A model generated the notes under the pieces. That model made no database searches. It was not told the DNA's origin and saw only the letters and a list, made by a program, of their open reading frames with translations. Shown here in pieces: positions 1-64,000 of a stretch of 64,000 nt of DNA. How positions within the stretch are numbered: the stretch's first letter is position 1; each line of letters starts with the position of its first letter. The stretch comes from Pelagomonas calceolata (Eukaryota): contig CAKKNE010000004.1 of the NCBI GenBank assembly GCA_918797485.1, forward strand, positions 1,984,001 through 2,048,000, given 5' to 3'. Both the position numbers and the translations under genes were made by a program.

Positions 1-1
1 A

Positions 2-448
2 GTAAGGGCCAAGGAGACGGCGGATCTCATCGCGCCCTGCCTGCCCGCCGACCGATTAGTATATGCGGACCCGAACCCGGACCTCAACGAGGGCCGGCCC
101 GCGCAAGTCATCCCGGGCCGGCCCTATTCGAACGAGGCCGTGCGCGTCGACCAGCAGCGCGTCGAGCGCGCCTTCCGCGATACGTTTCGGCGGGCGGACC
201 CGCGCGACGACGGCGCGCGGCACGAGTACGAGATCGTCGTGTGTCACGGGAACGTCATCCGCTACATGACGTTGCGGGCCTTACAGCTGCCGCCCGAGGC
301 GTGGCTGCGGTTGTGCACCTTCAACTGCTCCGTGACTTACTTGGTCGTGCGGCCGACGGGGAGCGTGTCGCTGCGCGCGCTGGGCGACGTCGGGCACCTG
401 GACCCGCCGCTCGTCACGTTCAGCATGCACCACGGCATCGAGTGGTGA
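2..448 (+). CDS. PGAM5: PGAM5-like histidine phosphatase (5' part outside window)
   Basis: Frame is open from base 2 (VRAKETADLI...DLNEG); EIVVCHGNVIRY...RALQLPPEAWLR...GDVGHL is typical of PGAM5. Confidence 0.85.
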   Translation, partial: VRAKETADLIAPCLPADRLVYADPNPDLNEGRPAQVIPGRPYSNEAVRVDQQRVERAFRDTFRRADPRDDGARHEYEIVVCHGNVIRYMTLRALQLPPEAWLRLCTFNCSVTYLVVRPTGSVSLRALGDVGHLDPPLVTFSMHHGIEW

Positions 449-478
449 GATTAGCTATTAATTACACGTTAAACACAA

Positions 479-1621
479 CTAGAGGAACTTCGACGCCGCG
501 GCCGAGAGGATCCAGGCCTTTTCGGAAGAGAAGCCCGTCTCTGGCGCGGGCGGCGGCATGATTGAAGGCGCCACGGCGACGGGCGCCGCGATCGTGGCGC
601 CTCCTAGCAACTTGGACGGCGCATCGAGACGTCTCAGGACGCCCGCGGCGAGCTGCCTCGCCAACTCGTCAGCGTCGGGCGGCGCGAGGTGCCTCCCATA
701 AAACGCCTCCAAGGCTTCGGCATCCCGCGTGCCCACCACATCTCTCGCGTCGAGGTGGAACGACGGCGCGATCGGTAGGGACCCGCCGAACCAGCTGTCC
801 GCAAAGGCCCCCAAAATCTCGTACTTCGTCCGCAGCCAGAACGTGCCGCAATTCACGTAATGTAAAATGACGGGCATCTTCTCTGGATTTGATGAGCGCT
901 CGCTCAGATCGAGGCGAGCATCACATAACGCCGTCAATTTCTTAAGCGGCGTCCGCCAGGCGTGGACGGACACCGGCTCGATATCATCAACTAATTTCAC
1001 GGCGCTCTTGCCGCAGTCGTAGCACAGCAGGTACTGGCCGTGCTTCGACCGGGACCGCCACCACCGCATGCCGGCCTGGACGCCGCTCGTTAGAGGTAAG
1101 GAGTGGTGGTTCCACCGGAACAGCGTCACCTCGCGAAAATAGTCCCTGACGTCGCTCCGCTCGGCGACGCCTTCGTGGTTCGCGTAGGTGCAGTGGCCTA
1201 TGTCTTTGGCATCGAGGTCGCGGAAGTGAGTCAACAAAGCCTCTTTGCTCTTCACGAAAAAGAGCTCGTCGACGTCCAAATGTAATAACCATGTGCAGCC
1301 GTCGCGCCGCGCTTGGAGAGATGCGTGTTCCGCGTTCAGGGCCTGGCGCGCCTGGACTTCCGTTGCGTAGGGGCCGAAGCGCGCCCAGCACGCGCATTTT
1401 TCTTGTTGCTCTTCGAGTAGCTGCGGGCTGCGTCTTACTCTTACCACTTGCGGGTCGTCGGCCTCGCGCCAGCCCTCGGGCTCGTCGCTGGTGCTATCGT
1501 CGAAATACAGGTACAGCGTGTCGATGCCCAGACTCGTGTGCCACTTGACGAAGCTCGCGAGCACCGAGGACGATCCCTTCGGGAGGAGCAGGGTCGTGAC
1601 GAGCGCGACACGAGTGGCCAT
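479..1621 (-). CDS. GT2-like glycosyltransferase (Glyco_tranf_2_4/GT92-like)
   Basis: FVKWHTSLGIDTLYLYFDD, QARQALN, WLLHLDVDELF, GKSAV and ILHY motifs; ATG at 1621 chosen as start. Confidence 0.75.
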   Translation of the reverse strand: MATRVALVTTLLLPKGSSSVLASFVKWHTSLGIDTLYLYFDDSTSDEPEGWREADDPQVVRVRRSPQLLEEQQEKCACWARFGPYATEVQARQALNAEHASLQARRDGCTWLLHLDVDELFFVKSKEALLTHFRDLDAKDIGHCTYANHEGVAERSDVRDYFREVTLFRWNHHSLPLTSGVQAGMRWWRSRSKHGQYLLCYDCGKSAVKLVDDIEPVSVHAWRTPLKKLTALCDARLDLSERSSNPEKMPVILHYVNCGTFWLRTKYEILGAFADSWFGGSLPIAPSFHLDARDVVGTRDAEALEAFYGRHLAPPDADELARQLAAGVLRRLDAPSKLLGGATIAAPVAVAPSIMPPPAPETGFSSEKAWILSAAASKFL

Positions 1622-1760
1622 CTCTCTGTGTAGTGGAAATTTGCGACGCACGCTGCGCAGCGCGAGGCGGCGGCAAGAGCTAGGCACTTCCGAGCACTCT
1701 TGCGCCCTTTGCCTACCCTTACAGCCGCATGCAAGCCTGGCATGCCTTTTTTGCTGATTG

Positions 1761-1783
1761 CTAGTGTGTTTACAGTCCGCTAG
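1761..1783 (+). promoter_or_regulatory. Paired-CTAG intergenic element
   Basis: ttgCTAGtgtgtttacagtccgCTAGc between divergent genes. Confidence 0.65.
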
Positions 1784-1972
1784 CTCGCCTTCGCCTCTTC
1801 TCATTTGCCCGGTCGGCGTTGAGGCACGTTTTAAAGCTCAAACGTCGAAGCGTCTAAGGCAGGTCGCCAGCCCAAGGCCCTCGCGGCATCCGTGTTAACG
1901 CACTTGTCTCCCAAAGGCCCCGAGTCCACACCACAAAAAGAACGCCACCAGACGCGACAAACAACGCTGCCG

Positions 1973-2860
1973 ATGCTCCGCCAGACCTGCTCCGTCCTGC
2001 TGCGGCGCCGCACTTCTGCGCTGCGAGCCTTCGCCACGAAACCGGACCTGACGCTCGTCGAGGATCGGGACGGCATTCGGACGATCACGATGAACAACCC
2101 GGCCAAGTACAACGGCTGGACGGACCCCATGCTCCGGAGCTGGATGGGCCGCTTCGCCGATGCCGCGACCGACGACAGCGTCAAGGCCCTGATCCTGACG
2201 GGCAGCGGCAAGTACTACTGCGCCGGTGTTGATCTAAGTGGCACGATAAAACCCATGTGGCCGAAGCAGCTGCACGACCAGATCTACACCTTCAACAAAC
2301 GGGTGTTTGACACGTTCCTCGAGTTCCCGAAACCCTTGTGTGTTGCGGTAAACGGGCCGGCCATCGGCGCGTCCGTGACGACGGCGACGCTCGCCGACTG
2401 CGTCGTGGCGTCGACGAACGCGACCTTTTCCACGCCCTTCGCGCGGCTCGGGGTCCCGCCGGAAGGCTGCTCCAGCGTCCACTTCGCGCGGCTCATGGGC
2501 CCCGAGAACGCGATGAGGATGTTGGGGATGGACGGCTGGGCGCCCACCGCCAAAGAGGCGGCGGCCGTGGGGCTCATCAACGAATGCGTGTCTTCAGAAG
2601 ATCTGTTGGACGCGGCGCATGCCCAGCTCCGGTCGCGGCTCGCCAACGCGGACTACGTGAAGAACCACCGGGGGTACGCGGACACGGCCGAGTTGATAAA
2701 AGTGAACGACCGCGAGTCGAAGGACCTCGCGGACGCGTTCCTGGCCGTCCCCTTCCTGCGGGCCCAGGCCGACTTCCTCGCGTCGAAGGGCAAGAAGAAG
2801 GAGGCCCTCGTCTTCGAGGCGCTCGTCGCGACGCGGCCCGCGTGGAGCCTGTTGCTGTGA
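1973..2860 (+). CDS. Enoyl-CoA delta-isomerase/crotonase family protein, probably mitochondrial
   Basis: YYCAGVDL, VAVNGPAIGA, TPFARLGVPPEGCSS; Arg-rich MLRQTC presequence. Confidence 0.85.
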   Translation: MLRQTCSVLLRRRTSALRAFATKPDLTLVEDRDGIRTITMNNPAKYNGWTDPMLRSWMGRFADAATDDSVKALILTGSGKYYCAGVDLSGTIKPMWPKQLHDQIYTFNKRVFDTFLEFPKPLCVAVNGPAIGASVTTATLADCVVASTNATFSTPFARLGVPPEGCSSVHFARLMGPENAMRMLGMDGWAPTAKEAAAVGLINECVSSEDLLDAAHAQLRSRLANADYVKNHRGYADTAELIKVNDRESKDLADAFLAVPFLRAQADFLASKGKKKEALVFEALVATRPAWSLLL

Positions 2861-2876
2861 TTTAGAACTGGTCTTT

Positions 2877-3089
2877 TTATTCCTCTAGTTCGTTCGCCTG
2901 CTCGTCCAGCATCTGGAGCATTTCCGCCGCGTCGGCCATACTTTCACCCGACAGGCACTTGAACTTGCAACCGTCTACGACTTTCTGCAGCCAATACAGC
3001 GCCCGGATGGGGTCCTTCGGCAGGCCATGGAAGCCCGAGTAAAATCCCCTGCCGAGTTTCATCGCGCCGAGGTCCGAACCAAAGCCGTG
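2877..3089 (-). pseudogene. Orphan C-terminal Sel1-repeat fragment
   Basis: GSDLGAMKLGRGFYSGFHGLPKDPIRALYWLQKVV is Sel1-like; no upstream coding region is present. Confidence 0.55.
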
Positions 3090-3216
3090 AAAAAGATAAA
3101 AATTGTAAAACCCGTTTTGATGGGTGAGGGACGCCTGAGCCTGACGCGTAATTCGCCTGTGTGAGCTTGCGACATGCTAGAAATTAGTCCACACACACCC
3201 CTACGACGACGAGAGA

Positions 3217-6200
3217 CTAGTCATGAACGGCCCTTGCCGGCGCGTCGAAGTATCCGGGCACGACCGGCGCGTCGTCGTCGCCGGCGTGGTCGTCGTCGCG
3301 CCCGCGGACGCGGACGTCGACGAGGCGCGGCTTTTCGTGGACGCGCTCCTCGTAGAAGCGCCGCACGTCCGCGAGGCCCAGCGCCTCGACGGCCGCCGCG
3401 ACGCGCTCGGGCCGGTCGAACGACGGCGCGCCGTCAGAATCGGGCGCCAGCAAGCAGCCCCACGCCTGTGCCGCCTCGCTCGCCATCGAGGTCGCGGGCT
3501 CGCGCCACTTCTTGGCGAGCGCGGCCTTCGCCGCCGCGAATTCAACCCCGTCGAAGTCGGGCCGCCACGCGTCCAGGAAGGCCTCGACGCGCGCCGCCGC
3601 GTCGTCCGAGCAGACGCGCTGCGACTGCACCCTCAATAATAGCAGGAGCCGGCCTCGAGCGGAGGAATACGACATCGACACGAGGTAGCCGAGCTGCTCG
3701 CGCGTGCGCAGTTGCGTGAAGAAGGGCTCCTTCGCCACGTGAACTAACAGAGACGCCGTCGCGTGCGTTCGTACGTCCTTCTTCGGGCCGAGGTCGTAGC
3801 ACTTTAAAACTGCAGAGTCCTTGTCGTTCTTCGCGTTCGGCGAGAAGCGCGCGACCCGCAGGGGCTCGTTCACAGCCGGCGCCGCGATGCGGCGCCGCGC
3901 GGGCCACGACCCTCGGACATCATCTACAAAGAACCGCGCCTCGACCACGGCCTCGGCCGCCGCGACATCTGACTCGTCGACGGCGCCGTGGACGTGTAAA
4001 AGCGCGCGGCAGCCCTCCAACGCTCGCGACGCGTGAGACCGGACGTCGTCGAGGGTGACGGCACCCACGGCGTCGCGGACGTCGCCCACCGGCGGCCGGC
4101 CTTCGTCACACAACTCCCGCCGCCAGCGGGACGAGTGCGAGTCGGCCCGCGCTTTGTCGACGTTCCTAAGCGCCCGCACGAGCCGGTCGCGCACGCGTTC
4201 GAACGCGGCCGCGTCCCACGTCGGCGCCGCGATCTCTTCACACACGGCGTCGAGCAAGCGCCACACTGCGCCGCCCGCGAGGCCGCCAACATATAAATCC
4301 ACACCCGACTCGAAGAACGCGTCCGACACGTCGTAGCTCAGGCCGGCGCAGGTCGCATCATACAAAGGTTTTTCGAGGTTCTCGAGCGCGAGGTTGACCC
4401 ACAGCAAAGCACAGGCCCGGCCCCGCGCACCGCCGCGCCCTAGCGCTTCGGAGGCGACGCGGCAGTGCGCGTAGGCCTTAGGCTGCCCGAACGTCGCGTC
4501 TTTCTTCCACCAGCTCACGAGCCGGCCCTGGGTCCGGCGGCGCGGCGGCGCGGACGAGGCGGCGCGCCGCGCCGCGTCCTTGTCTTCACTGTCGCGCCAC
4601 GCCGGCCGCGCCAGGCGGAGCCGCTCGGCGTCGGGCAAATATGCATTTCCAGCCGGCGCGCCGAGGTCCGTCGCTGTTACGCCGCGGCGCACGGCCTCGC
4701 CATACGACTCGATCTCCGCCCGCGTCAGCGGCCGCGATCCGTGCTGGACGCCGTACCAGCGCTCCGTCTCCAATGCCACGGACGGGGCCTTCGTCGCCAC
4801 GTGCACGATGATCTTCGAAGGGTCCGCCAGCGATGCAACCAAGGTGCTCAGCAGCGCCGACCGCTGCGGCGACCAGTCCGCGTCGCCGCACAAGCCCGGC
4901 CGGCCGCCGCACAACACGTGCGCGCCGTCGACGTCGTGGAGCGTCCGCGCCAAACTAGATACGATCGAATAGGCGCTTCGCCTCGAGCTGGCAAAATCGA
5001 AGGTCGCCCGGTCGATCGCCGCGAGCTCGCTCCACAGTCGCGCGCCCGTCTGCGCCTTGTCCAAATCGCGCCGGAGCGCCCCGACGGCCTCGAAGCACGT
5101 CTCTAACACTTCGCCGTACCGCTTCGTCTCGCCGGCCTCCGTGAGCTCGACGCGCATCGATAAACACGCGGCTTCCTTCAGAGACGGCCCGACGCCAAAA
5201 CTTAAAGCGTGAGCGAGACCTCTGCTCTTGAGCTTTGCGAGCAAGGACCGAGGGCCCTCGTGGCCCAGCGCGTGACCTACGATGTGCTCGGCACCATTCC
5301 GATAGTCGTCCCTCAACCCAAACGGCAGCGGCCACATGATCCTCAGCTCCCGCAAGTCGCGCACGGGCTTGCGCTCGTGGACGACGCCCGTCGCCGCGAA
5401 CAATGGTGGAGGCGCCTCTTCGCAGGGCGTCGGGCGCTCTCCGGATGCCCGAGAAGTGCTCCGCTAGCAATAATTCGAGGTCGTCGAGGCTCCGCGACGA
5501 GACGAGGCACACGGTCATGTTTTCCGGGTCGTAGCGGTCGCGCCAGAACGACAGGAGCCGCTCGCGGATCCGGGGCACCTGCAGCGTCTCGAGGCAGCCC
5601 GTGGAGAAGTTCGAGAAGGGGTGGTTTTGATTTGCGGATTTCCTCAAGACCTGGTACGCCCGCCGCCCGTCGTCATTGAGGTTCTTGGAGTGCTCGGCGT
5701 CGACGGCGTGCATCTCCCGATCCACGCACGATTCCAGCAGCAGGGGCTCGCGAAAGAAGCGCGCGAAGCGGTCCAAGGCGCCTCCAAAGGCCTCATCCAC
5801 AACGTCAAATTGAAAACACGTCTGCTCGCCGCTCGTCGACGCGTTCGTCGACCCCGCGTGCCTTGCCACAAATTGCTTGTAAGCGTTGTCTTCCCGGTAC
5901 GTCTCCGTGCCCTGGAACAGCATGTGCTCGAGGAAGTGGGCGAGGCCCGCGATATCGGTATCGGCGTAGGCGCCGACGCCGACGCATAATGCCGCGGCAG
6001 CTTTGTCCGTCGACGTGTCCCGCACCAAGACGCCGCGGATGCCGTTCGCAAGTTTCGCGAGGCGGAACGACCGATCATCACATAATGCTTTGTGCGGCTG
6101 GCCGAGGCGCTCGAGGCCGAGGGGCGGCGGGCCCTTGGGCGCCGTCGTCGGGCACAGGCCGCCGAAGTCGCCCTCGGTCACGTGGATTTCGCCGCAGTCG

Positions 6201-6256
6201 CGGCAGCAGGGCGGCTCGTTGGCCCAGCCGGCGCCGGGGACGAGGAGTGAGGCCAT
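3217..6256 (-). CDS. M16A insulysin/pitrilysin-like zinc peptidase, frameshifted near 5440
   Basis: GLAHFLEHMLFQG (HXXEH), LGHEGPRSL, FGQPKA and FFTQLRTREQLGY are split across two overlapping frames. Confidence 0.85.
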
Positions 6257-6462
6257 GTATGAGCACTGCTGCTGCAAGATTGCTGCACTGCCGGCCAGAA
6301 CTCAAACTGCAGGCAACGCTGAGCAATGATTCGAGATATATTTAGTAAATTAGACAGGTTGCGGTTGCGTAGGTCAGTAGGGAAGAGGCAAAAGGGCCGG
6401 CGCCGCTCCGAGGTATAAGGTACCATACCGATACCTTACCCGGCAGCAAAGCTACTACTCTG

Positions 6463-6526
6463 CTAGCGTTTGAAGGGCTCTAGAGCCTGGCCAGCGCGGT
6501 GCTTGCTAGTTTTACAAGGCCACTAG
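6463..6526. promoter_or_regulatory. Two paired-CTAG elements (6463-6483 reverse, degenerate; 6506-6526 forward)
   Basis: gCTAGcgtttgaagggctCTAG and gcttgCTAGttttacaaggccaCTAG, upstream of the peptidase. Confidence 0.55.
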
Positions 6527-6533
6527 ACAAAAT

Positions 6534-8351
6534 TCACTTATGCACACTATCAACATCCTCCTCCTCGTCGCTGCTCGCGACATCCGACCACCGATCGGTC
6601 TCATCAGGAACAGGCAGAACTGGAAGGGGCGGCGGCGCGGGCTCCGCCTCGGAGACGCTCGCGCCGTAGACTCCGCCGCCGGCCAGCGCCGCGCCGGCCG
6701 CCGCGCCGACGGGGCCCGCGAGGAGCCCGCCGACGGCCGCCCCGGCGACGGCGCCGCCCGAGCACTTGGCCGTCCAGGCCCACCAGTCGTAGTGCTCCGT
6801 CGCCTGCTCGGTGACCCAGTCCTGGCAGCCGTACTCGCGCCAGAGTTTCTGACTGTTCTCGAACACCGCCGCCGCGTCGTACACGACGTCGCGCGACGCC
6901 GCGTTGCCGCTTCCGAGAAGGAGCCGCGCTTCGCCAGCTAAAGCGACCGTCAGCGACAGCGCCGACGCCGCGCCGCCGTCGCCGCCCGCCGCGTAGGCGG
7001 CAGCGCCGGCCGCGGACAGTCGGGCGACGCCGGTGGCGAGCCGCCGGACCCGCGCCGACGTCTGCAGCGTCCGCAGCGACACGCGGCAGGCGCGCGAGTC
7101 GAGGTACGTCGCGAGCTTCCTGAGGTTGTGCCACGCGGCGATCGCGTCCTCGTCGCCTATGATGAGGTCGAGCCCTTCGTCCCTCTCGAGCAACACCAGC
7201 GCGCAGCGGCACTGGTCGGCCTCGCGCGCCGCGGCCGCCGTGCCGGCCTTCGCGGCGCGGCGCGCAGCCGCGCGCGCGTCGGCGGCGGCGTCCTCGCACG
7301 CGCGCGTTCTCTCTGCGCACTCATCTCGGATGAGCCGCAGCCTCATCAAGTCGCGTGCGACCACCGGCGCCAGCGGCGCCGCGACGGCCAACCCCCGGGT
7401 CCAACCCAGCCACGCGAACGCGAGGAGGCCCGGCGCGGCGCCCAGGCCGCGGCAGAGCACGGCGGGCACGTAGCCCGGCGCCGCCGCGTCGGCGAGCTCC
7501 CACGCACGGGCACTCGCCCACTCCGCCGTCTCGTCGGCGTCGAAGTGCTCGTCGACCAACCTTCTCTCCAGCGCCGCCAGCGCCGCGACGCCCGCGCCCG
7601 CCGCGCCGGCGCCGAGCGCCGCGACGGCCTCCAGCACGACCGCCCAGGCGTCGTTCGCCGTCGCCGCGTCGTTGTCCCAGACTTGCGCCACGCGGCCCAA
7701 GAGCGCCGCCCGGAACAGCTGCTCGCGCGACAGATCCTCGAGCGGCGCCGCGGCGATTCTCGACGCCGCGGCGCGGACGGCCGCGCGGCTTTCGTGGATG
7801 GCCCTGCGGCTGACGGCGCCGCCCGCATGCGGCGAGCTCAGGGCCCACCGGAAGACCGCGAGGCCGAGCGCGAGGAGGCCCCGCCGCGGCGCGCCGCCGT
7901 ATAACGCCCACGCCGCGTACGCCACTGCCGGAAGGTCTTCGGCGCCGGTCAGCGCCGCGCCGCCACAGACCGCTGCGATCAAGACCGCGGCGCCGTCGGC
8001 CCGCACGGCCCCGCCGCCGGCCGCGATCGCCCCGGCCTCGGCGAGCGGCGCGGCGGCGTAGAGCAGGAGCGCGCCGCGCCGCAGCGATGCGGGCCGCGCG
8101 AGCGCGTTGCTCGCGTGCAGCACGACCACGGTCGCTATGAGAATGGACGCGACCGTCGCGAATGGCCGCGGGAACGCCGCGGCGACGGCGCACGCGGCCA
8201 GGACCAGCCCGCGCGCGGCCGTCTTCGTCTCGGGCGCGGCCCAGAGGCTGCGCAGCGTCGCCTCGGCGGTCGACGCGACGATGGCGCCCGGGTCGAGCGC
8301 GGCCGTGGTCCGCGGCAGGACGCGGGCTATGGTCATCTCTCCTCCGTTCAT
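6534..8351 (-). CDS. Hypothetical multi-pass membrane protein with C-terminal glycine zipper
   Basis: Long ORF with hydrophobic segments and GAVAGAAVGGLLAGPVGAAAGA. Confidence 0.6.
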   Translation of the reverse strand: MNGGEMTIARVLPRTTAALDPGAIVASTAEATLRSLWAAPETKTAARGLVLAACAVAAAFPRPFATVASILIATVVVLHASNALARPASLRRGALLLYAAAPLAEAGAIAAGGGAVRADGAAVLIAAVCGGAALTGAEDLPAVAYAAWALYGGAPRRGLLALGLAVFRWALSSPHAGGAVSRRAIHESRAAVRAAASRIAAAPLEDLSREQLFRAALLGRVAQVWDNDAATANDAWAVVLEAVAALGAGAAGAGVAALAALERRLVDEHFDADETAEWASARAWELADAAAPGYVPAVLCRGLGAAPGLLAFAWLGWTRGLAVAAPLAPVVARDLMRLRLIRDECAERTRACEDAAADARAAARRAAKAGTAAAAREADQCRCALVLLERDEGLDLIIGDEDAIAAWHNLRKLATYLDSRACRVSLRTLQTSARVRRLATGVARLSAAGAAAYAAGGDGGAASALSLTVALAGEARLLLGSGNAASRDVVYDAAAVFENSQKLWREYGCQDWVTEQATEHYDWWAWTAKCSGGAVAGAAVGGLLAGPVGAAAGAALAGGGVYGASVSEAEPAPPPLPVLPVPDETDRWSDVASSDEEEDVDSVHK

Positions 8352-8473
8352 GGTGGACAGCACAGCTTGCCAAGCCGGTGCAGCGAACGCAGGAGTGCAG
8401 GCACCCTTCGAGCGACGACGGCTGCGCCTACTTCGACACGTACGCCTGCGTTTTGGCCGGCCGAGGCTGCTTG

Positions 8474-8495
8474 CTAGTGTCTAACACGACGCTAG
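8474..8495 (+). promoter_or_regulatory. Paired-CTAG intergenic element
   Basis: gcttgCTAGtgtctaacacgacgCTAGc in a divergent promoter. Confidence 0.7.
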
Positions 8496-8680
8496 CCGAT
8501 TATAACAAAAATTAGAGTCGGAGGCACTGGCAGCGCTTGCGAGTTGAGTCCTCCGCAAAACACGCGTGCAACGCCAAAATTATAGCTGCACCACTGCGTC
8601 TGCGAGCGACGCGCTGCAACGCCCTGCATAAAACAAAACTGAGCGAGCAGCCAGTGGCGCTGCAGCGCGCGGCCGCAGCG

Positions 8681-9988
8681 ATGCGGAGGCTCATTCTCCT
8701 CCTCGCGGCGACGACGCACGCACTCCTCTTAGACCCGGACACGTCCAACGCGCCCATCGTGTTTTCGTTGGACGCATCGCCGAAGCTCGCCGACCACGCG
8801 TTCTCGGCCATCGCCTCGCTGAGCAGCGTGGCCCACGCGTCGAAGAACGCGTCCAGCCTACGCTTCGCGTTCATCCTGACGGTCCCGCCGAAGACCGTGG
8901 AACCGTTCACGCGCGCGCTCTGCGGGGCGATCATCGCCGTGGCCGGGAAGAAGATGCACGTCGGCCACGAGACACCCTTTTGTGCGCGTCGGTCCTTAGC
9001 TAAATTGTTGGGCGACGACAAGAAGTGCGACGTGGCACCGAAGAAGCTGCCGGCGCGCGTCACGTTCATCCACTTTCCCCAGGAGGACGACGGCTATCCG
9101 CCTCGAGTCCGTCGAGTATTGGAGCTCTTCTGCTGCGCCCAGCGGCGCTGGAAGGGCCAGCGGCCGGAACTCGCGACGTCGCTGGGCAACCACGCGCGCT
9201 TCTTCGCGTACCTAGCACTGCTGCCCCTGGGCGCGCGCCGAGCGGTCTTCCTCGACGCCGATACGTTAGCACATGATGACCTCACGGATCTCATAGAGGC
9301 ACCTTTAACAAATGACAAGTTCGTCGCGGCCGCGAGGCGGTGCGCGCCCGGCAAGGCGGCCTACAAGCCTCGCTTTCGCTTCCGCGACCCGCTGGTCCAG
9401 GAGCTCGGTTTGAGAAATGTAAGACAGCACGTCAACGCCGGCGTGTTGGTGATGGACCTCCAAGCTTACTGTGAGGCGGACATTGTGGAAAAACTAGATA
9501 GAGTGTTGGTCAGACACATCACGGGGTCGCCGCTCTGGCACCAGGGCAACAACCAGCCGCCCTTCACGATCGCCGCGGCGGCGCACACGTTGTTTGTCCA
9601 CCCGTCGTGGAACGTGCGGCCGGGCGACGCGCGCGGCCAGTCCCAAATAAGAAGAAAGCGGGGCCAGAAGTCGCAATCCCTCAGCGCGGAGACGGTGAAG
9701 GAGCAGTGCGCGTCCATGATGCGGACGGCGCCGCGGATCCTCCACGCGCACTTCCGGCCGTGCGACGCGCTGCCTCCCAAAATGTGCATGGAGACGCCCC
9801 GCGAGCGGCGGGACCCCGCGGCCATGGCGCTCAAGCAGGGCGTCCTCAATTTATTGAGGGTGGCGAAGCGCATTAAGCTGCCCTGCTCGTGCAAGGGCAA
9901 GCACTTCGACGACCTCGACGAGAGCAAGGTCGACGCGGCGCTCGAGGCCGTCGAGGCCGTCGCCGACGCCGGGCTGGGCCTCGCCTAG
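8681..9988 (+). CDS. GT8 family glycosyltransferase with signal peptide
   Basis: NHARFF, AVFLDADTL (DxD), VNAGVLVMDL, NQPPF, WNV and ILH motifs. Confidence 0.8.
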   Translation: MRRLILLLAATTHALLLDPDTSNAPIVFSLDASPKLADHAFSAIASLSSVAHASKNASSLRFAFILTVPPKTVEPFTRALCGAIIAVAGKKMHVGHETPFCARRSLAKLLGDDKKCDVAPKKLPARVTFIHFPQEDDGYPPRVRRVLELFCCAQRRWKGQRPELATSLGNHARFFAYLALLPLGARRAVFLDADTLAHDDLTDLIEAPLTNDKFVAAARRCAPGKAAYKPRFRFRDPLVQELGLRNVRQHVNAGVLVMDLQAYCEADIVEKLDRVLVRHITGSPLWHQGNNQPPFTIAAAAHTLFVHPSWNVRPGDARGQSQIRRKRGQKSQSLSAETVKEQCASMMRTAPRILHAHFRPCDALPPKMCMETPRERRDPAAMALKQGVLNLLRVAKRIKLPCSCKGKHFDDLDESKVDAALEAVEAVADAGLGLA

Positions 9989-10019
9989 TTATGTGTGACT
10001 AAGTGATACATGTTAATTA

Positions 10020-11501
10020 CTATCCCGTGTGCGTCAGGGGCCCGGCCCGGCCGAGCGCGTGCGGCGGCAGGTCCTTGCGGTGCGCCCCCCGCGGCGACGT
10101 CGCCTCGTTCGCGAGCCCGCGGAAGAGCGCGCCCGCCGGGCGCGGGTCCGGCGTCATCGCGCGGACGAGGCGTACCACGACGCTCGTCGCGCCCACCCGA
10201 AAGCGCGCGGACGGCTCGCCGCGCTCGTCCAGGAGGACCGCGTTCAGCCGGTTCTCGAGGTCGGCGACGGCGCGCGCCGCGGACCGCGCGGCGCGCCGCG
10301 CCACGCGCCAGCCCGCGCGCGCGCCGCCCGCGGCGGAGCCCTTCTTCTTCGTCTTCGGCCGCTTCGGGCCCCGCGGCCGCAGCTCGTGCTCGCGCGCGTT
10401 CGCCGCGGCGAGGCGCGCCCGCGCCGCGTCGAGGACGGACGCGCCGCACTGCGCGCGCCGGAGCGCGTCGCGCAGCGCCGCGTCCGGGTCCTGCGCGCCG
10501 CGGAGGTGCCGGTGCCACTCGAGCGCGTGGAGCACGACGGCACACGTGTGCGCGTCGAAGCGGGGCCCGGACACGCGGCACGCCGAGCCGCCCGGCAGCG
10601 ACACGCAGAGCGTCGGGCCCGCGACTTCCGCGGGCGCCCGCCGCAGCGCCTCCGCGTCGGCGAAGGGCTCCACCAGCACCGCCTGGCGCTCGGCCTCGCG
10701 CGCGAGCCGCTCGATGGTGCCGCGCTCGCGCCGGTAGCCCTCGAGCGCCGCGGCGTCCTCGCAGTCGCGCTGGCGCCGGAACGCGCGCGCGGCCGCCGGC
10801 GTCAGCGGCCGCGCGCGGCGCCAGCTGCGGCTCAGCGGCCGCGGCACGCGGTCCCGATCCAAGTTGCGCTCGCGCACCGTCTCGCAGTACTTGTTCGGGT
10901 GCGGCGACAGGCCCTCGTCGAGCGCCGCGCGGCCCGCCGGCGACATGGGCGGCGACAGCACGACGTTCGGCGACGCGACGGCTTTTCCGAAGGTCACGTT
11001 TAATGAGGGCGGCGGCGGCGGCGCCGCGCCCGACGGGAGGCGCACGCGCAGTTTGGGCCGCGGCGGCGTCGCGGGCGGCTTCTCGTAGGTCGTGGAGATG
11101 GGCTGCGCCGCCGGGATGGCGCACCGCTCGGGCGACGCCTGGTCGCGCCAGCCCTCTCTGACCACGGGCGCCGTCGCGCCCATCTCGGCGGCGTAGAGCT
11201 CCGCGAACGACCTAGTCTCTTCAGGGGCCGCGGCGGGGCGCGTCAGCTGCCGCGGCGTCAGCGTCACCACAGCTCTACGCGTGGCGCCGGCGCTCGGCGG
11301 CCGCCGCGTGGCGCCGGCGGACGGCGGCCGCCGCGTGGCGCCGGCGGACGGCGGCCGCCGCGTCCCCGCGAACGACGCGGCGGCGCCGGCGACGCCGAGG
11401 TTGAGGCCCGGCGTCCGGCCGCGCCGCCGCGCGCTCCGCGGCGTCACGGGCGCCCGCTGCGCCGGCGTCTGGCCGACCTTGGCATTGCGCGTGAGGCGCA
11501 T
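10020..11501 (-). CDS. Hypothetical low-complexity protein
   Basis: About 490-aa ORF with the most protein-like composition of the overlapping frames; start uncertain. Confidence 0.5.
   Translation of the reverse strand: MRLTRNAKVGQTPAQRAPVTPRSARRRGRTPGLNLGVAGAAASFAGTRRPPSAGATRRPPSAGATRRPPSAGATRRAVVTLTPRQLTRPAAAPEETRSFAELYAAEMGATAPVVREGWRDQASPERCAIPAAQPISTTYEKPPATPPRPKLRVRLPSGAAPPPPPSLNVTFGKAVASPNVVLSPPMSPAGRAALDEGLSPHPNKYCETVRERNLDRDRVPRPLSRSWRRARPLTPAAARAFRRQRDCEDAAALEGYRRERGTIERLAREAERQAVLVEPFADAEALRRAPAEVAGPTLCVSLPGGSACRVSGPRFDAHTCAVVLHALEWHRHLRGAQDPDAALRDALRRAQCGASVLDAARARLAAANAREHELRPRGPKRPKTKKKGSAAGGARAGWRVARRAARSAARAVADLENRLNAVLLDERGEPSARFRVGATSVVVRLVRAMTPDPRPAGALFRGLANEATSPRGAHRKDLPPHALGRAGPLTHTG
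11278..11363. repeat. 27-bp tandem repeat x3, encoding (TRRPPSAGA)n
   Basis: Unit gcgtggcgccggcggacggcggccgcc. Confidence 0.8.
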
Positions 11502-11930
11502 CGCGTATATGGCTACCGGCAAGCCCTACACTGTGCAGTCCTTTGGTCGTTTCTCTCGCCAAGGCTGCCTCAACCAACGGTGCGGGTGCGGGGCAGCCTC
11601 CGACGATCGCTGCGGCGGCGTAGGGCCAAACCTGCAGGTGTTCCGGCCGCCTTATCGTCTACCAAACGACGGTGCGCTGCGGCCGCCGCTGCACGCGAAG
11701 TTATGAGCGCGAGACGTACCGGAAGTCGTCCAGCCTCTCCCTGCAGGTCCGGAACCGTGCGAGAGATATGCGGCCCGCCCAAATTCAAAGCGTGCGGGGT
11801 TTCCGTCAACGCCGCTCTCCCGCATCCTCGCGTCCGGGCTACGCGTGTGCAACATCCGACCCGCTCCCGCGACGCCTGTAAAAAGAGCGAGCGCCCGACA
11901 AAAAGGGCAGCCAAGCGAATAGCCGCCACG

Positions 11931-12275
11931 ATGACGGGCCTGCGCCAGAAGATGGAGCAGGTCGAGTCGAAGTTCGAGGAGTGCTACACCATGATGGAGA
12001 ACACGGAGGGCACCGTAAAAGAACTGTGGGGCGCCGCAGAGGAAACGAAGGCGCTCGCGACGTCGCTCATCCGCGAGGCCGTCGAGAAGATGCAGGCCGA
12101 ATTCAAGGAGCGCGACGAGGAGATGGACCACAAGTTCTCGCTCCAGGTCGCCGAGAACAAGCGGCTGCAGGGCCACATGGCGGAGATCCGCAAGGAGAAC
12201 AAGCACCTCTACGCCCAGGTCGTCGAACTCCAAAAGCGGTGCAAGCTGCTCGAGGACGAGGTCTGCGGCGAGTAA
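11931..12275 (+). CDS. Small coiled-coil protein
   Basis: Heptad-rich 114-aa ORF with strong GC3 bias. Confidence 0.7.
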   Translation: MTGLRQKMEQVESKFEECYTMMENTEGTVKELWGAAEETKALATSLIREAVEKMQAEFKERDEEMDHKFSLQVAENKRLQGHMAEIRKENKHLYAQVVELQKRCKLLEDEVCGE

Positions 12276-12380
12276 GGACTTGGTTGGTGGATGTGAGGCT
12301 GAGGCTAGTTACGTCGCAGGGTTCCCCGTACCCCTCCCGCTCCCCCCGGGCCCACCCGTCCGGCTGGACTAGGACGTTCC

Positions 12381-12399
12381 CTAGTAAGTCTGTCGCTAG
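12381..12399 (+). promoter_or_regulatory. Paired-CTAG element (short spacer)
   Basis: CTAGtaagtctgtcgCTAGc upstream of the 12543 gene. Confidence 0.5.
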
Positions 12400-12542
12400 C
12401 ATCACTTGATGTCAAGGCCTTTGCCAAGCGCATGCATGGTTTAAACGTGTAAAACGCAGGGATTGGCAACGTCTTCAACAACACGAGTGCCGAGCGCGAA
12501 AGCCACGTGTTGAGAGCCGCTGGGCACAGCACAGCTGCAGTG

Positions 12543-13160
12543 ATGGAGGAGCAAGAGAGCACCACGCCGCTCGCCGTCGAGATCAATTTCCTGAGCGAGC
12601 TCCTCCGGAGCAACCGCCAGCAGCACCGCGCCGCGAAGCACTTCCGGCTGAGTTGCGCGCTCGTCGCGCGTGTCGGCCGCCTCGCGCCGCCGCCGGCCGA
12701 TAACGAGCGCGCCGCGGCGGCCTGCGACGCCGCGGCCGCGGTGGCGCTGGCCGCGGCGCGCGGCGTGCGCGAGGACCTGGCGCGGGGCTTCTTCGCGGCG
12801 CTGAACGCGTGCTGGCTCGCGTGCCTGGCGCGCGTCGTCGAGCTGCTGCGCCGCGACGCCGCGGCCCTCCGCGCGGCGGCGGCGCCCGCGTCCGCGGCGG
12901 CGGCACCACCCGCCGCCGTCGACGACGACGATGACCTCGGCGAGGCCGTCGGCCGCGCGGCCGACGTCGACTACTCGGACAGCGGCTCCGAGGACGCCGG
13001 CGCCGCGGTCCCCGCGTTCGTCGACCGGACGCCGGCGCCCCCGCCGCCGCCCGCGCCGGCGGCGCCGCCGCTGCTTCCGTCGCCCCCGGAAACGTGGACA
13101 CAGAAGAAGCGGCGGAAGCCGACGCTGCCGTCGCACCTCCGCGCGAAGCGGCGCAAGTAA
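12543..13160 (+). CDS. Possible NEPRO/Rmp1-like (RNase MRP subunit) protein
   Basis: LLRSNRQQHR...F and FFAALNACWLACLARV pattern; DDDLGEAV; basic NLS-like tail. Confidence 0.5.
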   Translation: MEEQESTTPLAVEINFLSELLRSNRQQHRAAKHFRLSCALVARVGRLAPPPADNERAAAACDAAAAVALAAARGVREDLARGFFAALNACWLACLARVVELLRRDAAALRAAAAPASAAAAPPAAVDDDDDLGEAVGRAADVDYSDSGSEDAGAAVPAFVDRTPAPPPPPAPAAPPLLPSPPETWTQKKRRKPTLPSHLRAKRRK

Positions 13161-13171
13161 CAAAAATTGTC

Positions 13172-14599
13172 TTAGGCTGCACCCCCGAGGACGTCCTCGG
13201 CGAACGGGTCCAGGTCCGGTGCGAGCGTCGTCACGTAGCGGTTCAGGTAGATCGCCTGCTTCGTCAAAAGGCCGAACTCCGAGGGCAAGACCAGATTGTT
13301 GTTCTCCGAGACGGCGATGACGTCGTTGACGATGGCCGCCGCGTCGTTGGCCTCCGTGGCCTCGATGGCCTTTTTTAAGTCAGAAGCGAAGGCCGCTTCA
13401 TCAAAGACGTCCGCGGCGACGCCCATCTCCCGCAATGCCGACGCGACACCGTTATAATCCCGCGGCTGGGCGTTGAACGCCGCGGCCAGCGCCACGACGC
13501 CGCCGTAGACCTCCGACGGCAGCGTGCCCACGATGCCGAAATCGATGAGGCCCACGCGGCCGTCCTCGAGCAACAACACGTTGCCTCCATGTAAATCGGC
13601 GTGGAAGAAGTCGTGCTCGACGACACTTCGCCCCCAGCACCGGATGACCGTCGCGACGCTCGCCGCAGCTTCGGGCGAGGCCGTCGCGTCCGTCAATCGT
13701 TGACCGTCGAGCCGCGACATCGTGAGGACGTCTTTCGAACATAGCTCGGGGATGGGCGTCGGCACGCAGACTTGCGAGGCGAAGCCCGCCGTCTCGAGGA
13801 AGGCGTCGAAACTCATGAGGGACTCGGCCTCCTTCGTCAGGTCCAACTCCCGTCTCGTCGCGTCGCGCAACTGCGCCGCGACGCTCCTGAGCGAAATTCT
13901 TTTCGTCTCCGGCGCCACGGCCTCGAGCAACCGAGCCGCCCCGTTCAGGAACGCGAGGTCGGCAATCAACGAATCCGCGACGCCGGGTTTAATGACCTTG
14001 ACGACGACGCGCTCCCCGGTACCTCTTAAAGTTGCGGCGTGCACTTGCGCGACGGACGCCGTCGCCAGCGGTTCGCGATCGAAGCTGGCGAAGGTCGTCG
14101 AGAGCCTTCGACCCAGGCTCTGTTCCACGGTCTTCTTGACGACGTGGAAGGGAATCGGCGGCGCGTCGTCCAGACACTTCTCGAACTCGCTCGTCCAGGC
14201 TTCCGGGAACAAAGTAGGCGACGACGCCACGAGCTGGCCGAGCTTCACGAAGGTCGCCCCCAGCTCCTCGAAGAGCTCCCTCGTCAACCGCGGCGCGTCG
14301 GTCGACCCCCGCAAGACCTTGGCCCCGACGTTGCTCAGGGCGCGCGTCGCCTTTAAGCTTCGGCGGAATGCCGCCGTCGGGTCGACATCCGCAGCATCGT
14401 TCTTTATGTCCCTTGCTAAATCCCTCTGCGTCGCGAGCGCGGGCACCTCGAGCGTGGCCGTCGCGCTGCCGGGGATGGGGATCTTCAGCAAAGGCGGTGC
14501 TGTTTCGTCGTCCGTCGTGGCGCGGAGCGGTGCCTGGTTTCGTTGCGTCGGGCCGAGGAATGCGGATGCTATCGGTAGCAGCACGCATGCCAGGCGCAT
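13172..14599 (-). CDS. ABC1K/UbiB atypical kinase, plastid-targeted
   Basis: LGATFVKLGQ, ATASVAQVH, VVVKV, FHADLHGGN, IDFG; signal peptide followed by ASAF. Confidence 0.9.
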   Translation of the reverse strand: MRLACVLLPIASAFLGPTQRNQAPLRATTDDETAPPLLKIPIPGSATATLEVPALATQRDLARDIKNDAADVDPTAAFRRSLKATRALSNVGAKVLRGSTDAPRLTRELFEELGATFVKLGQLVASSPTLFPEAWTSEFEKCLDDAPPIPFHVVKKTVEQSLGRRLSTTFASFDREPLATASVAQVHAATLRGTGERVVVKVIKPGVADSLIADLAFLNGAARLLEAVAPETKRISLRSVAAQLRDATRRELDLTKEAESLMSFDAFLETAGFASQVCVPTPIPELCSKDVLTMSRLDGQRLTDATASPEAAASVATVIRCWGRSVVEHDFFHADLHGGNVLLLEDGRVGLIDFGIVGTLPSEVYGGVVALAAAFNAQPRDYNGVASALREMGVAADVFDEAAFASDLKKAIEATEANDAAAIVNDVIAVSENNNLVLPSEFGLLTKQAIYLNRYVTTLAPDLDPFAEDVLGGAA

Positions 14600-14767
14600 G
14601 ATGCTTTTTAGGCCTTGCACAAGTGCAGCAATCCAAGGCTCTGTGGCCGAGTGATGAGTGATCGCTGCTGCTTTGCGTCGCGTTTCGTGGACAGCTATTG
14701 GCAGCGCGCTGCTGTGGTGCCAGCACGATGAGCTGCACGATGAGCTGGCCTCAAACTACTTTTTGAC

Positions 14768-14790
14768 CTAGTATTTCATTGACATACTAG
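14768..14790. promoter_or_regulatory. Paired-CTAG element (near-palindromic variant)
   Basis: cCTAGtatttcattgacataCTAGg in a divergent promoter. Confidence 0.55.
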
Positions 14791-14992
14791 GATTACGAGC
14801 CGAGTCGGCCTGCAGCGGAGCCCTAACAGCCTTCTCCGCGTTCTAGCGGAACGCACGAGTGCAACCCGACAACGACTCGGCAGCGCTGCGCCTTTCCGGG
14901 CCGCAGCGAGGGCGGCCAAGCAGCGAGAGACCCGCGAGACCCGCGAGCGCCAAAGGCAGACAGCGGCGCAGCGACCACAAAAAGAAGCAACC

Positions 14993-16189
14993 ATGGACGC
15001 CCAGCTCCAGCAGATCTCTAGCAAACCAAACTCGGAGCAGCCCGCGGCCTACCAATCATTGATAGACGCCACGGCCTCGAGTCAGGACGCCGCCGGCATG
15101 CGCACGATCCTGGAGCGGCTCCTGTCGGACGCCGTGCCCCAGGCCGCCTCGAGAGCCGCGGCGGCCCACTTCGCCCAGGCCATTCAAGCGAAAATGACCT
15201 CGGACGCGACGACCGACCTGTTGACGTGGTCGCTCGAACAAATAAAACGCCAGGCGCAATCTTTTGAAGCGTGCGACGCAACCCTAAGACAGGCGCTCTT
15301 CTCCCGCCTCGTCGACGCGGGTGATTATAGAGAGGCGGCGTTAGTCTTAGGCGGCACGAACGTCGAGAATAGCGCGAGGCAGTACTCGGCCGCCGAGAAG
15401 GCGACGTTGTACGTCACCGTGGCAGAGACGTTCCTCGAGGAGGACGAGTCCGTGGACGCGGAGGCCTACGTGAGCCGCGCGTCCGGCCTGATGCGGGACG
15501 TGTCTGCATCCGAAAACTGGGCGTTGCATTTGCGGTACCGCGTGACGCTCGCGCGGACCCTGGACGCGCGGCGCAAGTTCCTGGACGCGTCGATGCGCTA
15601 CTACGAATTATCCCGGGCGGACGACGCCAAAATTGATAGAGAGGAGCTCACGACTCTACTGGCCAAGGCCGTCACGTGCGCTTTGTTAGGTAATGCCGGG
15701 CCCCAGCGCTCGAGAATCCTCACTCTCCTCTACAAGGACGAGCGCCTCGACGACTTGGAGAGGAGCGCGGACTTCGCGGGCCACGCGCGCGTGCTCAAGA
15801 GGACGGTCACGGGCCAGCTCGTAAGAACCAGGGACACGTCGCAGTTCATGGCGTCGCTCATGCCGCACCAGACCGCACTACTAAGTGATGGATTGACCAT
15901 CCCGGAAGCGGCGATGATCCAGCACAACTTGGTGGCCGTCGCCCACATCTACTGCAACATCTCCATCGAGCACTGCGCGCAGCTGCTGGACGTGGCGCCG
16001 GGCCGCGTGGAAACGACAGCCGCCAAAATGATCGCCGCGGGGCGCCTCGCCGCGTCATTGGACCAGGTCGACGGCGTCCTCCACTTCCACGCTACTCAAA
16101 ACGCGCTGGACAGCTTCGACGAGTCCATCAAGGCGCTGTGCCTCGGCGTGAACGCGTGCTACGAGCACGCGGAGCAGCTCGCCGCCTAA
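14993..16189 (+). CDS. CSN4: COP9 signalosome subunit 4
   Basis: ARTLDARRKFLDASMRYYELS, AGPQRSRILTLLYKDER, IQHNL; C-terminal PCI domain. Confidence 0.92.
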   Translation: MDAQLQQISSKPNSEQPAAYQSLIDATASSQDAAGMRTILERLLSDAVPQAASRAAAAHFAQAIQAKMTSDATTDLLTWSLEQIKRQAQSFEACDATLRQALFSRLVDAGDYREAALVLGGTNVENSARQYSAAEKATLYVTVAETFLEEDESVDAEAYVSRASGLMRDVSASENWALHLRYRVTLARTLDARRKFLDASMRYYELSRADDAKIDREELTTLLAKAVTCALLGNAGPQRSRILTLLYKDERLDDLERSADFAGHARVLKRTVTGQLVRTRDTSQFMASLMPHQTALLSDGLTIPEAAMIQHNLVAVAHIYCNISIEHCAQLLDVAPGRVETTAAKMIAAGRLAASLDQVDGVLHFHATQNALDSFDESIKALCLGVNACYEHAEQLAA

Positions 16190-16207
16190 CGTACGTGTGT
16201 TATCTTA

Positions 16208-17718
16208 CTACGCCTCCTCGGCGTCGGCGACGGTCCCGTAGGCGAAGAGGAAGTCCTCGAGGAACTCCTCGGCGTCGATGCGGCCCGCGCGGGACGCCTC
16301 GCGCGCGACGACGCCCACCGCCCCCCGCAGCCAGGCGTCGACCTGGGGCAGCTTCGACCGCTGCCACTTGCGGTCGCCCTTGCCGGCGCCCGCGAGGTTG
16401 CGCACGGAGCGCTTCAGCGTCGACAGGGGCCGGGCCCGCGGCAGCTTCTTGAGCGACGCCGCCGCGACGGGTGGCAGGCGCTTCGCGAGGCCCTTGCGCA
16501 GCTTGAGCAGGTCGCGCCACGACCGCTTGACGACGATCGTCCGCGACGCGCCGCCGTCGACGGGGATCGCCACGCGGACGCCGTAGAAGCCCCGCTGCAG
16601 GTCGTAGGCGTCGACGCGCACGCGGAGCGTGGCGAGGGACCGGAGCGTGCGCAGCGCGCGGCAGACGGACGCGCGGTGGCCGCGCGGCGCGCCCGGCGCC
16701 GCCGCGAGCTGGAGCTCCCGGCCCCGCGCCTCGGCCGCGGCGGAGGCCATCTCGGCGACGATGGTCAGGGCCTCCTCGTCGAGCTTCGCGGCCTCCTCGA
16801 CCGACACGTCCGCGTCGTCGTGCGCCGCGTCCGTCGCGTTCGCCTCGAGCCTGCGCGCGTGGCGCGTCGACATGGCGTCGCGTCGAGACATGGCGTCGCG
16901 TCGACATGGCGTTGCGTCGACATGGCGTCGCGTCGATGGCGTCGCGTCGACGTGGCGTCTCGCGTCGACATGGCGTCGCGTCGACGTGGCGTCGCGTCGA
17001 GACATGGCGTCGCGTCGACATGGCGTCGCGTCGACATGGCGTCGCGTCGATGGCGCAGGGTCTCGACGCGCGGGACGAGCGGGCGATGGGACCGGGACGC
17101 CGCGGCGCGCCACTCCCAGACCAGCGCGAGGTCGATCATCTTGGCCACGGACTTGAGCCGCGCGCGCCGCTGCGCGACCATGCGGGCGCGCGCCTCGACC
17201 ACAGCCGCCTCGCGCGCGCGCCGCGCGCCGGACTCGCGCTCGCGCGCGCGCCGGGCCGCGCCGCCGTCGGCGAGGATCGCGCTGAGGCGCCGCAGCGCGC
17301 GGCGCTGCGCCGGCGTCGCGTGCTCGAGCGACGCGCGGCGGCCCGTCGAGCCGCGGCGGCCGACGCTCTTGCGCCAGGACGCCGCGCGCCGCGGCGGCGC
17401 GCCGTCCTCGTCGCTCGACGAGCTGTCGGACGAGTCGGGCGAGCCCGCGGGCGGCGGCGGCGGCGGCGCGCGGATCTGGGCCGCGAGCTCCGCCTCCATG
17501 CGCGCGAGCGCCGCGTCGGCGGCCGCGACGTCGGCCGCCGTGGGCTTGCTCGGCGACGCCGTCGGCAGCACCGGCGCCGGCGCCGGCGCCGGGGGCGCGG
17601 CCACCTTCTTCGTCGGCGTGAGCTCCTCGTCCTCGCTGAGGACCGCGAGCGCGTTCAGCTTCGACGCGAGGGGGCGCCGGTGCGGCGAGCGCGAGCGGGG
17701 GGCGGCGTAGGAGGCCAT
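16208..17718 (-). CDS. Protein with C-terminal PX-like domain; join(17093..17718,16208..16850)
   Basis: A GT-AG intron at 16851-17092 joins the frames (AAASR/LEANATD); VVKRSWRDLLKLRKGL...LP is PX-like. Confidence 0.65.
16862..17055. repeat. Intronic minisatellite of about 16-bp CGCGTCGACATGGCGT units
   Basis: About 12 degenerate tandem units fill the intron. Confidence 0.9.
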
Positions 17719-17959
17719 GGTCCGCGGACTAGCGGTCGCCTGCGCGCGAAGACGGGCTGCGTGGCGTCGTCTGCGCGTAACTGGCCCGTTCTCGGTCACG
17801 CTCACACGCCGGGGCGCGACGGCGCGGCGCCGCGGAGGTCCTGCGCGCGCAGTGAAGTGGGATTGCTGTAGCCAGCACGGGTGCGCGCGCTGCGGTATCA
17901 GGTGTATCTACGTCCTCGAGCACAACAATAACGTCGGTCTCTCTCACGAGTAATAGACA

Positions 17960-18990
17960 TACTAGGGGGGTCCGCCGGAGGCAGAGCACCGTTCGGTTCG
18001 CCAGCGGTCCAAAGAGATCCATCCATACGACGAGTAATGGGGCCCGGAAAAAGTAATTTCTTGATTCGCGGTCTGACGGCCGAAGTGGTCGCGCCAGTGG
18101 GGATTTTCCCACGAGACGCGATCTACAGCTGTCTTGCTATCGTTCGGGTCGCTAATGGTCCAAAGAGATCAATGGGACACTTCCTGGGAGCCGAAAAAAA
18201 TAATTTTTTTAATTCGCGATATTGACGGTCCCGCCATGACGGCCGCGCCGGTTGAATCCTGTCAATCCCTGCCAAACAGGTCTCCCTGGGGTCGCCTAGG
18301 GTCGGTACTATACACGTGCAATCGCCTACGCCGCAAGCGCCGCCGCTTCAATCATTTTTTGTCGATTTCTCTCAGCAGCCCACGCATCTTTAGCAACAAT
18401 AGGCCAAGGTTTGCTTTCAGCGCTCTCCGAGAGCACTAGGCTGCCGCATCGATGGCGTCTGCCGTACAGGCGCTTACCCACTACCAGACCTACCCCGAGA
18501 GGCCTCCAGGAGCCGATCTGCCCCCGAAAAAAGTTTGCAATTTGGACCCGATGGCGCCCCGTTCCCGTCAAATACGCAATTACCCAAGGGCCCCCAGTAG
18601 TCGCCATAGCGGCCTCGTTGGACCCCATACTACCCCACCGATAGTCAACTACAAGTATATGACATCTACACCACGAGAAGGGTACTTTGGGCTGCTCACG
18701 CTCGGGACGTGAACATCTTGATCTGGACCTCGCGCAAGTCGGTCGATCATGGAACAAATGATCGCGTCATGATCCATGGTGATGGTACACGGGCTGATGG
18801 TCGCAGGTCCAAGTAACTCGCCCATTTTAAGCAAGATCTTGGGGCTCGAGTCCGACAAGGCGCGGGAGCATTTAAGCGATTGGTGGCTGCACGCCCTTCT
18901 GAAGTACATCGGACTTCTCAGAACCTCCTACCGTCCTTACCAGCCGCTCCCACCTGTCCGGGCATTACGAAAATCGTAGTTCCGCCGGGA
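17960..18990. other. Lower-GC non-coding island with internal repeats; possible non-autonomous transposon relic
   Basis: Imperfect direct repeats at about 17991-18070 and 18142-18218; GGTCCAAA/TTTGGACC in both orientations. Confidence 0.35.
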
Positions 18991-19077
18991 TGTTAAAATT
19001 GATTAAAAAGTGCGGGTTTTATTCTCGTAGACATATATGCATATGTTGTAAGTAAAACAAACAAACAACATCCAACA

Positions 19078-20320
19078 CTACCAGATATCCCCCACCCGGA
19101 ACCCCTCGGGAAACGGGTCGGTCGGTCGACGACGACCTCGGCGCGCGGCGGATCAGGCGCCTCGTGATCGCGGGCACGACGCCCTCGGCCGTCACCCCAA
19201 CGAGCTCCCCGGTAAAAACCGAACCCACGACGGACTCGTGGACGAAGCGCTCGCCTAGATCGAGCTCGCCGCGCGCGTGGAGGAGCGCCATGATCGCACA
19301 CGTGCCGCTCCCGCAGGGGCTCCTATCCAGCATTCCTGAGTAGCCGTTGGACATGACGACCGTGTTCGTCGCGACGGCGCCGCGGCGCCACGGTCCCCGG
19401 AAGGCCATGATATCGGGACCTGGGTAGTCGAAGGTAGGGTGCTGCACGGGGCACTGCGCGCGCGCGGCGGCCTTGACGAGCTCGCCCGCGGCCCGCAGCC
19501 GCGCGCCGTCCCTCGCGTCGATCGCGAGGCCGAGGTCCGCGGCCTGCGGGCACACCTACACCGTCGGCGTACGGCGTCGCGGCGACGGCGTTGAATTCCG
19601 CACCGGTTGGAGCGTCGGCGATGGCGTACCACATGCCTCCGTACGCGACGTCGATGCGCACCTCTGCGGCGGCGAGGCCGATCGCGCGGCACGCGTCCGG
19701 GTCCAGCTGCACGACTTCATCGCGCACGGCGACAAAGGACGGTGGCCCGTCGAAGGTCACGGAGGCACACCGGCCGTCCGCGGCGAGCTCCGTCCGGATC
19801 GGCACCGGCCCGCTCGGCGCCTCCAGGACGAACCGCTCCCGCCGGTCCGCCGGCAACAGGCCGCACTCGACCAGGGCGGTCGCGACGCAGATCGTGTTGT
19901 GGCCCGACATCAGCGGATACACCTTCGCCTGCTCGGCGATGACCTGCGTGGACGACGCCTCACGGGACCGACGGCGCGTCGGACTCGGACGACGACGAAC
20001 GCGGCGTCGGCCTCGTCGAGCGTGGGCGGCACGAGGAAGTCGGCGTTCGCGCACGGGTAGCCCCGCGGCTCGTGGAGCAGCACCTCGCGCCAGCGGTCCA
20101 GCCGCGCCATGACGTCGCGTCGCTTCTCGAACATCGTCGCGCCCCGCACCCGGTCGAAGCCGCCGCCGTCGACGACGACCGTCGCCGGCTCGCCGCCGCA
20201 GTGCAGGTCCACGCATCGCAGGACGTCGCCGCGCCAGAGCCGCTGGGGCAGCGCAAACGCGCTCGCGCGCCGGAGGCCGCGCCGGCGCACTGCCCTCCTA
20301 AGGAATTGCGCGGCTGGCAT
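19078..20320 (-). CDS. Proline racemase superfamily protein; two introns (about 19944-19996 and 19544-19613), 3' end frameshifted
   Basis: DLHCGGEP, EPRG, MSGHNTIC, DVAYGG, DRSPCGSGT; DPFPEGF...W* lies in a shifted frame. Confidence 0.85.
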
Positions 20321-20503
20321 ACAATCGCGTCGATGGCGTAGGCGGTGTGACAGTGCTGCAGCTGGCAGGCTCTCCAGGTCGAGGAGTCGAACACTTTAGG
20401 TCGAGCAGATCGAGCAAGCACTGTCGCTGTTGCAAAATGAACCTATACGAGCAGCACTCGTGCTGTAGAGCTACGAACTACTAGTAGGGCACCGCTGCTT
20501 TTG

Positions 20504-20524
20504 CTAGTGTCTTACGACCGCTAG
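20504..20524 (+). promoter_or_regulatory. Paired-CTAG intergenic element
   Basis: ttgCTAGtgtcttacgaccgCTAGc in a divergent promoter. Confidence 0.7.
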
Positions 20525-20699
20525 CCGCTGCCGCAACCCGACCCGGGACGGGCTCGCGCTGCGCTGCGCCATAGAAATATCGTGCACATTAATCAAGGAG
20601 CGTCCCTGAGTGCTGCTGAGTGTGCTGCACGCTGCTAGTCAGCTGTACAATTAGGTGGAGCTCGTCGGTGCCCCGCAACACGCCGTCGACCGGAGCCGC

Positions 20700-21140
20700 A
20701 TGAGTAAACTAGAGAAGCTCTCGTTCAACGACGTGCTGAAGTGGCACGCCCTCGCGGCGGGCCCCGCGGGCCTCGTTTTAGTAATGCTGCCGCACCGGCT
20801 CTTCGCGCAACTGAGCGGCGCGCCCTACAGCCCCGCGGCGCACGAGGTCGCGCGCTGCTACGGCGCGCTGACGGCCGCGCAGGCCTGGTTCGCCTGGCGC
20901 ACGCGGCGCATCGCCGACGGCCGCGTGCGGCGCATGCTCGCGGAGGCGTACGCGCTCTGCTACGCGCTGACGGGCCTCGCGCTGGGCCGCGCGATGGCGG
21001 CGGCGCCGGTCGGCGCCCTGGGCGCGCTGGCGTGCCTCGCGAGCTGGGCGCTCGCGTTGCTCTACGCGTACTTCCGCGTCGTGCGGCGGATCAAGTCCTT
21101 CGAGCTGCCCGGGTCCGTGGCGGACGGGCACGACCTTTGA
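20700..21140 (+). CDS. Small four-TM membrane protein
   Basis: Four hydrophobic helices; HEVARCYGAL. Confidence 0.7.
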   Translation: MSKLEKLSFNDVLKWHALAAGPAGLVLVMLPHRLFAQLSGAPYSPAAHEVARCYGALTAAQAWFAWRTRRIADGRVRRMLAEAYALCYALTGLALGRAMAAAPVGALGALACLASWALALLYAYFRVVRRIKSFELPGSVADGHDL

Positions 21141-21221
21141 TCATCGAGGGGCTCTAAGGTTTTGTTGTTGTTGAGCAAACCCGTCTTATGGACAGACAGT
21201 CAAATCACACGACACACAAAC

Positions 21222-24200
21222 TTAGGAGGCAGTAGGGAACCAGCCGCGCGCCGCGTCGGAGGCGACGGCCGCGACCTCGGCGCAGCGCGGCGCGGCGGCC
21301 GCGCGCCGCGAGAGCAGCGCGCCGTAGGCCCCGAGCGCGTCGGCGCGCGCGGCTTCGCGGTCGCGGCCCCGGACCACCTCCCGCACAAACTCGGACAGGA
21401 TCCGGAACGCCGGCGTCGCGTAGATCGAGTCCAGGTGGAGCGCGCCGCGCGGCGCGTGCAATAAACGCGGCGCCGCGGCGCACCGCTCCGCATCCAAAAA
21501 ATCGTGGTGGCAGAAGTCCGTCCGGAAGTTGAGCGGGCAGGGCAGCCGCCCCGCCTCCGGCAGGTAGAGGGCCGCGCCCCCGAGGAGCGCGTTGAGCCAG
21601 CCCTGGTCCCCGAAGTCCACGCTAATGTCTGAATCGTCCAGGGCCTTCCGGGCGTCCACCAACCACATTGACAAATTCGTCGCCCGCGCTCTATCTAAAT
21701 CCAAGGCTAAAATGCCCGTATTGGCGCCGTCGTCGAGCCACGCGCGCGGCAAATGGGAACCGGACGCGTTGTAGTACGCGTCGGCGGATGATGTTACAAC
21801 ATCGCCGTGCTCCGCCGCCGCCGCGACAAATGTGTTATTCAAACTTTGTACGGCGTCCGCGTAGATCTGTAAGGGGTCCGCGACGAACAGCACGTCCGTG
21901 TCTATATACAGAATCTTCCCCGCATTCCAATCCGACGGAAGCAGCTCCCCCAAAAACAACCGCACGCAGGCGCAGGGCTTGAAGTGCGACGCGGCCTCCT
22001 CCTCCAACCAAGGGGGCCACGCAATTTCTCCAACAGTGACCCGTAGAACGACGCGGCGCTCGTCGGCCAACGCCAGGACGCGCGGGATGCGCCTCGTCAG
22101 TTCGTCGGCGGCGCCGCCGTTCGCCAAGACATAAAAACTCAGGTCCGCTTCGGGTGGAGCGCTCGCGACGGCCGACGCCACGGCCACCAAGGCCTCCGTC
22201 GCGCGGCGCGGGTCGCTTTCATGGTCGCAGGCCACCAGCACGAAGCGCGCCGTATTTACGGACGGCGAAGCTGGGGGTTGAGGTGTTTGTTTTTTCAGAG
22301 GCTCCACGGCCTTTTTTCCAGTATACACGTACGCGTCGAGCCCGCCCCGTAGCCAGCTCGGCGCCGCCACCGAGGCGCAGGCGCCCGCCCGGCCCGCATG
22401 CGGGTAGAGGACGCCGTTTCTAAGCTCGGCGTAGTTTATACAATTCGCCTCGCGGCCGGCGCGCGGTTCCAACTTGGCCCAGTCGATACCCGGCCGCACG
22501 GCGACGCGCCGCGGCAGCCAGAGCTGCGACGCGTTGTTTCTGAATAAATTCGCGGCCTTGGCGAAGTAGCGCGCCGTCTTGCTCGACGTGTGGTCGTACT
22601 CCGAACTCAAATCCACGTAGACGACGTCGCAGGCCACCTGCGACGCCGCACGTACGACGGCCTCGGGCGCGTTCAAGGAGTAGGCGCGGACGCTTCTGTG
22701 GGGGTGGAGCCTCCGCAACAGTTCGAGCTCGCCGAGTTCTCCAAAGTCCGCGCAAAGGCCCGGCGCCGGCGCCGCCAGCGCGACGACGGTCCAGGCCATG
22801 TCGTGGTGGAGCCAGGCGGCCACGGACGGCGCCACGCCGAACCCGACGTGGCAGAGCGTATCAATTTCGGGCTCGTCGTCGTCGTCGTCGTGGACGTCGT
22901 CTCCGACATACGCCACGTGCCGGCCGGCGCACGTCGTGAGTGAGGTTTGAGTTGTTGTGTGCGCGACGCAGGCCACGGCGCGCGCCGGGCCGTAGCCGCC
23001 CCGCAGCCCGTAGCACGCGTCGAACGCGACGCCATTTCCGTATAACGCCGGCGAGGCGCAGAGCGCGTCCCAGGCTCGACAGGCGCGCGCGTGGGTCTCT
23101 TGGACATTCTCAATAAAACCCGTGAAGCGCTCCAATGCAGTCTCCGAGGTCCAACCGGCCCAACCCATGACCTCCTGGTGCGGGCAGGGCGCCGTCAATC
23201 TTATATGATGCTCCACGAAGTACCCGACGGCGCCGAAGAGCCCCTCGTTGACTCTCCCCTCCTTCCAGACGACCTCCCGCTGGCCATAGATGCGAGAAGC
23301 GCACTCGACCGCCGCGCGGATATGGGACAAAGGAGCCCCTCTCGGCGTCGCGTGGGCGCAGGTCCGGGCCTCGGCCGCGCGCTTGAGTTGATCCGGAACG
23401 CCGCGCTCGCCCACCAACCAGACCTGCTCCGCGTCTACGTGAGTTAAGAGCTCTTCGCCGAGGCCCGCGTCGCCGTGGACCGCGAGGAGGACCGGATCCT
23501 CGATACCAAGCAAAGCCTCCAGCGCCTCTTCCACCGACGAGACGCAGACCGCGTCGTCCAGCTCCGCGCACGCGAGCGCCGCCGCCGTCGGCCGCGCGAC
23601 TACGATACGTCGCACGGCCTCCTCCAGGACCGCCGCGAGCCGCGGCGCGTGTGCACCGACGGCCTCGACCACCACGACCCGCGTTGGTATTGAATGGACG
23701 CGGCGCACAAACTCGACCAGGGCCGTCGCGTTCGCGTCGTCGATCGAACGCCGCGTGCCGTTCCGCAGCGCGCGCCACAGGTCCCGATCGTCCTCGTGCG
23801 GGGGCCCGTCCGCCTCGAGCAGCCCCAACAAGCGCCCGAGCGGCGTCGCGCCGCACGGCTCCTCGGCGCAACCGTCGGCGTCGCCTTCCCTGACCACGAC
23901 GCAAACCAGCGTCCGCGTCTGTGCAGCGGCGCGGTGCGCGCGCCGCCGGCGCCAGACCTCGGGCCTTAGAACCAGCACGTCGCCCGCGCGCTGCGGGATC
24001 GTTTTGGCGGCGAGGCGCTTGACGTGGTCCTCGAGGGTCGCGTCGAGGCGCTCGTCGTCGATGTCGACGGGGTCCTCTTCACCTAGAGACGCGTTGGCGG
24101 CCGCGAGCCGCAGGGCCCGCCGGTCTCGCTCGAGGAACGTGCCCGGCCAGACCTCGAGCGCCGCTCTTTCAGGAGTGACGTCGTCGAGCGGCGTCCTTAT

Positions 24201-24539
24201 CACTTCCACGAGCCGCCTCTCCCCATCAACGAGCGGCTCGTCCCAGCGCACGGGCCCCCGCGCGTCGCCCTCCATGGATCTATCCAACCGCGCGGCTAGG
24301 ATGATCCGCTGGCCCGGGTCCCTCGCGGCCGTCGTCCGCGCGACGGCCTCCACACAACCCTCTTCGAGCACGTCGCTCTGCACCACCGTCTCGTTCGCCT
24401 CGACGGCGTCCCAGGCCCGTCGTAATTTATCCAGGGCGTCCTCATCAAACACGCGTCGGAAGAGCTCGACGCCGTCTCGACCGAAGGAGAGCTCCTTGGC
24501 CCGCGTAGCGGCCGCGAGCAGGAGCAGGAGCCGCATCAT
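21222..24539 (-). CDS. Large secretory-pathway multidomain protein with C-terminal GT8 (GXYLT-like) domain
   Basis: Signal peptide; FKPCACVRLFL, ILYIDTDVLF, ANTGIL, GDQGWLN. Confidence 0.75.
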   Translation of the reverse strand: MMRLLLLLAAATRAKELSFGRDGVELFRRVFDEDALDKLRRAWDAVEANETVVQSDVLEEGCVEAVARTTAARDPGQRIILAARLDRSMEGDARGPVRWDEPLVDGERRLVEVIRTPLDDVTPERAALEVWPGTFLERDRRALRLAAANASLGEEDPVDIDDERLDATLEDHVKRLAAKTIPQRAGDVLVLRPEVWRRRRAHRAAAQTRTLVCVVVREGDADGCAEEPCGATPLGRLLGLLEADGPPHEDDRDLWRALRNGTRRSIDDANATALVEFVRRVHSIPTRVVVVEAVGAHAPRLAAVLEEAVRRIVVARPTAAALACAELDDAVCVSSVEEALEALLGIEDPVLLAVHGDAGLGEELLTHVDAEQVWLVGERGVPDQLKRAAEARTCAHATPRGAPLSHIRAAVECASRIYGQREVVWKEGRVNEGLFGAVGYFVEHHIRLTAPCPHQEVMGWAGWTSETALERFTGFIENVQETHARACRAWDALCASPALYGNGVAFDACYGLRGGYGPARAVACVAHTTTQTSLTTCAGRHVAYVGDDVHDDDDDEPEIDTLCHVGFGVAPSVAAWLHHDMAWTVVALAAPAPGLCADFGELGELELLRRLHPHRSVRAYSLNAPEAVVRAASQVACDVVYVDLSSEYDHTSSKTARYFAKAANLFRNNASQLWLPRRVAVRPGIDWAKLEPRAGREANCINYAELRNGVLYPHAGRAGACASVAAPSWLRGGLDAYVYTGKKAVEPLKKQTPQPPASPSVNTARFVLVACDHESDPRRATEALVAVASAVASAPPEADLSFYVLANGGAADELTRRIPRVLALADERRVVLRVTVGEIAWPPWLEEEAASHFKPCACVRLFLGELLPSDWNAGKILYIDTDVLFVADPLQIYADAVQSLNNTFVAAAAEHGDVVTSSADAYYNASGSHLPRAWLDDGANTGILALDLDRARATNLSMWLVDARKALDDSDISVDFGDQGWLNALLGGAALYLPEAGRLPCPLNFRTDFCHHDFLDAERCAAAPRLLHAPRGALHLDSIYATPAFRILSEFVREVVRGRDREAARADALGAYGALLSRRAAAAPRCAEVAAVASDAARGWFPTAS

Positions 24540-24620
24540 ATCTCTAAGTTCGATTCATTGGGCTGCCCCCGGTTCAGTACGGCGCTGTGCGGCCATTTTA
24601 CGTCCATCATCGAGCGCTTG

Positions 24621-24642
24621 CTAGTGCCTTACCGGCCGCTAG
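24621..24642 (+). promoter_or_regulatory. Paired-CTAG intergenic element
   Basis: gcttgCTAGtgccttaccggccgCTAGg within a 187-bp divergent gap. Confidence 0.7.
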
Positions 24643-24726
24643 GTCCGCGGCAGGATTTTGTGGACAGCCATTGTGGACCGCATTGCTGCGTATACGCTGC
24701 CCCAGCCCCCGATATAGGGTCGTGCC

Positions 24727-25218
24727 ATGCTGTTCCTGCGGCTGGGCCTGCGAGTGGTCAGTGCCCGGGCCGCGTGCCGTCCCAGAAGCTATGCGACGAG
24801 CAGCGTCACCATCAACCGCGTCGCGCCGGAGGCGACTGTAGGCGTCCGAGAGGCCGTACTATGGCCCGGACGCCCGGACATGTGTCGGCTGGCCGAGGAC
24901 GCTCAGGGACTGCACCTCGCGGCGAATGTTAACAATGACGTAGTCGGCGTCGTGTCTCTGTTCGTCGACGGCGCCGAGGCGAGGTTTCGCAAGTTCGCCG
25001 TGCTCGAGGCGCATCGCGGCGCCGGCCTCGGGAGCCGGCTGTTGCAGGCGGCGGAGTCTGAGGCCACGCGCCTGGGCGCGAAGACGATCGACTGCGACGC
25101 CCGCGCCGAAATGGCCGCGTACTACGAAAAACGCGGCTACGCCGCCGCAGGACCGCCCTTCGCGAAATACGAGGGCTCCGAGCAGCTCTACGCGACGATG
25201 CGCAAGCCGCTCGCCTAA
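24727..25218 (+). CDS. GNAT family acetyltransferase
   Basis: FRKFAVLEAHRGAGLGSRLL; CDAR...YYEKRGY. Confidence 0.88.
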   Translation: MLFLRLGLRVVSARAACRPRSYATSSVTINRVAPEATVGVREAVLWPGRPDMCRLAEDAQGLHLAANVNNDVVGVVSLFVDGAEARFRKFAVLEAHRGAGLGSRLLQAAESEATRLGAKTIDCDARAEMAAYYEKRGYAAAGPPFAKYEGSEQLYATMRKPLA

Positions 25219-25262
25219 TCTGTATGTGTCGTGTCGTAATCTTAGTGGGCAGAAGAGGGGCC

Positions 25263-25991
25263 CTACTTGGCGGTCTGGAGCGTCTTCATGACCTTGGATA
25301 TCTCGCCCTGGAGCGCGGTGAGGTGCGCCATGGCGTCGGCCGTCATCGTCGGGTCGCTCCGGAGCGACGCGAGCGTCTCGCTGTCGTTGAGCGCGACGCA
25401 GCCGTCCGCCGAGGGCAGCTCGACGAGCAGCGCCGGCCGGTCCGCGCCGGCGCCGGGCAGCTTGGACTTGGGGCCCTTGACCTTGATCGTCGCCGCGAGC
25501 TTGGCCGTCGACATGGGCACGGCGGCGAGCGGCGAGCCGTTGACGGACATGATCGTCTCGCCCGCGCGCGGCGCGCGCAGGTGCGCCGGCGTCGCGGCGA
25601 CGCGCGCGAGCGCCGAGTGGCCGCCGCGCGGCGTCGCGGCGACGGCGCCGCGGGGCCGCGGCGTCGGCGCGACCTTCTCGACCTCCCACTGCGCGGCCTT
25701 CTTGAGCGCCTCCTCCATGCTCCCGCCGTACTCGCTCGAGAAGTGCTCGACCTTCATCTCGCGGATCTTCCGCGGGATCTTCAGCAGCTCGACCTGGAAG
25801 TGGTTCAGGAACTCCTGGCGCATGTCGCCCATCTGGCGCTTGAGCTTCTTCACGCGCCGCTCCGACTCGTGCTCGAGCTCCGCGACGACGGCCTCGACGT
25901 ACTCGGGCGATACGGCCGCGTCGCCGGGCGCGTCCGTCGCGACGGCGGCGACGAGCTCCTTGCCGCGGCGTTTCCGGCCGCGGGGGGGCAT
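25263..25991 (-). CDS. Borealin/Nbl1 N-terminal domain protein
   Basis: ELEHESERRVKKL...FQVELLKIPRKIREMKVEHF; RAPRAGETIMSVNGSPL. Confidence 0.65.
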   Translation of the reverse strand: MPPRGRKRRGKELVAAVATDAPGDAAVSPEYVEAVVAELEHESERRVKKLKRQMGDMRQEFLNHFQVELLKIPRKIREMKVEHFSSEYGGSMEEALKKAAQWEVEKVAPTPRPRGAVAATPRGGHSALARVAATPAHLRAPRAGETIMSVNGSPLAAVPMSTAKLAATIKVKGPKSKLPGAGADRPALLVELPSADGCVALNDSETLASLRSDPTMTADAMAHLTALQGEISKVMKTLQTAK

Positions 25992-26204
25992 GTTTGTCGC
26001 GCTTCCGGGGCGGTCGCGGGGCGACTAAAAGCGGCCGAACGCTAACAAGCGTAACTGTCCCGCTGCGTGCTGGAACAGCGAATTTGACCCGCCGCGGCAG
26101 GTGCGCGCGGTGTCAGGGGTCCGGCAACGGTCCACAGTGGCTCGCGCGTGTACAGCGGTCCTGTACAGGGACCGCCAAGTTCACAACAGCCCCTCGATAA
26201 TTAG

Positions 26205-26225
26205 CTAGCGGCGTAAGGACACTAG
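26205..26225 (-). promoter_or_regulatory. Paired-CTAG intergenic element
   Basis: Reverse complement reads gcttgCTAGtgtccttacgccgCTAGc. Confidence 0.7.
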
Positions 26226-26627
26226 CAAGCAATTAGCAGGCATCCGTCCACTATGGCACGTTCGGCTGACTGTGGCCCACCGCAAGACTGCCGCGGCGGC
26301 ACACAACACCGCTAGCCTGTCGAGTACGCATCTCAGCAAGCAGCCCAAGTGGCAAGGCCCCAAATCCCCCCTCCGCGCCACTCGTGCCGGCGTAGCTGTC
26401 TCGCAGACGAGCCATCGACTCTCCGGAGGACTACAACGGCGAATCAGTTGATGAGCCGCTCGAGACAAACACGCAGCGTCGACGACATCGCCGGATAACA
26501 AGCAGTTACCAGTGCGAAGCAGTGCCAACAACGCAAGAGGGTCGATCGCACACGTGCGAGCAATGCAACTTTGATTGCGGAAGCTGCACGCGTCTCGTTG
26601 TTTCCTCGGCGAGCTCACGCCCTAGCC

Positions 26628-26705
26628 CACAGCAGCCTGGATAGCCGCGCGACGCGCCACCCACCGCACAGCAGCCCGGATAGCCGCGCGACGCTATACC
26701 CACCG
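26628..26705. repeat. 39-bp tandem duplication upstream of ATP sulfurylase
   Basis: cacagcagcc(t/c)ggatagccgcgcgacgc...acccaccg x2. Confidence 0.8.
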
Positions 26706-26724
26706 CAGGCGTTCGGAAGACACC

Positions 26725-27951
26725 ATGGTCGCCTGCAGCAAGATCGTCCTCCTCGCGACCGGCGCCGCGGCGCTCGTCGCGCCGCCCGCGTCTCACATGA
26801 GACAGGCGACGGCGCTCGCCGCGTCGAAGCAGGAGCCCCACGGCGGCAAGCTCGTGAATTTGTTCGGCGACGGCTTGAAGGCCGCGGACTGCGACACGAC
26901 GCTCCAGATGACGGAGCGGCAGTCGTGCGACGTCGAGCTCCTCTGCAACGGCGGCTTCTCGCCGCTCGACGGCTTCATGGACGAGGAGACCTACAAGTCG
27001 GTGGTGGGCGGCATGAAGCTGCCGTCGGGCCTCATGTTCTCGCTGCCCGTCGTCTTCGATACCAATGATGAGAAGCTCGGCCCCGGCTCGAAGATCCTGC
27101 TCAAGCAGGGCGACCTCGACGTCGCGACGTTCGAGGTCTCGGACAAGTACGTGCCGGACAAGCCCCTCGAGTGCCTCAAGTGCTACGGCACGTCGTCGCT
27201 CGAGCACCCGGGCACGCAGATGGTCGCCATGGAGCGCGGCAAGTACTACCTCGGCGGTAAATTGACCGGCCTGAACAAGCCGGTCCGCGAGTTCCCGTGC
27301 GAGACGCCGGAAGAGGTGCGCGCGCGTTTACCGGATGACGTCGACATCGTCGCCTTCCAGTGCCGCAACCCCGTGCACCGCGCGCACTACGAGCTCTTCA
27401 CGCGGGCCCTCGACGCGCCGAACGTCGGCGCCGACGGCGTGGTGCTCGTCCACCCGACCTGCGGCCCGACGCAGCCGGGCGACATCCCCGGCACGGTGCG
27501 CTACAAGACCTACGAGGTGCTCAAGGAGGAGACGGCGAACCCGCGGACCTTCTGGGCCTACCTGCCCTACTCGATGCACATGGCCGGCCCGCGCGAGGCC
27601 ATCCACCACATGATGATCCGCAAGAACTTCGGCTGCACGCACTTTATTATTGGGCGCGACATGGCCGGCTGCAAGTCCAGCATCGACGAGGAGGACTTCT
27701 ACGGCGCCTACGACGCGCAGGACTTCGCGCTCGAGAACGGCCCGAAGATGGGCATGCAGGCCGTGCCCTCGCTGAACCTCGTCTACACCGACGAGGAGGG
27801 CTACGTCACGGCCGAGGAGGCCAAGGAGAAGGAGCTCTCGGCCCTTAAATTGTCGGGCACGAAGTTCCGCAAGATGCTCCGCGGCGGCGAGGACATCCCG
27901 GAATGGTTCGCCTTCAAGTCCGTCGTGGAGGTGCTCCGCCAGAACGCCTAG
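26725..27951 (+). CDS. sat: ATP sulfurylase, plastid-targeted
   Basis: PHGGKL, GGFSPLDGFM, AFQCRNPVHRAH, AGPREA, HFIIGRDMAG; bipartite leader. Confidence 0.95.
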   Translation: MVACSKIVLLATGAAALVAPPASHMRQATALAASKQEPHGGKLVNLFGDGLKAADCDTTLQMTERQSCDVELLCNGGFSPLDGFMDEETYKSVVGGMKLPSGLMFSLPVVFDTNDEKLGPGSKILLKQGDLDVATFEVSDKYVPDKPLECLKCYGTSSLEHPGTQMVAMERGKYYLGGKLTGLNKPVREFPCETPEEVRARLPDDVDIVAFQCRNPVHRAHYELFTRALDAPNVGADGVVLVHPTCGPTQPGDIPGTVRYKTYEVLKEETANPRTFWAYLPYSMHMAGPREAIHHMMIRKNFGCTHFIIGRDMAGCKSSIDEEDFYGAYDAQDFALENGPKMGMQAVPSLNLVYTDEEGYVTAEEAKEKELSALKLSGTKFRKMLRGGEDIPEWFAFKSVVEVLRQNA

Positions 27952-28035
27952 GCGTGTTTTACCCCTCGTGTATAATCTCGTCCAAGTACTACTTCGTAAT
28001 GTTCGAACGCAACGCACATGACACAAAACCAGATG

Positions 28036-29382
28036 TTAGCGAAGCACGGCGGCGGCGGCCGCAAGACTCGCGGCGAGCGCGGCGGCGGCGAGGGACGCCG
28101 TCGCGAGCGCCGTCCGTTGCGGCGGCGGCGGTTTAGGCGGTGGCGCCCGAGGTTTTCGCCGCCGCGCCGCCGTCGCGTCCGCCACGCTCGTCGACGCGAC
28201 CGCCGGCTCGGGCGCGGGCGGCGCCGGCGCCAGGTCCTCTATATCTTTCGTCGCGAGCGCGAGCTGGCCGCACGCGGCGTTGATGTCCTGGCCGAACTCC
28301 TCGCGCAGGCGCACGCGGAGGCCGCCCTCTATAACAATTTTGCCGAAGGCCCGACAGCTTTCGATGGAGGGCGCCTCGAAGCCGTGTAAGGTGGCTGTGA
28401 CGTTCGGGTTGTACGGAATGAGGTTGAGCATGACGGGCTTGCCTCTTAATAGCGCTATGAGCTCGTCGGCGTCCTCCCGCCGATCGTTCACGCCCTTCAG
28501 GAGGACGTACTCGACCATGAGGCCGTCGTGGCTTCCCGAGTGCCGCGACACGCTATTCAAATGGTCGTCCAGCGCCTCGATCAGTTCGTGCAGCGGCCAC
28601 TGCTTGGCCGCAGGGACGATTCTCGCCCTCAATTCCTGGGACGGGGCGTGTAAAGACAGCGCCACGCGCACCTCGGGGTGCTCCCTTGTTAATTTTTTGA
28701 GGGCCGGCGCCACCCCCACAGTAGACACGGTCACGCCCTTCTTCCTTAACGCAAAATGGAAGGGGTCGCACAACGACGTGACCGCAGCTGACACGCTCTG
28801 GTAGTTCGCGAGGGGCTCGCCCATGCCCATGAAGACGACGTTTCTCGGCGCCGGTCGTGATCTCGCACACTCGTGCCGCGTGATGAGCGCCACCTGCTCG
28901 AGGATTTCCGACGTATCTAGATCTCCAATCAGGTTCATCGTACCAGTCGCACAGAACTGGCAGCCCATGGCACAGCCGATCTGCGAGGACACGCAGACCG
29001 TCGTCCGCGATTTGTGGCGCATGGCTACACTTTCAACCCGGTGGCCGTCCCGCAGTTCAATGACGAGTTTCGTCGTCTGCGTGTCTTTTGATTCCGCGAC
29101 GTGGGCCAGTTTGGACGAGAAGAGTCTAAAATTCTGCGACGCGAGCTCGACGGCTACCTTCGGCAGTTTCTGGCGGCCGTCGATGCAGTACTTTGACGCT
29201 CGTTCCCATACTTCATCGTCGGACTCGCCGCCACCGTCGCGTAGCGCTCGTATCACGACGCGCCACAGCCGCTGCGCGACGACGGCGTCGAAGCCGCGTT
29301 GTACCACGAACCTCTCTAATTCTTGCGCGTTGAAGAAGGCCGGCTTGCCCGTGGCCGGGGCGCGGCCGCGGCGCGGCGGCAT
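28036..29382 (-). CDS. RlmN/Cfr-family radical SAM RNA methyltransferase
   Basis: CVSSQIGCAMGCQFC, FMGMGEP, SLHA, IPYNP, AACGQL. Confidence 0.9.
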   Translation of the reverse strand: MPPRRGRAPATGKPAFFNAQELERFVVQRGFDAVVAQRLWRVVIRALRDGGGESDDEVWERASKYCIDGRQKLPKVAVELASQNFRLFSSKLAHVAESKDTQTTKLVIELRDGHRVESVAMRHKSRTTVCVSSQIGCAMGCQFCATGTMNLIGDLDTSEILEQVALITRHECARSRPAPRNVVFMGMGEPLANYQSVSAAVTSLCDPFHFALRKKGVTVSTVGVAPALKKLTREHPEVRVALSLHAPSQELRARIVPAAKQWPLHELIEALDDHLNSVSRHSGSHDGLMVEYVLLKGVNDRREDADELIALLRGKPVMLNLIPYNPNVTATLHGFEAPSIESCRAFGKIVIEGGLRVRLREEFGQDINAACGQLALATKDIEDLAPAPPAPEPAVASTSVADATAARRRKPRAPPPKPPPPQRTALATASLAAAALAASLAAAAAVLR

Positions 29383-29581
29383 CACTGTTGCGCACGACTG
29401 CGACGCGAGCGATGCTCTCCACAGGCTGCAATTAGCTCTCCACCAGCTTGGCTAAAAGAGTGTGCGCTGTGCAAGACCGCGAAGCTGCGCAATAGCAGCG
29501 ATATCAGAACAAGCTAGCTACGGTCCCGATGCCGACACAGGCTCGCTCTCGGCTCAACTTAGCAAAGGCAAGAGGGAGGGA

Positions 29582-29602
29582 CTAGCGTGACATACATACT
29601 AG
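29582..29602 (-). promoter_or_regulatory. Paired-CTAG intergenic element
   Basis: Reverse complement reads gCTAGtatgtatgtcacgCTAGt. Confidence 0.6.
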
Positions 29603-29766
29603 CTCTTTTTGCCCGCAGGCGCTGCAGCACGCAACTGGCGCGTGGCTGCCCCATTGGGCGGCGAAGTGGTCAAGCGCTGCTTCGCGCTCGGTGAGGCCCG
29701 GCACGCACCGCCGGGGACCGCTGGTGCCCGTGGCGTAGCTGCCCAGGAGCTCAACCCTAAGGCAGC

Positions 29767-31020
29767 ATGGCTAACACCGACCTCAGCTCCGTCATACTGG
29801 GCACCTACGGAGTCATCAAGCCCCCGCCCCCACCACCGGTGCAAGATGGCTGGTGGTGGCAGCGTGTACATCACCGGAAGACCGGCAAACACGAAAAGAA
29901 GTTCTGGTGGCAGCAGTCGACGTTGAACCGGCGGTGGCTCAACGGCCTCGAGCCGCCGTGGCGCACGAAGGGCCACCGGAGTTACCACAAGAAGCACCAC
30001 GCCCTCGACACGGGCTGGTGGTTCGAGGGTCCGTCGCTCAAGGAGTACCACACGCACGTGCCCATCCAACCTCAAACAAGAAGGTTGCTCCAGGTCCTCA
30101 GGAGGAAAGATGGAGGCGAGGAGCGGCCGCAGCGAAGCCTGGCGGGCTTGTTCGCCGGCGTCGGGTTGCGGCGCGAGGCGGCGCGCGGGAGCATCGTCCA
30201 CGAGGAGCTCTGCGAGCACGCTTCTGAGAGGGCATTAAGGCGGGACACGCGCGGCCGCGTGCCCATCGACGCGAAGTACGCGCACTCCCAGGCCTGGCAC
30301 GTCCACGACGTGGAAGCCTCGTCCAGAAGATTACGCGCGGGCCGGCCGCGGACAAAGGATGTGGAGGACCCGGCCCGCGTCGAGCGCGCGCCGCCTAAAG
30401 TCCCCGACGCGGACGAGCGGCTCCATTCGCGACTCAGGCGCGTCTTCGACGATTTGCGCCGTCGCGACGAACCGGACCGCGCGACGCATCCCGCGCACAA
30501 AGACGCGCGGAGCCACCTCCTACGAGCGCGCGGCATCGCGGACTACTACGCGAGCGCGGCGGAGGACAAGGCGCCGCCGCCGCGAAACGGCCTCTGCGCG
30601 GCGGATCTCGTGGCGGCCCTTGCAGAGAAAGGTTTGTGTATGGAGGCAAGCGAGGTCGAGGCGGCGCTTGCTTTAGTTCTACGGGACCCCGACGCCATCG
30701 CCTTCGCCGACTTCTACGCGTGGCAGGTCCAGCACCACCCCCAGCTTCTGGACGACCGCGCGCGGGCGCTGCTCGTCGACGTCCTGGACGGAGACGCCTT
30801 CGCGGCGGAGTTTGCCTGGTGGGAGCCGCTGCTCGACGGCGTCGTGGCGACGCTGGACGAGGACGAGCGGCGCGTGCTCGGGGGCGGCGAGCAGCTTGTC
30901 GTGAAGGACGCGGCCGTCGCGTGCGGCTGCGAGGCGCCGGGCGGGTCGGCCGTGGTGGCCGAGCGGCGGCGCGCGGCGGCGCGGGGCCGGTCGCTGGCGT
31001 GCTGCGCCGCGGCGCCCTGA
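29767..31020 (+). CDS. Hypothetical protein with degenerate EF-hand-like region
   Basis: 417-aa ORF; LRRVFDDL...EVEAAL...IAFADFYAW. Confidence 0.55.
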   Translation: MANTDLSSVILGTYGVIKPPPPPPVQDGWWWQRVHHRKTGKHEKKFWWQQSTLNRRWLNGLEPPWRTKGHRSYHKKHHALDTGWWFEGPSLKEYHTHVPIQPQTRRLLQVLRRKDGGEERPQRSLAGLFAGVGLRREAARGSIVHEELCEHASERALRRDTRGRVPIDAKYAHSQAWHVHDVEASSRRLRAGRPRTKDVEDPARVERAPPKVPDADERLHSRLRRVFDDLRRRDEPDRATHPAHKDARSHLLRARGIADYYASAAEDKAPPPRNGLCAADLVAALAEKGLCMEASEVEAALALVLRDPDAIAFADFYAWQVQHHPQLLDDRARALLVDVLDGDAFAAEFAWWEPLLDGVVATLDEDERRVLGGGEQLVVKDAAVACGCEAPGGSAVVAERRRAAARGRSLACCAAAP

Positions 31021-31091
31021 GTAAGTGTGAGTGTATTTATACGAACTTACAACTGCGTTTACAAGAGTATCACACACGCGCGCCGCGCGTC

Positions 31092-32090
31092 CTACGCGGG
31101 CAGGGCCGCGAGCATCGCGTCCAGCGCCGCCGCGAGCACGTCCGGTGGTCCGGGCATGCAGTAATGTTGGCAGTCGCCGCCCGCCAGGCCCGCGCCGACC
31201 TTCGCGTCGCCCTGGTCTTCGAGTCCCGCCAGGTCGATGACGCCCCACAGGGCGTCGAGCGCCCGCGCGTCCCCCCGGAGGGCGCGCCACTCCTCGCTGG
31301 ACCGCGCCGGCGCGACCGACTTCACGCACCCCCCTCGATGGGACCGAAGGTACTTTGGCTCGAACCGGCCGTCGCCCGACCTCGAGGGAAACGCGTCCTG
31401 GGGCGTGACGACCCAGATCACGCGGACCGACCGGGCGAACAGGGGCCGCGCCGCCGCGAGCACGCGCTGCGCGTTCGCGAACGGAGAGCCCCCGTGGACG
31501 CCCGCCTCGACGACGACGACGTCCCGGTCCGGCTGCACGTCGTGGAAGAAGGCGACCGCGCCCCCGGGCGCGTCGGTGGAGACGGTGCGCAGCTCCGCGC
31601 CCGTCGCCAGCGTCACGGTGGCGCCGAAGAAGCCGGAGCCCGGGCCGCAGCGGACGCAGCGCGCGGCGCCGTGGCAGGGCCACTCGGCCGCGCCGCAGGG
31701 CGGCCAGTCGGCGGCCGCGTCGACGACGCGCCCCGCCGCGTGCAGGCCGCACGCCATCGCGATGAACACCTGCCGCAGCAGCGAGTCGCCCCAGAAGAAG
31801 ACGCGCGTGCCGTTGCCCCGCGGCCGCCAGGCGCCGCCCAGCGCGCACCCGGCGGGCGCGAAGCCCCGGCCCGCGGCGGCCGCCGCCCGCGCGGCCTGGC
31901 CCTGGTGGACGCAGCTGTACTTGGACCACTCGAGGGGGCACGACAGGTTCCGGTAGCTCGACTGCCGTTCCACGCGCGCGACCCAGGCGCCCCGCACGGG
32001 TGCGACGCGGGCCTCGCGGGTGGCGTAGCAGGGCGGCTCCGCGGCCACGAGCGCCAGCAGCGTGGCGCACCAGCGGAGGGCATGACGCAT
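31092..32090 (-). CDS. PC-esterase/TBL-like SGNH O-acyltransferase, secretory pathway
   Basis: FFWGDSLLRQVF (GDS) and DCQHYCMPG (DxxH) motifs; signal peptide. Confidence 0.8.
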   Translation of the reverse strand: MRHALRWCATLLALVAAEPPCYATREARVAPVRGAWVARVERQSSYRNLSCPLEWSKYSCVHQGQAARAAAAAGRGFAPAGCALGGAWRPRGNGTRVFFWGDSLLRQVFIAMACGLHAAGRVVDAAADWPPCGAAEWPCHGAARCVRCGPGSGFFGATVTLATGAELRTVSTDAPGGAVAFFHDVQPDRDVVVVEAGVHGGSPFANAQRVLAAARPLFARSVRVIWVVTPQDAFPSRSGDGRFEPKYLRSHRGGCVKSVAPARSSEEWRALRGDARALDALWGVIDLAGLEDQGDAKVGAGLAGGDCQHYCMPGPPDVLAAALDAMLAALPA

Positions 32091-32146
32091 GGGGCTGTGG
32101 GGCAGCGTTCAAGTGCAGTAGTAATGCGTGCCCTGAGGCCCGATAG

Positions 32147-32168
32147 CTAGCGTTTCGAGACACACTAG
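32147..32168 (-). promoter_or_regulatory. Paired-CTAG intergenic element
   Basis: Reverse complement reads gCTAGtgtgtctcgaaacgCTAGc. Confidence 0.65.
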
Positions 32169-32425
32169 CTCGAGTCCCGAAGCGGCCTTAGACTAGAGTT
32201 ACACGTCTCCGTGGCGGTGCGCGAGAAGTGGTAGGCAGCGAGTCTCATCCAGTAGACCTGCGGGCCAGAGCTCACAGCTCGCTCTCGACCACACAGATCT
32301 CACACAGTGCTAGCTCTCTGGAAGGTGTCGAGAGCGCGCGCGGGCGCGGACCGTAACGTTGCGCCTGTGTGGTGTACGACTGCCTCGCTGTTCCGCAGCG
32401 GTACAAGTAGACTCCGCGACGAACG

Positions 32426-32788
32426 ATGCCCTGGGAGGTCGGCATCGACCTGAGCGACGGCGACCGGTCGGTCCTCGCGGTCGCGGCACTGGCCCTCGGC
32501 GCGACGACCGTCGTCCTCCTCTTTTTGTGCTGCCGGCGGCTCTGCTGCTGCTGCGGGTCCCGGCGGTCCGCGAGCGGCGTCGGCTACGAGAGCGTGCCGC
32601 ACCAGCTCGACGGCGAGGAGCTCGATTTCAAGCGCGCCATGGAGGGCGACGGCGTCGAGGGCGGCGCCTTCACGGGGACGGAACTCGAGCAGATCGAGAT
32701 GATCGAGCAGTACCGGTCGAAGCTCGTCGAGGGCGCCGCCGAGGACTCCGCCGCCGAGCGGGGGAAGGACCTGTCCAAGGTCGCGTGA
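32426..32788 (+). CDS. Small single-pass membrane protein
   Basis: One TM segment followed by a Cys cluster; high GC3. Confidence 0.65.
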   Translation: MPWEVGIDLSDGDRSVLAVAALALGATTVVLLFLCCRRLCCCCGSRRSASGVGYESVPHQLDGEELDFKRAMEGDGVEGGAFTGTELEQIEMIEQYRSKLVEGAAEDSAAERGKDLSKVA

Positions 32789-32810
32789 CTAAGTATACAT
32801 AAATAACAAA

Positions 32811-34466
32811 CTACATGGCCTCGTCGTCGCCGAGCGGGTTCCGGACCTCGTCCTCGTCGGCCGTGCGGACTTGCCCGTAGGAGCGCGCGCGAAAGAGGTC
32901 CTCGATCTCCTCGAGGGACCGGCCGGCCGTCTCCGGCAGGGCCCCGTGCAGCCAGGCGGCGCCCGCGAGCGATATGCAACTCAAAAGCGCGAAGGTCGAC
33001 GCCTGGCCGAGCGCCTTGCACAGCGACAGGAACGTCGCCGCGACCTGTGTGGAAATCAAAATGTTACGGCGCGTTTGTGCTGGATCGCCGTGCCGTCCTC
33101 CACGCCATCGATGCGACGCCTGCTCGATGGCGTGGCGATGCCGGTTCCTAGCCGCTCGACCGAGCCAGGTCGGCCGCGTCTTCGCCAAGAAATGACTTAG
33201 TGAAGAATACACCCGACGCACTGGTTTGATTTCCACACAGGCCGCCACGACGTAGTTCGCGGCCCAGTTCGCCGTGCACGCGGACGCCTGGCCGAGGCCC
33301 CGCAGGCGCGTCGGGTAGATCTCCGCGTTGACGACCCACGGGCCGCTCGACAGCCCGAGGCCGAAGCCTACGAGGTAGGTGACGACGCCGAGGAGGCCGA
33401 CGTACTTGTACGTGTCTATACCTGCCCAAAAAGCCAGGGCGACGCACGCCATCGCCGCCGCCGCCGCCAGGGCCGACGGGATGAGGAGCCGGCGGCGCCC
33501 GCACCTCTCCCAGAGCGGCAGCGAGACGACGATGCCCAGCCCCTGCGCGAGCGCCAGCACGGCGGTCAGCGCGACCGAGTCCTTCTCCTCGAAGCCGCAC
33601 ATGATTAAAATGGCCGCACCGTAGTACATGATCGTGTTGACCCCCGAGAACTGCTGCAGCGCCATGAGGCCCAAGCCGAGGCCGAACGTCGCTCGTAGGT
33701 GCGGCGTCCGTCGCACTTCGCTGAGGCCCTGGGCGCAGTCGCCGACGTCCTCCGGCTCCATCGCCCGCAGCTGCTGCAGGTCCCGCTCGATAGTTTCGGA
33801 GGAGGCCGCGCGCCCGCGCAGCGTCTCCAGGACGCGCGCCGCGCCGTCCACGTCTCCGGTCTGCGCGAGCCAACGCGGCGACTCCGGGAGGTAGAAGAAG
33901 CCTACAAGTTGGAGAAACGCCGGGGCCGCGGCGACGCCCATGCTCACGCGCCACCTCGATGATGTTCCTAGATACGTCCCGCAGACAATATTGACGCCGC
34001 ACGCCGCCGCCTGGCCGAGCACGATGAACAAATTGTAGCACGACACGAGGCGCCCGCGGAGCTCGGCCGGCGACGCCTCGGCCACATACACCGGAATCGC
34101 CATCGACGACAGCCCAACTCCTAACCCCAGCACGACGCGGCCCGCCACCAATTCGCCGAAGCCGCGCGCGGCCGCGACCGTCAGCGACCCGACACAATAA
34201 AAACACGACGCAACCATGATCACGGGCTTCCGGCCGCGCGCCTGCAGCGGCGCGCCCGCGAGCGCGCTGCCGACGGCGGCGAAGAGCACGGTCACGCTGA
34301 CCACGACCTGGATCTTCGCGTCGCTCAGGCCTAGGTCGTTCTGGACGAAGACCTCGGCGCCGGAGACGACGCCCGTGTCGTAGCCAAACAAGAAACCGCC
34401 GAGCACGGCGAAGACCGTCAGCAGGACTAACGCGCCGCTCAGCGGCGGTCGTTCCTCGGCCTCCAT
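32811..34466 (-). CDS. MFS sugar porter (inositol transporter-like); intron 33045-33248
   Basis: GGFLFGYDTGVVSGA, PESPRWL, QQFSGVN, EIYP, PETAGRSLEEI. Confidence 0.92.
   Translation of the reverse strand: MEAEERPPLSGALVLLTVFAVLGGFLFGYDTGVVSGAEVFVQNDLGLSDAKIQVVVSVTVLFAAVGSALAGAPLQARGRKPVIMVASCFYCVGSLTVAAARGFGELVAGRVVLGLGVGLSSMAIPVYVAEASPAELRGRLVSCYNLFIVLGQAAACGVNIVCGTYLGTSSRWRVSMGVAAAPAFLQLVGFFYLPESPRWLAQTGDVDGAARVLETLRGRAASSETIERDLQQLRAMEPEDVGDCAQGLSEVRRTPHLRATFGLGLGLMALQQFSGVNTIMYYGAAILIMCGFEEKDSVALTAVLALAQGLGIVVSLPLWERCGRRRLLIPSALAAAAAMACVALAFWAGIDTYKYVGLLGVVTYLVGFGLGLSSGPWVVNAEIYPTRLRGLGQASACTANWAANYVVAACVEIKPVRRVYSSLSHFLAKTRPTWLGRAARNRHRHAIEQASHRWRGGRHGDPAQTRRNILISTQVAATFLSLCKALGQASTFALLSCISLAGAAWLHGALPETAGRSLEEIEDLFRARSYGQVRTADEDEVRNPLGDDEAM
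33045..33240. mobile_element. Introner-type non-autonomous DNA transposon
   Basis: 16-bp perfect TIR CTGTGTGGAAATCAAA; 8-bp TSD gccgcgac/gccgccac. Confidence 0.85.
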
Positions 34467-34652
34467 GAGTCGCGTGCGCTCGGTCGGCGCCAGGCTGCTT
34501 GTGGCTGCTTGTGGCCACAGCGGTGCTCGGTCGCGGCGGAGCTGGGTTCTCTGGCCGGGCAACGATTAATGCGAGACGCGAATGACACTTCCGACTTCTG
34601 ATGGCCCTTAATTGGAGGGCTTGGCCGCTTGCTAATTAGGCTTGCTGCTTTG

Positions 34653-34672
34653 CTAGTGTCTCAAGCCACTAG
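34653..34672 (+). promoter_or_regulatory. Paired-CTAG intergenic element
   Basis: ttgCTAGtgtctcaagccaCTAGc. Confidence 0.65.
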
Positions 34673-34937
34673 CTCAGGCTAAAAACGGATGTGCTTTGCG
34701 CATAATCTACGCCCTGCGAGACGCCTGGAGAGAATTCCTTCGGGGTCCAACAATTCGACAAAAAAGTATTTGCAGCACTGTCAGCCATATTAATTGGGTC
34801 TGGTCTTCGCCTGCTACACGTCGGCTGGAGACGAACACCGTCCGCGCGGACCGTCCATAGCCTGCACGCGAACGTGCAATTGCAGCTTCGCTCTAAAAAC
34901 CGCTCTCCACACAAGCTGGTGGACTGCCACAGCAAAC

Positions 34938-36485
34938 ATGACCGCCGCAAGGCTGATTTGCACGCTGCTCGTCAGTGCAGCGGCGCTGCAGCTCCCCTCT
35001 TTCACCACGAAAAAAGCAACAACGCTTCGCTCGTCCGTCGACGACGCCGCGTGGCCGCGCCCCAAAGCGCCGCCGCTATTACAAACCCTCGGCATCTCGC
35101 GGGACCGCGCGCTGAAATCGCTCGCGACGTTGGACAGGGGCGAGTTCCGTTGGGAATTCCTGACGCCCTGGGTGGATCGCGACCTCACGCGCACGGACAA
35201 AGTGATCGTCTGCAGCACATTCATCGGGCTGGCCATCGTCTCGCAAGAGCTGATCGAGCCGTCGACGGCGCTCGCCCAACATTTGAGTTACGTCGCCACC
35301 TTCTTCTCCTACGCGGCGGGCGATCAGGTTGTGTACAGGGCGATCGCCATCCTCGCGTCTCTCCTGGAGATCTTCGCCTACGGCGTGGAAGACGGCGCCT
35401 TTTTGCTGCGGGAGGACGCGATCCCCGAGGGGTACAACATCATTTTCATCATCGTCAATTCGTATTATGTGTTGCGGTGGGCGCTGAATCGGAGCGACAT
35501 GGTCGGTCTTGGGCTGCTGGACGCGACGGAGACCGAATTATATAAAAGATGCTTCGAGCCGCTCGGCGTCGGAGCGTATCAATATGTGAAGCTACTAAGG
35601 GACGCGGTCTGGTGCGCACCCACCGAAGAGACGCCATTAACCGTAGAAGGCGAGCCCGTCACGCAGTTGTTTGTCTCCGTGAGCGGCGACTTCGACGTCG
35701 TGTCCGGTGGCCGGCGGGTCGCCACCCTGCCCGAGTATCAAGTGATTGGGGAAGTAGCACTGCTGGAGAACCTCCAGTCTAAGGACGGCGCGTTCCACCA
35801 GGCCGCACGCGCGACCGTGCTGGCAGAGCCCGGTTCGAGATACGTGGCCTTTTCCCAGAAAGCGCTCTACGAGCTCCAGCTCGCCGACGAGGCCTTCGCC
35901 GCGGCGATGCGCCTCGCGATTGCTCGAACCTTGTCGCACAAGCTCGGCGCAGCTAGAGCGTCGACGGGCGCTTTACTGGCGCAGCGCAACAACGAAGAGG
36001 ATGCGAGTGCGGTGGTCGTGCGCAAAATCATGAAGCCGGACGACGAACGCCTCTTCCAATCGACGTTCGCGAAGCTCGGCGTCGGCAGCGACGCCTTCGC
36101 GGCGCTCTGCGAGGCGGCGGCGCCCGTGGCGACGGATGGCGATGCGCTCGCGAGGACGGTGATCCGCGAGGATAGCGACGCCGAGGACCTGGTCGTCCTC
36201 GAGTCCGGCGGCGCGGCGGCGTTCGTCGACGGCGTGAGGGTCCAGGCCTTCGAAGGCCCGGCGCTGCTCAACGCGGAGCAGGTCCTCGAGGGGGCCATCG
36301 TCGGCGGCTCGTCGCCGCCCCTCGCGCGCGCGACGGTGGTCCTGGACGAGGGCTCCGTAGCGCGGGCGTGGACGTTGCGGGATCTCCGGCGCCTCGTGCG
36401 ACGAGACGCCGCCGTCGCGCCGGCGCTCCGGGCGTGCTACGACTCGCTCCTCCGCGAGCGGGGCGTGGAATTTGACCTCTTGTAA
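34938..36485 (+). CDS. Popeye-like membrane protein with two cNMP-binding-like domains and a bipartite leader
   Basis: TM region (YRAIAIL...IFIIVNSY), ETELYKRCFEPLGV, LTVEGEP, VIGEV, ATV; the module is repeated at the C-terminus. Confidence 0.65.
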   Translation: MTAARLICTLLVSAAALQLPSFTTKKATTLRSSVDDAAWPRPKAPPLLQTLGISRDRALKSLATLDRGEFRWEFLTPWVDRDLTRTDKVIVCSTFIGLAIVSQELIEPSTALAQHLSYVATFFSYAAGDQVVYRAIAILASLLEIFAYGVEDGAFLLREDAIPEGYNIIFIIVNSYYVLRWALNRSDMVGLGLLDATETELYKRCFEPLGVGAYQYVKLLRDAVWCAPTEETPLTVEGEPVTQLFVSVSGDFDVVSGGRRVATLPEYQVIGEVALLENLQSKDGAFHQAARATVLAEPGSRYVAFSQKALYELQLADEAFAAAMRLAIARTLSHKLGAARASTGALLAQRNNEEDASAVVVRKIMKPDDERLFQSTFAKLGVGSDAFAALCEAAAPVATDGDALARTVIREDSDAEDLVVLESGGAAAFVDGVRVQAFEGPALLNAEQVLEGAIVGGSSPPLARATVVLDEGSVARAWTLRDLRRLVRRDAAVAPALRACYDSLLRERGVEFDLL

Positions 36486-36492
36486 ATTTGTA

Positions 36493-36543
36493 AATGAAGT
36501 ACACGACAGAATGAAGTACACGACAGAATGAAGTACACGACAG
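36493..36543. repeat. 17-bp tandem repeat x3 in convergent gap
   Basis: aatgaagtacacgacag x3. Confidence 0.9.
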
Positions 36544-36545
36544 TA

Positions 36546-38042
36546 TTAAGAAGACCCGGAGAGGGGCAGGAGCACGACGGCGTTCGGCGCCTTGGAGACC
36601 TTCTCCCAGCGCCCGAGCCGCGGCTCCTTGCCGACGGCCGCGGCGACGAACGCGCCGGACGCCGGACATGCCAAATCGTTGACGAAGCCGAGCTGCGGAA
36701 TGGCGCCCCGCGCGTCCAAACTCTGCGCCGCGTCGTCGCGCGCGCCGACGGTCCAGAGCCGCACGACGCCGTCGCAGGATCCAGACACAACCAAGTCCGA
36801 GCGCCGCGCGGAGCCAACAGAAGACACCCAGCGCGGGATCGGCCCCGGGACGTCCTCGCCGAGCTTCTGGACCGCCGCGCCACAACCGTGGGCCCGTTTG
36901 ATCGTCACGACGGGCTTCTTGCGCCGCGTCGACCACAGGCTCAACCCGCCGTCGTCGCCGCCGGACACGAACCGGTCCCTATCAATAACGCGGACGGCGT
37001 CGACGGAGCCGCCCAATCCAGAATCGTGCGGCGCCCGAAAGACCAAGTGCGTCTCGTCCCGGATCTTCCAGACGCGCGCGCACCGGTCGCGGCCGCCCGA
37101 TAACGGTCGTTCGTCGAAACCGCAATCTAACGAAGACACGGCGGCGCTGTGGCCGAACAACGTCTCGACATAGGAGCCAGCTTCCGCCTGCCAGTGCTTC
37201 ACGTTCCGGTCGGAGGAGGCCGAGAAGAGCTGCTGCTCCCTATCGTTATCCTCTTCGTCGTCGTCGTCCTCCTCTTGGAACCCGAGCGCGTCGCGAAACG
37301 CCAGCGCCAGCACGTCGCCGCCGTGGCCCTGCAGCGAGTGGACCAAGGTGCCCTGCCTCGTGTCCCAGACGTGGATGAGGCGGTCGCTGCCCCCCGACGC
37401 CAACAACCGTCCATCCGACGACGCCGCCACACATAGGACCTCCGCTTCTCTTGCCTGGCGCGCCGCGATATCATCACCTCCCGAAGATCGTTCGCCGCGT
37501 CTCCTCGACCGCGCCTCCTCGACGGCCGCGTTGGCCGGCTTCGGCCAGCGCGGCAGGAGCGTCCTTACTTTTTGGCCCGTCTCGGTGTCGTGCTGCAGCA
37601 GGCCATTGTCCTTGCTCCCCGAGAAGCACCAGTTCCGCGCCTCGCAGAGGCAGACCGACGTCACGGGGCCCCGGTGCCCCTTCAGCACTACAGCGCGCCG
37701 CGCGCAGGCCTCGCCGTCAAAGTCGTCGAGGTCGATCCGCGTGAAGGCCCGTTGCGACCGCGCCTCCCGCTGCTCGCGCAGCCTCTCATTTAAATCATCC
37801 TCATCCGAATCCGACGCCGCCGCGCGCTGCTCGGCCACGTAGGCCCGCGCGCGCCGCAGCCGCGCCTCCTCGACCGTCTCTTCCCTCTCGTCCGTCACGG
37901 GCGGCTGCTGGAGCTCGTCGTCCTCGGAAGCGCTCGAGATGGATTCGTCGTCTTCGAACGTCGCTTTAGCTGCGGCGGCCTCGCGCTGCGCCCGTTTGCT
38001 CGGTTGCTTCGGCTGGCGTTGCTGCGGTCTCTTCTTGGCCAT
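36546..38042 (-). CDS. RRP9: U3 snoRNP WD40 protein RRP9/U3-55K
   Basis: ETVEEARLRRARAY, YVETLFGH, GGRDR, VWKIRDETHLVFR, VGKEPRLGRW. Confidence 0.9.
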   Translation of the reverse strand: MAKKRPQQRQPKQPSKRAQREAAAAKATFEDDESISSASEDDELQQPPVTDEREETVEEARLRRARAYVAEQRAAASDSDEDDLNERLREQREARSQRAFTRIDLDDFDGEACARRAVVLKGHRGPVTSVCLCEARNWCFSGSKDNGLLQHDTETGQKVRTLLPRWPKPANAAVEEARSRRRGERSSGGDDIAARQAREAEVLCVAASSDGRLLASGGSDRLIHVWDTRQGTLVHSLQGHGGDVLALAFRDALGFQEEDDDDEEDNDREQQLFSASSDRNVKHWQAEAGSYVETLFGHSAAVSSLDCGFDERPLSGGRDRCARVWKIRDETHLVFRAPHDSGLGGSVDAVRVIDRDRFVSGGDDGGLSLWSTRRKKPVVTIKRAHGCGAAVQKLGEDVPGPIPRWVSSVGSARRSDLVVSGSCDGVVRLWTVGARDDAAQSLDARGAIPQLGFVNDLACPASGAFVAAAVGKEPRLGRWEKVSKAPNAVVLLPLSGSS

Positions 38043-38203
38043 TGTGCTGTCGCTGCCTTGCAGTGCTGCGCGCTGTTGCACTCTTCGTCAAGTCGCGTCG
38101 GCGTAGCGAGCTGCAGCGATGCCAAGTACTTTTAGCTCAGCACGCACGAGTTGGCTCGGTTGCGAGCGAGTGCATGGGGCTCACTTATCGCGGTGAAGTT
38201 TAG

Positions 38204-38223
38204 CTAGCATGTAAGACCACTAG
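38204..38223 (-). promoter_or_regulatory. Paired-CTAG element upstream of RRP9
   Basis: Reverse complement reads CTAGtggtcttacatgCTAGc. Confidence 0.6.
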
Positions 38224-38369
38224 AAATCTTTTCAGCGCGCAACTAGTCCTAGCACCGTCACGCCGTCGCGGCAACCGCCGGAACAGCTCTGCGGCAAGGC
38301 CGACGAGGACGCGCAAAGCTGCTTCATGGGAACTCGTGGTGTTACGGGGGGAGGGGAACCTACGAGCGC

Positions 38370-40103
38370 TCAGTCCGTCGACTCCTGGGAGGCCTCGTGC
38401 TTCAGGTGGACCAATGAAAGCGCCGCGCCGTCCGCCGCCGCGCGCGCCGTGTCGGCGCGCGACGCCTCGCCGCGCACGAACGCGTCGTAGGCCTGGAGCT
38501 GGAGGTCGTCCCACGTCGCCTTGAGCTTGAGCGCGTCGGCCCGCAGCCGCGCGTCCGCCGCGTCGAACTGCTCCGCGAGGTCTCGCACCAATTTTTCCGC
38601 GTTTTCCACGGACTCCTCGTCGGCCTGCAGCCGCGCCGAGCCCGTCGCGGCGACGGACGCCACGCGCAGACCCAACGACGCCACGATGGTAGCGCCCTTC
38701 TGCGCCATGGCGATGACCCTTTGCCGCTCAGGAACCTGGTCCGGCAATCTTTCGCGGACGTACTCGGCGCCCGTCGACGCGTAGGTCACGACCTTCTCCC
38801 GCAAACTCCCATACAACTGCAGGGCCTTCTGCTTGTAGTCCTCCTCCTGGACGACCTCGTCCTCGGGCGCGCCCTGGGCCAGGCGCACCTCCGCGGCGGC
38901 CTCGGCGAGCGTCGGCGCCGGCGGCGGTTCTGTAGAAGGTGGCGGCGCGGACGTGTCGATCTCGGCCGCTTTCGCAGCTAACGACTCGGCGCTTTCGGCG
39001 GTCGTCTCGGACACCGTGCCTAACCGATCTCTTGCGGTCCTAGAAGCCTTGTTGAGCTGTAAGGCGTTCCTCGCGCACACGTACTGCAATCTAACCCGAT
39101 CGCGGGATTCCACGGCCTCGGCTAAAGCCTTCGCCAGCCCGACCATCTCGCGCAGCGCGGCGAGCGACGTCGCCGGCCCGGAGACGCCGCTCGCCGGCTC
39201 CTCCGCCTTCGGCGTCACCTCACCCACCCTCGTCTCCTTGCCCTGCTTGAAGCGGGCAGCTAAAGCCGCTTTGGTTCTTCCAGCGGCCTCCTCGAACTGG
39301 CGCAGGGCGTCGGCTCCCCGCGTCGCTTCCCTTTCGGCGCGACCTATTTCATAAGCTTGGGCCCGCGCCCACGTGTAGAGCTCCCTCACATCGGCTTCTC
39401 GGCGTTTCGCCGTGGCTAGGGCCGCAGGGTCGTCCTCGATGAGTTCTTGGCCTACTGCGGTATCATTACCGACGACATCCAGCACGACGGCGCCCCATCT
39501 CACATGGAGCGGCGACTGCTCTCTCGCCGCAGCAAAGGCCGACCGGGCATCATTTAACTCGGTAGCGTCGGCGGCACACAGGCAAGCTAATTCAGGAGCC
39601 TTACCTAACTCGGGATGGGCCAGGCACTGCGCTAAGAATCTCTCGAGAGCGTCCGCGGCCGTCGGCGCGTTCGCGTAGACGTCCGACGCGATGGGCGGCA
39701 CGACGCATCCCGGGTACTCGTCCCGCAGACAGCCCCGTAGCCATTCAAAGTCCCTAGGTGTCCTCGATAGCGAGCTACCCGCAATGGTCAGGTCCACGGC
39801 GCAGCCCTCGAAGCGCGCTCTCGTTTTCAGCGAGAAGGTACCAGTCGTAGCGCCGTTCTCCACCGTCACGTCCAAGACGTCGACCTGGGCATAATCTCTA
39901 CCTAAAGCAGGAGCAGCAAACAACCCGCGGGCCCGCCCGGCGGCCGACGACAGCCGCGCCGTGAGAGCTTTGGCTCGCTCGAGGACCTCGGCGTTGTTCC
40001 TCAGGAAAGTGTTCAAACCTTCGCAGGGGTTCGCGCGCGGCGGCGCCTCGTCGTCGTCGCCCAGCTCCACCGTCGCGAGGTCGTCCTTCTTCTCGCTCGC
40101 CAT
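38370..40103 (-). CDS. PX-domain sorting nexin-like protein
   Basis: SRTPRDFEWLRGCLRDEYPGCVVPPI...LERFL...HPEL; helical BAR-like remainder. Confidence 0.75.
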   Translation of the reverse strand: MASEKKDDLATVELGDDDEAPPRANPCEGLNTFLRNNAEVLERAKALTARLSSAAGRARGLFAAPALGRDYAQVDVLDVTVENGATTGTFSLKTRARFEGCAVDLTIAGSSLSRTPRDFEWLRGCLRDEYPGCVVPPIASDVYANAPTAADALERFLAQCLAHPELGKAPELACLCAADATELNDARSAFAAAREQSPLHVRWGAVVLDVVGNDTAVGQELIEDDPAALATAKRREADVRELYTWARAQAYEIGRAEREATRGADALRQFEEAAGRTKAALAARFKQGKETRVGEVTPKAEEPASGVSGPATSLAALREMVGLAKALAEAVESRDRVRLQYVCARNALQLNKASRTARDRLGTVSETTAESAESLAAKAAEIDTSAPPPSTEPPPAPTLAEAAAEVRLAQGAPEDEVVQEEDYKQKALQLYGSLREKVVTYASTGAEYVRERLPDQVPERQRVIAMAQKGATIVASLGLRVASVAATGSARLQADEESVENAEKLVRDLAEQFDAADARLRADALKLKATWDDLQLQAYDAFVRGEASRADTARAAADGAALSLVHLKHEASQESTD

Positions 40104-40392
40104 CGTTATCGGCGGCTCCCGAGGCTGTTACACCACTGGTGCTCGGCCCTGCGCGGCGAGATGCGTTTCGCCGCTGGGCGCTGCTCCTGGCCTATTTGTT
40201 GGCTACCGGGCGAGCGTACCAGGGCGCACGAGGCCTCCGAGGCTTGCAATAATTGGCCCTGCCCCACCTTTATGCCAGCACGGCTTTGCGGCCTCCATGC
40301 CACCAAGGTACCGCCCCTGACGCCTCGCTCGGACGGTTCAAGGAGGCCAGTACGTCTCCTCTCCACATTTCCAACTGCTTTGCGTTTTTCAG

Positions 40393-40412
40393 CTAGCGTC
40401 GATGCCTACTAG
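40393..40412 (-). promoter_or_regulatory. Paired-CTAG intergenic element
   Basis: Reverse complement reads aCTAGtaggcatcgacgCTAGc. Confidence 0.55.
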
Positions 40413-40520
40413 TAATTTTATGCGGCCGCGCGGCTTCGTCGTCTGAGCCGACGTACGGCACCCTCGAGTCAAGACGTTTGTTTTCATCAGCAGCGATCAC
40501 TCAGTCTAGCGGAACCGAGT

Positions 40521-41323
<803 letters not shown>

Positions 41324-41551
41324 GAATTCTGTGTTACTCGTACTCATCCCGTCGCGGCTCCCCGCACGAGTGGCTCTGCGAGCTGCCGGGAGGCTGCCAA
41401 TCCACACCTGCGGACGCGGGGGCTGCCTACAATTATAACCCGCGGCGCCGCGTCGTCAGGCGTTTTAGTGGATTGGACGTGGGCTTGACGAGGCTAAAAG
41501 TTGCTTTGCAGTTCTTTGCTGCGCTTCTAAGGCTGCCATTTGCAGGAATCA

Positions 41552-42493
41552 ATGCTGCCCTCGTGGATGAGACCTGAGGGAGGCAAAACGGCTGACGACC
41601 ATCGGGATATACCGCGGGGCTGCTCGGACCCCTCGGCCGGGGCCGTGTTCCTCACGAAGCTGCTGAGATTGGACACGAGGCGCGCGCTCGCGGCCGTCCG
41701 CGACGACCCGGCCGTGTCTATCGAGGCCGGCTCGTTCATCCTGCCGCCGCTCGTGGGCCTCGCGGCGGGCACGGTGCTCTTTCGAAGGCAGCGTGCTGGG
41801 TGGCGCGCCAGGGACTTCTCCGGCTCGGTCAATTTTGCGTTGTTCGCCGTCCGCGGGAATCGGATGGTGCTACGCACGCTGTCGGAGAAGCGGCTCGGGG
41901 CGCTCGTGACGAACGAACACGGCCGCGCGGAGCTGCTGCGGAATGCCAAGCGGGACATCTGCACGGCCAAGTCGGTGCAGCTTACCCACATGGACCGGGA
42001 CTCCTCGCTCGTGAGCAACGTGCTTTTCAACGCGGTCGCCGAACAATTCGCAACAGGTTTCGTCCAACGCGAGCTCGGCGTGCCATGGGTTAAGTGCGGC
42101 CGCTTCGGCCTCGGCCTCGCATACGGCCCCGAGGATGCAAACTGGCGGCGCGGCGGCACAAAAATGAGAGCAATACTCGCCAGTGAGACGACCTTGAAGC
42201 AGATTGTGACGTTGGCAGCAGTCGGGGATGCCGCGAAAATCCCATCCGGCACCCCTGGTTCATTCAATATGCTGCTCCGGCTGGCCGAGGCGCTGAACGT
42301 CAAGCCAGAGGCCGCGCCGGAAACGGAGCCAGAGCCCGGCAAATTCGGGGCCACTCGTTACCGGTTGAAGGGAGAGCCCGTTCCTGGCGTGGCCGTGGGG
42401 TCGCCCATCGCAACATGGATGGAGCTGTGCGTGCCGGGCGGGGGACCTGCCGGCGGCCACGATCGAGGCGGACCTGACGAGCGCCACTTCTGA
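41552..42493 (+). CDS. Hypothetical protein
   Basis: About 310-aa ORF with one possible TM segment; start uncertain. Confidence 0.5.
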   Translation: MLPSWMRPEGGKTADDHRDIPRGCSDPSAGAVFLTKLLRLDTRRALAAVRDDPAVSIEAGSFILPPLVGLAAGTVLFRRQRAGWRARDFSGSVNFALFAVRGNRMVLRTLSEKRLGALVTNEHGRAELLRNAKRDICTAKSVQLTHMDRDSSLVSNVLFNAVAEQFATGFVQRELGVPWVKCGRFGLGLAYGPEDANWRRGGTKMRAILASETTLKQIVTLAAVGDAAKIPSGTPGSFNMLLRLAEALNVKPEAAPETEPEPGKFGATRYRLKGEPVPGVAVGSPIATWMELCVPGGGPAGGHDRGGPDERHF

Positions 42494-42686
42494 CAAAACT
42501 ACGAAGGCTCTTTATGGGGGATGTTATTGAGCTTATCGTGACAGATATCGTGACCCAGGACCACTGGCATTGCTGAAAGGGTTCATGCAGGACGGGATTA
42601 AGTTAAACCTTTGTACTAGTATTAGACTGTAGACGCGCCCCCGACGCCGTCGACGCGAGCCGCCCGTGTGACGGCGAAGCGATACT

Positions 42687-43376
42687 TCACAGGAACCCGA
42701 GCGCCTCCGCGTGCCTCGGGCAGAACCGCCTTAAATAAGTCTCGAGCTTGCCGCCCGTTTCGCCGAGCTTCTCGCAGCCCAGGTCGACCGCCGCCGCCGC
42801 GATGAGCCCTCTCGCGCGCTCGATGTCGCCCTCTGTGCCGTCGGTCATCACCTCGAGTTCCATGATCGAGTGGCCGTACGACGCCGCGTCGACGTCGACC
42901 GAGACCTCATTCAGTGCATACTTGTCCCGGCGCGTCCCGAACGCCGCGAAGGGCTTTAGGGTGGTGTCGTCGGGAAAGCCCGCGACACCCAACGACGCGA
43001 GCTCCGCCGCAATCGCGGGGACGTCCTCGATCTCCCGGAACGCCGTCGTCTCGCCGCCCGTCGCCTGTCGCCGCGCCTCGGCAGGTATTTTCAGCTCCCA
43101 GGCGCCGTCCCGCCGGCGCAGCCACGTGTCGCGCGTCGTCAGCTTTAAATCATCAGTGTCGAAGTATTCGTCGTAGAATTCCACGGTCCTTAGAACTTCG
43201 CCGCCGAGCTCCCTGACTCGTTTCTCGAGGGCCTCCGGTTCGATGCTCGCCGCGAACTTTTCCTCGACCTCGACGGCGGCCTTGAGCGGTTTCGCGGCCA
43301 TGCGTCTTCGCACCGGCGGTCGTTGCAGCGCCGCGGCGCGCCTCGCGACGACGAGGATTGCTGCGATCCTGCGCAT
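42687..43376 (-). CDS. CYTH-domain thiamine triphosphatase-like protein
   Basis: VEVEEKF, DEYFDT, WLRRRDGAWELK, ELEVM, GKL. Confidence 0.85.
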   Translation of the reverse strand: MRRIAAILVVARRAAALQRPPVRRRMAAKPLKAAVEVEEKFAASIEPEALEKRVRELGGEVLRTVEFYDEYFDTDDLKLTTRDTWLRRRDGAWELKIPAEARRQATGGETTAFREIEDVPAIAAELASLGVAGFPDDTTLKPFAAFGTRRDKYALNEVSVDVDAASYGHSIMELEVMTDGTEGDIERARGLIAAAAVDLGCEKLGETGGKLETYLRRFCPRHAEALGFL

Positions 43377-43587
43377 CCGTAGAGTGGAGTGGGAGAGTCA
43401 AGCCACGTCGCCGGCAGCTCCGCTTGCTCTCAGGCTGCTCGGAGAGCAGGTTACTCAAACACGAGTCAAGCCACGTCTTCGACCACTGGTCGTCGGCGGC
43501 ACAGCGTCAGAGGTGCCAGAAATGTGTGCCAGGGCAGGTGACGAGCAACGGTACGCCTACGCTGTGAAAAAAATTGTGAGCCTGCTC

Positions 43588-43608
43588 CTAGTGTCTTACT
43601 GACGCTAG
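43588..43608 (+). promoter_or_regulatory. Paired-CTAG intergenic element
   Basis: cCTAGtgtcttactgacgCTAGt. Confidence 0.7.
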
Positions 43609-43750
43609 TTAACGCGCGGCAGCTTTTGCACGCTCAGCCTCCTTGTGACACCTACTGGCGCTGACTGCGGCCGCACGGTTCCTACAGCTAACCGTCGCTA
43701 GCGTTTTGGCGCAGCCGAACGCCAAAGCAGCTCGCAAAAGGGCCGTAAAA

Positions 43751-44698
43751 ATGAGAGCCGCCGACGCCTACCGCGCCCGCCGCCGCGAGGAGGAGGACTG
43801 CCTCCTCGTCGCGGAGCTGGAGCACCCATTGATCGCGCAGCTCAAGCTGAAGCGCAGCGCGCGCCTCGACGCGACGACCTGGCGCGCGACGGAGAAGGCG
43901 ACCGGCGGGTCTATATCACTCGCAAAACTACGAGAGAGCCCCGGCGACGACACTACTTACATTTCAATCCACCAGCAAAAAGACGGCCGTCACGACTTCG
44001 TGTGTCTTGCCCACGTGTTACGGGGCCAGACGCCGCTCCGCGTCTTCGACGAGGTCGAAGTGAAAAGCAGAGGCCGCCTCTTCTACGCGCGGCCCCGCAA
44101 AACGCAAAGCCTAGCTCACATCGACGCGACGCCCACAACACTCTGGGACTATCCGGAGCTCGCCCCCCACGGCACGTGGACGAACTATAGCGTCGTGCCC
44201 TGGTTGTGTCTCGGGAGGACGGCGGCGGTCATCCTGAGCGATGAAGAAACGCTGTGCCGAGAGCTCCCGGACGAGCGCATCTTCGAGCACTTGCGGCTGG
44301 TCATCAACTGCCACCAGGACCGGCCCGGTCGAGCGTATCGGGCGGGCGCGCCCTGGGTCTCCAATAAGAGTCCGGACGTCGTCGCGCACGCGGTGCACAC
44401 GTGGTACTCGACGGATCGCGAACGGACGAATCAGAAGATCGATAGGATCAACGAGCGCATGTGGGCCACGCTGCAACAGGGCGGCACCGTCGCGATCCAC
44501 TGCCTCGCGGGCATCCATCGGGCCGCGATGATCACGGCGTGCCACTTTTTGTACAGACACCACGTGCTCGGTCACACAAATATACCGTGCGACGAGGCGG
44601 AGATCTATAGGAAGCTCATCTCCGTGCGGCCCCACGTATCTCCCGCCTACCAGGACATTTTGCGAGGCTACAAGGCGCACGTTCTAGGTAACAAGTAA
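43751..44698 (+). CDS. Dual-specificity/PTP-like phosphatase
   Basis: IHCLAGIHRA (CX5R) loop. Confidence 0.8.
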   Translation: MRAADAYRARRREEEDCLLVAELEHPLIAQLKLKRSARLDATTWRATEKATGGSISLAKLRESPGDDTTYISIHQQKDGRHDFVCLAHVLRGQTPLRVFDEVEVKSRGRLFYARPRKTQSLAHIDATPTTLWDYPELAPHGTWTNYSVVPWLCLGRTAAVILSDEETLCRELPDERIFEHLRLVINCHQDRPGRAYRAGAPWVSNKSPDVVAHAVHTWYSTDRERTNQKIDRINERMWATLQQGGTVAIHCLAGIHRAAMITACHFLYRHHVLGHTNIPCDEAEIYRKLISVRPHVSPAYQDILRGYKAHVLGNK

Positions 44699-44708
44699 AC
44701 TATGTTAG

Positions 44709-47700
44709 CTACCTCCGCCGCGGCGACCGCTGCTTCCCGTCCCTGGAATTGGCGCGCGGCGAGTTCATCGCCGCGTCGACGGCCGACGAGCGCAGCGTAC
44801 TGTCGGCCGCGTTCATGGCGTTCTTGCGGTCGTGCTCGCCCCGCTTCACGGCGACGGCCGTGGTGATCGTGTTCGCGTCGAGGCGGCCGTCGCGACCGTA
44901 CGCCGCGGACTGTACGGCGACAAACAGCTTCTCGATCTCGCGCCCCGAGAAGTCGTCCGTGTCGCGGGCGACCTCCCCGAGCAGGGCGGGCGTCACATCT
45001 TTTGTTACTTTTAGCGACGCCGGGGCGCGGCGCACCGCGTCCCAGATCTTTTTTAAGAAGTGGCGCTTCCGCTCGATGAGTGACGCGCAGTAGACGTCGT
45101 AGTACAGCCTTACCAACTTATCTCGCGCCGCGAACGCCGGCAGCCCAAAATATAAAGTTTCATCGACGCGATCCAGTACGGCTTCATCTAAATCCTCGGC
45201 CCGATTCGTCGCTAAGACTAGCACGAAGGACGTCGTCGGGCTGCCGGTCTGGTACAGGAACGCGTTCAGCGCGTTGCGCATGTGCTCCGTGAGTTTCGCT
45301 CTGCTTCTCGAGGCTAAAAAAGCCTCGGCCTCGTCGATAAAAACGAGCACGCCCGTTTCCGACGTCCGAGCCCACCTAAATAACGTGTGGAGGGCCGTGA
45401 CGCCGTCGGAACCGAGCGGCCCGACGTCGCCGCCACTCATCAGCGCATATTCCAAACCCGACGCCTTCGCCAGTCGTTTCGCGACTAACGTCTTACCGGT
45501 GCCCGGCGGGCCGTGCAAGAGCATGTGCCGGAAGGGCGCTCTATTGGCTTTGGCATTTCTAGTTGCGATGGCGAGTTGCAAGACTCTCTGTCGTAATTCG
45601 TCCGGTAAGACGACACCGTCGAGGAAAGCCGCCTCCTTGCGGCGCTCCCGCTGTAAGGCTTCTCGCTCCATCGCTAGGTTCTTCTGATGAATCTCATTTC
45701 TAGATGCCTGGACGGCCCGCCGCTCGTCGTCATGGGTCTTTGCCCGCGCTCGGCACGCCTTGGCGTATTCATCAGAACGCATCTTCTTCACATCTCGAAA
45801 AAACTCGGCGTCCTCCCTAGTAAGTTGGCGGCGCGTCTTCTTGGCGAGCTTCCTTCTCTCAATCAGCAACGCCAGCTTCTTGCCCTGGTGCTTTATTGAT
45901 TGATACATTTCGCCCAGCATGAAACAGATAGAGTAGTACGCCACGATACATCCATAGACGAGCCACAGTTTCAGATCGACCATGCGATGCCTCAGGAAAA
46001 TCATATGGGAAGGCATTCGACCCACCCAGAAGACTGGATAAAACAACAACCGCAACACGACCTTCAGCGCGGTCGTACTCTTGCCGAAATAGCGCCGCGA
46101 CGTCTCCCTGACTAATCTAGGTCGTCCTAAATAAGCCTCCGCTAATGAACGAGTCAATATGGCCGCTTCCCGCGCGAAGTGCCCCCCACCCACCAGCGCG
46201 ACGATCGCACCGACTAAAGTCATGAGCAGCTTCGGATCGTCCAATAAAGTCGCCGCGCCCCTCCCGGCGTATTGGGCGACGAGCTGCACGGCCTCTAACA
46301 CCTTCTTCCGGTCTTCCGCAGCCTTCGCCCGCATCGCCCGCAGATGTATATCCTCGTTTGCTCTTTTAGCGGCCGCTCGCGCCTCCTCCTCGGCCTTGAC
46401 CCGTGCTAACTCCGCCTCCTTCCGCAGCGCTTCTATTTTGACCTCGTCCTCGAGCCGTTGTTTCAGGAGGGCCTCGTCGGTCTTTCTACGAACTTCTTCT
46501 TGGTCTCGGACGGACTGCTCCTGCAGTCTCAGTTTCTCGGCGTGGCGGTCGCGAGCCGCGAGGTCTTCCGCTTTACTGCGATCCCTAGCAGCGGCGTCTT
46601 CTACTCGCAGAGTCGCGTTCTCGAGCTTCTGTCTCTGTAGCGAAGCTTTCTTCTCATTGACAGCCTCTTTATCAAGCAACTCCTCGTTCTCGCGGAACTT
46701 CTCGTGGTCTTTTCTAGCTTCGATCAAGCGCTCCTCGTCCAATTCTCGCGGCTCCAAGTGCAACCTATCATCCAACGCAGCGAAGCGAGAAGCCGTCTCG
46801 TTCGCTCTGTGGGATAGAAATCTAGTAGTATCGCGCAAATGCTCCTGCTTCTCCCATAACCGCTGCACGGCGCCGACACCATGCATAAATAGCACGGGAT
46901 CGTCGACAATGGCCACGTCGTCGACGAACACGGGCGGTTTTTTGGGCCCCTGCGAGAAGGCCCTCCTTCCTACGCGAACAGCGTCGGGCACGAGCTGTTC
47001 TACTTCTTCTCCAATCACTCCGAACCTTCGACGCCCTTCCATCGTATCTTTTTCCAATTCATACACTCGCAGCGGAATCTTGGAAATGACATCAAGTAGT
47101 TCTGAAGTGTCCACGTCTTCGACATCCTTGTAGATGTCCGGCGGGGCCTTGCCGCCCTGCTTGTCCGTCGCTTGTTCTCTTGCTCTAGCGCGAGCCGCTT
47201 CCTCCCGCTCCAGACGCATCTGAGCCTGTTCAGCCTCGAGCAGTGCTTCTCGTCGTTTGACCTCCTCTAATTCCGCTAAGCGCGCGGCCTCCTCCGCGAG
47301 GGCGGCCTCGCGCATTTCTCGCTTCGCAGCAGCAGCAGCAGCGTCTCTCTCGGAAGCTTCCCGCCTCGACGCGGCGGCGGCCTCGGCAGCTTTTTGCCGT
47401 TCGATGGCGTCCGCCTCCCTCCGTTCCGCCGCGCGTTTCTCGTCCTCCAGCAGCTGAACCTTAGCCTGCTCCAATCTTCGAGCCTCGGCCTCGACCAGCG
47501 CGTTCGCCTCGCGCTCGATCTGCACCCTCAGCGCCTCCTCCCGCGCCCGCTCCTCCTCCTCCAGGCGTAAACGCGTCGCTTCCGCTTGCTCAATGGCCCG
47601 GTCCGCGGCCTCTTGCGCGGCCTCCTGGGCCTGTTGGGCCTCCTTGGCTCGGATCGCCGCGGCCTTGGCCTCGCGTTCCTTCAGCGCCTCCTGGGCCTTG

Positions 47701-48293
47701 GCCTTCGCGTCGTCCTCCAATTGTAGCTGGGCCCGTTGGAGCTCCGCTTCGCGCAGCGCGGCGGCCTCGCCCGCCGCCGTCTGGGCCGCGGCCTGGGCCT
47801 CCGCTTCCCGCGCAGATTGAGTATCAGCCTCTGCAGCTTCGTGCGCTCGGGCCGCGGCGTCGGCTTCCGCGGCCGCGCGGTCCGCCGCGGCCTTTTGCGT
47901 GGCGATGCGGTCCGCTTCGGCCGCTGCTGCCGCGTCCGCTGCTGCCTGCTGCTGTGCGGCAGCCTCGGCGGCCGCGCGGTCCGCTGCTGCCGCCTCCGCT
48001 GCTCTGGCGGCTTGGTCCCGCTCGGCTTGCTCCGCCGCAAGGCGCGCCGATTCGTCAGGCTCCGCAGGGGCAGGCTCGGCCTCCGGCTTGGCGGCCTCCG
48101 GCGTGGCGGGTGCCGCGGCGGCGGGCTTCCGGAGCGCCTCGAGGCGCGCGCGGGCGGCCGCGGCCCGCGCCGCCGTCGACGAGGCGCCGCCGCCCGCCCG
48201 GTTCCGGGCCCGCTCGGCCGCGGCGCGGGCGGCGTCGAGGTCGGCCCCCACGGCCTGAAGGGCTGCCAGGAATAGCAGCAGGCGCCGCGCCAT
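44709..48293 (-). CDS. ATAD3-like AAA+ ATPase with signal peptide and peptidase-S74-like domain
   Basis: LGRPRLVRETSR, PFRHMLLHGPPGTGKT, MSGGDVGPLG, FIDEAEAFL, LNAFLYQTG, FSGREI. Confidence 0.85.
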   Translation of the reverse strand: MARRLLLFLAALQAVGADLDAARAAAERARNRAGGGASSTAARAAAARARLEALRKPAAAAPATPEAAKPEAEPAPAEPDESARLAAEQAERDQAARAAEAAAADRAAAEAAAQQQAAADAAAAAEADRIATQKAAADRAAAEADAAARAHEAAEADTQSAREAEAQAAAQTAAGEAAALREAELQRAQLQLEDDAKAKAQEALKEREAKAAAIRAKEAQQAQEAAQEAADRAIEQAEATRLRLEEEERAREEALRVQIEREANALVEAEARRLEQAKVQLLEDEKRAAERREADAIERQKAAEAAAASRREASERDAAAAAAKREMREAALAEEAARLAELEEVKRREALLEAEQAQMRLEREEAARARAREQATDKQGGKAPPDIYKDVEDVDTSELLDVISKIPLRVYELEKDTMEGRRRFGVIGEEVEQLVPDAVRVGRRAFSQGPKKPPVFVDDVAIVDDPVLFMHGVGAVQRLWEKQEHLRDTTRFLSHRANETASRFAALDDRLHLEPRELDEERLIEARKDHEKFRENEELLDKEAVNEKKASLQRQKLENATLRVEDAAARDRSKAEDLAARDRHAEKLRLQEQSVRDQEEVRRKTDEALLKQRLEDEVKIEALRKEAELARVKAEEEARAAAKRANEDIHLRAMRAKAAEDRKKVLEAVQLVAQYAGRGAATLLDDPKLLMTLVGAIVALVGGGHFAREAAILTRSLAEAYLGRPRLVRETSRRYFGKSTTALKVVLRLLFYPVFWVGRMPSHMIFLRHRMVDLKLWLVYGCIVAYYSICFMLGEMYQSIKHQGKKLALLIERRKLAKKTRRQLTREDAEFFRDVKKMRSDEYAKACRARAKTHDDERRAVQASRNEIHQKNLAMEREALQRERRKEAAFLDGVVLPDELRQRVLQLAIATRNAKANRAPFRHMLLHGPPGTGKTLVAKRLAKASGLEYALMSGGDVGPLGSDGVTALHTLFRWARTSETGVLVFIDEAEAFLASRSRAKLTEHMRNALNAFLYQTGSPTTSFVLVLATNRAEDLDEAVLDRVDETLYFGLPAFAARDKLVRLYYDVYCASLIERKRHFLKKIWDAVRRAPASLKVTKDVTPALLGEVARDTDDFSGREIEKLFVAVQSAAYGRDGRLDANTITTAVAVKRGEHDRKNAMNAADSTLRSSAVDAAMNSPRANSRDGKQRSPRRR

Positions 48294-48392
48294 CGCGTCA
48301 GGGGTTGGGTCGCATCATCGGTCCGCGTATTACGCACCGCACTGGGCCACGAAGCGAAATGGGCAGCCTGCCGTAACTTTTACCATGGCTTG

Positions 48393-48413
48393 CTAGTGTC
48401 TTTACGCCGCTAG
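48393..48413 (+). promoter_or_regulatory. Paired-CTAG intergenic element
   Basis: gcttgCTAGtgtctttacgccgCTAGt. Confidence 0.7.
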
Positions 48414-48617
48414 TTGTAGAGCAAGGCTGCGGTGCCGCAGACGCCGTCGCTCCCCTATTCCTGCGCATTTGTGCCAGCAGTCGTGTCACTTCTACTGCTA
48501 CTGGTGCTCCGTGCAAGCAGCCGGGCCGCGGGACGCCTCGTCGGGCTGCACACAAGTGCCATCGCTGGGCTGCAGCAGCGCACTCACGCCTGCAGCAGCG
48601 CTAAAAGAGCGCTAAAG

Positions 48618-50354
48618 ATGGCCGACGCCGACGCTACCGCAGCAACCGACCTCGCGGCACTCATAGCAAATGCACCGGACGGCGACGGCGCCGCGCCCGA
48701 CGCCGAGAGAGCGAAGCAATTACGAGAAGCGCTCAAGCGCGCGCACGATCGCGCCCTCGCGCGGAGCCGCGCGGCCGCGGCCTCGGCGGCGCTGCTCGGC
48801 GACCATAGAAGGGGCGCCCAGGTGTCGGAGCTCGTGTTAGGCGACGCCGAGACCGTTTGGCAGCAGCTGCGGTTGCGGGGCCGCGACGGCGACCGCCACG
48901 CCGTCGCCGCGGAGCACTATTTACAGAGGCAGGCGGAGGCCGCTGATGATGATGACGAGGCGAGCGACGGCGAGGAGGAGGCCGAGGCCGACGACGAGGC
49001 CGCCGCCGACGATGCGGAGAGCGAGTCCGCGTCGTCGTCCGCGTCCTCGTCCTCGGAGGAGGAGAATGACGCGGAAGAGGAGGAGGACGAGGACGAGTGG
49101 GCGGACGATGTCGATGAGGACGACGACGACGACGACGAACACGAAGGCGCGGGCATCGAGGAGGACCGCTTCTTCAGCCTGGCGGGCATGGAGGAGTTCG
49201 TCGCCGAGGACGAGGCTATTATTGCGGCGGGGCCGTCGCCCCAGAACTCGGACTCGGACTCAGATGAAGACGAGTCCGACGAGAGCGACGACGGCTGGGC
49301 GGGTTCAGAGGACGAAGAATGGGGGAGGACGGCGAAGTACTCCGACTTCTTCGACGACGAACCGAAGAAGAAGAAGAAATCAATCAACGAGAAACATCGG
49401 AAGGACATCGAAGCGCTGGAGCAAGATCATATAGTTGATCCGTCCGAGCGGCCGTGGGAACTAAGGGGCGAGGTCCAGGGCAAGGATCGACCTCGCAATT
49501 CATTATTAGGCTTGGATGCGACGTGGGACGGCGTGTCGAAGGACCCGCCGCCGCTAGACGCGGCCTTTGGGTTGCGGATCGAGGAGGTCATCAAGGAACG
49601 AGTTCTCGCACAAAATTTTGATGATATCGTGCCCCAGACCGTGGTCGAGCAGGCTTATCGTGAGCGGCGGTCGGGTAAGGTCGAGGATCAGGACGATGGT
49701 GCGCTCGGCCAGAAGTCAAAGCTAGGGTTGTCTGAGGAATATGAGAGGGACTACGTGGAAAGGCAAGAAAATGGGGAGAAATCTGATAAACCTGTGCGAG
49801 ATGAAGCACTCGACGAGAAGTGGCGGAAGCTCGCGTCTCGGTTGGACGCGTTGTCTCATTTTGCTTCACCTTTGGAGCGACCGGCTCTCGACGAGGAAGT
49901 CGTCGCGGCTCGAACCAAGGCCTCGGCCGTGCAGCTCGAGGAGGCGACGCCGGCGGCCCACACTTCGGAGGAAGGCTTAGCGCCGGAGGAGGTGCGCGCG
50001 AAGAAGCGGGGTAGAGAGGAGTTGCAGCGGTCCCAGGAGGAGGCGACGCGCGACGAGAGAAAGGCTCAAAGATTAGCGAAGAAGAAGGCGCGGAACGCGA
50101 AGCGCAAGAAGTTGCGGGCCGACGCGCGTATTGTGGCCAAGGTCGCGCCGGACCTCAAGAACCCCTACGAGGCGAAGCGAGTTGTTAGAAGGGTGCAGCA
50201 GGCTTCAGAAAGTTCGGACCAGGGGAAGTACGGCCGGTCGGGCAAGTTCTTCGAGCAGCTCCAGGAGGAGGTTAGGAGGGAGGTGCGCGGCGACGCCGCG
50301 CCGGCGCCCAAGAAGAAACGGCCGGCGAGGGCGTCGGCGGCGAAACTTGGGTAA
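48618..50354 (+). CDS. MPP10: U3 snoRNP protein MPP10
   Basis: VWQQL, DRFFSLAGME, WELRGEV...RPRNSLL, KSKLGLSEEYE, LDALSHF, LAPEEV, SGKFFEQLQ. Confidence 0.9.
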   Translation: MADADATAATDLAALIANAPDGDGAAPDAERAKQLREALKRAHDRALARSRAAAASAALLGDHRRGAQVSELVLGDAETVWQQLRLRGRDGDRHAVAAEHYLQRQAEAADDDDEASDGEEEAEADDEAAADDAESESASSSASSSSEEENDAEEEEDEDEWADDVDEDDDDDDEHEGAGIEEDRFFSLAGMEEFVAEDEAIIAAGPSPQNSDSDSDEDESDESDDGWAGSEDEEWGRTAKYSDFFDDEPKKKKKSINEKHRKDIEALEQDHIVDPSERPWELRGEVQGKDRPRNSLLGLDATWDGVSKDPPPLDAAFGLRIEEVIKERVLAQNFDDIVPQTVVEQAYRERRSGKVEDQDDGALGQKSKLGLSEEYERDYVERQENGEKSDKPVRDEALDEKWRKLASRLDALSHFASPLERPALDEEVVAARTKASAVQLEEATPAAHTSEEGLAPEEVRAKKRGREELQRSQEEATRDERKAQRLAKKKARNAKRKKLRADARIVAKVAPDLKNPYEAKRVVRRVQQASESSDQGKYGRSGKFFEQLQEEVRREVRGDAAPAPKKKRPARASAAKLG

Positions 50355-51496
50355 GTTGTTTAGTCCAGACAGGATCGTTGTTTAGACGGACTGGTAGCTC
50401 GTGCGGGTCACTGGAGAGCGGATCGAGACCGCTCTCCCTGCTGTCCGCGCGCGCGCAGACTAGCTCACGGACAGCCAATCGACAGCATTCAGCGCGCGCC
50501 CAAGTCGACCTCGTGGCGCGCGTGAAACGCCAGTCGCCGTCGATCCACGGATCACAAATTTCACAAATTTCACTGTCAAAGCACAGGAGACCTCTGCGTT
50601 CAGAGCGACGCGCGAGCAAGATCAAAGCCGCGCTTAATCGAGACTCAACAAAGCGCGAAGGCTCCTAAAATCCAAAGCATGGGCGCCCGCGAATCCGTGC
50701 CGGAAAAGGCCGCGGACGCAGGAAAAGTTGTGCTCAGGGTGCGCCTGCACTCGCTCGGGCATGGTTGGATGGAGGAGAGGTTCATCGATGTCACCTGCCC
50801 TGCCGATATGAGAGCTGGCGTAATTCTCTCGAAGATGCGGGCGCAGTTTTTACCGCGGCGGCGGCGACGGCTGTGCAGCACGGCGATCTAACAATCCTTC
50901 TGAATCAATCGATCGTGACGAGCGCTCGGCGCGGCGGCCCTCTCGAGGGGTCGACTACCGCGGTGGGGTCCTGTGGCTCCCACGCGTGAAGAGGGCGCGT
51001 GGCGTCCGCCGCGGCGCCCGGCGCTGGCACTTGGGCCGATAGGAACCACTGGAGTAACTTTTTTTGCTACAGGAAATCTGAGCGCTGAGTGAGCGCCGAC
51101 GTTAGGGTCGTCGCGGCGGCGTTTTCTGAGGTCTTGGCTGGCCGACCACTGCGCCTAATCCGCGGCGCGAGCGCACAAAATAACACCCTGAAAAACCCGT
51201 TTTGATGCCTCCCGAGAGATATTCGCATCGAAAGAAGATGTCTCGCGAGGCTGATCAATGGCATTTGGGCCCTTGGAAACGCTTGTTTTGGAAACCCCCA
51301 TACAAGTACCTACGGTACCATAAAGTACCATACCTCATGCCTACGTAGACATTGTGCCGCCGTGCGAGAGCTTGCCAAGCGGCTCTGGCTAAGACATCGC
51401 TGTCACCCAGCAGCTCCGAACAGTGCGCCGCTCCAGCAAAGCGCTGCATTGCATCCGAGCATCACTGTGAAGCACTCAACGCAGCAAGCAGCCACC

Positions 51497-52369
51497 ATGA
51501 GCAACACGGCAACGGAAGTAGTGGCCACGACGGCCTACGGCGGCAACGAGAAGAAGCGGAAGGCTGGAGAAATCGAACCCGTCGAGGTCGTCGGGCCCTA
51601 CGGCCTCATTACCTCAACCGCACACGGCTGCGCGCCGGACGTCTTGAGGCAAGCTAGAGTAGATCTGGCGGCGTGCTATCGAATTTTAGATAGGATGAAT
51701 TTAAACGAAGGTATTGATAATCATCTAACGGTCATGGTCCCGGGCACGCAACCGCTGAGATTTTTGTGCATCGCGTACGGATTAGCGTGGTCCGAGGTCA
51801 CAGCCTCCAACCTGCTCTTGCTGGATGAGACGGGCAAGGTCCTGGAAGGTAGTGGAGCCCCGGACCCGACGGCCTTCTTCATCCACTCTCGGATACATAA
51901 GAAACACCCGCATGCGGTCTGTGTGCTCCATACGCACATGCCACACGCGACGGCGCTGTGTTGCCTCGAGGACATGGAACTGAAGATGATCAACCAGAAC
52001 TGTTTGCGGTTCTACGACGAAGTGGCATACGACACGGACTACAAAGGTTTAGTGCTGGGGACGGTCGAAGGCGATCGAATGGCACAAGCGATGGGTTCGA
52101 ACAGGGTGCTGATGCACCGGAACCACGGCGTCATCACCTGCGGTGATTCGGTGGCCGAGGCTTTCGATGAATTGTACTATTTGGAGCGGTGCGCGCACGT
52201 CCAATGTCTAGCGTACGCTACGAACAGGCCTCTAGCGACCGTATCAGACGAGATCTGCGTGGAGTACAAGAAGGACGTTGTCAAATTTAGAGGGTGCTGG
52301 GCCGAGAAGCACTTCGCCGCGCGGAAGCGGGAACTGCTCAAGGGCGGCGCCGCGGACTTCGCGGCATAG
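51497..52369 (+). CDS. Class II aldolase/adducin family protein
   Basis: RVDLAACYR, EGIDNHLT, FIHSRIH, VLHTHMPH, NHGV. Confidence 0.9.
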   Translation: MSNTATEVVATTAYGGNEKKRKAGEIEPVEVVGPYGLITSTAHGCAPDVLRQARVDLAACYRILDRMNLNEGIDNHLTVMVPGTQPLRFLCIAYGLAWSEVTASNLLLLDETGKVLEGSGAPDPTAFFIHSRIHKKHPHAVCVLHTHMPHATALCCLEDMELKMINQNCLRFYDEVAYDTDYKGLVLGTVEGDRMAQAMGSNRVLMHRNHGVITCGDSVAEAFDELYYLERCAHVQCLAYATNRPLATVSDEICVEYKKDVVKFRGCWAEKHFAARKRELLKGGAADFAA

Positions 52370-52459
52370 TCCTCCCGTCAGTCGTCGTGTCAATATTTGT
52401 AAGCTCGTTTCCCGTCGTGTGTGTTTTCGGGGGGTTGACGCACACACAACTTAAGCTAG

Positions 52460-54509
52460 CTACCAATCAAATCGTTCGACGGCGACGGGGGCGTCGATTT
52501 GCCGACCGATGGCGCGGAGGTCCCGCTCGACGCGGACGACGTTTCCGCAGTACATGAGGCCCCAGTTCGCACACAGCTTTCGAGGCGCGCGCTTCGGACG
52601 CGGGGGCTCCTCGGACGCCACGACGCTCATCAGGAGCTCGAACTCGTCCTGCGTTCCGCGGCACACCCTTTCGCAGTGGGAGACGAGCGCGGAATACGTG
52701 AGCGCGCGCTTGCCTGCGGCTATATGCCGCAAGATGTCGCCGAGGTCGTCGTCTTCGACGAGCATCTGCGACGTGCTCAAGAGATCGATGCCACTTGCGA
52801 TATCTTCCTCGGAAACGAGATCGCCGTCGTCGTCGCTCTCGTCGCCGCCGTCAACAGTTCCAAAGTTGGCCCATGGGCCCATGGTTCGTCGTAAGCGCCC
52901 GTCGGCCCTTCCGGGTCGGGGCCTATCAGCCAGGCTGCGGGACCGCGCCCTGTGCAGCGTTTCGGTGCGAAACGAGGCCGAAATCTCGCTAGCGCCCATG
53001 CCGCGCGCGGCGCAACGCCGGAGGAGCGCGTCGAACCGTGCCGGCGCGCCGTTCTCGGGGCCACCGCCGTAGCCCCCGAGGAGCTCCGTGGGCCGGAAAC
53101 GGCACTCCGGCAGCGCCTGGTGCGTCTCGACGGCCTCGACGACGTCGAGAACGACTTCACCGAGATCGCCTGGGCGGCCGTCCACGAGGTAGACGCTGCT
53201 CCGCCCCCGGAGGTCCGCCTCGAGATGCGAAAGCGGCGTCTTGCCCGTGTAAAAGACGAGCGCGATGTCCACGGCGTCGAGCAAGCCCTCGCGCAGATAG
53301 AACGTGACGAGGGCCGCATCGCGGACCATCCAAAGTAACGACATACTCCGGGTCTCGGCGTGCCGTTGGATCGTCGCGAGCGCCGGCGTGATGCCTATGC
53401 CCGTCGCGACGAGGAGCAAATTATCGCGGTCGGCGGCGTACGCGGCGTAGGGGGACGGGAACGGGCCCTGGACCCAGATTGGGCGCGTCGTCGGCCGCTC
53501 GATCGCGTCGTGGAGCGCCCGCGTCCAGTCCCCGGCGGCCGTGATGCAGAGGCTGACCCGTTTCTTGCCGGCCGCGGCGCCGTACGCCGAGAAGGGGTGC
53601 CACTGCGTCCTCGAGAGCCACGGGATCAGCACGTACACGTAGCCCTCCACGCTGTCGTGCCACCACTCTGGTTTCTGAAACGAGACCTGGACGCTGGCAC
53701 CGAGCCGCTCGAAGACGGCGTCCTCGACGCGCAACGCGCGGTAGCAGAGCGCGTAGAGCGCGTCGGCGCCGTAGATGGCGAGCGCTGCGCCCGCGACGGC
53801 CGCGCACACGCGAGTGTGGCACACGACGGCCACGGTGCCGGAGATGCCGAGCAGCACGTGCACGGCCTTCCGAATCTCAAACGACACGAGGGCGCAGCGC
53901 CCGAGCTGTCACGAGCACGAGGACGGGCGCGCAGCAGCACATCGCGGCGAGGCCACTTCGCCCGGCACCGCCGCCCAGCTTGGCCCGCAGCTCCCGTCGT
54001 ATTAGCCACCTCGCGAAATGAGCGATCGTGTGCAACACGGCAAATCCAGCGACGCGCCAGCCGCAGGCCTCGTGCGTCTCGTGCAGGTTGTCCGCCGCGA
54101 CGAGGATGGACCCGACGTTCTCCTCCCAGCGCGCCGCTGACACGCGCGCCTTCGTCAAGAAGAGCGCCACGAGGTACGGGAGCGCCGCGTAGGCCGTCGT
54201 GCGAGCGACCGCAAGCAGCAGGACCTCGATCCAACCCTCGGCGCAGATCGACGGCCGCGGGCAGACCGTGACCGTGCGCCGCCAGCGCGCGGCGCCGATG
54301 CGCGTCCAGGCCGGAAGGAAGACACACAGGCTATACGCGACCGCCGCGGCGCTGGCAGCAGCCACGAACGAACTCAGCGACGCGATGGAGCTGTCCGCCG
54401 ACGTCGTCTTTGCGCGGCGGCGCGCCTCCCGCCTCCTCAGCGTCGGTGACGGAGGCGCTTCGACGTCGTCTTTGGTTGGTGAGACTTTGGTTGGTGAGGC
54501 GCGCCACAT
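52460..54509 (-). CDS. Ferric reductase/NADPH oxidase (FRE/NOX) family protein, frameshifted near 53890
   Basis: TM histidines (HETH, LHTIAH), QWHPFS (FAD), GDWT, GPFPSP, VATGIGITP, MYCG, ERFDW. Confidence 0.8.
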
Positions 54510-54933
54510 CTACGCCGGCTGCCCGAGGAGTGAAACCTCGTGCTAGTGCTGCTAGGACCCCATGTTAGGCGCTTAGGAGTTGCGAGGCAGCCTGAAAACG
54601 CGGTCTCAAGCGTTCTGAGATCGTCCCTGGTTTGTACTCTTGGCATCAACTCTGAATTGCTCCTCACACGCACATTTCATCCCGGCACGTAGCTGGGTTC
54701 GCTCACAGTTGTCCGGAGGTCTGTAATGGTCGTTTGAATCGTCTCGCAAGGCTCGCGTCCGGGAACCTACTAGGCGGCTGCCGCAAACGGTGCGCGCGGC
54801 CGGACGTTGTCGGCAGCCCCACCATCAGCGGCAAACGCGTTGCGGACTGCAAACGCGCCGGGAGGCCTCACAAAGACGCAGCTGAACAGCGCGTCACACC
54901 GTAGCGACAGCCGTTAACGACCGGGGCAGCACG

Positions 54934-55827
54934 ATGGCCTACGGCGCGCGCGGCGGCGGCGCCATGACGCAAGATCTAGGTGGACTCGAACGGGAACTCT
55001 CGAGCCGGTTGGAGTTGGAGCACACCGTGCTCGAGGCGCGCGCGCAGGAGTTAAGGCGAGAGGCGCGGAAGCAAGCCCGGCAACGGGCGTTCCTGCGCGA
55101 GGAGAGAAAACGAGCGCGCGACGAAAAGGAGGCTATCATTCGAGATGCAGCCAAATTGGAACACCGCGACAAGGACGACTGGTTTCCCCGCGATTACCTC
55201 GACGCGACGCCCCAGAAACGACTTCGACTGAATGTCGGAGGCCAGATCTTCGAGATCAACGTCGCGAAGCTAGACAACGACCCCGACAGTTTGTTGGCAG
55301 CCTTGGCGGCCGAGGACTGCCCGTTGTTCGGAGATGATCGGGGGAAACGCGTCGCTTATGTCGACCGGGACTGGTGGACCTTCCGGCACGTCCTCGCGTT
55401 TCTGAGGGACGGCGTCTTGCCGGCTTCTCCGTCCCTGGCTCTACCTTTGTATCGCGAGGCGGCCTTCTGGAGATTGGGTTCGTTGCAACGAGCCGTCGAG
55501 GAGACGCATTTACATTTGACAAGGACGAAGATCGACGTCGACGCCAAGGGCGAAGTCACGGAAGAAAAGCAGACCAAGGAGTCAAAATTCTGGCTCAGCA
55601 AGCCGAACTGGTGGGAGGCCCAGGCGCCCTCCTCCTCAAAAAAGAAGGAGGGCGAGAAGGGCGAGGACGACAAGGACCCCGACTGGTGGAAGGACCGCGA
55701 CGACTATCGAGGGGCGCGCTTCGCGCTGTCGACGGACCCGGAGAAGGTCGTGGCCACCTCCGAGGACGTCGAGGAGAAGAAGGACGTCTACCCGATGCTC
55801 TCGTCGACGTGGGGCTACTACCACTGA
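54934..55827 (+). CDS. BTB/POZ (KCTD-type) protein
   Basis: LRLNVGGQIFE, PDSLLA, YVDRD...FRHVLAFLRDG, EAAFW. Confidence 0.85.
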   Translation: MAYGARGGGAMTQDLGGLERELSSRLELEHTVLEARAQELRREARKQARQRAFLREERKRARDEKEAIIRDAAKLEHRDKDDWFPRDYLDATPQKRLRLNVGGQIFEINVAKLDNDPDSLLAALAAEDCPLFGDDRGKRVAYVDRDWWTFRHVLAFLRDGVLPASPSLALPLYREAAFWRLGSLQRAVEETHLHLTRTKIDVDAKGEVTEEKQTKESKFWLSKPNWWEAQAPSSSKKKEGEKGEDDKDPDWWKDRDDYRGARFALSTDPEKVVATSEDVEEKKDVYPMLSSTWGYYH

Positions 55828-55844
55828 GTTGTCGGGGGAGTAAC

Positions 55845-56702
55845 TTACAATCCTACTAGTGGGCACGCGTCGACGGCGCACTCCTTCTTCTGGAGCTTGC
55901 CGTTCTTCGCGCACTTCGCGCAGCACTTGCCGTGCTCGACGAGGAGGATGTGCAGGTCGAGCTTGCACTCGTTGGGCACGCGCCGGTTCAGGTGCTCGTA
56001 GGCCTGCTCGCGCGACGCGTCCGCCGGGAGCCAGTTCAGCTTCTTCGCTATATGCAAAACGTGCGTGTCGACGGGGAACTCGGCGCGGCCCATCGTGAAC
56101 ATCATGACGCATGCGACCGTCTTCGGCCCGACGCCCTTGAACGACGTCAGCACGCGCTTGACCTCGTCGTCGTCGCGCTCGTGGAGCCACTCGAGGGACG
56201 GCTCGCCGTCCGTGCGGACGCGGTCGTCGCGCAGGATGGCGCGCACGCGCTCCATCTTGACTTCCGCGAGGCCGCCGCACCTCACGAGGTCCTCGGCGAC
56301 GCCCTCCGGCGCATCCAGCACCTGCGACCACGTTGGCAGGCCCTCCTTCAGCCGCGCGAAGGCGACGGCGCTCGTCTTGTCCGTCGTGTTCTGCGACAGG
56401 ATCGTTCGTACCAGCGAATCTAGGATGGACTTGCGCTCCGGCGGCGACGGCAGGCCGTGGACCGTCGCGAGGCGCGCGACGGCCTCGACGGCCGCGGCCG
56501 GCGTGGGCGCGGCCCACGTCGGGTAGGGCTCTTCGGCCTCGGTCTTGCCGCGCGGCTTCTTCTTGCTCGAGTCCTTCTTGCTCGTCGTCGCCTTGCGCGC
56601 CGTGCTCGCCTGCTTTGTTTTGGCAGTGGTCGAGTGCGATGCTTTGGCGGGCGTTTTCTTGCCAGAAATTGGCACACGCGTGGTCGGAGCTGATTTTGCC
56701 AT
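55845..56702 (-). CDS. HhH-GPD endonuclease III-like DNA glycosylase
   Basis: ILSQNT, GGLAEVK, GVGPKTVACV, FPVDTHV, C-terminal Cys cluster. Confidence 0.9.
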   Translation of the reverse strand: MAKSAPTTRVPISGKKTPAKASHSTTAKTKQASTARKATTSKKDSSKKKPRGKTEAEEPYPTWAAPTPAAAVEAVARLATVHGLPSPPERKSILDSLVRTILSQNTTDKTSAVAFARLKEGLPTWSQVLDAPEGVAEDLVRCGGLAEVKMERVRAILRDDRVRTDGEPSLEWLHERDDDEVKRVLTSFKGVGPKTVACVMMFTMGRAEFPVDTHVLHIAKKLNWLPADASREQAYEHLNRRVPNECKLDLHILLVEHGKCCAKCAKNGKLQKKECAVDACPLVGL

Positions 56703-57130
56703 TGCGTGCAAGTATTTTCCTAGCGTGAATGCAATCAATGTGGACAATGTGGACGTATGGCGCAGAGCGCGCGGCCAGGGTGGCGCGAAACCTGTTTTGA
56801 TTGCGGATTTAAAGGACGCTTCTCTGCCCTGGTAAACCACAATTCCGAAGGCTACAAAACGCCGTACCAGCACGAATCCGCGGGGGCGCCGGCTCACAAG
56901 AATTCACAACCTTTCAGCAAACTGGCAGCATTGACACTCGTGGCGCGTGCGAATCCGCGGCGCACGGGCAGCCATTCTCATACGCCGCCGACGCGCCCCA
57001 GGACCGCAAGCGCGCGTTCGTGCGACAGACCCAGCGAACGACTGGACCGAGAGGGCAGCCAACACACGGCAGCCCCTGAAAACGTCGCCGCCGCGCCCCA
57101 GAATTGCGAAGGGCCAGCGACACGACTACC

Positions 57131-59056
57131 ATGAGGGGCGAATTCAGTGGGGCAGCCACACCCAATGTGAAAGCGGACGGCGTCGAGATGGAGTCAATCT
57201 GCGTCGGCGCCTTCGCGAGCCCGACGCCCAAAGGAGGCGATGATATGCCGTTCTCGCCGCGGTCCGAGATCGAGTGCGCCACCGAGGCCGCGAAATCGAT
57301 GGCGCATACGGAAGCGGGAAACTACACGATCGCGCCGGACAGGAGCCGCGCCGTGCAGAATTGGGACGTGGCGATATGTGTAGCGTTAATTTACACGGCT
57401 CTAGTGACGCCGGCGGAGGTCGGCTTCATCCACGACCGGAACAAAAAGACAATCCAGTACTACTGGGCCTTCTTCGCCTGCACGCAGATTGTCAACTTAG
57501 TTTTCATCTTTGACGTGGGGCTGCAGTTCTTCTTACATTATCAAGACGCGCAGGGGACCTGGATCCGGAATCATAGGAGGATCATCAAGCACTATCTGTA
57601 CGGGTCGTTCTGTATTGATTTCGTGTCCTCCATCCCGTATGGGGCATTGACGCTGGCCTTCCCGGCGGTGGGCAACGCCCAGGCTTTACGATTGTTGCGA
57701 TTATTACGACTCGCGAAATTGCTCAGAATTATCCGCTCCTCAAGATTGGTCAACAGGTATAGAGCGGACATGTCCGTGTCGTACGGCGTCGTGCAGTTGG
57801 TAGGATTCGTACTACTCGCGGTGCTCTTTTGCCACTGGATGGCTTGTGTCTGGGGCTTCGTCGGGCACTTCCAAGTGTCGAACAGTGAAGATTTCCCCCA
57901 CAATTCTTGGATGGGCGCTTTCGAAGGCAATGACGTCGAGGGGAACCCCTGGTACAAGTGGAACATTCGGAACCCGAAGCACCAGTACGTCATCGCGTTG
58001 TATTTCAGTATTATGACCCTGACTACTGTTGGGTATGGAGATGTCCTCGCGACGACCATACCCGAATACGCTTTAATGGTTATTATCATGTTCGTCGGGG
58101 GCTTCATGTGGGCTTATATTATTGGGGCGGTCTGCGCCGTGACCGCGACGCTCGACATAAAAAAGATAGAACACCAGCAGTTGTACGACCAGATCAATAG
58201 CATGCTCGTGGACATGTCCATCGACCGCTCGACGGCCGCGCGCGTGCGGAGCTTCATGTTCCAATCCGAGGAGATGGAACGAAGGGACGCGTACTCCGAA
58301 TTAGTTGAGTTCCTGTCTCCCGAGTTACAAGGTCTTATGTGTGATGAAATTAGTGCGAGAACCTTGGGCAAGGTCAACTATTTCGTGAGCAGGACTAATA
58401 GATTTCGCTTCGCCATATATAAAGCGCTTACGAGACGTTTGTACGTGCCGCAGGAGCTGATTCATGAAGACAGATTATTGATCATCGCGAACCAGGGTGT
58501 GGTAGGTAGTGACGGGCGCATCTACACGCGGGGCATGGCCCTCAACACGGATTTTTTTCTGCAGTGCGATGAAATCAGGGAGGCGGGCACGCTGATCACG
58601 AGGGCTTTAAATTATGTGGAACTCGAGCTTTTGAGCAGGAGGGACTTCGCGCTCATCGTGAGGCAGTTCCCTGCCGAAAGACCGTATATCACGGCCTTCC
58701 GCGTCTTCTACGCGCTGCGGCGCCGCGTCGCGCGGGGCGATCTCCTGGAGGCGCCTTCTACTGGTTCTGGTGAGACGGACTTCGGCGCGTGCTTCGACGC
58801 CGTGCGGCGGGACCCGCTGGCCATTGTGGGGTGTCCTGAGGACTTCCGCGACAACGCGGCGTTGGTGCACGAGGCTCTGAAACGCGACGCGTCGCTCATC
58901 CGCTACGCCTCGGCGCGCCTGCGGGGCGACGCGCGCTTCGTGCGGCGGGCCATTACCGCGGCGGGCGCGGGCTGGCCCGAGAGCGTCCTGCCCCACGTCA
59001 GCGAGGACCTCCGCGGGCTGCTGACGACGGTCTGCGGAGACGACTCGCTGCTTTGA
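57131..59056 (+). CDS. Six-TM cyclic-nucleotide-regulated (EAG/HCN-like) K+ channel with C-terminal DUF4116-like repeat
   Basis: S4 LRLLRLLRLAKLLR, TLTTVGYGD filter, C-linker LSPELQ. Confidence 0.88.
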   Translation: MRGEFSGAATPNVKADGVEMESICVGAFASPTPKGGDDMPFSPRSEIECATEAAKSMAHTEAGNYTIAPDRSRAVQNWDVAICVALIYTALVTPAEVGFIHDRNKKTIQYYWAFFACTQIVNLVFIFDVGLQFFLHYQDAQGTWIRNHRRIIKHYLYGSFCIDFVSSIPYGALTLAFPAVGNAQALRLLRLLRLAKLLRIIRSSRLVNRYRADMSVSYGVVQLVGFVLLAVLFCHWMACVWGFVGHFQVSNSEDFPHNSWMGAFEGNDVEGNPWYKWNIRNPKHQYVIALYFSIMTLTTVGYGDVLATTIPEYALMVIIMFVGGFMWAYIIGAVCAVTATLDIKKIEHQQLYDQINSMLVDMSIDRSTAARVRSFMFQSEEMERRDAYSELVEFLSPELQGLMCDEISARTLGKVNYFVSRTNRFRFAIYKALTRRLYVPQELIHEDRLLIIANQGVVGSDGRIYTRGMALNTDFFLQCDEIREAGTLITRALNYVELELLSRRDFALIVRQFPAERPYITAFRVFYALRRRVARGDLLEAPSTGSGETDFGACFDAVRRDPLAIVGCPEDFRDNAALVHEALKRDASLIRYASARLRGDARFVRRAITAAGAGWPESVLPHVSEDLRGLLTTVCGDDSLL

Positions 59057-59108
59057 CTAAGGTGCTTAGTCCTAGTAAGACCGGAAACGAACGATTAAAA
59101 AAAGGGCC

Positions 59109-60122
59109 CTACATCTCGTCGTCATCCGAGTCGTCGAGCTCGTTCGGGAAGTCTCCACATTGGACGTTCGTCGGCTTCGCGAAGGTGCCGTGGTTCTCGG
59201 CGCACGTGAAGTACCGCACCGTACCGGCGGACCCGTCGTTCTTGCCCAGCGGGTCGTCGAGCTCGACGCCGACCCAGACGCCTTCTTTACCTTCGAGCGC
59301 CCCACAAAACTTGACGCAGCCTCGCCGGCCACCGGGCTGCACCTCGCACCGCGACCCGACGACAATGTGCGCGGCGTCCGCCGCCGTGCAGGGCAGGGCC
59401 TTGGTCTTCGCGTTCGCCATCTGCGCGCCGGGCATCTGCGGCGGCTTCCAGTCCGGGTCCTTGGCCCGCTGTTCCCGGATCCATTCGCGCACCGTGCCCT
59501 TGCGCTTGTCGTAGGTCTCCTCGTCCATGCGGTACCTCTCTACGAGGTTCACGTTCTCGAGGGCTCCGCCCTTTGAAATGGAATGCGGATCCACGTCCGT
59601 CACGTGGATGAACATGCCGCTCGTGACGGAGTAGAACCCGAGCATCTTCGAATCGTCATCGAGCTGGGCGATATCCACACCACCATCTCGCAACGTGAGT
59701 CGTTGCGATTGCGACGGCGTGCCGTGGTGGAGGTGCAATCGCGCTTTCACTTCCCCGATGGTCTGATGCAAGTCAAAGCGCAACTCGAGCATCTTCTGGT
59801 TCAGGTTTGAGTGTGTGACGTTGATGCACACCACGCCTTCCGGCAACAGAGTCCAGTTTTCGTCGTCGCGGGCCGTGACCCAGTCCTGCACGCCGCGCAT
59901 CTCGTGGTTGTTGATGCCCATGGCCTTGACCTTGTCCGCGGCGCCCATCATGTCGGGAGACGAGTTCTCCTTCTCTTCCCGGCCTTTGCCCTTGGAGACG
60001 GTGCCGCGAATATCATCTAATTTTTGGGTGCCGGCGTTGGCGCCCTGGAAGCGGCGCTGCCTTCCTAAATCTTCATCTAAATTCTCGAGGTCGTCGAGGT
60101 CGTCGCCCATGAGCGCGGCCAT
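59109..60122 (-). CDS. TBCB: Tubulin-folding cofactor B
   Basis: Ubl domain (THSNL...MLGFYS) followed by CAP-Gly (WVGVELDDPLGKNDGS). Confidence 0.92.
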   Translation of the reverse strand: MAALMGDDLDDLENLDEDLGRQRRFQGANAGTQKLDDIRGTVSKGKGREEKENSSPDMMGAADKVKAMGINNHEMRGVQDWVTARDDENWTLLPEGVVCINVTHSNLNQKMLELRFDLHQTIGEVKARLHLHHGTPSQSQRLTLRDGGVDIAQLDDDSKMLGFYSVTSGMFIHVTDVDPHSISKGGALENVNLVERYRMDEETYDKRKGTVREWIREQRAKDPDWKPPQMPGAQMANAKTKALPCTAADAAHIVVGSRCEVQPGGRRGCVKFCGALEGKEGVWVGVELDDPLGKNDGSAGTVRYFTCAENHGTFAKPTNVQCGDFPNELDDSDDDEM

Positions 60123-60440
60123 CGTGGCGTTCGCAAGCAGGCAGCCTCCTTTTGCAGCAGGCGCGTTGACGGCGTGCCGGTTGCAAGTGTGCAGCTGCGC
60201 TCCACTGGGTTGTTAACGAGTTTTATCTATACGTCCAATTGCTCGACGAGTGGGGTGTTTGCGTGCTTTTGCGCGGCGGAGTTCGTTTTGCGGCCAAGTT
60301 CGGGTTTTTCCGGGCTTTTCGCGAAAAGTCCTGTCGCGGATGCTAGCGCTAGATTCAGACTTCCGCGCAATCCAAGTGGCGCTTGCGGCCCGCGCCGTGC
60401 GCCGCTTCTAGATGATCTCGATGCCCATGCCGCAGACAGG

Positions 60441-61304
60441 ATGTCGGCAGCCGTGACGGCCGCTGACCGCGCGACGAGTGGAAAGCATTGTGCGCAATGC
60501 GGCACCTGGCTGCCCCGCGACGAGTACTCGAAAAACCAGCGGAAAAAGCCGGGGAATTGGTCATGCACCCCCTGCGTGGAGAATGGGCTGCGCGCTGAAC
60601 GGGAAATGGATAGGATGCTGGCCGCGGCCGACGACAACGGAGACGCGAGGCAGGAGGCGAGGCGCAAGGCGCGGCGGGAGTTCCGGGCCGCGGCCGCGGC
60701 GCCGGCGCCCGCGCCCGCGCCCGCCCCTGGCCCAACGCCCGGGCCCCCGGGCCTAGAGCGCCGAGGCGTGATGGCGGCGCCGTCGTCGCTCACCGAGGCG
60801 ACGACGCCGTCGACGCATTCGACGGCGTCCGCGCCCCGCGTCGACCCGTCGGCCGCGACCTTCGCGATCGGGCGGGCCGCGGCCGAGGACCAGAACGCCA
60901 AGCAGCAGCTCAAGATACTCTGCGACAAATTCAGCGCGAGTCTAACCGTCGCCGCGGTCACCGACGCGGTGCCCCGGGGCTCCTACGCCTTCGAGTGCGT
61001 CGTCGACGGGTCGCGGTGCGGCGTGGGGACCGCGCGGAGCAAGAAGGACGCCAAGGAGCGTGCGGCGGCGCTCGCGCTCCGGACCCTCGCGCGGGCGCCG
61101 CCCAGGGCGGCGCCGGCAGTCGCATATACCGACCGGACGCGGGCGCCCGGGCGCCGAGGAGCCGCGGATTTGAAGGGCGCGCGCGGATCCGGCGTCCTGG
61201 GCGGCGCCGCCAACGCGGCCGTCGAACCCGTGGCAGCCGCTGCCGCTCGTCCTCCCTGGCAACGAGCACCCGGGCCGCAAGTCGGGCCGCCCGGCTTTTT
61301 GTAA
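60441..61304 (+). CDS. C4 zinc finger (Stc1-like) plus dsRNA-binding domain protein
   Basis: CAQC...YSKNQ...CTPC; NAKQQL...GVGTARSKKDAKERAAALAL. Confidence 0.7.
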   Translation: MSAAVTAADRATSGKHCAQCGTWLPRDEYSKNQRKKPGNWSCTPCVENGLRAEREMDRMLAAADDNGDARQEARRKARREFRAAAAAPAPAPAPAPGPTPGPPGLERRGVMAAPSSLTEATTPSTHSTASAPRVDPSAATFAIGRAAAEDQNAKQQLKILCDKFSASLTVAAVTDAVPRGSYAFECVVDGSRCGVGTARSKKDAKERAAALALRTLARAPPRAAPAVAYTDRTRAPGRRGAADLKGARGSGVLGGAANAAVEPVAAAAARPPWQRAPGPQVGPPGFL

Positions 61305-61375
61305 CTTTCTGTATGAGTATCCTGAGAGGGTAGTAATGGGGAAAGGCGGACCAACGCAGATACATATGAAGATCA

Positions 61376-61699
61376 TTACTGCGGCCGCGGGCCCATGTAG
61401 TAGGTGTTGATGGGGATCGGGTCGATTGATTGCGACGAGCCGCCGCGGGACTCGCGCGGCGGCTCGTCGCGGGACTCGCGCGGCGCCGGAGCCCCCGTCG
61501 TCGGCATCGCGTTGTGGACGGTGGTCGGGTGAGGCATGCTCGCGCCCCACCCCGTCGCCTGCCACCCAGGGTGCCGGTAGCCGCTCTCGGCCGGTGACGC
61601 TCTCGGAGTTGTCTGACTCTGCGCGGCCGCGGCGTGGCCGGCGAGCAGGATCACGGCGGCCGTCAGCGCGCGTCCGAGCGGGCGTCGTCGGATCGGCAT
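61376..61699 (-). CDS. Small putative secreted protein
   Basis: Signal-peptide-like N-terminus; duplicated PRESR. Confidence 0.35.
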   Translation of the reverse strand: MPIRRRPLGRALTAAVILLAGHAAAAQSQTTPRASPAESGYRHPGWQATGWGASMPHPTTVHNAMPTTGAPAPRESRDEPPRESRGGSSQSIDPIPINTYYMGPRPQ

Positions 61700-61975
61700 T
61701 GCTGCTCCGCGTCTCCGACAGAGTTGTGAGAGCAAAGTTGCCACAGAGCGATATCTACGCGTTATTCGGATGCGTCGCGTCAGTGCGGTCCAGTGCGGTC
61801 AAATGGACACGCGCACAAAGCTCTAACGTTCAGCGGCGACGTAAAAGCTCGACGAGATATGACATGAACCTCCAAGCCCGAGCCACGATAAAAAAAGGCT
61901 AAGCTGAGCTGACGGACCGCTCCAAAACGCCACAATGCGACGTCCAGCACCACCTTAAGGACTACTAACAAAACC

Positions 61976-62966
61976 TTAGGACGAAGCCTCCGCCGCTCGA
62001 ACCGAAACGAACGGCGCGTCCGCGGCGGCCGACCGTAACGCAGCGAGGATGCGCTGCTGCTGCGCCAGTAGAGCCTTGGAAGCGGGCTCGATCCTCAAGG
62101 CGCGCATGACGTCCTGGGCCGCGGCGCGGTGCTTCCCGAGCGCGTGCCGCGCCGTCGCGCGGCGCTGCAAACTCTTAAAGTGGTCCGGCTCATAAGACAG
62201 GGCCGTGTCGCAGTCCGCCTCGGCGTTGTTGTACTGGTTCTGCTTCAGGTAGGCCATCGCGCGATTCGATAACGCGACGTGGTTCCTTGCTTTCAGTCCC
62301 AGACACAACGAGTAGCTCCGCACGGCGCCCTCGTAGTCGCCTTTGGAAAATTTCTCGTTGCCCAACCGGCGCTGGGCCTCCTCGGGGTTCTCCGGTTCCG
62401 CCAGAGGGCGCGCGTCGGCGGGGACCTGTGTTTGGTTCATTCCAGTCGCGTCCCGAGGCCGCGTCGCGGCGATGGCGTCCGAGGCTGTGTCGCGTCGATG
62501 GCGTCTGGCGCCCCCGTACGCCCTCGCCGCTAACCGACGCGCACTCTCGTCGCGTCGCGTCGATGCCACCTCGACGCGGTCGTCACACAATGATCTTCGG
62601 ACGCCGCATTTGTACCTCCTCGACGACGGTCGTCGCCTCCTCATCAATATCATAGTTGTCCGCGTCGAACTGCTCCCACTTTTTGTAGCCCTTGTCATAC
62701 ACATGGGCGCCCGGCGCTTTTGCTGATTGTTTTCGATGCTGCGCGGCACCCGCATCACTCTTAGCCGCCGAGTTCCGCACGCCCACCCTCATACCGCCGC
62801 GCACGGGCGGCAGGTCCGTGGGCGCCGCGCGGCGCTCCTTGTCTTTTTTCGCGATGTCCCGATTCCAGTCGGCGAACTCGCCCAGGTAGTGCTGTTGTTG
62901 CTGGGCGTCGTTTCTTATTTTGTGCTGCATCTCGAGCATCCTTCGCTGCTGGTCGGCGGGATTCAT
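61976..62966 (-). CDS. RPAP3-like TPR co-chaperone; intron 62426-62615
   Basis: QHKIRNDAQQQQHYL...KKD...LPPVR N-terminus; carboxylate-clamp-type TPRs (GNEKF, SNRAMAYLK); phase-0 GT-AG intron. Confidence 0.8.
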
Positions 62967-63148
62967 GGCTGCGAGGTCCTGCGAGGTCTTGCGAGGTCTT
63001 TGAGCAGCTAGTGGTTGGCAGGTACGGCGCTGCACGAGGGCTTGGAAGCAGGCCCGTCGAGACGGATGGTGTCCCGATTCACTGCTCTCGCACCAATTCG
63101 ATGCCTTTTGGTCCGTTTTACCGCTTTGCTGAGCAACCCTAGGCATCC

Positions 63149-63170
63149 CTAGTGTGTCACACGACGCTAG
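63149..63170 (+). promoter_or_regulatory. Paired-CTAG intergenic element
   Basis: cCTAGtgtgtcacacgacgCTAGc. Confidence 0.7.
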
Positions 63171-63355
63171 CTCCAGGCGGAGCAACTTGCCGTGCGGAAC
63201 CGCTGGGAGCGGGCGCATCGAGCCGCTCTGCCGGGTCTCAACGCGCTGTGTGCTGTATTTTTTCATCGCTGCGTCGGTCGCGCGCAAAGCCTGCGCCGTC
63301 CGCGAAAATTTAAGCCGCAAACAGCGGTTGACTCGCGCTTAGACGCCCCGCAGCC

Positions 63356-64000
63356 ATGATTTTCAAATTACTGGTCGGCGCAGCCGCCGCCAGGCAGTTC
63401 AGTCCGCCCCTGACGCGCCGCGACCCGGGCACAACTGCCAAGCCACCGACCGTCGAGCGCCGCGAACCGACGGAGCTCTGTCCGGCCGCCACGCAGCTCG
63501 AGCGGACGCGGCGCTGGCGCGGCGGCGGCGAGAACCTCTGGCAGAGCTACTCGCGGACCCTTGAAACCAAGCCGGTCATTGGCAACATGGTGACGGGCGG
63601 CCTGCTGGCCTTCACGGGCGACTTCGTCATGCAAGCCGCCGAGAAGAACCCCGCCTACGACCACCTGCGGGCGTTACGATTTGTGGGGTTCAGAATATGC
63701 GTCGTACGTTGTTATACGGTCTGGGTTCGCGAGCTCGAGAATTGGGTGAATCAACACGTCGACGGCGACCGGCGGCGCCTGCTGACGAAGACGTTCCTGG
63801 ACCTGGCCATTTGGCTGCCGGCGAAGGACTTCGTGTATTTCGTGTGGATGGCGCTGCTGGAGGGATTAGGTTTGACCGAGGGCATACAACGGAGCCTTAC
63901 GATGCTTCCAAGGACGTGCCCCGTCTCGTGGCTCGTCTGGGCCCCGGCGCAGCTGCTCACGTTCGGAGCCGTGCCGCCGCACCTGCGCGTCGTCTGGGTC
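63356..64000 (+). CDS. Mpv17/PMP22 family protein (runs off window)
   Basis: Manual translation: WQSYSRTLETKPV...TGDFVMQ...YDHLRALRF...KTFLD...VWAPAQLLTFGAVPPHLRV. Confidence 0.85.
   Translation, partial: MIFKLLVGAAAARQFSPPLTRRDPGTTAKPPTVERREPTELCPAATQLERTRRWRGGGENLWQSYSRTLETKPVIGNMVTGGLLAFTGDFVMQAAEKNPAYDHLRALRFVGFRICVVRCYTVWVRELENWVNQHVDGDRRRLLTKTFLDLAIWLPAKDFVYFVWMALLEGLGLTEGIQRSLTMLPRTCPVSWLVWAPAQLLTFGAVPPHLRVVWV

What the first reader, a model, noticed from the sequence alone, without database searches (positions are those of the whole stretch)
1761..63170. Recurrent bipartite CTAG-N(11-15)-CTAG element marking most promoters
Seen: 17 copies, with the first CTAG on + at 1761, 6463, 6506, 8474, 12381, 14768, 20504, 24621, 26205, 29582, 32147, 34653, 38204, 40393, 43588, 48393 and 63149. 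The consensus is about GCTTG-CTAG-TGTCTTACRNCG-CTAG-C, with CTAG starts 15-19 bp apart, in either orientation. Thirteen copies sit singly between divergent start codons and the other four lie upstream of tandem genes. I saw none in convergent gaps or coding sequence. The flanking genes are functionally unrelated. Inference: this is a general, asymmetric promoter element, for example a site for a general regulatory factor that organises a bidirectional nucleosome-free region, or a domesticated transposon end. I do not recognise it as a described motif.
Basis: partly seen in the sequence, partly recalled or inferred. Interest (0 to 1): 0.9.

Follow-up and report, generated by a model that had tools for sequence, protein, structure and literature searches.

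The report
Two-part promoter signal of Pelagomonas
A 28-letter, two-part DNA signal sits in the middle of most gene-start regions of this very common ocean alga (almost certainly Pelagomonas), is kept by selection, and is likely the docking site of one general protein that opens the DNA so that genes on both sides can be read.

Summary
Real and, as far as searched, undescribed. All 17 copies are present (about 2 expected in shuffles). They lie in 13 of 17 divergent gaps, 3 of 6 tandem gaps, 0 of 16 convergent gaps and none in coding DNA. A metagenome scan returned 130 further copies with unrelated flanks; three loci tested cluster with Pelagomonas calceolata proteins. They sharpen the consensus to GCTTG-CTAG-TGTCTTAC-AGGCCG-CTAG-CT, with CTAG starts mostly 17-18 bp apart. 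The element is kept at an orthologous promoter whose flank has decayed to background. It sits about 200 bp from start codons on both sides, in promoters without TATA boxes, with A/T tracts beside it. In stranded RNA-seq, three 5'-end clusters lie 29-39 nt beyond one half and outside the element; ATP sulfurylase starts about 250 nt away. Hairpin, structured-RNA and longer-repeat readings failed their tests. Best reading: the site of one general regulatory factor that keeps bidirectional promoters open, like yeast Abf1 or Reb1 but at about 70% of promoters. The protein and the chromatin effect are inferred, not shown.

The parts
1761..1783 (+). Element (strand + means the A module GCTTG-CTAG-TGTCTTAC is on the left). 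Divergent gap between a glycosyltransferase-like gene (ATG 1621) and enoyl-CoA hydratase (ATG 1973)
6463..6483 (.). Element, orientation ambiguous; first of a doublet upstream of the M16 peptidase (ATG 6256, minus strand), tandem gap
6506..6526 (+). Element, second of the doublet; 8 bp from the stop codon of gene 6534-8351(-)
8474..8495 (+). Element, divergent gap 8352-8680
12381..12399 (+). Element (15-bp spacing), tandem gap upstream of 12543(+)
14768..14790 (.). Element, near-palindromic; divergent gap between ABC1 kinase and COP9 subunit 4
20504..20524 (+). Element, divergent gap between a proline racemase-like gene and 20700(+)
24621..24642 (+). Element at the centre of a 187-bp divergent gap (82 and 85 bp to the two ATGs)
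26205..26225 (-). Element, divergent gap between borealin and ATP sulfurylase
26474..26511 (+). Inferred short first exon of ATP sulfurylase, so its main start is about 250 nt from the element (counter-example to a fixed distance)
   Evidence: joint 26511-26709; longest short side 31-38 letters in the 4 runs
29582..29602 (-). Element, divergent gap between a radical-SAM gene and 29767(+)
32147..32168 (-). Element, divergent gap 32091-32425
32198..32205 (+). RNA 5'-end cluster 30-37 nt beyond the A-side CTAG
   Evidence: table 6, all 4 runs (one run also lists 32193)
34653..34672 (+). Element, divergent gap between a sugar transporter and 34938(+)
38204..38223 (-). Element, tandem gap upstream of a WD40 (Rrp9-like) gene on its B side
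40263..40274 (-). RNA 5'-end cluster 119-130 nt beyond the B-side CTAG
   Evidence: table 6, all 4 runs
40393..40412 (-). Element, divergent gap 40104-40520
40441..40446 (+). RNA 5'-end cluster 29-34 nt beyond the A-side CTAG
   Evidence: table 6, all 4 runs
43549..43549 (-). RNA 5' end 39 nt beyond the A-side CTAG
   Evidence: table 6, shown for 1 of 4 runs (5 molecules)
43588..43608 (+). Element, divergent gap between a CYTH gene and a dual-specificity phosphatase
48393..48413 (+). Element, divergent gap between ATAD3 and Mpp10
54752..54773 (-). Probable degenerate copy (second CTAG reads CGAG) in divergent gap 54510-54933; score 12.8 is at the top of the shuffle range
63149..63170 (+). Element at the centre of a divergent gap (183 and 186 bp to the ATGs)

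Best explanation
This is a selected, two-module DNA element at the centre of most Pelagomonas promoters, and it is likely the binding site of one abundant general regulatory factor that would keep the short promoter free of nucleosomes so that RNA polymerase II can start on both sides. Shown: a 17-bp A module (GCTTG-CTAG-TGTCTTAC) and a 9-bp B module (CCG-CTAG-CT) joined by a linker of variable length; usually one copy per promoter; either orientation; about 200 bp from start codons on both sides; outside the transcripts where 5' ends were seen; A/T tracts within 30 bp; no TATA box. Inferred: the two modules are read as double-stranded DNA by two flexibly linked domains or two partner proteins, since a 16-19 bp spacing range turns one half about 100 degrees against the other. 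Inferred: the bound factor and the A/T tracts exclude nucleosomes, and the element permits transcription without setting its level. The asymmetry may bias one start site to about 30-40 nt beyond the A module.
For: Enrichment is 17 against about 2. Placement is promoter-only. The metagenome scan gave 130 distinct matches in 123 loci. Positions the pattern left free are conserved (T94 T88 A90 C88% among the 108 with 17-18 spacing), and 108 of 130 have spacing 17-18 although 15-20 was allowed. Of 46 metagenome copies with a gene call on both sides, 25 are divergent, 19 tandem and 2 convergent; 248 classified random positions gave 29 divergent and 73 convergent. Median distance to the ATG is 205 (n=50) on the A side and 210 (n=56) on the B side (heuristic gene calls). 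Selection: window spacers are 69% identical to the consensus, so neutral decay would leave both CTAGs intact in about 5% of copies and imply about 320 relics, which the scan does not find. Of 24 non-seed CTAGTGT sites, 18 have the partner CTAG, against 0-5 of 57-90 for five other CTAG+2 words. The orthologous promoter L041/L059 (84% DNA, 96% protein identity) keeps 25 of 29 element bases while the B flank is at shuffle level (44-49% against 45%). All 15 flanking genes in 24-44 kb have RNA depth on the expected strand, with up to about 100-fold difference between the two sides and no constant direction. TTTT and AAAA runs are about 3-fold commoner within 30 bp. TATAWA occurs in 8 of 296 flanks at no fixed place. 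Yeast GRF sites and poly(dA:dT) tracts define bidirectional promoters (PMC3875857, passages), and Abf1 has a bipartite DNA-binding domain (PMC12904797, passages).
Against: No binding, chromatin or reporter data. No nucleosome-length periodicity of CG or WW dinucleotides phased on the element once the promoter-to-coding step is removed (p 0.14-0.72, 120 flanks). Seven of 23 promoter gaps lack a full copy, and the one such gene inside the laid stretch (41552+) is still transcribed at low depth. Three of four A-side starts fall at 29-39 nt, which fits a core-promoter role as well. A/T tracts show no clear orientation on the A side. No candidate protein was identified. Start sites rest on one 20-kb stretch of poly(A) RNA-seq from one sample, and its 5'-end pile-ups include noise (one lies inside a coding region at 43372).
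Confidence: 0.62

Rival explanations
1. It is a directional core-promoter element that replaces the TATA box: a basal factor (TBP-, TFIID- or SNAPc-like) binds it and places the start site a fixed 30-40 nt beyond the A module, while the gene on the other side starts more loosely.
For: Three A-side 5'-end clusters at 29-39 nt. Promoters lack TATA boxes. The element is strongly asymmetric. GAAT is enriched 59-73 nt beyond the A module only (11 in the 64-71 bin against about 2 per bin, 145 flanks), which would be about +30 from such a start.
Against: The ATP sulfurylase main start is about 250 nt away on the A side. ATG distances are symmetric. In tandem loci the only gene is often on the B side (12381 and 38204; 13 A-only against 6 B-only in metagenome loci). 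No initiator-like dinucleotide peak at a fixed distance.
Confidence: 0.2
2. It is a relic of a mobile element (a CTAG target duplication around a 13-14 bp footprint, or a transposon end) that accumulated in promoters because they are the only open intergenic DNA.
For: CTAG at both ends looks like a target-site duplication, and the insert begins TG and ends CG or CA. A subfamily of 8 of 156 copies shares a further 20-30 bp on the B side, and two loci hold tandem 55-64 bp units. Small repeats occur in these promoters.
Against: The CTAGs are far better kept than the insert. Only 37 of 312 flanks match any other locus, many through gene families, orthologs or a second copy. The element is kept at orthologous sites. 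It is mostly one per gap and near the centre. It does not resemble the ends of the introner-type intron in the window.
Confidence: 0.07
3. It serves chromosome functions that coincide with promoters, such as licensing replication origins or loading cohesin or condensin, and transcription only shares the open site.
For: Long, information-rich, orientation-free and regularly spaced (0.14-0.27 per kb). It does not track expression level.
Against: Tight tie to gene starts and absence from convergent gaps and coding DNA. An estimated 4,500-8,500 copies per 32 Mb is dense for origins (inference). No direct test was possible.
Confidence: 0.06
4. It works as a DNA cruciform or an RNA hairpin formed by the imperfect inverted repeat GCTAGTG...CGCTAGC.
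For: The two halves can pair, and copy 14768 has a perfect 8-bp stem.
Against: No covariation at any of 5 outer and 5 inner positions in 155 copies (smallest p 0.07). The element lies upstream of the mapped 5' ends. The loop sequence TTAC is conserved. No Rfam match in the window or in 20 loci.
Confidence: 0.03

Closest known systems
Budding-yeast general regulatory factor sites (Abf1, Reb1, Rap1) with poly(dA:dT) tracts
   Same: Promoter-central, shared by unrelated genes, bidirectional, flanked by A/T tracts. Abf1 has a bipartite DNA-binding domain (PMC3875857 and PMC12904797, passages).
   Different: Unrelated sequence. About 28 bp, with a linker that varies by about 4 bp (Abf1's spacing is fixed; recalled). 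One element covers about 70% of promoter gaps here, whereas the yeast paper says none of these features is in all promoters and that the factors bind distinct promoter sets. No factor or chromatin data here.
Oomycete core promoter elements INR, FPR and DPEP (Phytophthora infestans)
   Same: Stramenopile, TATA-less promoters with lineage-specific motifs (PMC3599244, abstract and passages).
   Different: Those overlap or follow the start site, are orientation-biased and occur in 7-18% of genes. CTAG does not appear in that text. This element lies upstream, in either orientation, at most promoters.
Heat-shock-factor sites of stramenopiles (TTCTAGAA, bound by P. infestans PITG_04701)
   Same: Central CTAG (PMC11267843, passages).
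   Different: The flanks here are TG-CTAG-TG and CG-CTAG-CT, not TT-CTAG-AA. No nGAAn array.
Vertebrate and fly housekeeping-promoter elements (CGCG/BANP, ZNF143 and Ronin, DRE/DREF, M1BP)
   Same: Long or palindromic motifs at TATA-less, often bidirectional promoters (CGCG element seen only as an abstract in the listing; the rest recalled).
   Different: No sequence likeness, and each covers a minority of promoters (recalled).
Introner elements and MITEs of pelagophytes
   Same: Same genome; dispersed repeats (10.1101/2021.10.25.465678, section 17).
   Different: Introners are about 200-bp spliced inserts with terminal inverted repeats inside genes. This element is 28 bp, intergenic, untranscribed where tested, and shares no ends with them.

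Membership tests
General regulatory factor site (Abf1/Reb1/Rap1 type) | Enriched in promoters of many unrelated genes, absent from coding DNA | tested here: met
   16 of 23 promoter gaps, none genic; 44 of 46 classified metagenome copies have an outward gene on at least one side
General regulatory factor site (Abf1/Reb1/Rap1 type) | Works in either orientation and supports transcription on both sides | tested here: met
   Both orientations; symmetric ATG distances; 15 of 15 flanking genes transcribed
General regulatory factor site (Abf1/Reb1/Rap1 type) | Under purifying selection | tested here: met
   CTAG against spacer argument; one ortholog pair with a decayed flank
General regulatory factor site (Abf1/Reb1/Rap1 type) | Neighbouring poly(dA:dT) tracts | tested here: met
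   About 3-fold more TTTT/AAAA runs within 30 bp; orientation unclear
General regulatory factor site (Abf1/Reb1/Rap1 type) | Causes nucleosome depletion and phases nucleosome arrays | tested here: inconclusive
   Sequence proxy only: no periodicity after removing the promoter-to-coding step; no MNase or ATAC data
General regulatory factor site (Abf1/Reb1/Rap1 type) | Bound by an abundant sequence-specific protein | not testable with these tools
   No binding data; no whole genome held
Core promoter element (TATA, INR, DPE type) | Fixed distance and orientation to the transcription start | tested here: inconclusive
   Three A-side starts at 29-39 nt, one at about 250 nt, one B-side start at 119-130 nt
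Core promoter element (TATA, INR, DPE type) | Matches TATA, INR, FPR or DPEP sequence | tested here: not met
   Consensus compared with the motifs described in PMC3599244; TATAWA in 8 of 296 flanks
MITE or transposon end | Similarity extends into a longer shared body with terminal inverted repeats | tested here: not met
   37 of 312 flanks match another locus; column bias ends about 5 bp left and 2 bp right of the CTAGs
MITE or transposon end | Empty sites in relatives | tested here: inconclusive
   Both ortholog pairs seen (L041/L059, L159/L161) keep the element; n=2
Structured RNA or DNA hairpin | Compensatory changes in the stem | tested here: not met
   155 copies, 10 position pairs
Heat shock element | Inverted nGAAn units (TTCTAGAA) | tested here: not met
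   Flanking columns against the site in PMC11267843

The most novel reading that the evidence does not exclude
Pelagomonas defines most of its polymerase II promoters with one lineage-specific 28-bp bipartite element read by a single master factor (possibly transposase-derived). That factor both clears the promoter and places the start site beyond the A module, standing in for TATA/TBP recognition genome-wide. This would be a one-motif promoter code, not found described for any alga in the searches made.
Probability: 0.3. Interest if true: 0.9.

Novelty: new variant of a known kind. Interest (0 to 1): 0.72.

Why it matters
Pelagomonas is described as widespread and highly abundant in the open ocean, yet no promoter element for it turned up in ten literature searches. 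The genome preprint has no occurrence of 'promoter' or 'motif' in its main text. A 28-bp signal at an estimated 4,500-8,500 sites gives an immediate marker for gene starts and a compact bidirectional promoter part for engineering. It is also a bait for finding the factor. Marine algae with linker-only CG methylation have unusually well-positioned nucleosomes (PMC5728721, passages, citing Huff and Zilberman 2014; that Aureococcus is among them is recalled). The element makes it testable whether one DNA-binding factor is the anchor for those arrays.

Tried and rejected
Whole-genome analysis: no genome is held for this window, so genome-wide numbers are extrapolated from the window and 315 kb of metagenome loci.
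Hairpin or cruciform: no covariation.
snRNA, tRNA or other RNA gene link (a SNAPc/PSE idea): no Rfam hit in the window or in 20 of the 123 loci. The one ARAGORN call (47773) lies inside a coding region. No snRNA gene was available, so the idea is untested.
Nucleosome phasing from sequence: a first signal for CG at 208 bp (0 of 300 jittered sets reached it) vanished when the first 250-350 bp were left out. It was the promoter-to-coding step and is rejected.
Oriented poly(T) tracts as suggested: per-sequence counts show both TTTT and AAAA on the A side, so only enrichment is claimed.
Longer repeat or introner end: not found.
Occurrence outside pelagophytes: the loose pattern gave 32 viral hits, none with TTAC directly after the fixed part. 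The strict pattern gave 0 viral hits and 6 hits in 596 Gb of prokaryote genomes. Four of the six (L156, L159, L160, L161) have eukaryote-type ORFs beside the element and two lie near contig ends; each of 5 bins checked holds only 1-3 matches. I read them as mis-assembled algal pieces.
Range beyond Pelagomonas: the highest-GC locus tested (L053) falls in a large cluster at 96% identity, with Aureococcus at 72%, so no other genus is shown.
Six of 123 metagenome loci with GC under 0.54 (L062, L103, L118, L135, L147, L150) were dropped as likely chance matches from then on; they are included in the 130.
Earlier scan notes: nothing relevant.
Huff and Zilberman 2014 and the 2016 introner paper are not held.
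Start sites for the copies outside 24001-44000 remain unmapped.
Full report
Observation. The 17 CTAG pairs are at the stated coordinates. Spacings are 15(1), 16(3), 17(7), 18(4) and 19(2). Block-wise dinucleotide shuffles give 1.8-2.1 pairs on average, and at most 7 in 600 shuffles. Oriented, the copies read GCTTG-CTAG-TGTCTTAC...CG-CTAG-C. I call the left part the A module and the right part the B module.

Organism and gene map. The window is a 66% GC, gene-dense eukaryotic stretch. The closest named relative of its COP9 subunit 4 is the pelagophyte Chrysophaeum taylorii at 52%. Proteins from three metagenome loci that carry the element (L041, L106, L063) cluster at 90% with named Pelagomonas calceolata proteins on 5.3-6.1 Mb contigs, and the window's own proteins lie on a 5.3 Mb contig. 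GC content, compact gaps and 200-bp GC-AG introns fit that species' description. P. calceolata is therefore an inference, though a strong one. Genes were mapped from ORFs, Pfam (44 ORFs) and exact look-ups (19 of 20 found).

Location. Full copies lie in 13 of 17 divergent gaps, 3 of 6 tandem gaps (one holds two), 0 of 16 convergent gaps and nowhere in about 50 kb of genic DNA. I removed one apparent tandem gap (53345-53876) because it reads as coding sequence. The convergent gaps total only 1.8 kb, so the strong contrast is with coding DNA. In the 13 divergent gaps the element lies at 0.20-0.72 of the gap, and at 0.41-0.59 in 9 of them. A matrix trained only on metagenome copies scores all 17 window copies at 11.8-34.3; five mononucleotide shuffles of the window reach 12.3-14.0 at most. 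It adds one plausible degenerate copy, at 54752. Gaps 11502, 56703, 60123, 17719, 41332 and 50355 have none.

More copies. The free positions are conserved: T94, T88, A90 and C88% after the fixed part among the 108 matches with 17-18 spacing, G61/C51/T75% on the left, and C85/T56% on the right. Spacing was 15(1), 16(9), 17(40), 18(68), 19(10) and 20(2). The consensus is GCTTG CTAG TGTCTTAC AGGCCG CTAG CT, with length changes falling between TTAC and CCG. Twenty-seven further CTAG pairs that did not match the pattern were also found, most with the same spacer. The same pattern in viral contigs gave 32 hits, none with TTAC at that place. The strict pattern gave 0 viral hits and 6 prokaryote-bin hits that look like mis-assembled algal DNA. 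Six low-GC loci were dropped from later counts.

Relation to genes elsewhere. Of 142 metagenome copies, 60 had at least 550 bp on both sides and 46 could be classified on both by a codon-score heuristic: 25 divergent, 13 with a gene on the A side only, 6 on the B side only, 2 convergent. Random positions gave 29 divergent and 73 convergent of 248 classified. Median distance to the ATG is 205 on the A side and 210 on the B side. The heuristic misplaces some starts in the window, so these medians are approximate. Density is 0.14 per kb (long loci, anchor copy removed) to 0.27 per kb (window), or roughly 4,500-8,500 copies per 32 Mb (extrapolation).

Selection. Window spacers average 69% identity to the consensus. 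If the eight CTAG bases decayed at that rate, only about 5% of copies would keep both, implying about 320 relics in the window; the scan finds about one. Non-seed CTAGTGT has its partner CTAG in 18 of 24 cases, against 0-5 of 57-90 for five control words. L041 and L059 are syntenic, 84% identical in coding DNA and 96% in protein. They keep 25 of 29 element bases, the B flank is at shuffle level (44-49% against 45%), and the A flank is 60-70% identical. This is one informative pair, and it may be a sister lineage or an old duplicate.

Transcription. Stranded poly(A) reads from four runs of one sample were laid on 24001-44000. All 15 genes flanking the 8 copies there have depth on the expected strand. 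The two sides differ up to about 100-fold (ATP sulfurylase against borealin), with no constant direction. 5'-end clusters lie at 32198-32205 and 40441-40446 (all four runs) and at 43549 (shown for one run), which is 29-39 nt beyond the A-side CTAG. One B-side cluster lies at 40263-40274, 119-130 nt away. Against a fixed distance, the ATP sulfurylase 5' intron has at most 31-38 letters on its short side, which puts its main start near 26474, about 250 nt from the element. Twenty rows of that table were not shown, and one pile-up (43372) lies inside a coding region, so these ends are indicative only. Copies outside this stretch have no start-site data.

Surroundings. TTTT and AAAA runs are about 3-fold commoner within 30 bp on both sides than further out. 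TATAWA is present in 8 of 296 flanks at scattered places. GAAT is enriched 59-73 nt beyond the A module only. CG density is about 9 per 100 bp out to 165 bp from the centre and about 13.5 beyond 180 bp, which coincides with the coding starts. An apparent 208-bp CG period disappeared without that step.

What it is not. There is no stem covariation in 155 copies and no Rfam family in the window or in 20 loci. It is not part of a longer repeat: 37 of 312 flanks match another locus. A subfamily of 8 of 156 copies does share a B-side extension, and two loci hold tandem 55-64 bp units, so some copies may spread by local duplication.

Mechanism. Shown: a conserved, two-module, asymmetric DNA element at the centre of most promoters, outside the transcripts where tested. 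Inferred: protein recognition of both modules with a flexible link, nucleosome exclusion helped by the A/T tracts, and initiation on both sides with levels set elsewhere (0.62). The main rival is a TATA-replacing core element that fixes the start beyond the A module (0.20); the two are not exclusive. A neutral transposon relic (0.07), a replication or cohesin site (0.06) and a hairpin (0.03) are weaker.

Comparison with what is known. It works like a yeast general regulatory factor site. PMC3875857 (passages) describes such sites and poly(dA:dT) tracts as non-directional promoter determinants, none present in all promoters. PMC12904797 (passages) gives Abf1 a bipartite DNA-binding domain and an insulating role at bidirectional promoters. 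Membership is not shown, since binding and nucleosome depletion are untested. It does not match oomycete INR, FPR or DPEP (PMC3599244, abstract and passages) or the HSF site TTCTAGAA (PMC11267843, passages).

Novelty. Ten searches found no description of this element. The literal 12-mer occurs in one unrelated paper (listing only), and the P. calceolata genome preprint has zero occurrences of 'promoter' or 'motif' in its main text. Not seen: that preprint's supplements and journal version, Huff and Zilberman 2014, the 2016 introner paper, and most subscription journals; any of them could mention the motif. Verdict: a real, previously unreported genome-wide promoter element. It is a new variant of a known kind because one long, variably spaced motif covers most promoters. 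Interest 0.72.

Noticed in passing
window 33042-33247: Introner-type intron with terminal inverted repeats inside the sugar transporter gene. It is spliced in RNA and has 78-87% identical copies in L107, L065, L064 and L045.
   Followed up: partly
window 40521-41331, intron 40533-40716: Well-expressed plus-strand gene with a GC-AG intron, missed by the ORF list.
   Followed up: partly
window 35038-35058 and 40909: Many RNA reads leave the window sequence here with one agreed loose end (88 and 121 reads, agreement 0.99). Likely an insertion in the sequenced strain or a piece absent from this assembly.
   Followed up: no
L041:792, L056, L058, L086, L133, L140, L154: Subfamily of 8 of 156 copies with a B-side extension (about AAACGCGGGAGCCCTGGAAGCC). 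L140 and L154 hold tandem 64- and 55-bp units of element plus extension. It may be a co-factor site or a trace of duplication.
   Followed up: partly
59-73 nt beyond the A module, many loci, including window copies 24621 and 63149: GAAT enriched at a fixed distance on the A side only; a possible second, downstream element.
   Followed up: partly
window 12294-12376: 83-bp repeat, 97.6% identical to L087, with CTAG at 12305 and 12369, lying on the A side of an element in both places.
   Followed up: partly
window 38235-38260: Word ACGGTGCTAGGACTAG (minus strand), seen by eye to match the end of a short repeat found near elements in L056, L083, L124 and L057.
   Followed up: no
window 60343-60352: CTAG-CG-CTAG with almost no spacer in a divergent promoter that lacks a full element; possibly a collapsed copy.
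   Followed up: no
window 17719-19018: 1.3-kb low-GC gap without the element. It holds an A-module-like half at 17962 (minus strand) and repeats shared with L141 and L057.
   Followed up: partly
window 16760-17150: Short repeated units inside a minus-strand gene that translate as low-complexity text in several frames; probably an intron-borne repeat.
   Followed up: no
window 52460-54509: The stretch 53345-53876 reads as coding on the minus strand, with an HPFS motif typical of ferric-reductase-like proteins (motif recalled). The two ORFs are probably one gene.
   Followed up: partly
L156-L161: Contigs in prokaryote genome bins that carry the element, four of them beside eukaryote-type genes; likely chimeric assemblies with algal DNA.
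   Followed up: partly
window 47773-47865: ARAGORN tRNA-Gly call on the strand opposite a coding region; no Rfam support, likely false.
   Followed up: yes

What the first reader, a model, noticed from the sequence alone, without database searches (positions are those of the whole stretch)
33037..33248. Intact introner: a transposon that creates its own perfectly spliced intron
A 196-bp element (33045-33240) has a perfect 16-bp TIR, CTGTGTGGAAATCAAA, flanked by an 8-bp TSD (sense GTGGCGGC/GTCGCGGC, one mismatch). The GT at the start of the upstream TSD can act as donor and the TIR-terminal CAG as acceptor. Splicing then removes the element plus one TSD and restores ANYV|VAATF in the transporter. 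This matches the mechanism known for Aureococcus introner elements. The 204-nt intron is in frame and has no stop codon, so it is easily misannotated as 68 extra residues.
Basis: partly seen in the sequence, partly recalled or inferred. Interest (0 to 1): 0.75.

Follow-up and report, generated by a model that had tools for sequence, protein, structure and literature searches.

The report
Spliced introner in algal sugar transporter
A 196-base copy of a many-copy mini-transposon sits inside a marine alga's sugar-transporter gene and is cut out of the messenger RNA as an intron; this is a real but already known kind of element (an introner), and the public protein record reads through it, adding 68 residues.

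Summary
Confirmed, and of a known kind. The element at 33045-33240 has 16-bp terminal inverted repeats (TIRs) and an 8-bp target duplication (TSD, 7/8 match). RNA from three samples shows the predicted 204-nt GT..AG splice, restoring a 483-aa sugar porter.

Family: 107 distinct sites in marine metagenomes plus the window; 88 have an 8-bp TSD with at most one mismatch; 78 of 79 with a clear reading frame start that TSD with GT/GC on the coding strand, in either orientation. Two family sites have precise empty homologues. The same 15-bp TIR bounds an otherwise unalignable element in Aureococcus anophagefferens DNA. The host is likely Pelagomonas, where 956 introners are already reported.

Corrections: the family TIR is 15 bp. 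This copy is not pristine: an 8-nt deletion plus a 1-nt insertion made the intron in-frame and stop-free. No transposase was found, so 'hAT' is untested. The feared misannotation is real: the 551-aa read-through is in NCBI, UniRef and nr. Intron-interior depth suggests 5-20% retention. The scan noted other introners before, none similar in sequence.

The parts
33249..34466 (-). Exon 1 of a sugar-porter (MFS, Sugar_tr) gene, 406 codons
   Evidence: Pfam PF00083 E 5e-82; stranded RNA depth on the minus strand
33045..33248 (-). Spliceosomal intron, 204 nt, GT..AG, phase 0, no stop in frame; equals upstream TSD plus element
   Evidence: Joint skipping 204 nt with ends CT..AC in 4 of 4 runs laid; sequence
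33241..33248 (-). Upstream TSD copy GTGGCGGC; its first two bases are the 5' splice site
   Evidence: family rule
33045..33240 (.). Non-autonomous TIR element (MITE-like introner), 196 bp, 58.7% GC
33225..33240 (-). TIR at the intron's 5' side; holds a second, unused in-frame GT at its base 5
   Evidence: no such joint listed
33100..33135 (.). Internal palindrome (CCACGCCATCGA ... TCGATGGCGTGG), a motif also seen in subfamily C elements
33045..33060 (-). TIR at the intron's 3' side, ending TTGATTTCCACACAG; supplies the acceptor AG (a branch point at its TTGAT is only inferred)
33037..33044 (-). Downstream TSD copy GTCGCGGC, kept in the mRNA (Val-Ala-Ala)
32811..33044 (-). Exon 2 of the transporter including the stop codon

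Best explanation
This is a non-autonomous DNA-transposon copy with inverted ends that is removed from the transporter mRNA as a GT-AG intron together with one copy of its 8-base flanking duplication, and it was likely inserted by a transposase encoded elsewhere. Shown: the splice, the family, the 8-bp duplication, the donor at the start of the upstream duplication, the acceptor at the end of the TIR, and use in both orientations. Inferred: cut-and-paste insertion with an 8-nt staggered cut; survival in exons only where the target began with GT/GC on the coding strand (selection), helped by some palindromic target preference; later indels that turned a 211-nt frameshifting intron into a 204-nt stop-free one; host is Pelagomonas calceolata or a close relative.
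For: Splice: 6 reads from 4 starts (X21) and 14 reads from 10 starts (X22), one sample; plus one contig each in X8 (depth 121) and X13 (depth 31.6), two further studies. DNA runs X3 and X11 (one sample) hold both element junctions at this site with 0 differences. TSD: 8 bp perfect in 65 and one mismatch in 23 of 107 distinct sites; lengths 3-7 and 9-12 perfect in at most 1. GT/GC starts the TSD on some strand in 88 of 88 against 33% background; on the coding strand in 78 of 79; 52 of 53 where only one strand has it; donors GT 48, GC 30, GA 1; orientations 32 and 20 in subfamily A. Empty homologous sites: L115 for L139 (one TSD copy, precise) and L170 for L122, each of these two lacking the other's insertion 32 bp away. 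All 11 homologues aligned lack the 68 residues (one, P0009, is frameshifted there).
Against: No transposase or long element with these ends was found: none among 35 window ORFs, none in 330 kb of loci; one Tc1-like entry and no hAT entry in the stored part of the P. calceolata gene table. 19 of 107 sites lack a clean 8-bp TSD; two look like 5- or 7-bp duplications, the rest may be decay or misassembly. Intron-interior depth was about 5 against 22 in X22 and 1-2 against 7-25 in X21, so splicing is not complete. The folded RNA buries the acceptor AG in the TIR stem (z -5.6).
Confidence: 0.93

Rival explanations
1. The element is exonised: the 551-aa read-through protein of the public record is the real product, or a functional second isoform.
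For: The 204 nt are in frame and stop-free; the 551-aa sequence is in NCBI, UniRef and nr; some intron-interior depth lies on the gene's strand.
Against: Spliced form dominates in raw reads and is the only contig form in X8 and X13. The insert would split the hydrophobic NWxxNxxV stretch that aligns without a gap to GlcP and GLUT7 (helix 11 by recall). Another allele of the same insertion reads into a frameshift and stop (P0132). 4 of 21 family introns of 3n length are stop-free, so this state arises without special selection.
Confidence: 0.04
2. The joined form comes from a strain or allele that lacks the element in its DNA, not from splicing.
Against: The raw-read sample shows both the joint and difference-free reads inside the copy-specific part of the intron; exon reads show no differences from the window; the cut falls on GT..AG. 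DNA runs labelled as the same organism hold the element.
Confidence: 0.02
3. The family spreads through RNA (reverse splicing or retrotransposition) and the TIRs are incidental hairpins.
For: No transposase found; nearly all scored copies lie in coding sequence (79 of 88).
Against: Fixed 8-bp TSDs, exact TIRs shared by unalignable interiors and by 59-155-bp derivatives, and both orientations in genes are DNA-transposon marks; the donor lies outside the copied unit.
Confidence: 0.03

Closest known systems
Introner elements of Pelagomonas calceolata (Guerin et al., 10.1101/2021.10.25.465678 and PMC9481584; passages and supplement passages seen)
   Same: Intron peak near 210 bp (here 203+8 = 211), GT and GC donors, AG acceptor, conserved TIR, about a thousand copies (956 putative).
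   Different: The text seen does not mention a TSD, where the donor comes from, orientation or polymorphism; its logo figure could not be seen, so sequence identity with this family was not tested. The host assignment is my inference.
Introner elements of Aureococcus anophagefferens (Huff, Zilberman and Roy 2016, not held, recalled and seen second-hand in PMC10228655 and PMC9860276; family rows in PMC9860276 Supplementary Table 6 seen)
   Same: About 200-bp TIR elements that co-opt splice sites and insert in both orientations; 8-bp TSD named in the Fig. 2F legend. Subfamily B here has the same exact 15-bp TIR and modal length, in a contig whose kinase is 99% identical to A. anophagefferens.
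   Different: Interior of the window's element has no blastn similarity to subfamily B (59% vs 49% GC). GC donors are 38% here against 2-3% in the two large A. anophagefferens families of that table.
Micromonas pusilla IE1 (PMC11282704, figure legend seen)
   Same: MITE-like introner whose splicing removes the element plus one TSD.
   Different: There the element brings the donor and the short TSD gives the acceptor; here the reverse, with an 8-bp TSD.
hAT-type MITEs (recalled)
   Same: 8-bp TSD and short TIRs.
   Different: No transposase linked; other superfamilies also make 8-bp TSDs.

Membership tests
Introner (TIR/TSD, Aureococcus type) | Removed from mRNA as a spliceosomal intron | tested here: met
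   GT..AG joint of 204 nt in 4 of 4 runs laid
Introner (TIR/TSD, Aureococcus type) | Many similar copies at unrelated positions | tested here: met
   73 of 107 distinct sites fall in the window copy's subfamily; 3224 contigs in one DNA run
Introner (TIR/TSD, Aureococcus type) | TIRs and a fixed-length TSD | tested here: met
   8-bp TSD with at most one mismatch in 88 of 107; the TIRs were the search pattern, so their presence in these copies is by construction
Introner (TIR/TSD, Aureococcus type) | One splice site co-opted from the TSD, mRNA restored, both orientations | tested here: met
   78 of 79 coding-strand GT/GC; orientations 32 and 20; homologues colinear
Introner (TIR/TSD, Aureococcus type) | Lineage-restricted gain with empty homologous sites | tested here: met
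   Two family sites shown in DNA; for this very site only indirectly, from unspliced ORF calls
Introner (TIR/TSD, Aureococcus type) | Insertion in nucleosome linkers | not testable with these tools
   No chromatin data
P. calceolata IE family of Guerin et al. | Sequence identity with the published logo or list | not testable with these tools
   Figures not held; supplement file 5 is pictures and file 4 is cut; length, donors and TIR agree
hAT superfamily | 8-bp TSD | tested here: met
hAT superfamily | Cognate hAT transposase in an element with the same ends | tested here: inconclusive
   None in the window, the loci or the stored part of the published gene table; no whole genome was available

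The most novel reading that the evidence does not exclude
The 15-bp TIR is a portable splice module kept letter for letter across two pelagophyte genera while interiors turned over completely. It gives an acceptor in either orientation and a fallback in-frame donor (+4 codons). It is served by an undescribed transposase that already prefers GY-N4-RC targets, so the element was pre-adapted to make introns, and insertions still segregate in wild populations. In this copy a later deletion made retained RNA stop-free, a first step toward exonisation.
Probability: 0.25. Interest if true: 0.55.

Novelty: new member of a known kind. Interest (0 to 1): 0.3.

Why it matters
It is a clean, RNA-verified example of intron gain by a DNA transposon, and it shows a concrete database error: the public protein record reads through the intron. 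Stop-free 3n copies (4 of 79 scored) would mislead gene callers elsewhere in this abundant alga. The shared TIR, the target preference and the filled/empty sites give handles to find the missing transposase and to measure selection on new introns in wild populations. The mechanism itself is already described.

Tried and rejected
No whole genome was held, so no genome-wide count or transposase search. No second copy in the window. The palindrome flanking this TSD (ACGTC..GACGT) is not a family trait: flank complementarity stayed within the shuffle range at all 12 distances. Viral contigs: 53 single 15-mer hits, none with more of the element, treated as chance. Prokaryote genomes: 1 hit, an element end on a MAG contig edge, likely contamination. 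The first laying at 90% likeness was swamped by other copies and did not list the junction; it appeared at 98%. The alternative donor inside the TIR (192-nt skip) was not among the 3 joints listed. Pairwise identities mixed subfamilies and were replaced. Cluster look-ups for 9 proteins beside subfamily A and C copies gave no species name. Ten presumed RNA runs share 0.84-0.87 of words, as loss of the intron predicts, but a DNA run with gaps also gave 0.86, so this was not used. Huff et al. 2016 could not be read; PMC7789003 timed out.

Full report
OBSERVATION. The sequence is as described. The element spans 33045-33240 (196 bp) with a perfect 16-bp inverted match and 8-bp flanks that differ at one base. 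It interrupts a minus-strand sugar-porter gene (Pfam PF00083) after codon 406. Removing 33045-33248 (GT..AG, 204 nt) gives 483 aa with ANYV|VAATF; leaving it in gives an open 551-aa frame. The TIR is not chance (2 matches, 0.15 expected), and it is the only such structure among 45 inverted repeats in the window. There is no second copy in the window.

SPLICING. At 98% likeness, all 4 runs laid show one joint skipping 204 nt with ends CT..AC, i.e. GT..AG on the gene's strand: 6 reads from 4 starts in X21, 14 reads from 10 starts in X22 (same sample), and one contig each in X8 and X13 from two other studies. Two DNA runs of one sample carry both element junctions at this site without differences. 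Splicing is not complete in raw reads: depth in the copy-specific part of the intron is about 5 against 22 in X22 and 1-2 against 7-25 in X21, all on the gene's strand; the two contig runs have none there. That suggests roughly 5-20% unspliced RNA. A predicted stem between the TIRs buries the acceptor and might slow splicing; this is inference.

FAMILY. In DNA run X3, 3224 contigs lay on 2.1 kb, with summed depth hundreds to thousands of times higher on the element than beside it and mixed loose ends at both borders (the tool warns this is no copy number). A two-TIR scan of metagenomes stopped at 120 loci. With the window that is 121 elements; 110 had 40-nt flanks and collapsed to 107 distinct sites. 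The TSD is 8 bp: perfect in 65, one mismatch in 23, two in 5; the other 14 fail. Modal length is 203 bp (53 of 107).

MECHANISM. Of the 88 clean sites, all 88 have GT or GC at the start of the TSD on at least one strand, against 33% of flanking 8-mers. A codon model trained on 18 Pfam-supported window genes gave a clear frame for 79 of 88; in 78 the GT/GC is on the coding strand, and in 52 of 53 one-strand cases the coding strand is the GT/GC strand. Donors are GT 48, GC 30, GA 1, with no consensus beyond two bases. Subfamily A copies face both ways relative to the gene (32 and 20). So the TIR's final CAG is the acceptor in either orientation, the donor comes from the duplicated host DNA, and splicing removes element plus one TSD. 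GT/GC also occurs on the non-coding strand more than expected (26 of 78 against 19.6%, p 0.003; 25 of 68 outside subfamily B, but 2 of 20 in B). I read this as selection plus a mild palindromic target preference; it is not settled. The TIR holds a second GT whose use would add 12 nt, the same arithmetic as the Fig. 2F legend of Gozashti et al. for an Aureococcus sp. family; it was not seen at this locus.

PRESENCE AND ABSENCE. L115 lacks the insertion of L139 and keeps one TSD copy; L122 and L170 carry separate insertions 32 bp apart in homologous genes, each empty at the other's site. For this gene, 15 of 143 cluster members were listed: 3 read into the element (the window's own, P0123, P0132) and 12 are continuous. 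Many of the continuous ones sit on contigs of 2-8 kb and one on a 735-kb contig, longer than the 1.6-kb mRNA. Since such calls appear to be unspliced ORFs, empty alleles are likely, but I could not fetch their DNA.

THIS COPY. Against the family majority it lacks 8 nt near 33208 and has one extra base at 33225, turning a 211-nt intron into 204 nt. P0132 reads into the same insertion but shifts frame and stops, so the open state looks derived. Among 79 scored copies 21 are 3n long and 4 of those are stop-free. The 68 residues would split a hydrophobic stretch that aligns without a gap to GlcP and GLUT7 (helix 11 by recall) and that is colinear in the homologues.

RELATIVES. The shared TIR bounds three subfamilies with interiors that do not align by blastn (73 A including the window, 22 B, 7 C, 5 singles) and short derivatives of 59-155 bp with their own 8-bp TSDs. 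A kinase beside B copy L067 is 99% identical to Aureococcus anophagefferens. The window's transporter is only 60-70% identical to its Aureococcus homologues. From this, the GC content and a 5.3-Mb contig I infer Pelagomonas calceolata or a close relative; no call named it. No autonomous element or transposase was found, so the superfamily is open.

WHAT IS KNOWN. Guerin et al. report 956 putative introners in P. calceolata, an intron peak near 210 bp, GT and GC donors, AG acceptors and conserved TIRs (passages; supplement passages). Gozashti et al. 2022 describe TSD-derived donors in general and list about 200-bp TIR families in Aureococcus; their four Pelagomonas MAG family rows have TSD and TIR marked '?' (passages; supplement rows). 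Gozashti et al. 2025 say most introners are non-autonomous (passages). Huff et al. 2016 was not held and is cited from recall and from a review passage. A full-text search for the TIR string found 0 papers, 'introner' with 'Pelagomonas' found 3, and 'TSD' had 0 hits in the Guerin supplements searched. Unseen figures, a picture-only file and truncated tables may hold the logo and TSD. Earlier scan notes hold many introners but none similar in sequence.

VERDICT. A real, RNA-verified introner of the Aureococcus/Pelagomonas type. The mechanism is known; the additions are the family-wide evidence for the TSD-derived donor, the TIR shared across genera, empty sites and a confirmed database error. 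Interest 0.3.

Noticed in passing
L067:10001-10203 and 21 other subfamily B loci: Same exact 15-bp TIR and 203-bp length but an unalignable, 49% GC interior, in a contig whose kinase is 99% identical to Aureococcus anophagefferens; 20 of 22 have an 8-bp TSD.
   Followed up: partly
L066:383-460, L108:3813-3883, L091:142-200, L135:569-653: Short derivatives (59-85 bp) with near-identical TIRs, most with their own 8-bp TSD.
   Followed up: partly
L155:79-275: The one scored copy whose TSD lacks GT/GC on the apparent coding strand; a candidate for use of the in-frame GT inside the TIR. Frame call is weak.
   Followed up: no
L166:301-503: An apparent 203-bp element is two short elements (62 and 83 bp) 58 bp apart.
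   Followed up: no
window 16860-17056 and 62440-62590: Tandem array and scattered repeats sharing the CGCCATCGACGCGAC motif with the element's interior, without TIRs.
   Followed up: no
window 3217-6256 (-): M16 peptidase split over two overlapping frames; likely an ordinary intron or a frameshift.
   Followed up: no
window 44709-48293 (-): 1194-aa ORF with ATAD3 domains only from residue 539, over a region of strong AT skew; possibly two genes or a low-complexity stretch.
   Followed up: no
L174:2639-2675: Element end at the edge of a contig in a bacterial MAG, 64% GC; likely algal contamination.
   Followed up: partly
window 33045-33240 as bait: One other copy's end is very abundant in polyA RNA (about 2300 reads with one shared flank in each of X21 and X24), suggesting an unspliced or antisense-transcribed family member elsewhere.
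   Followed up: no
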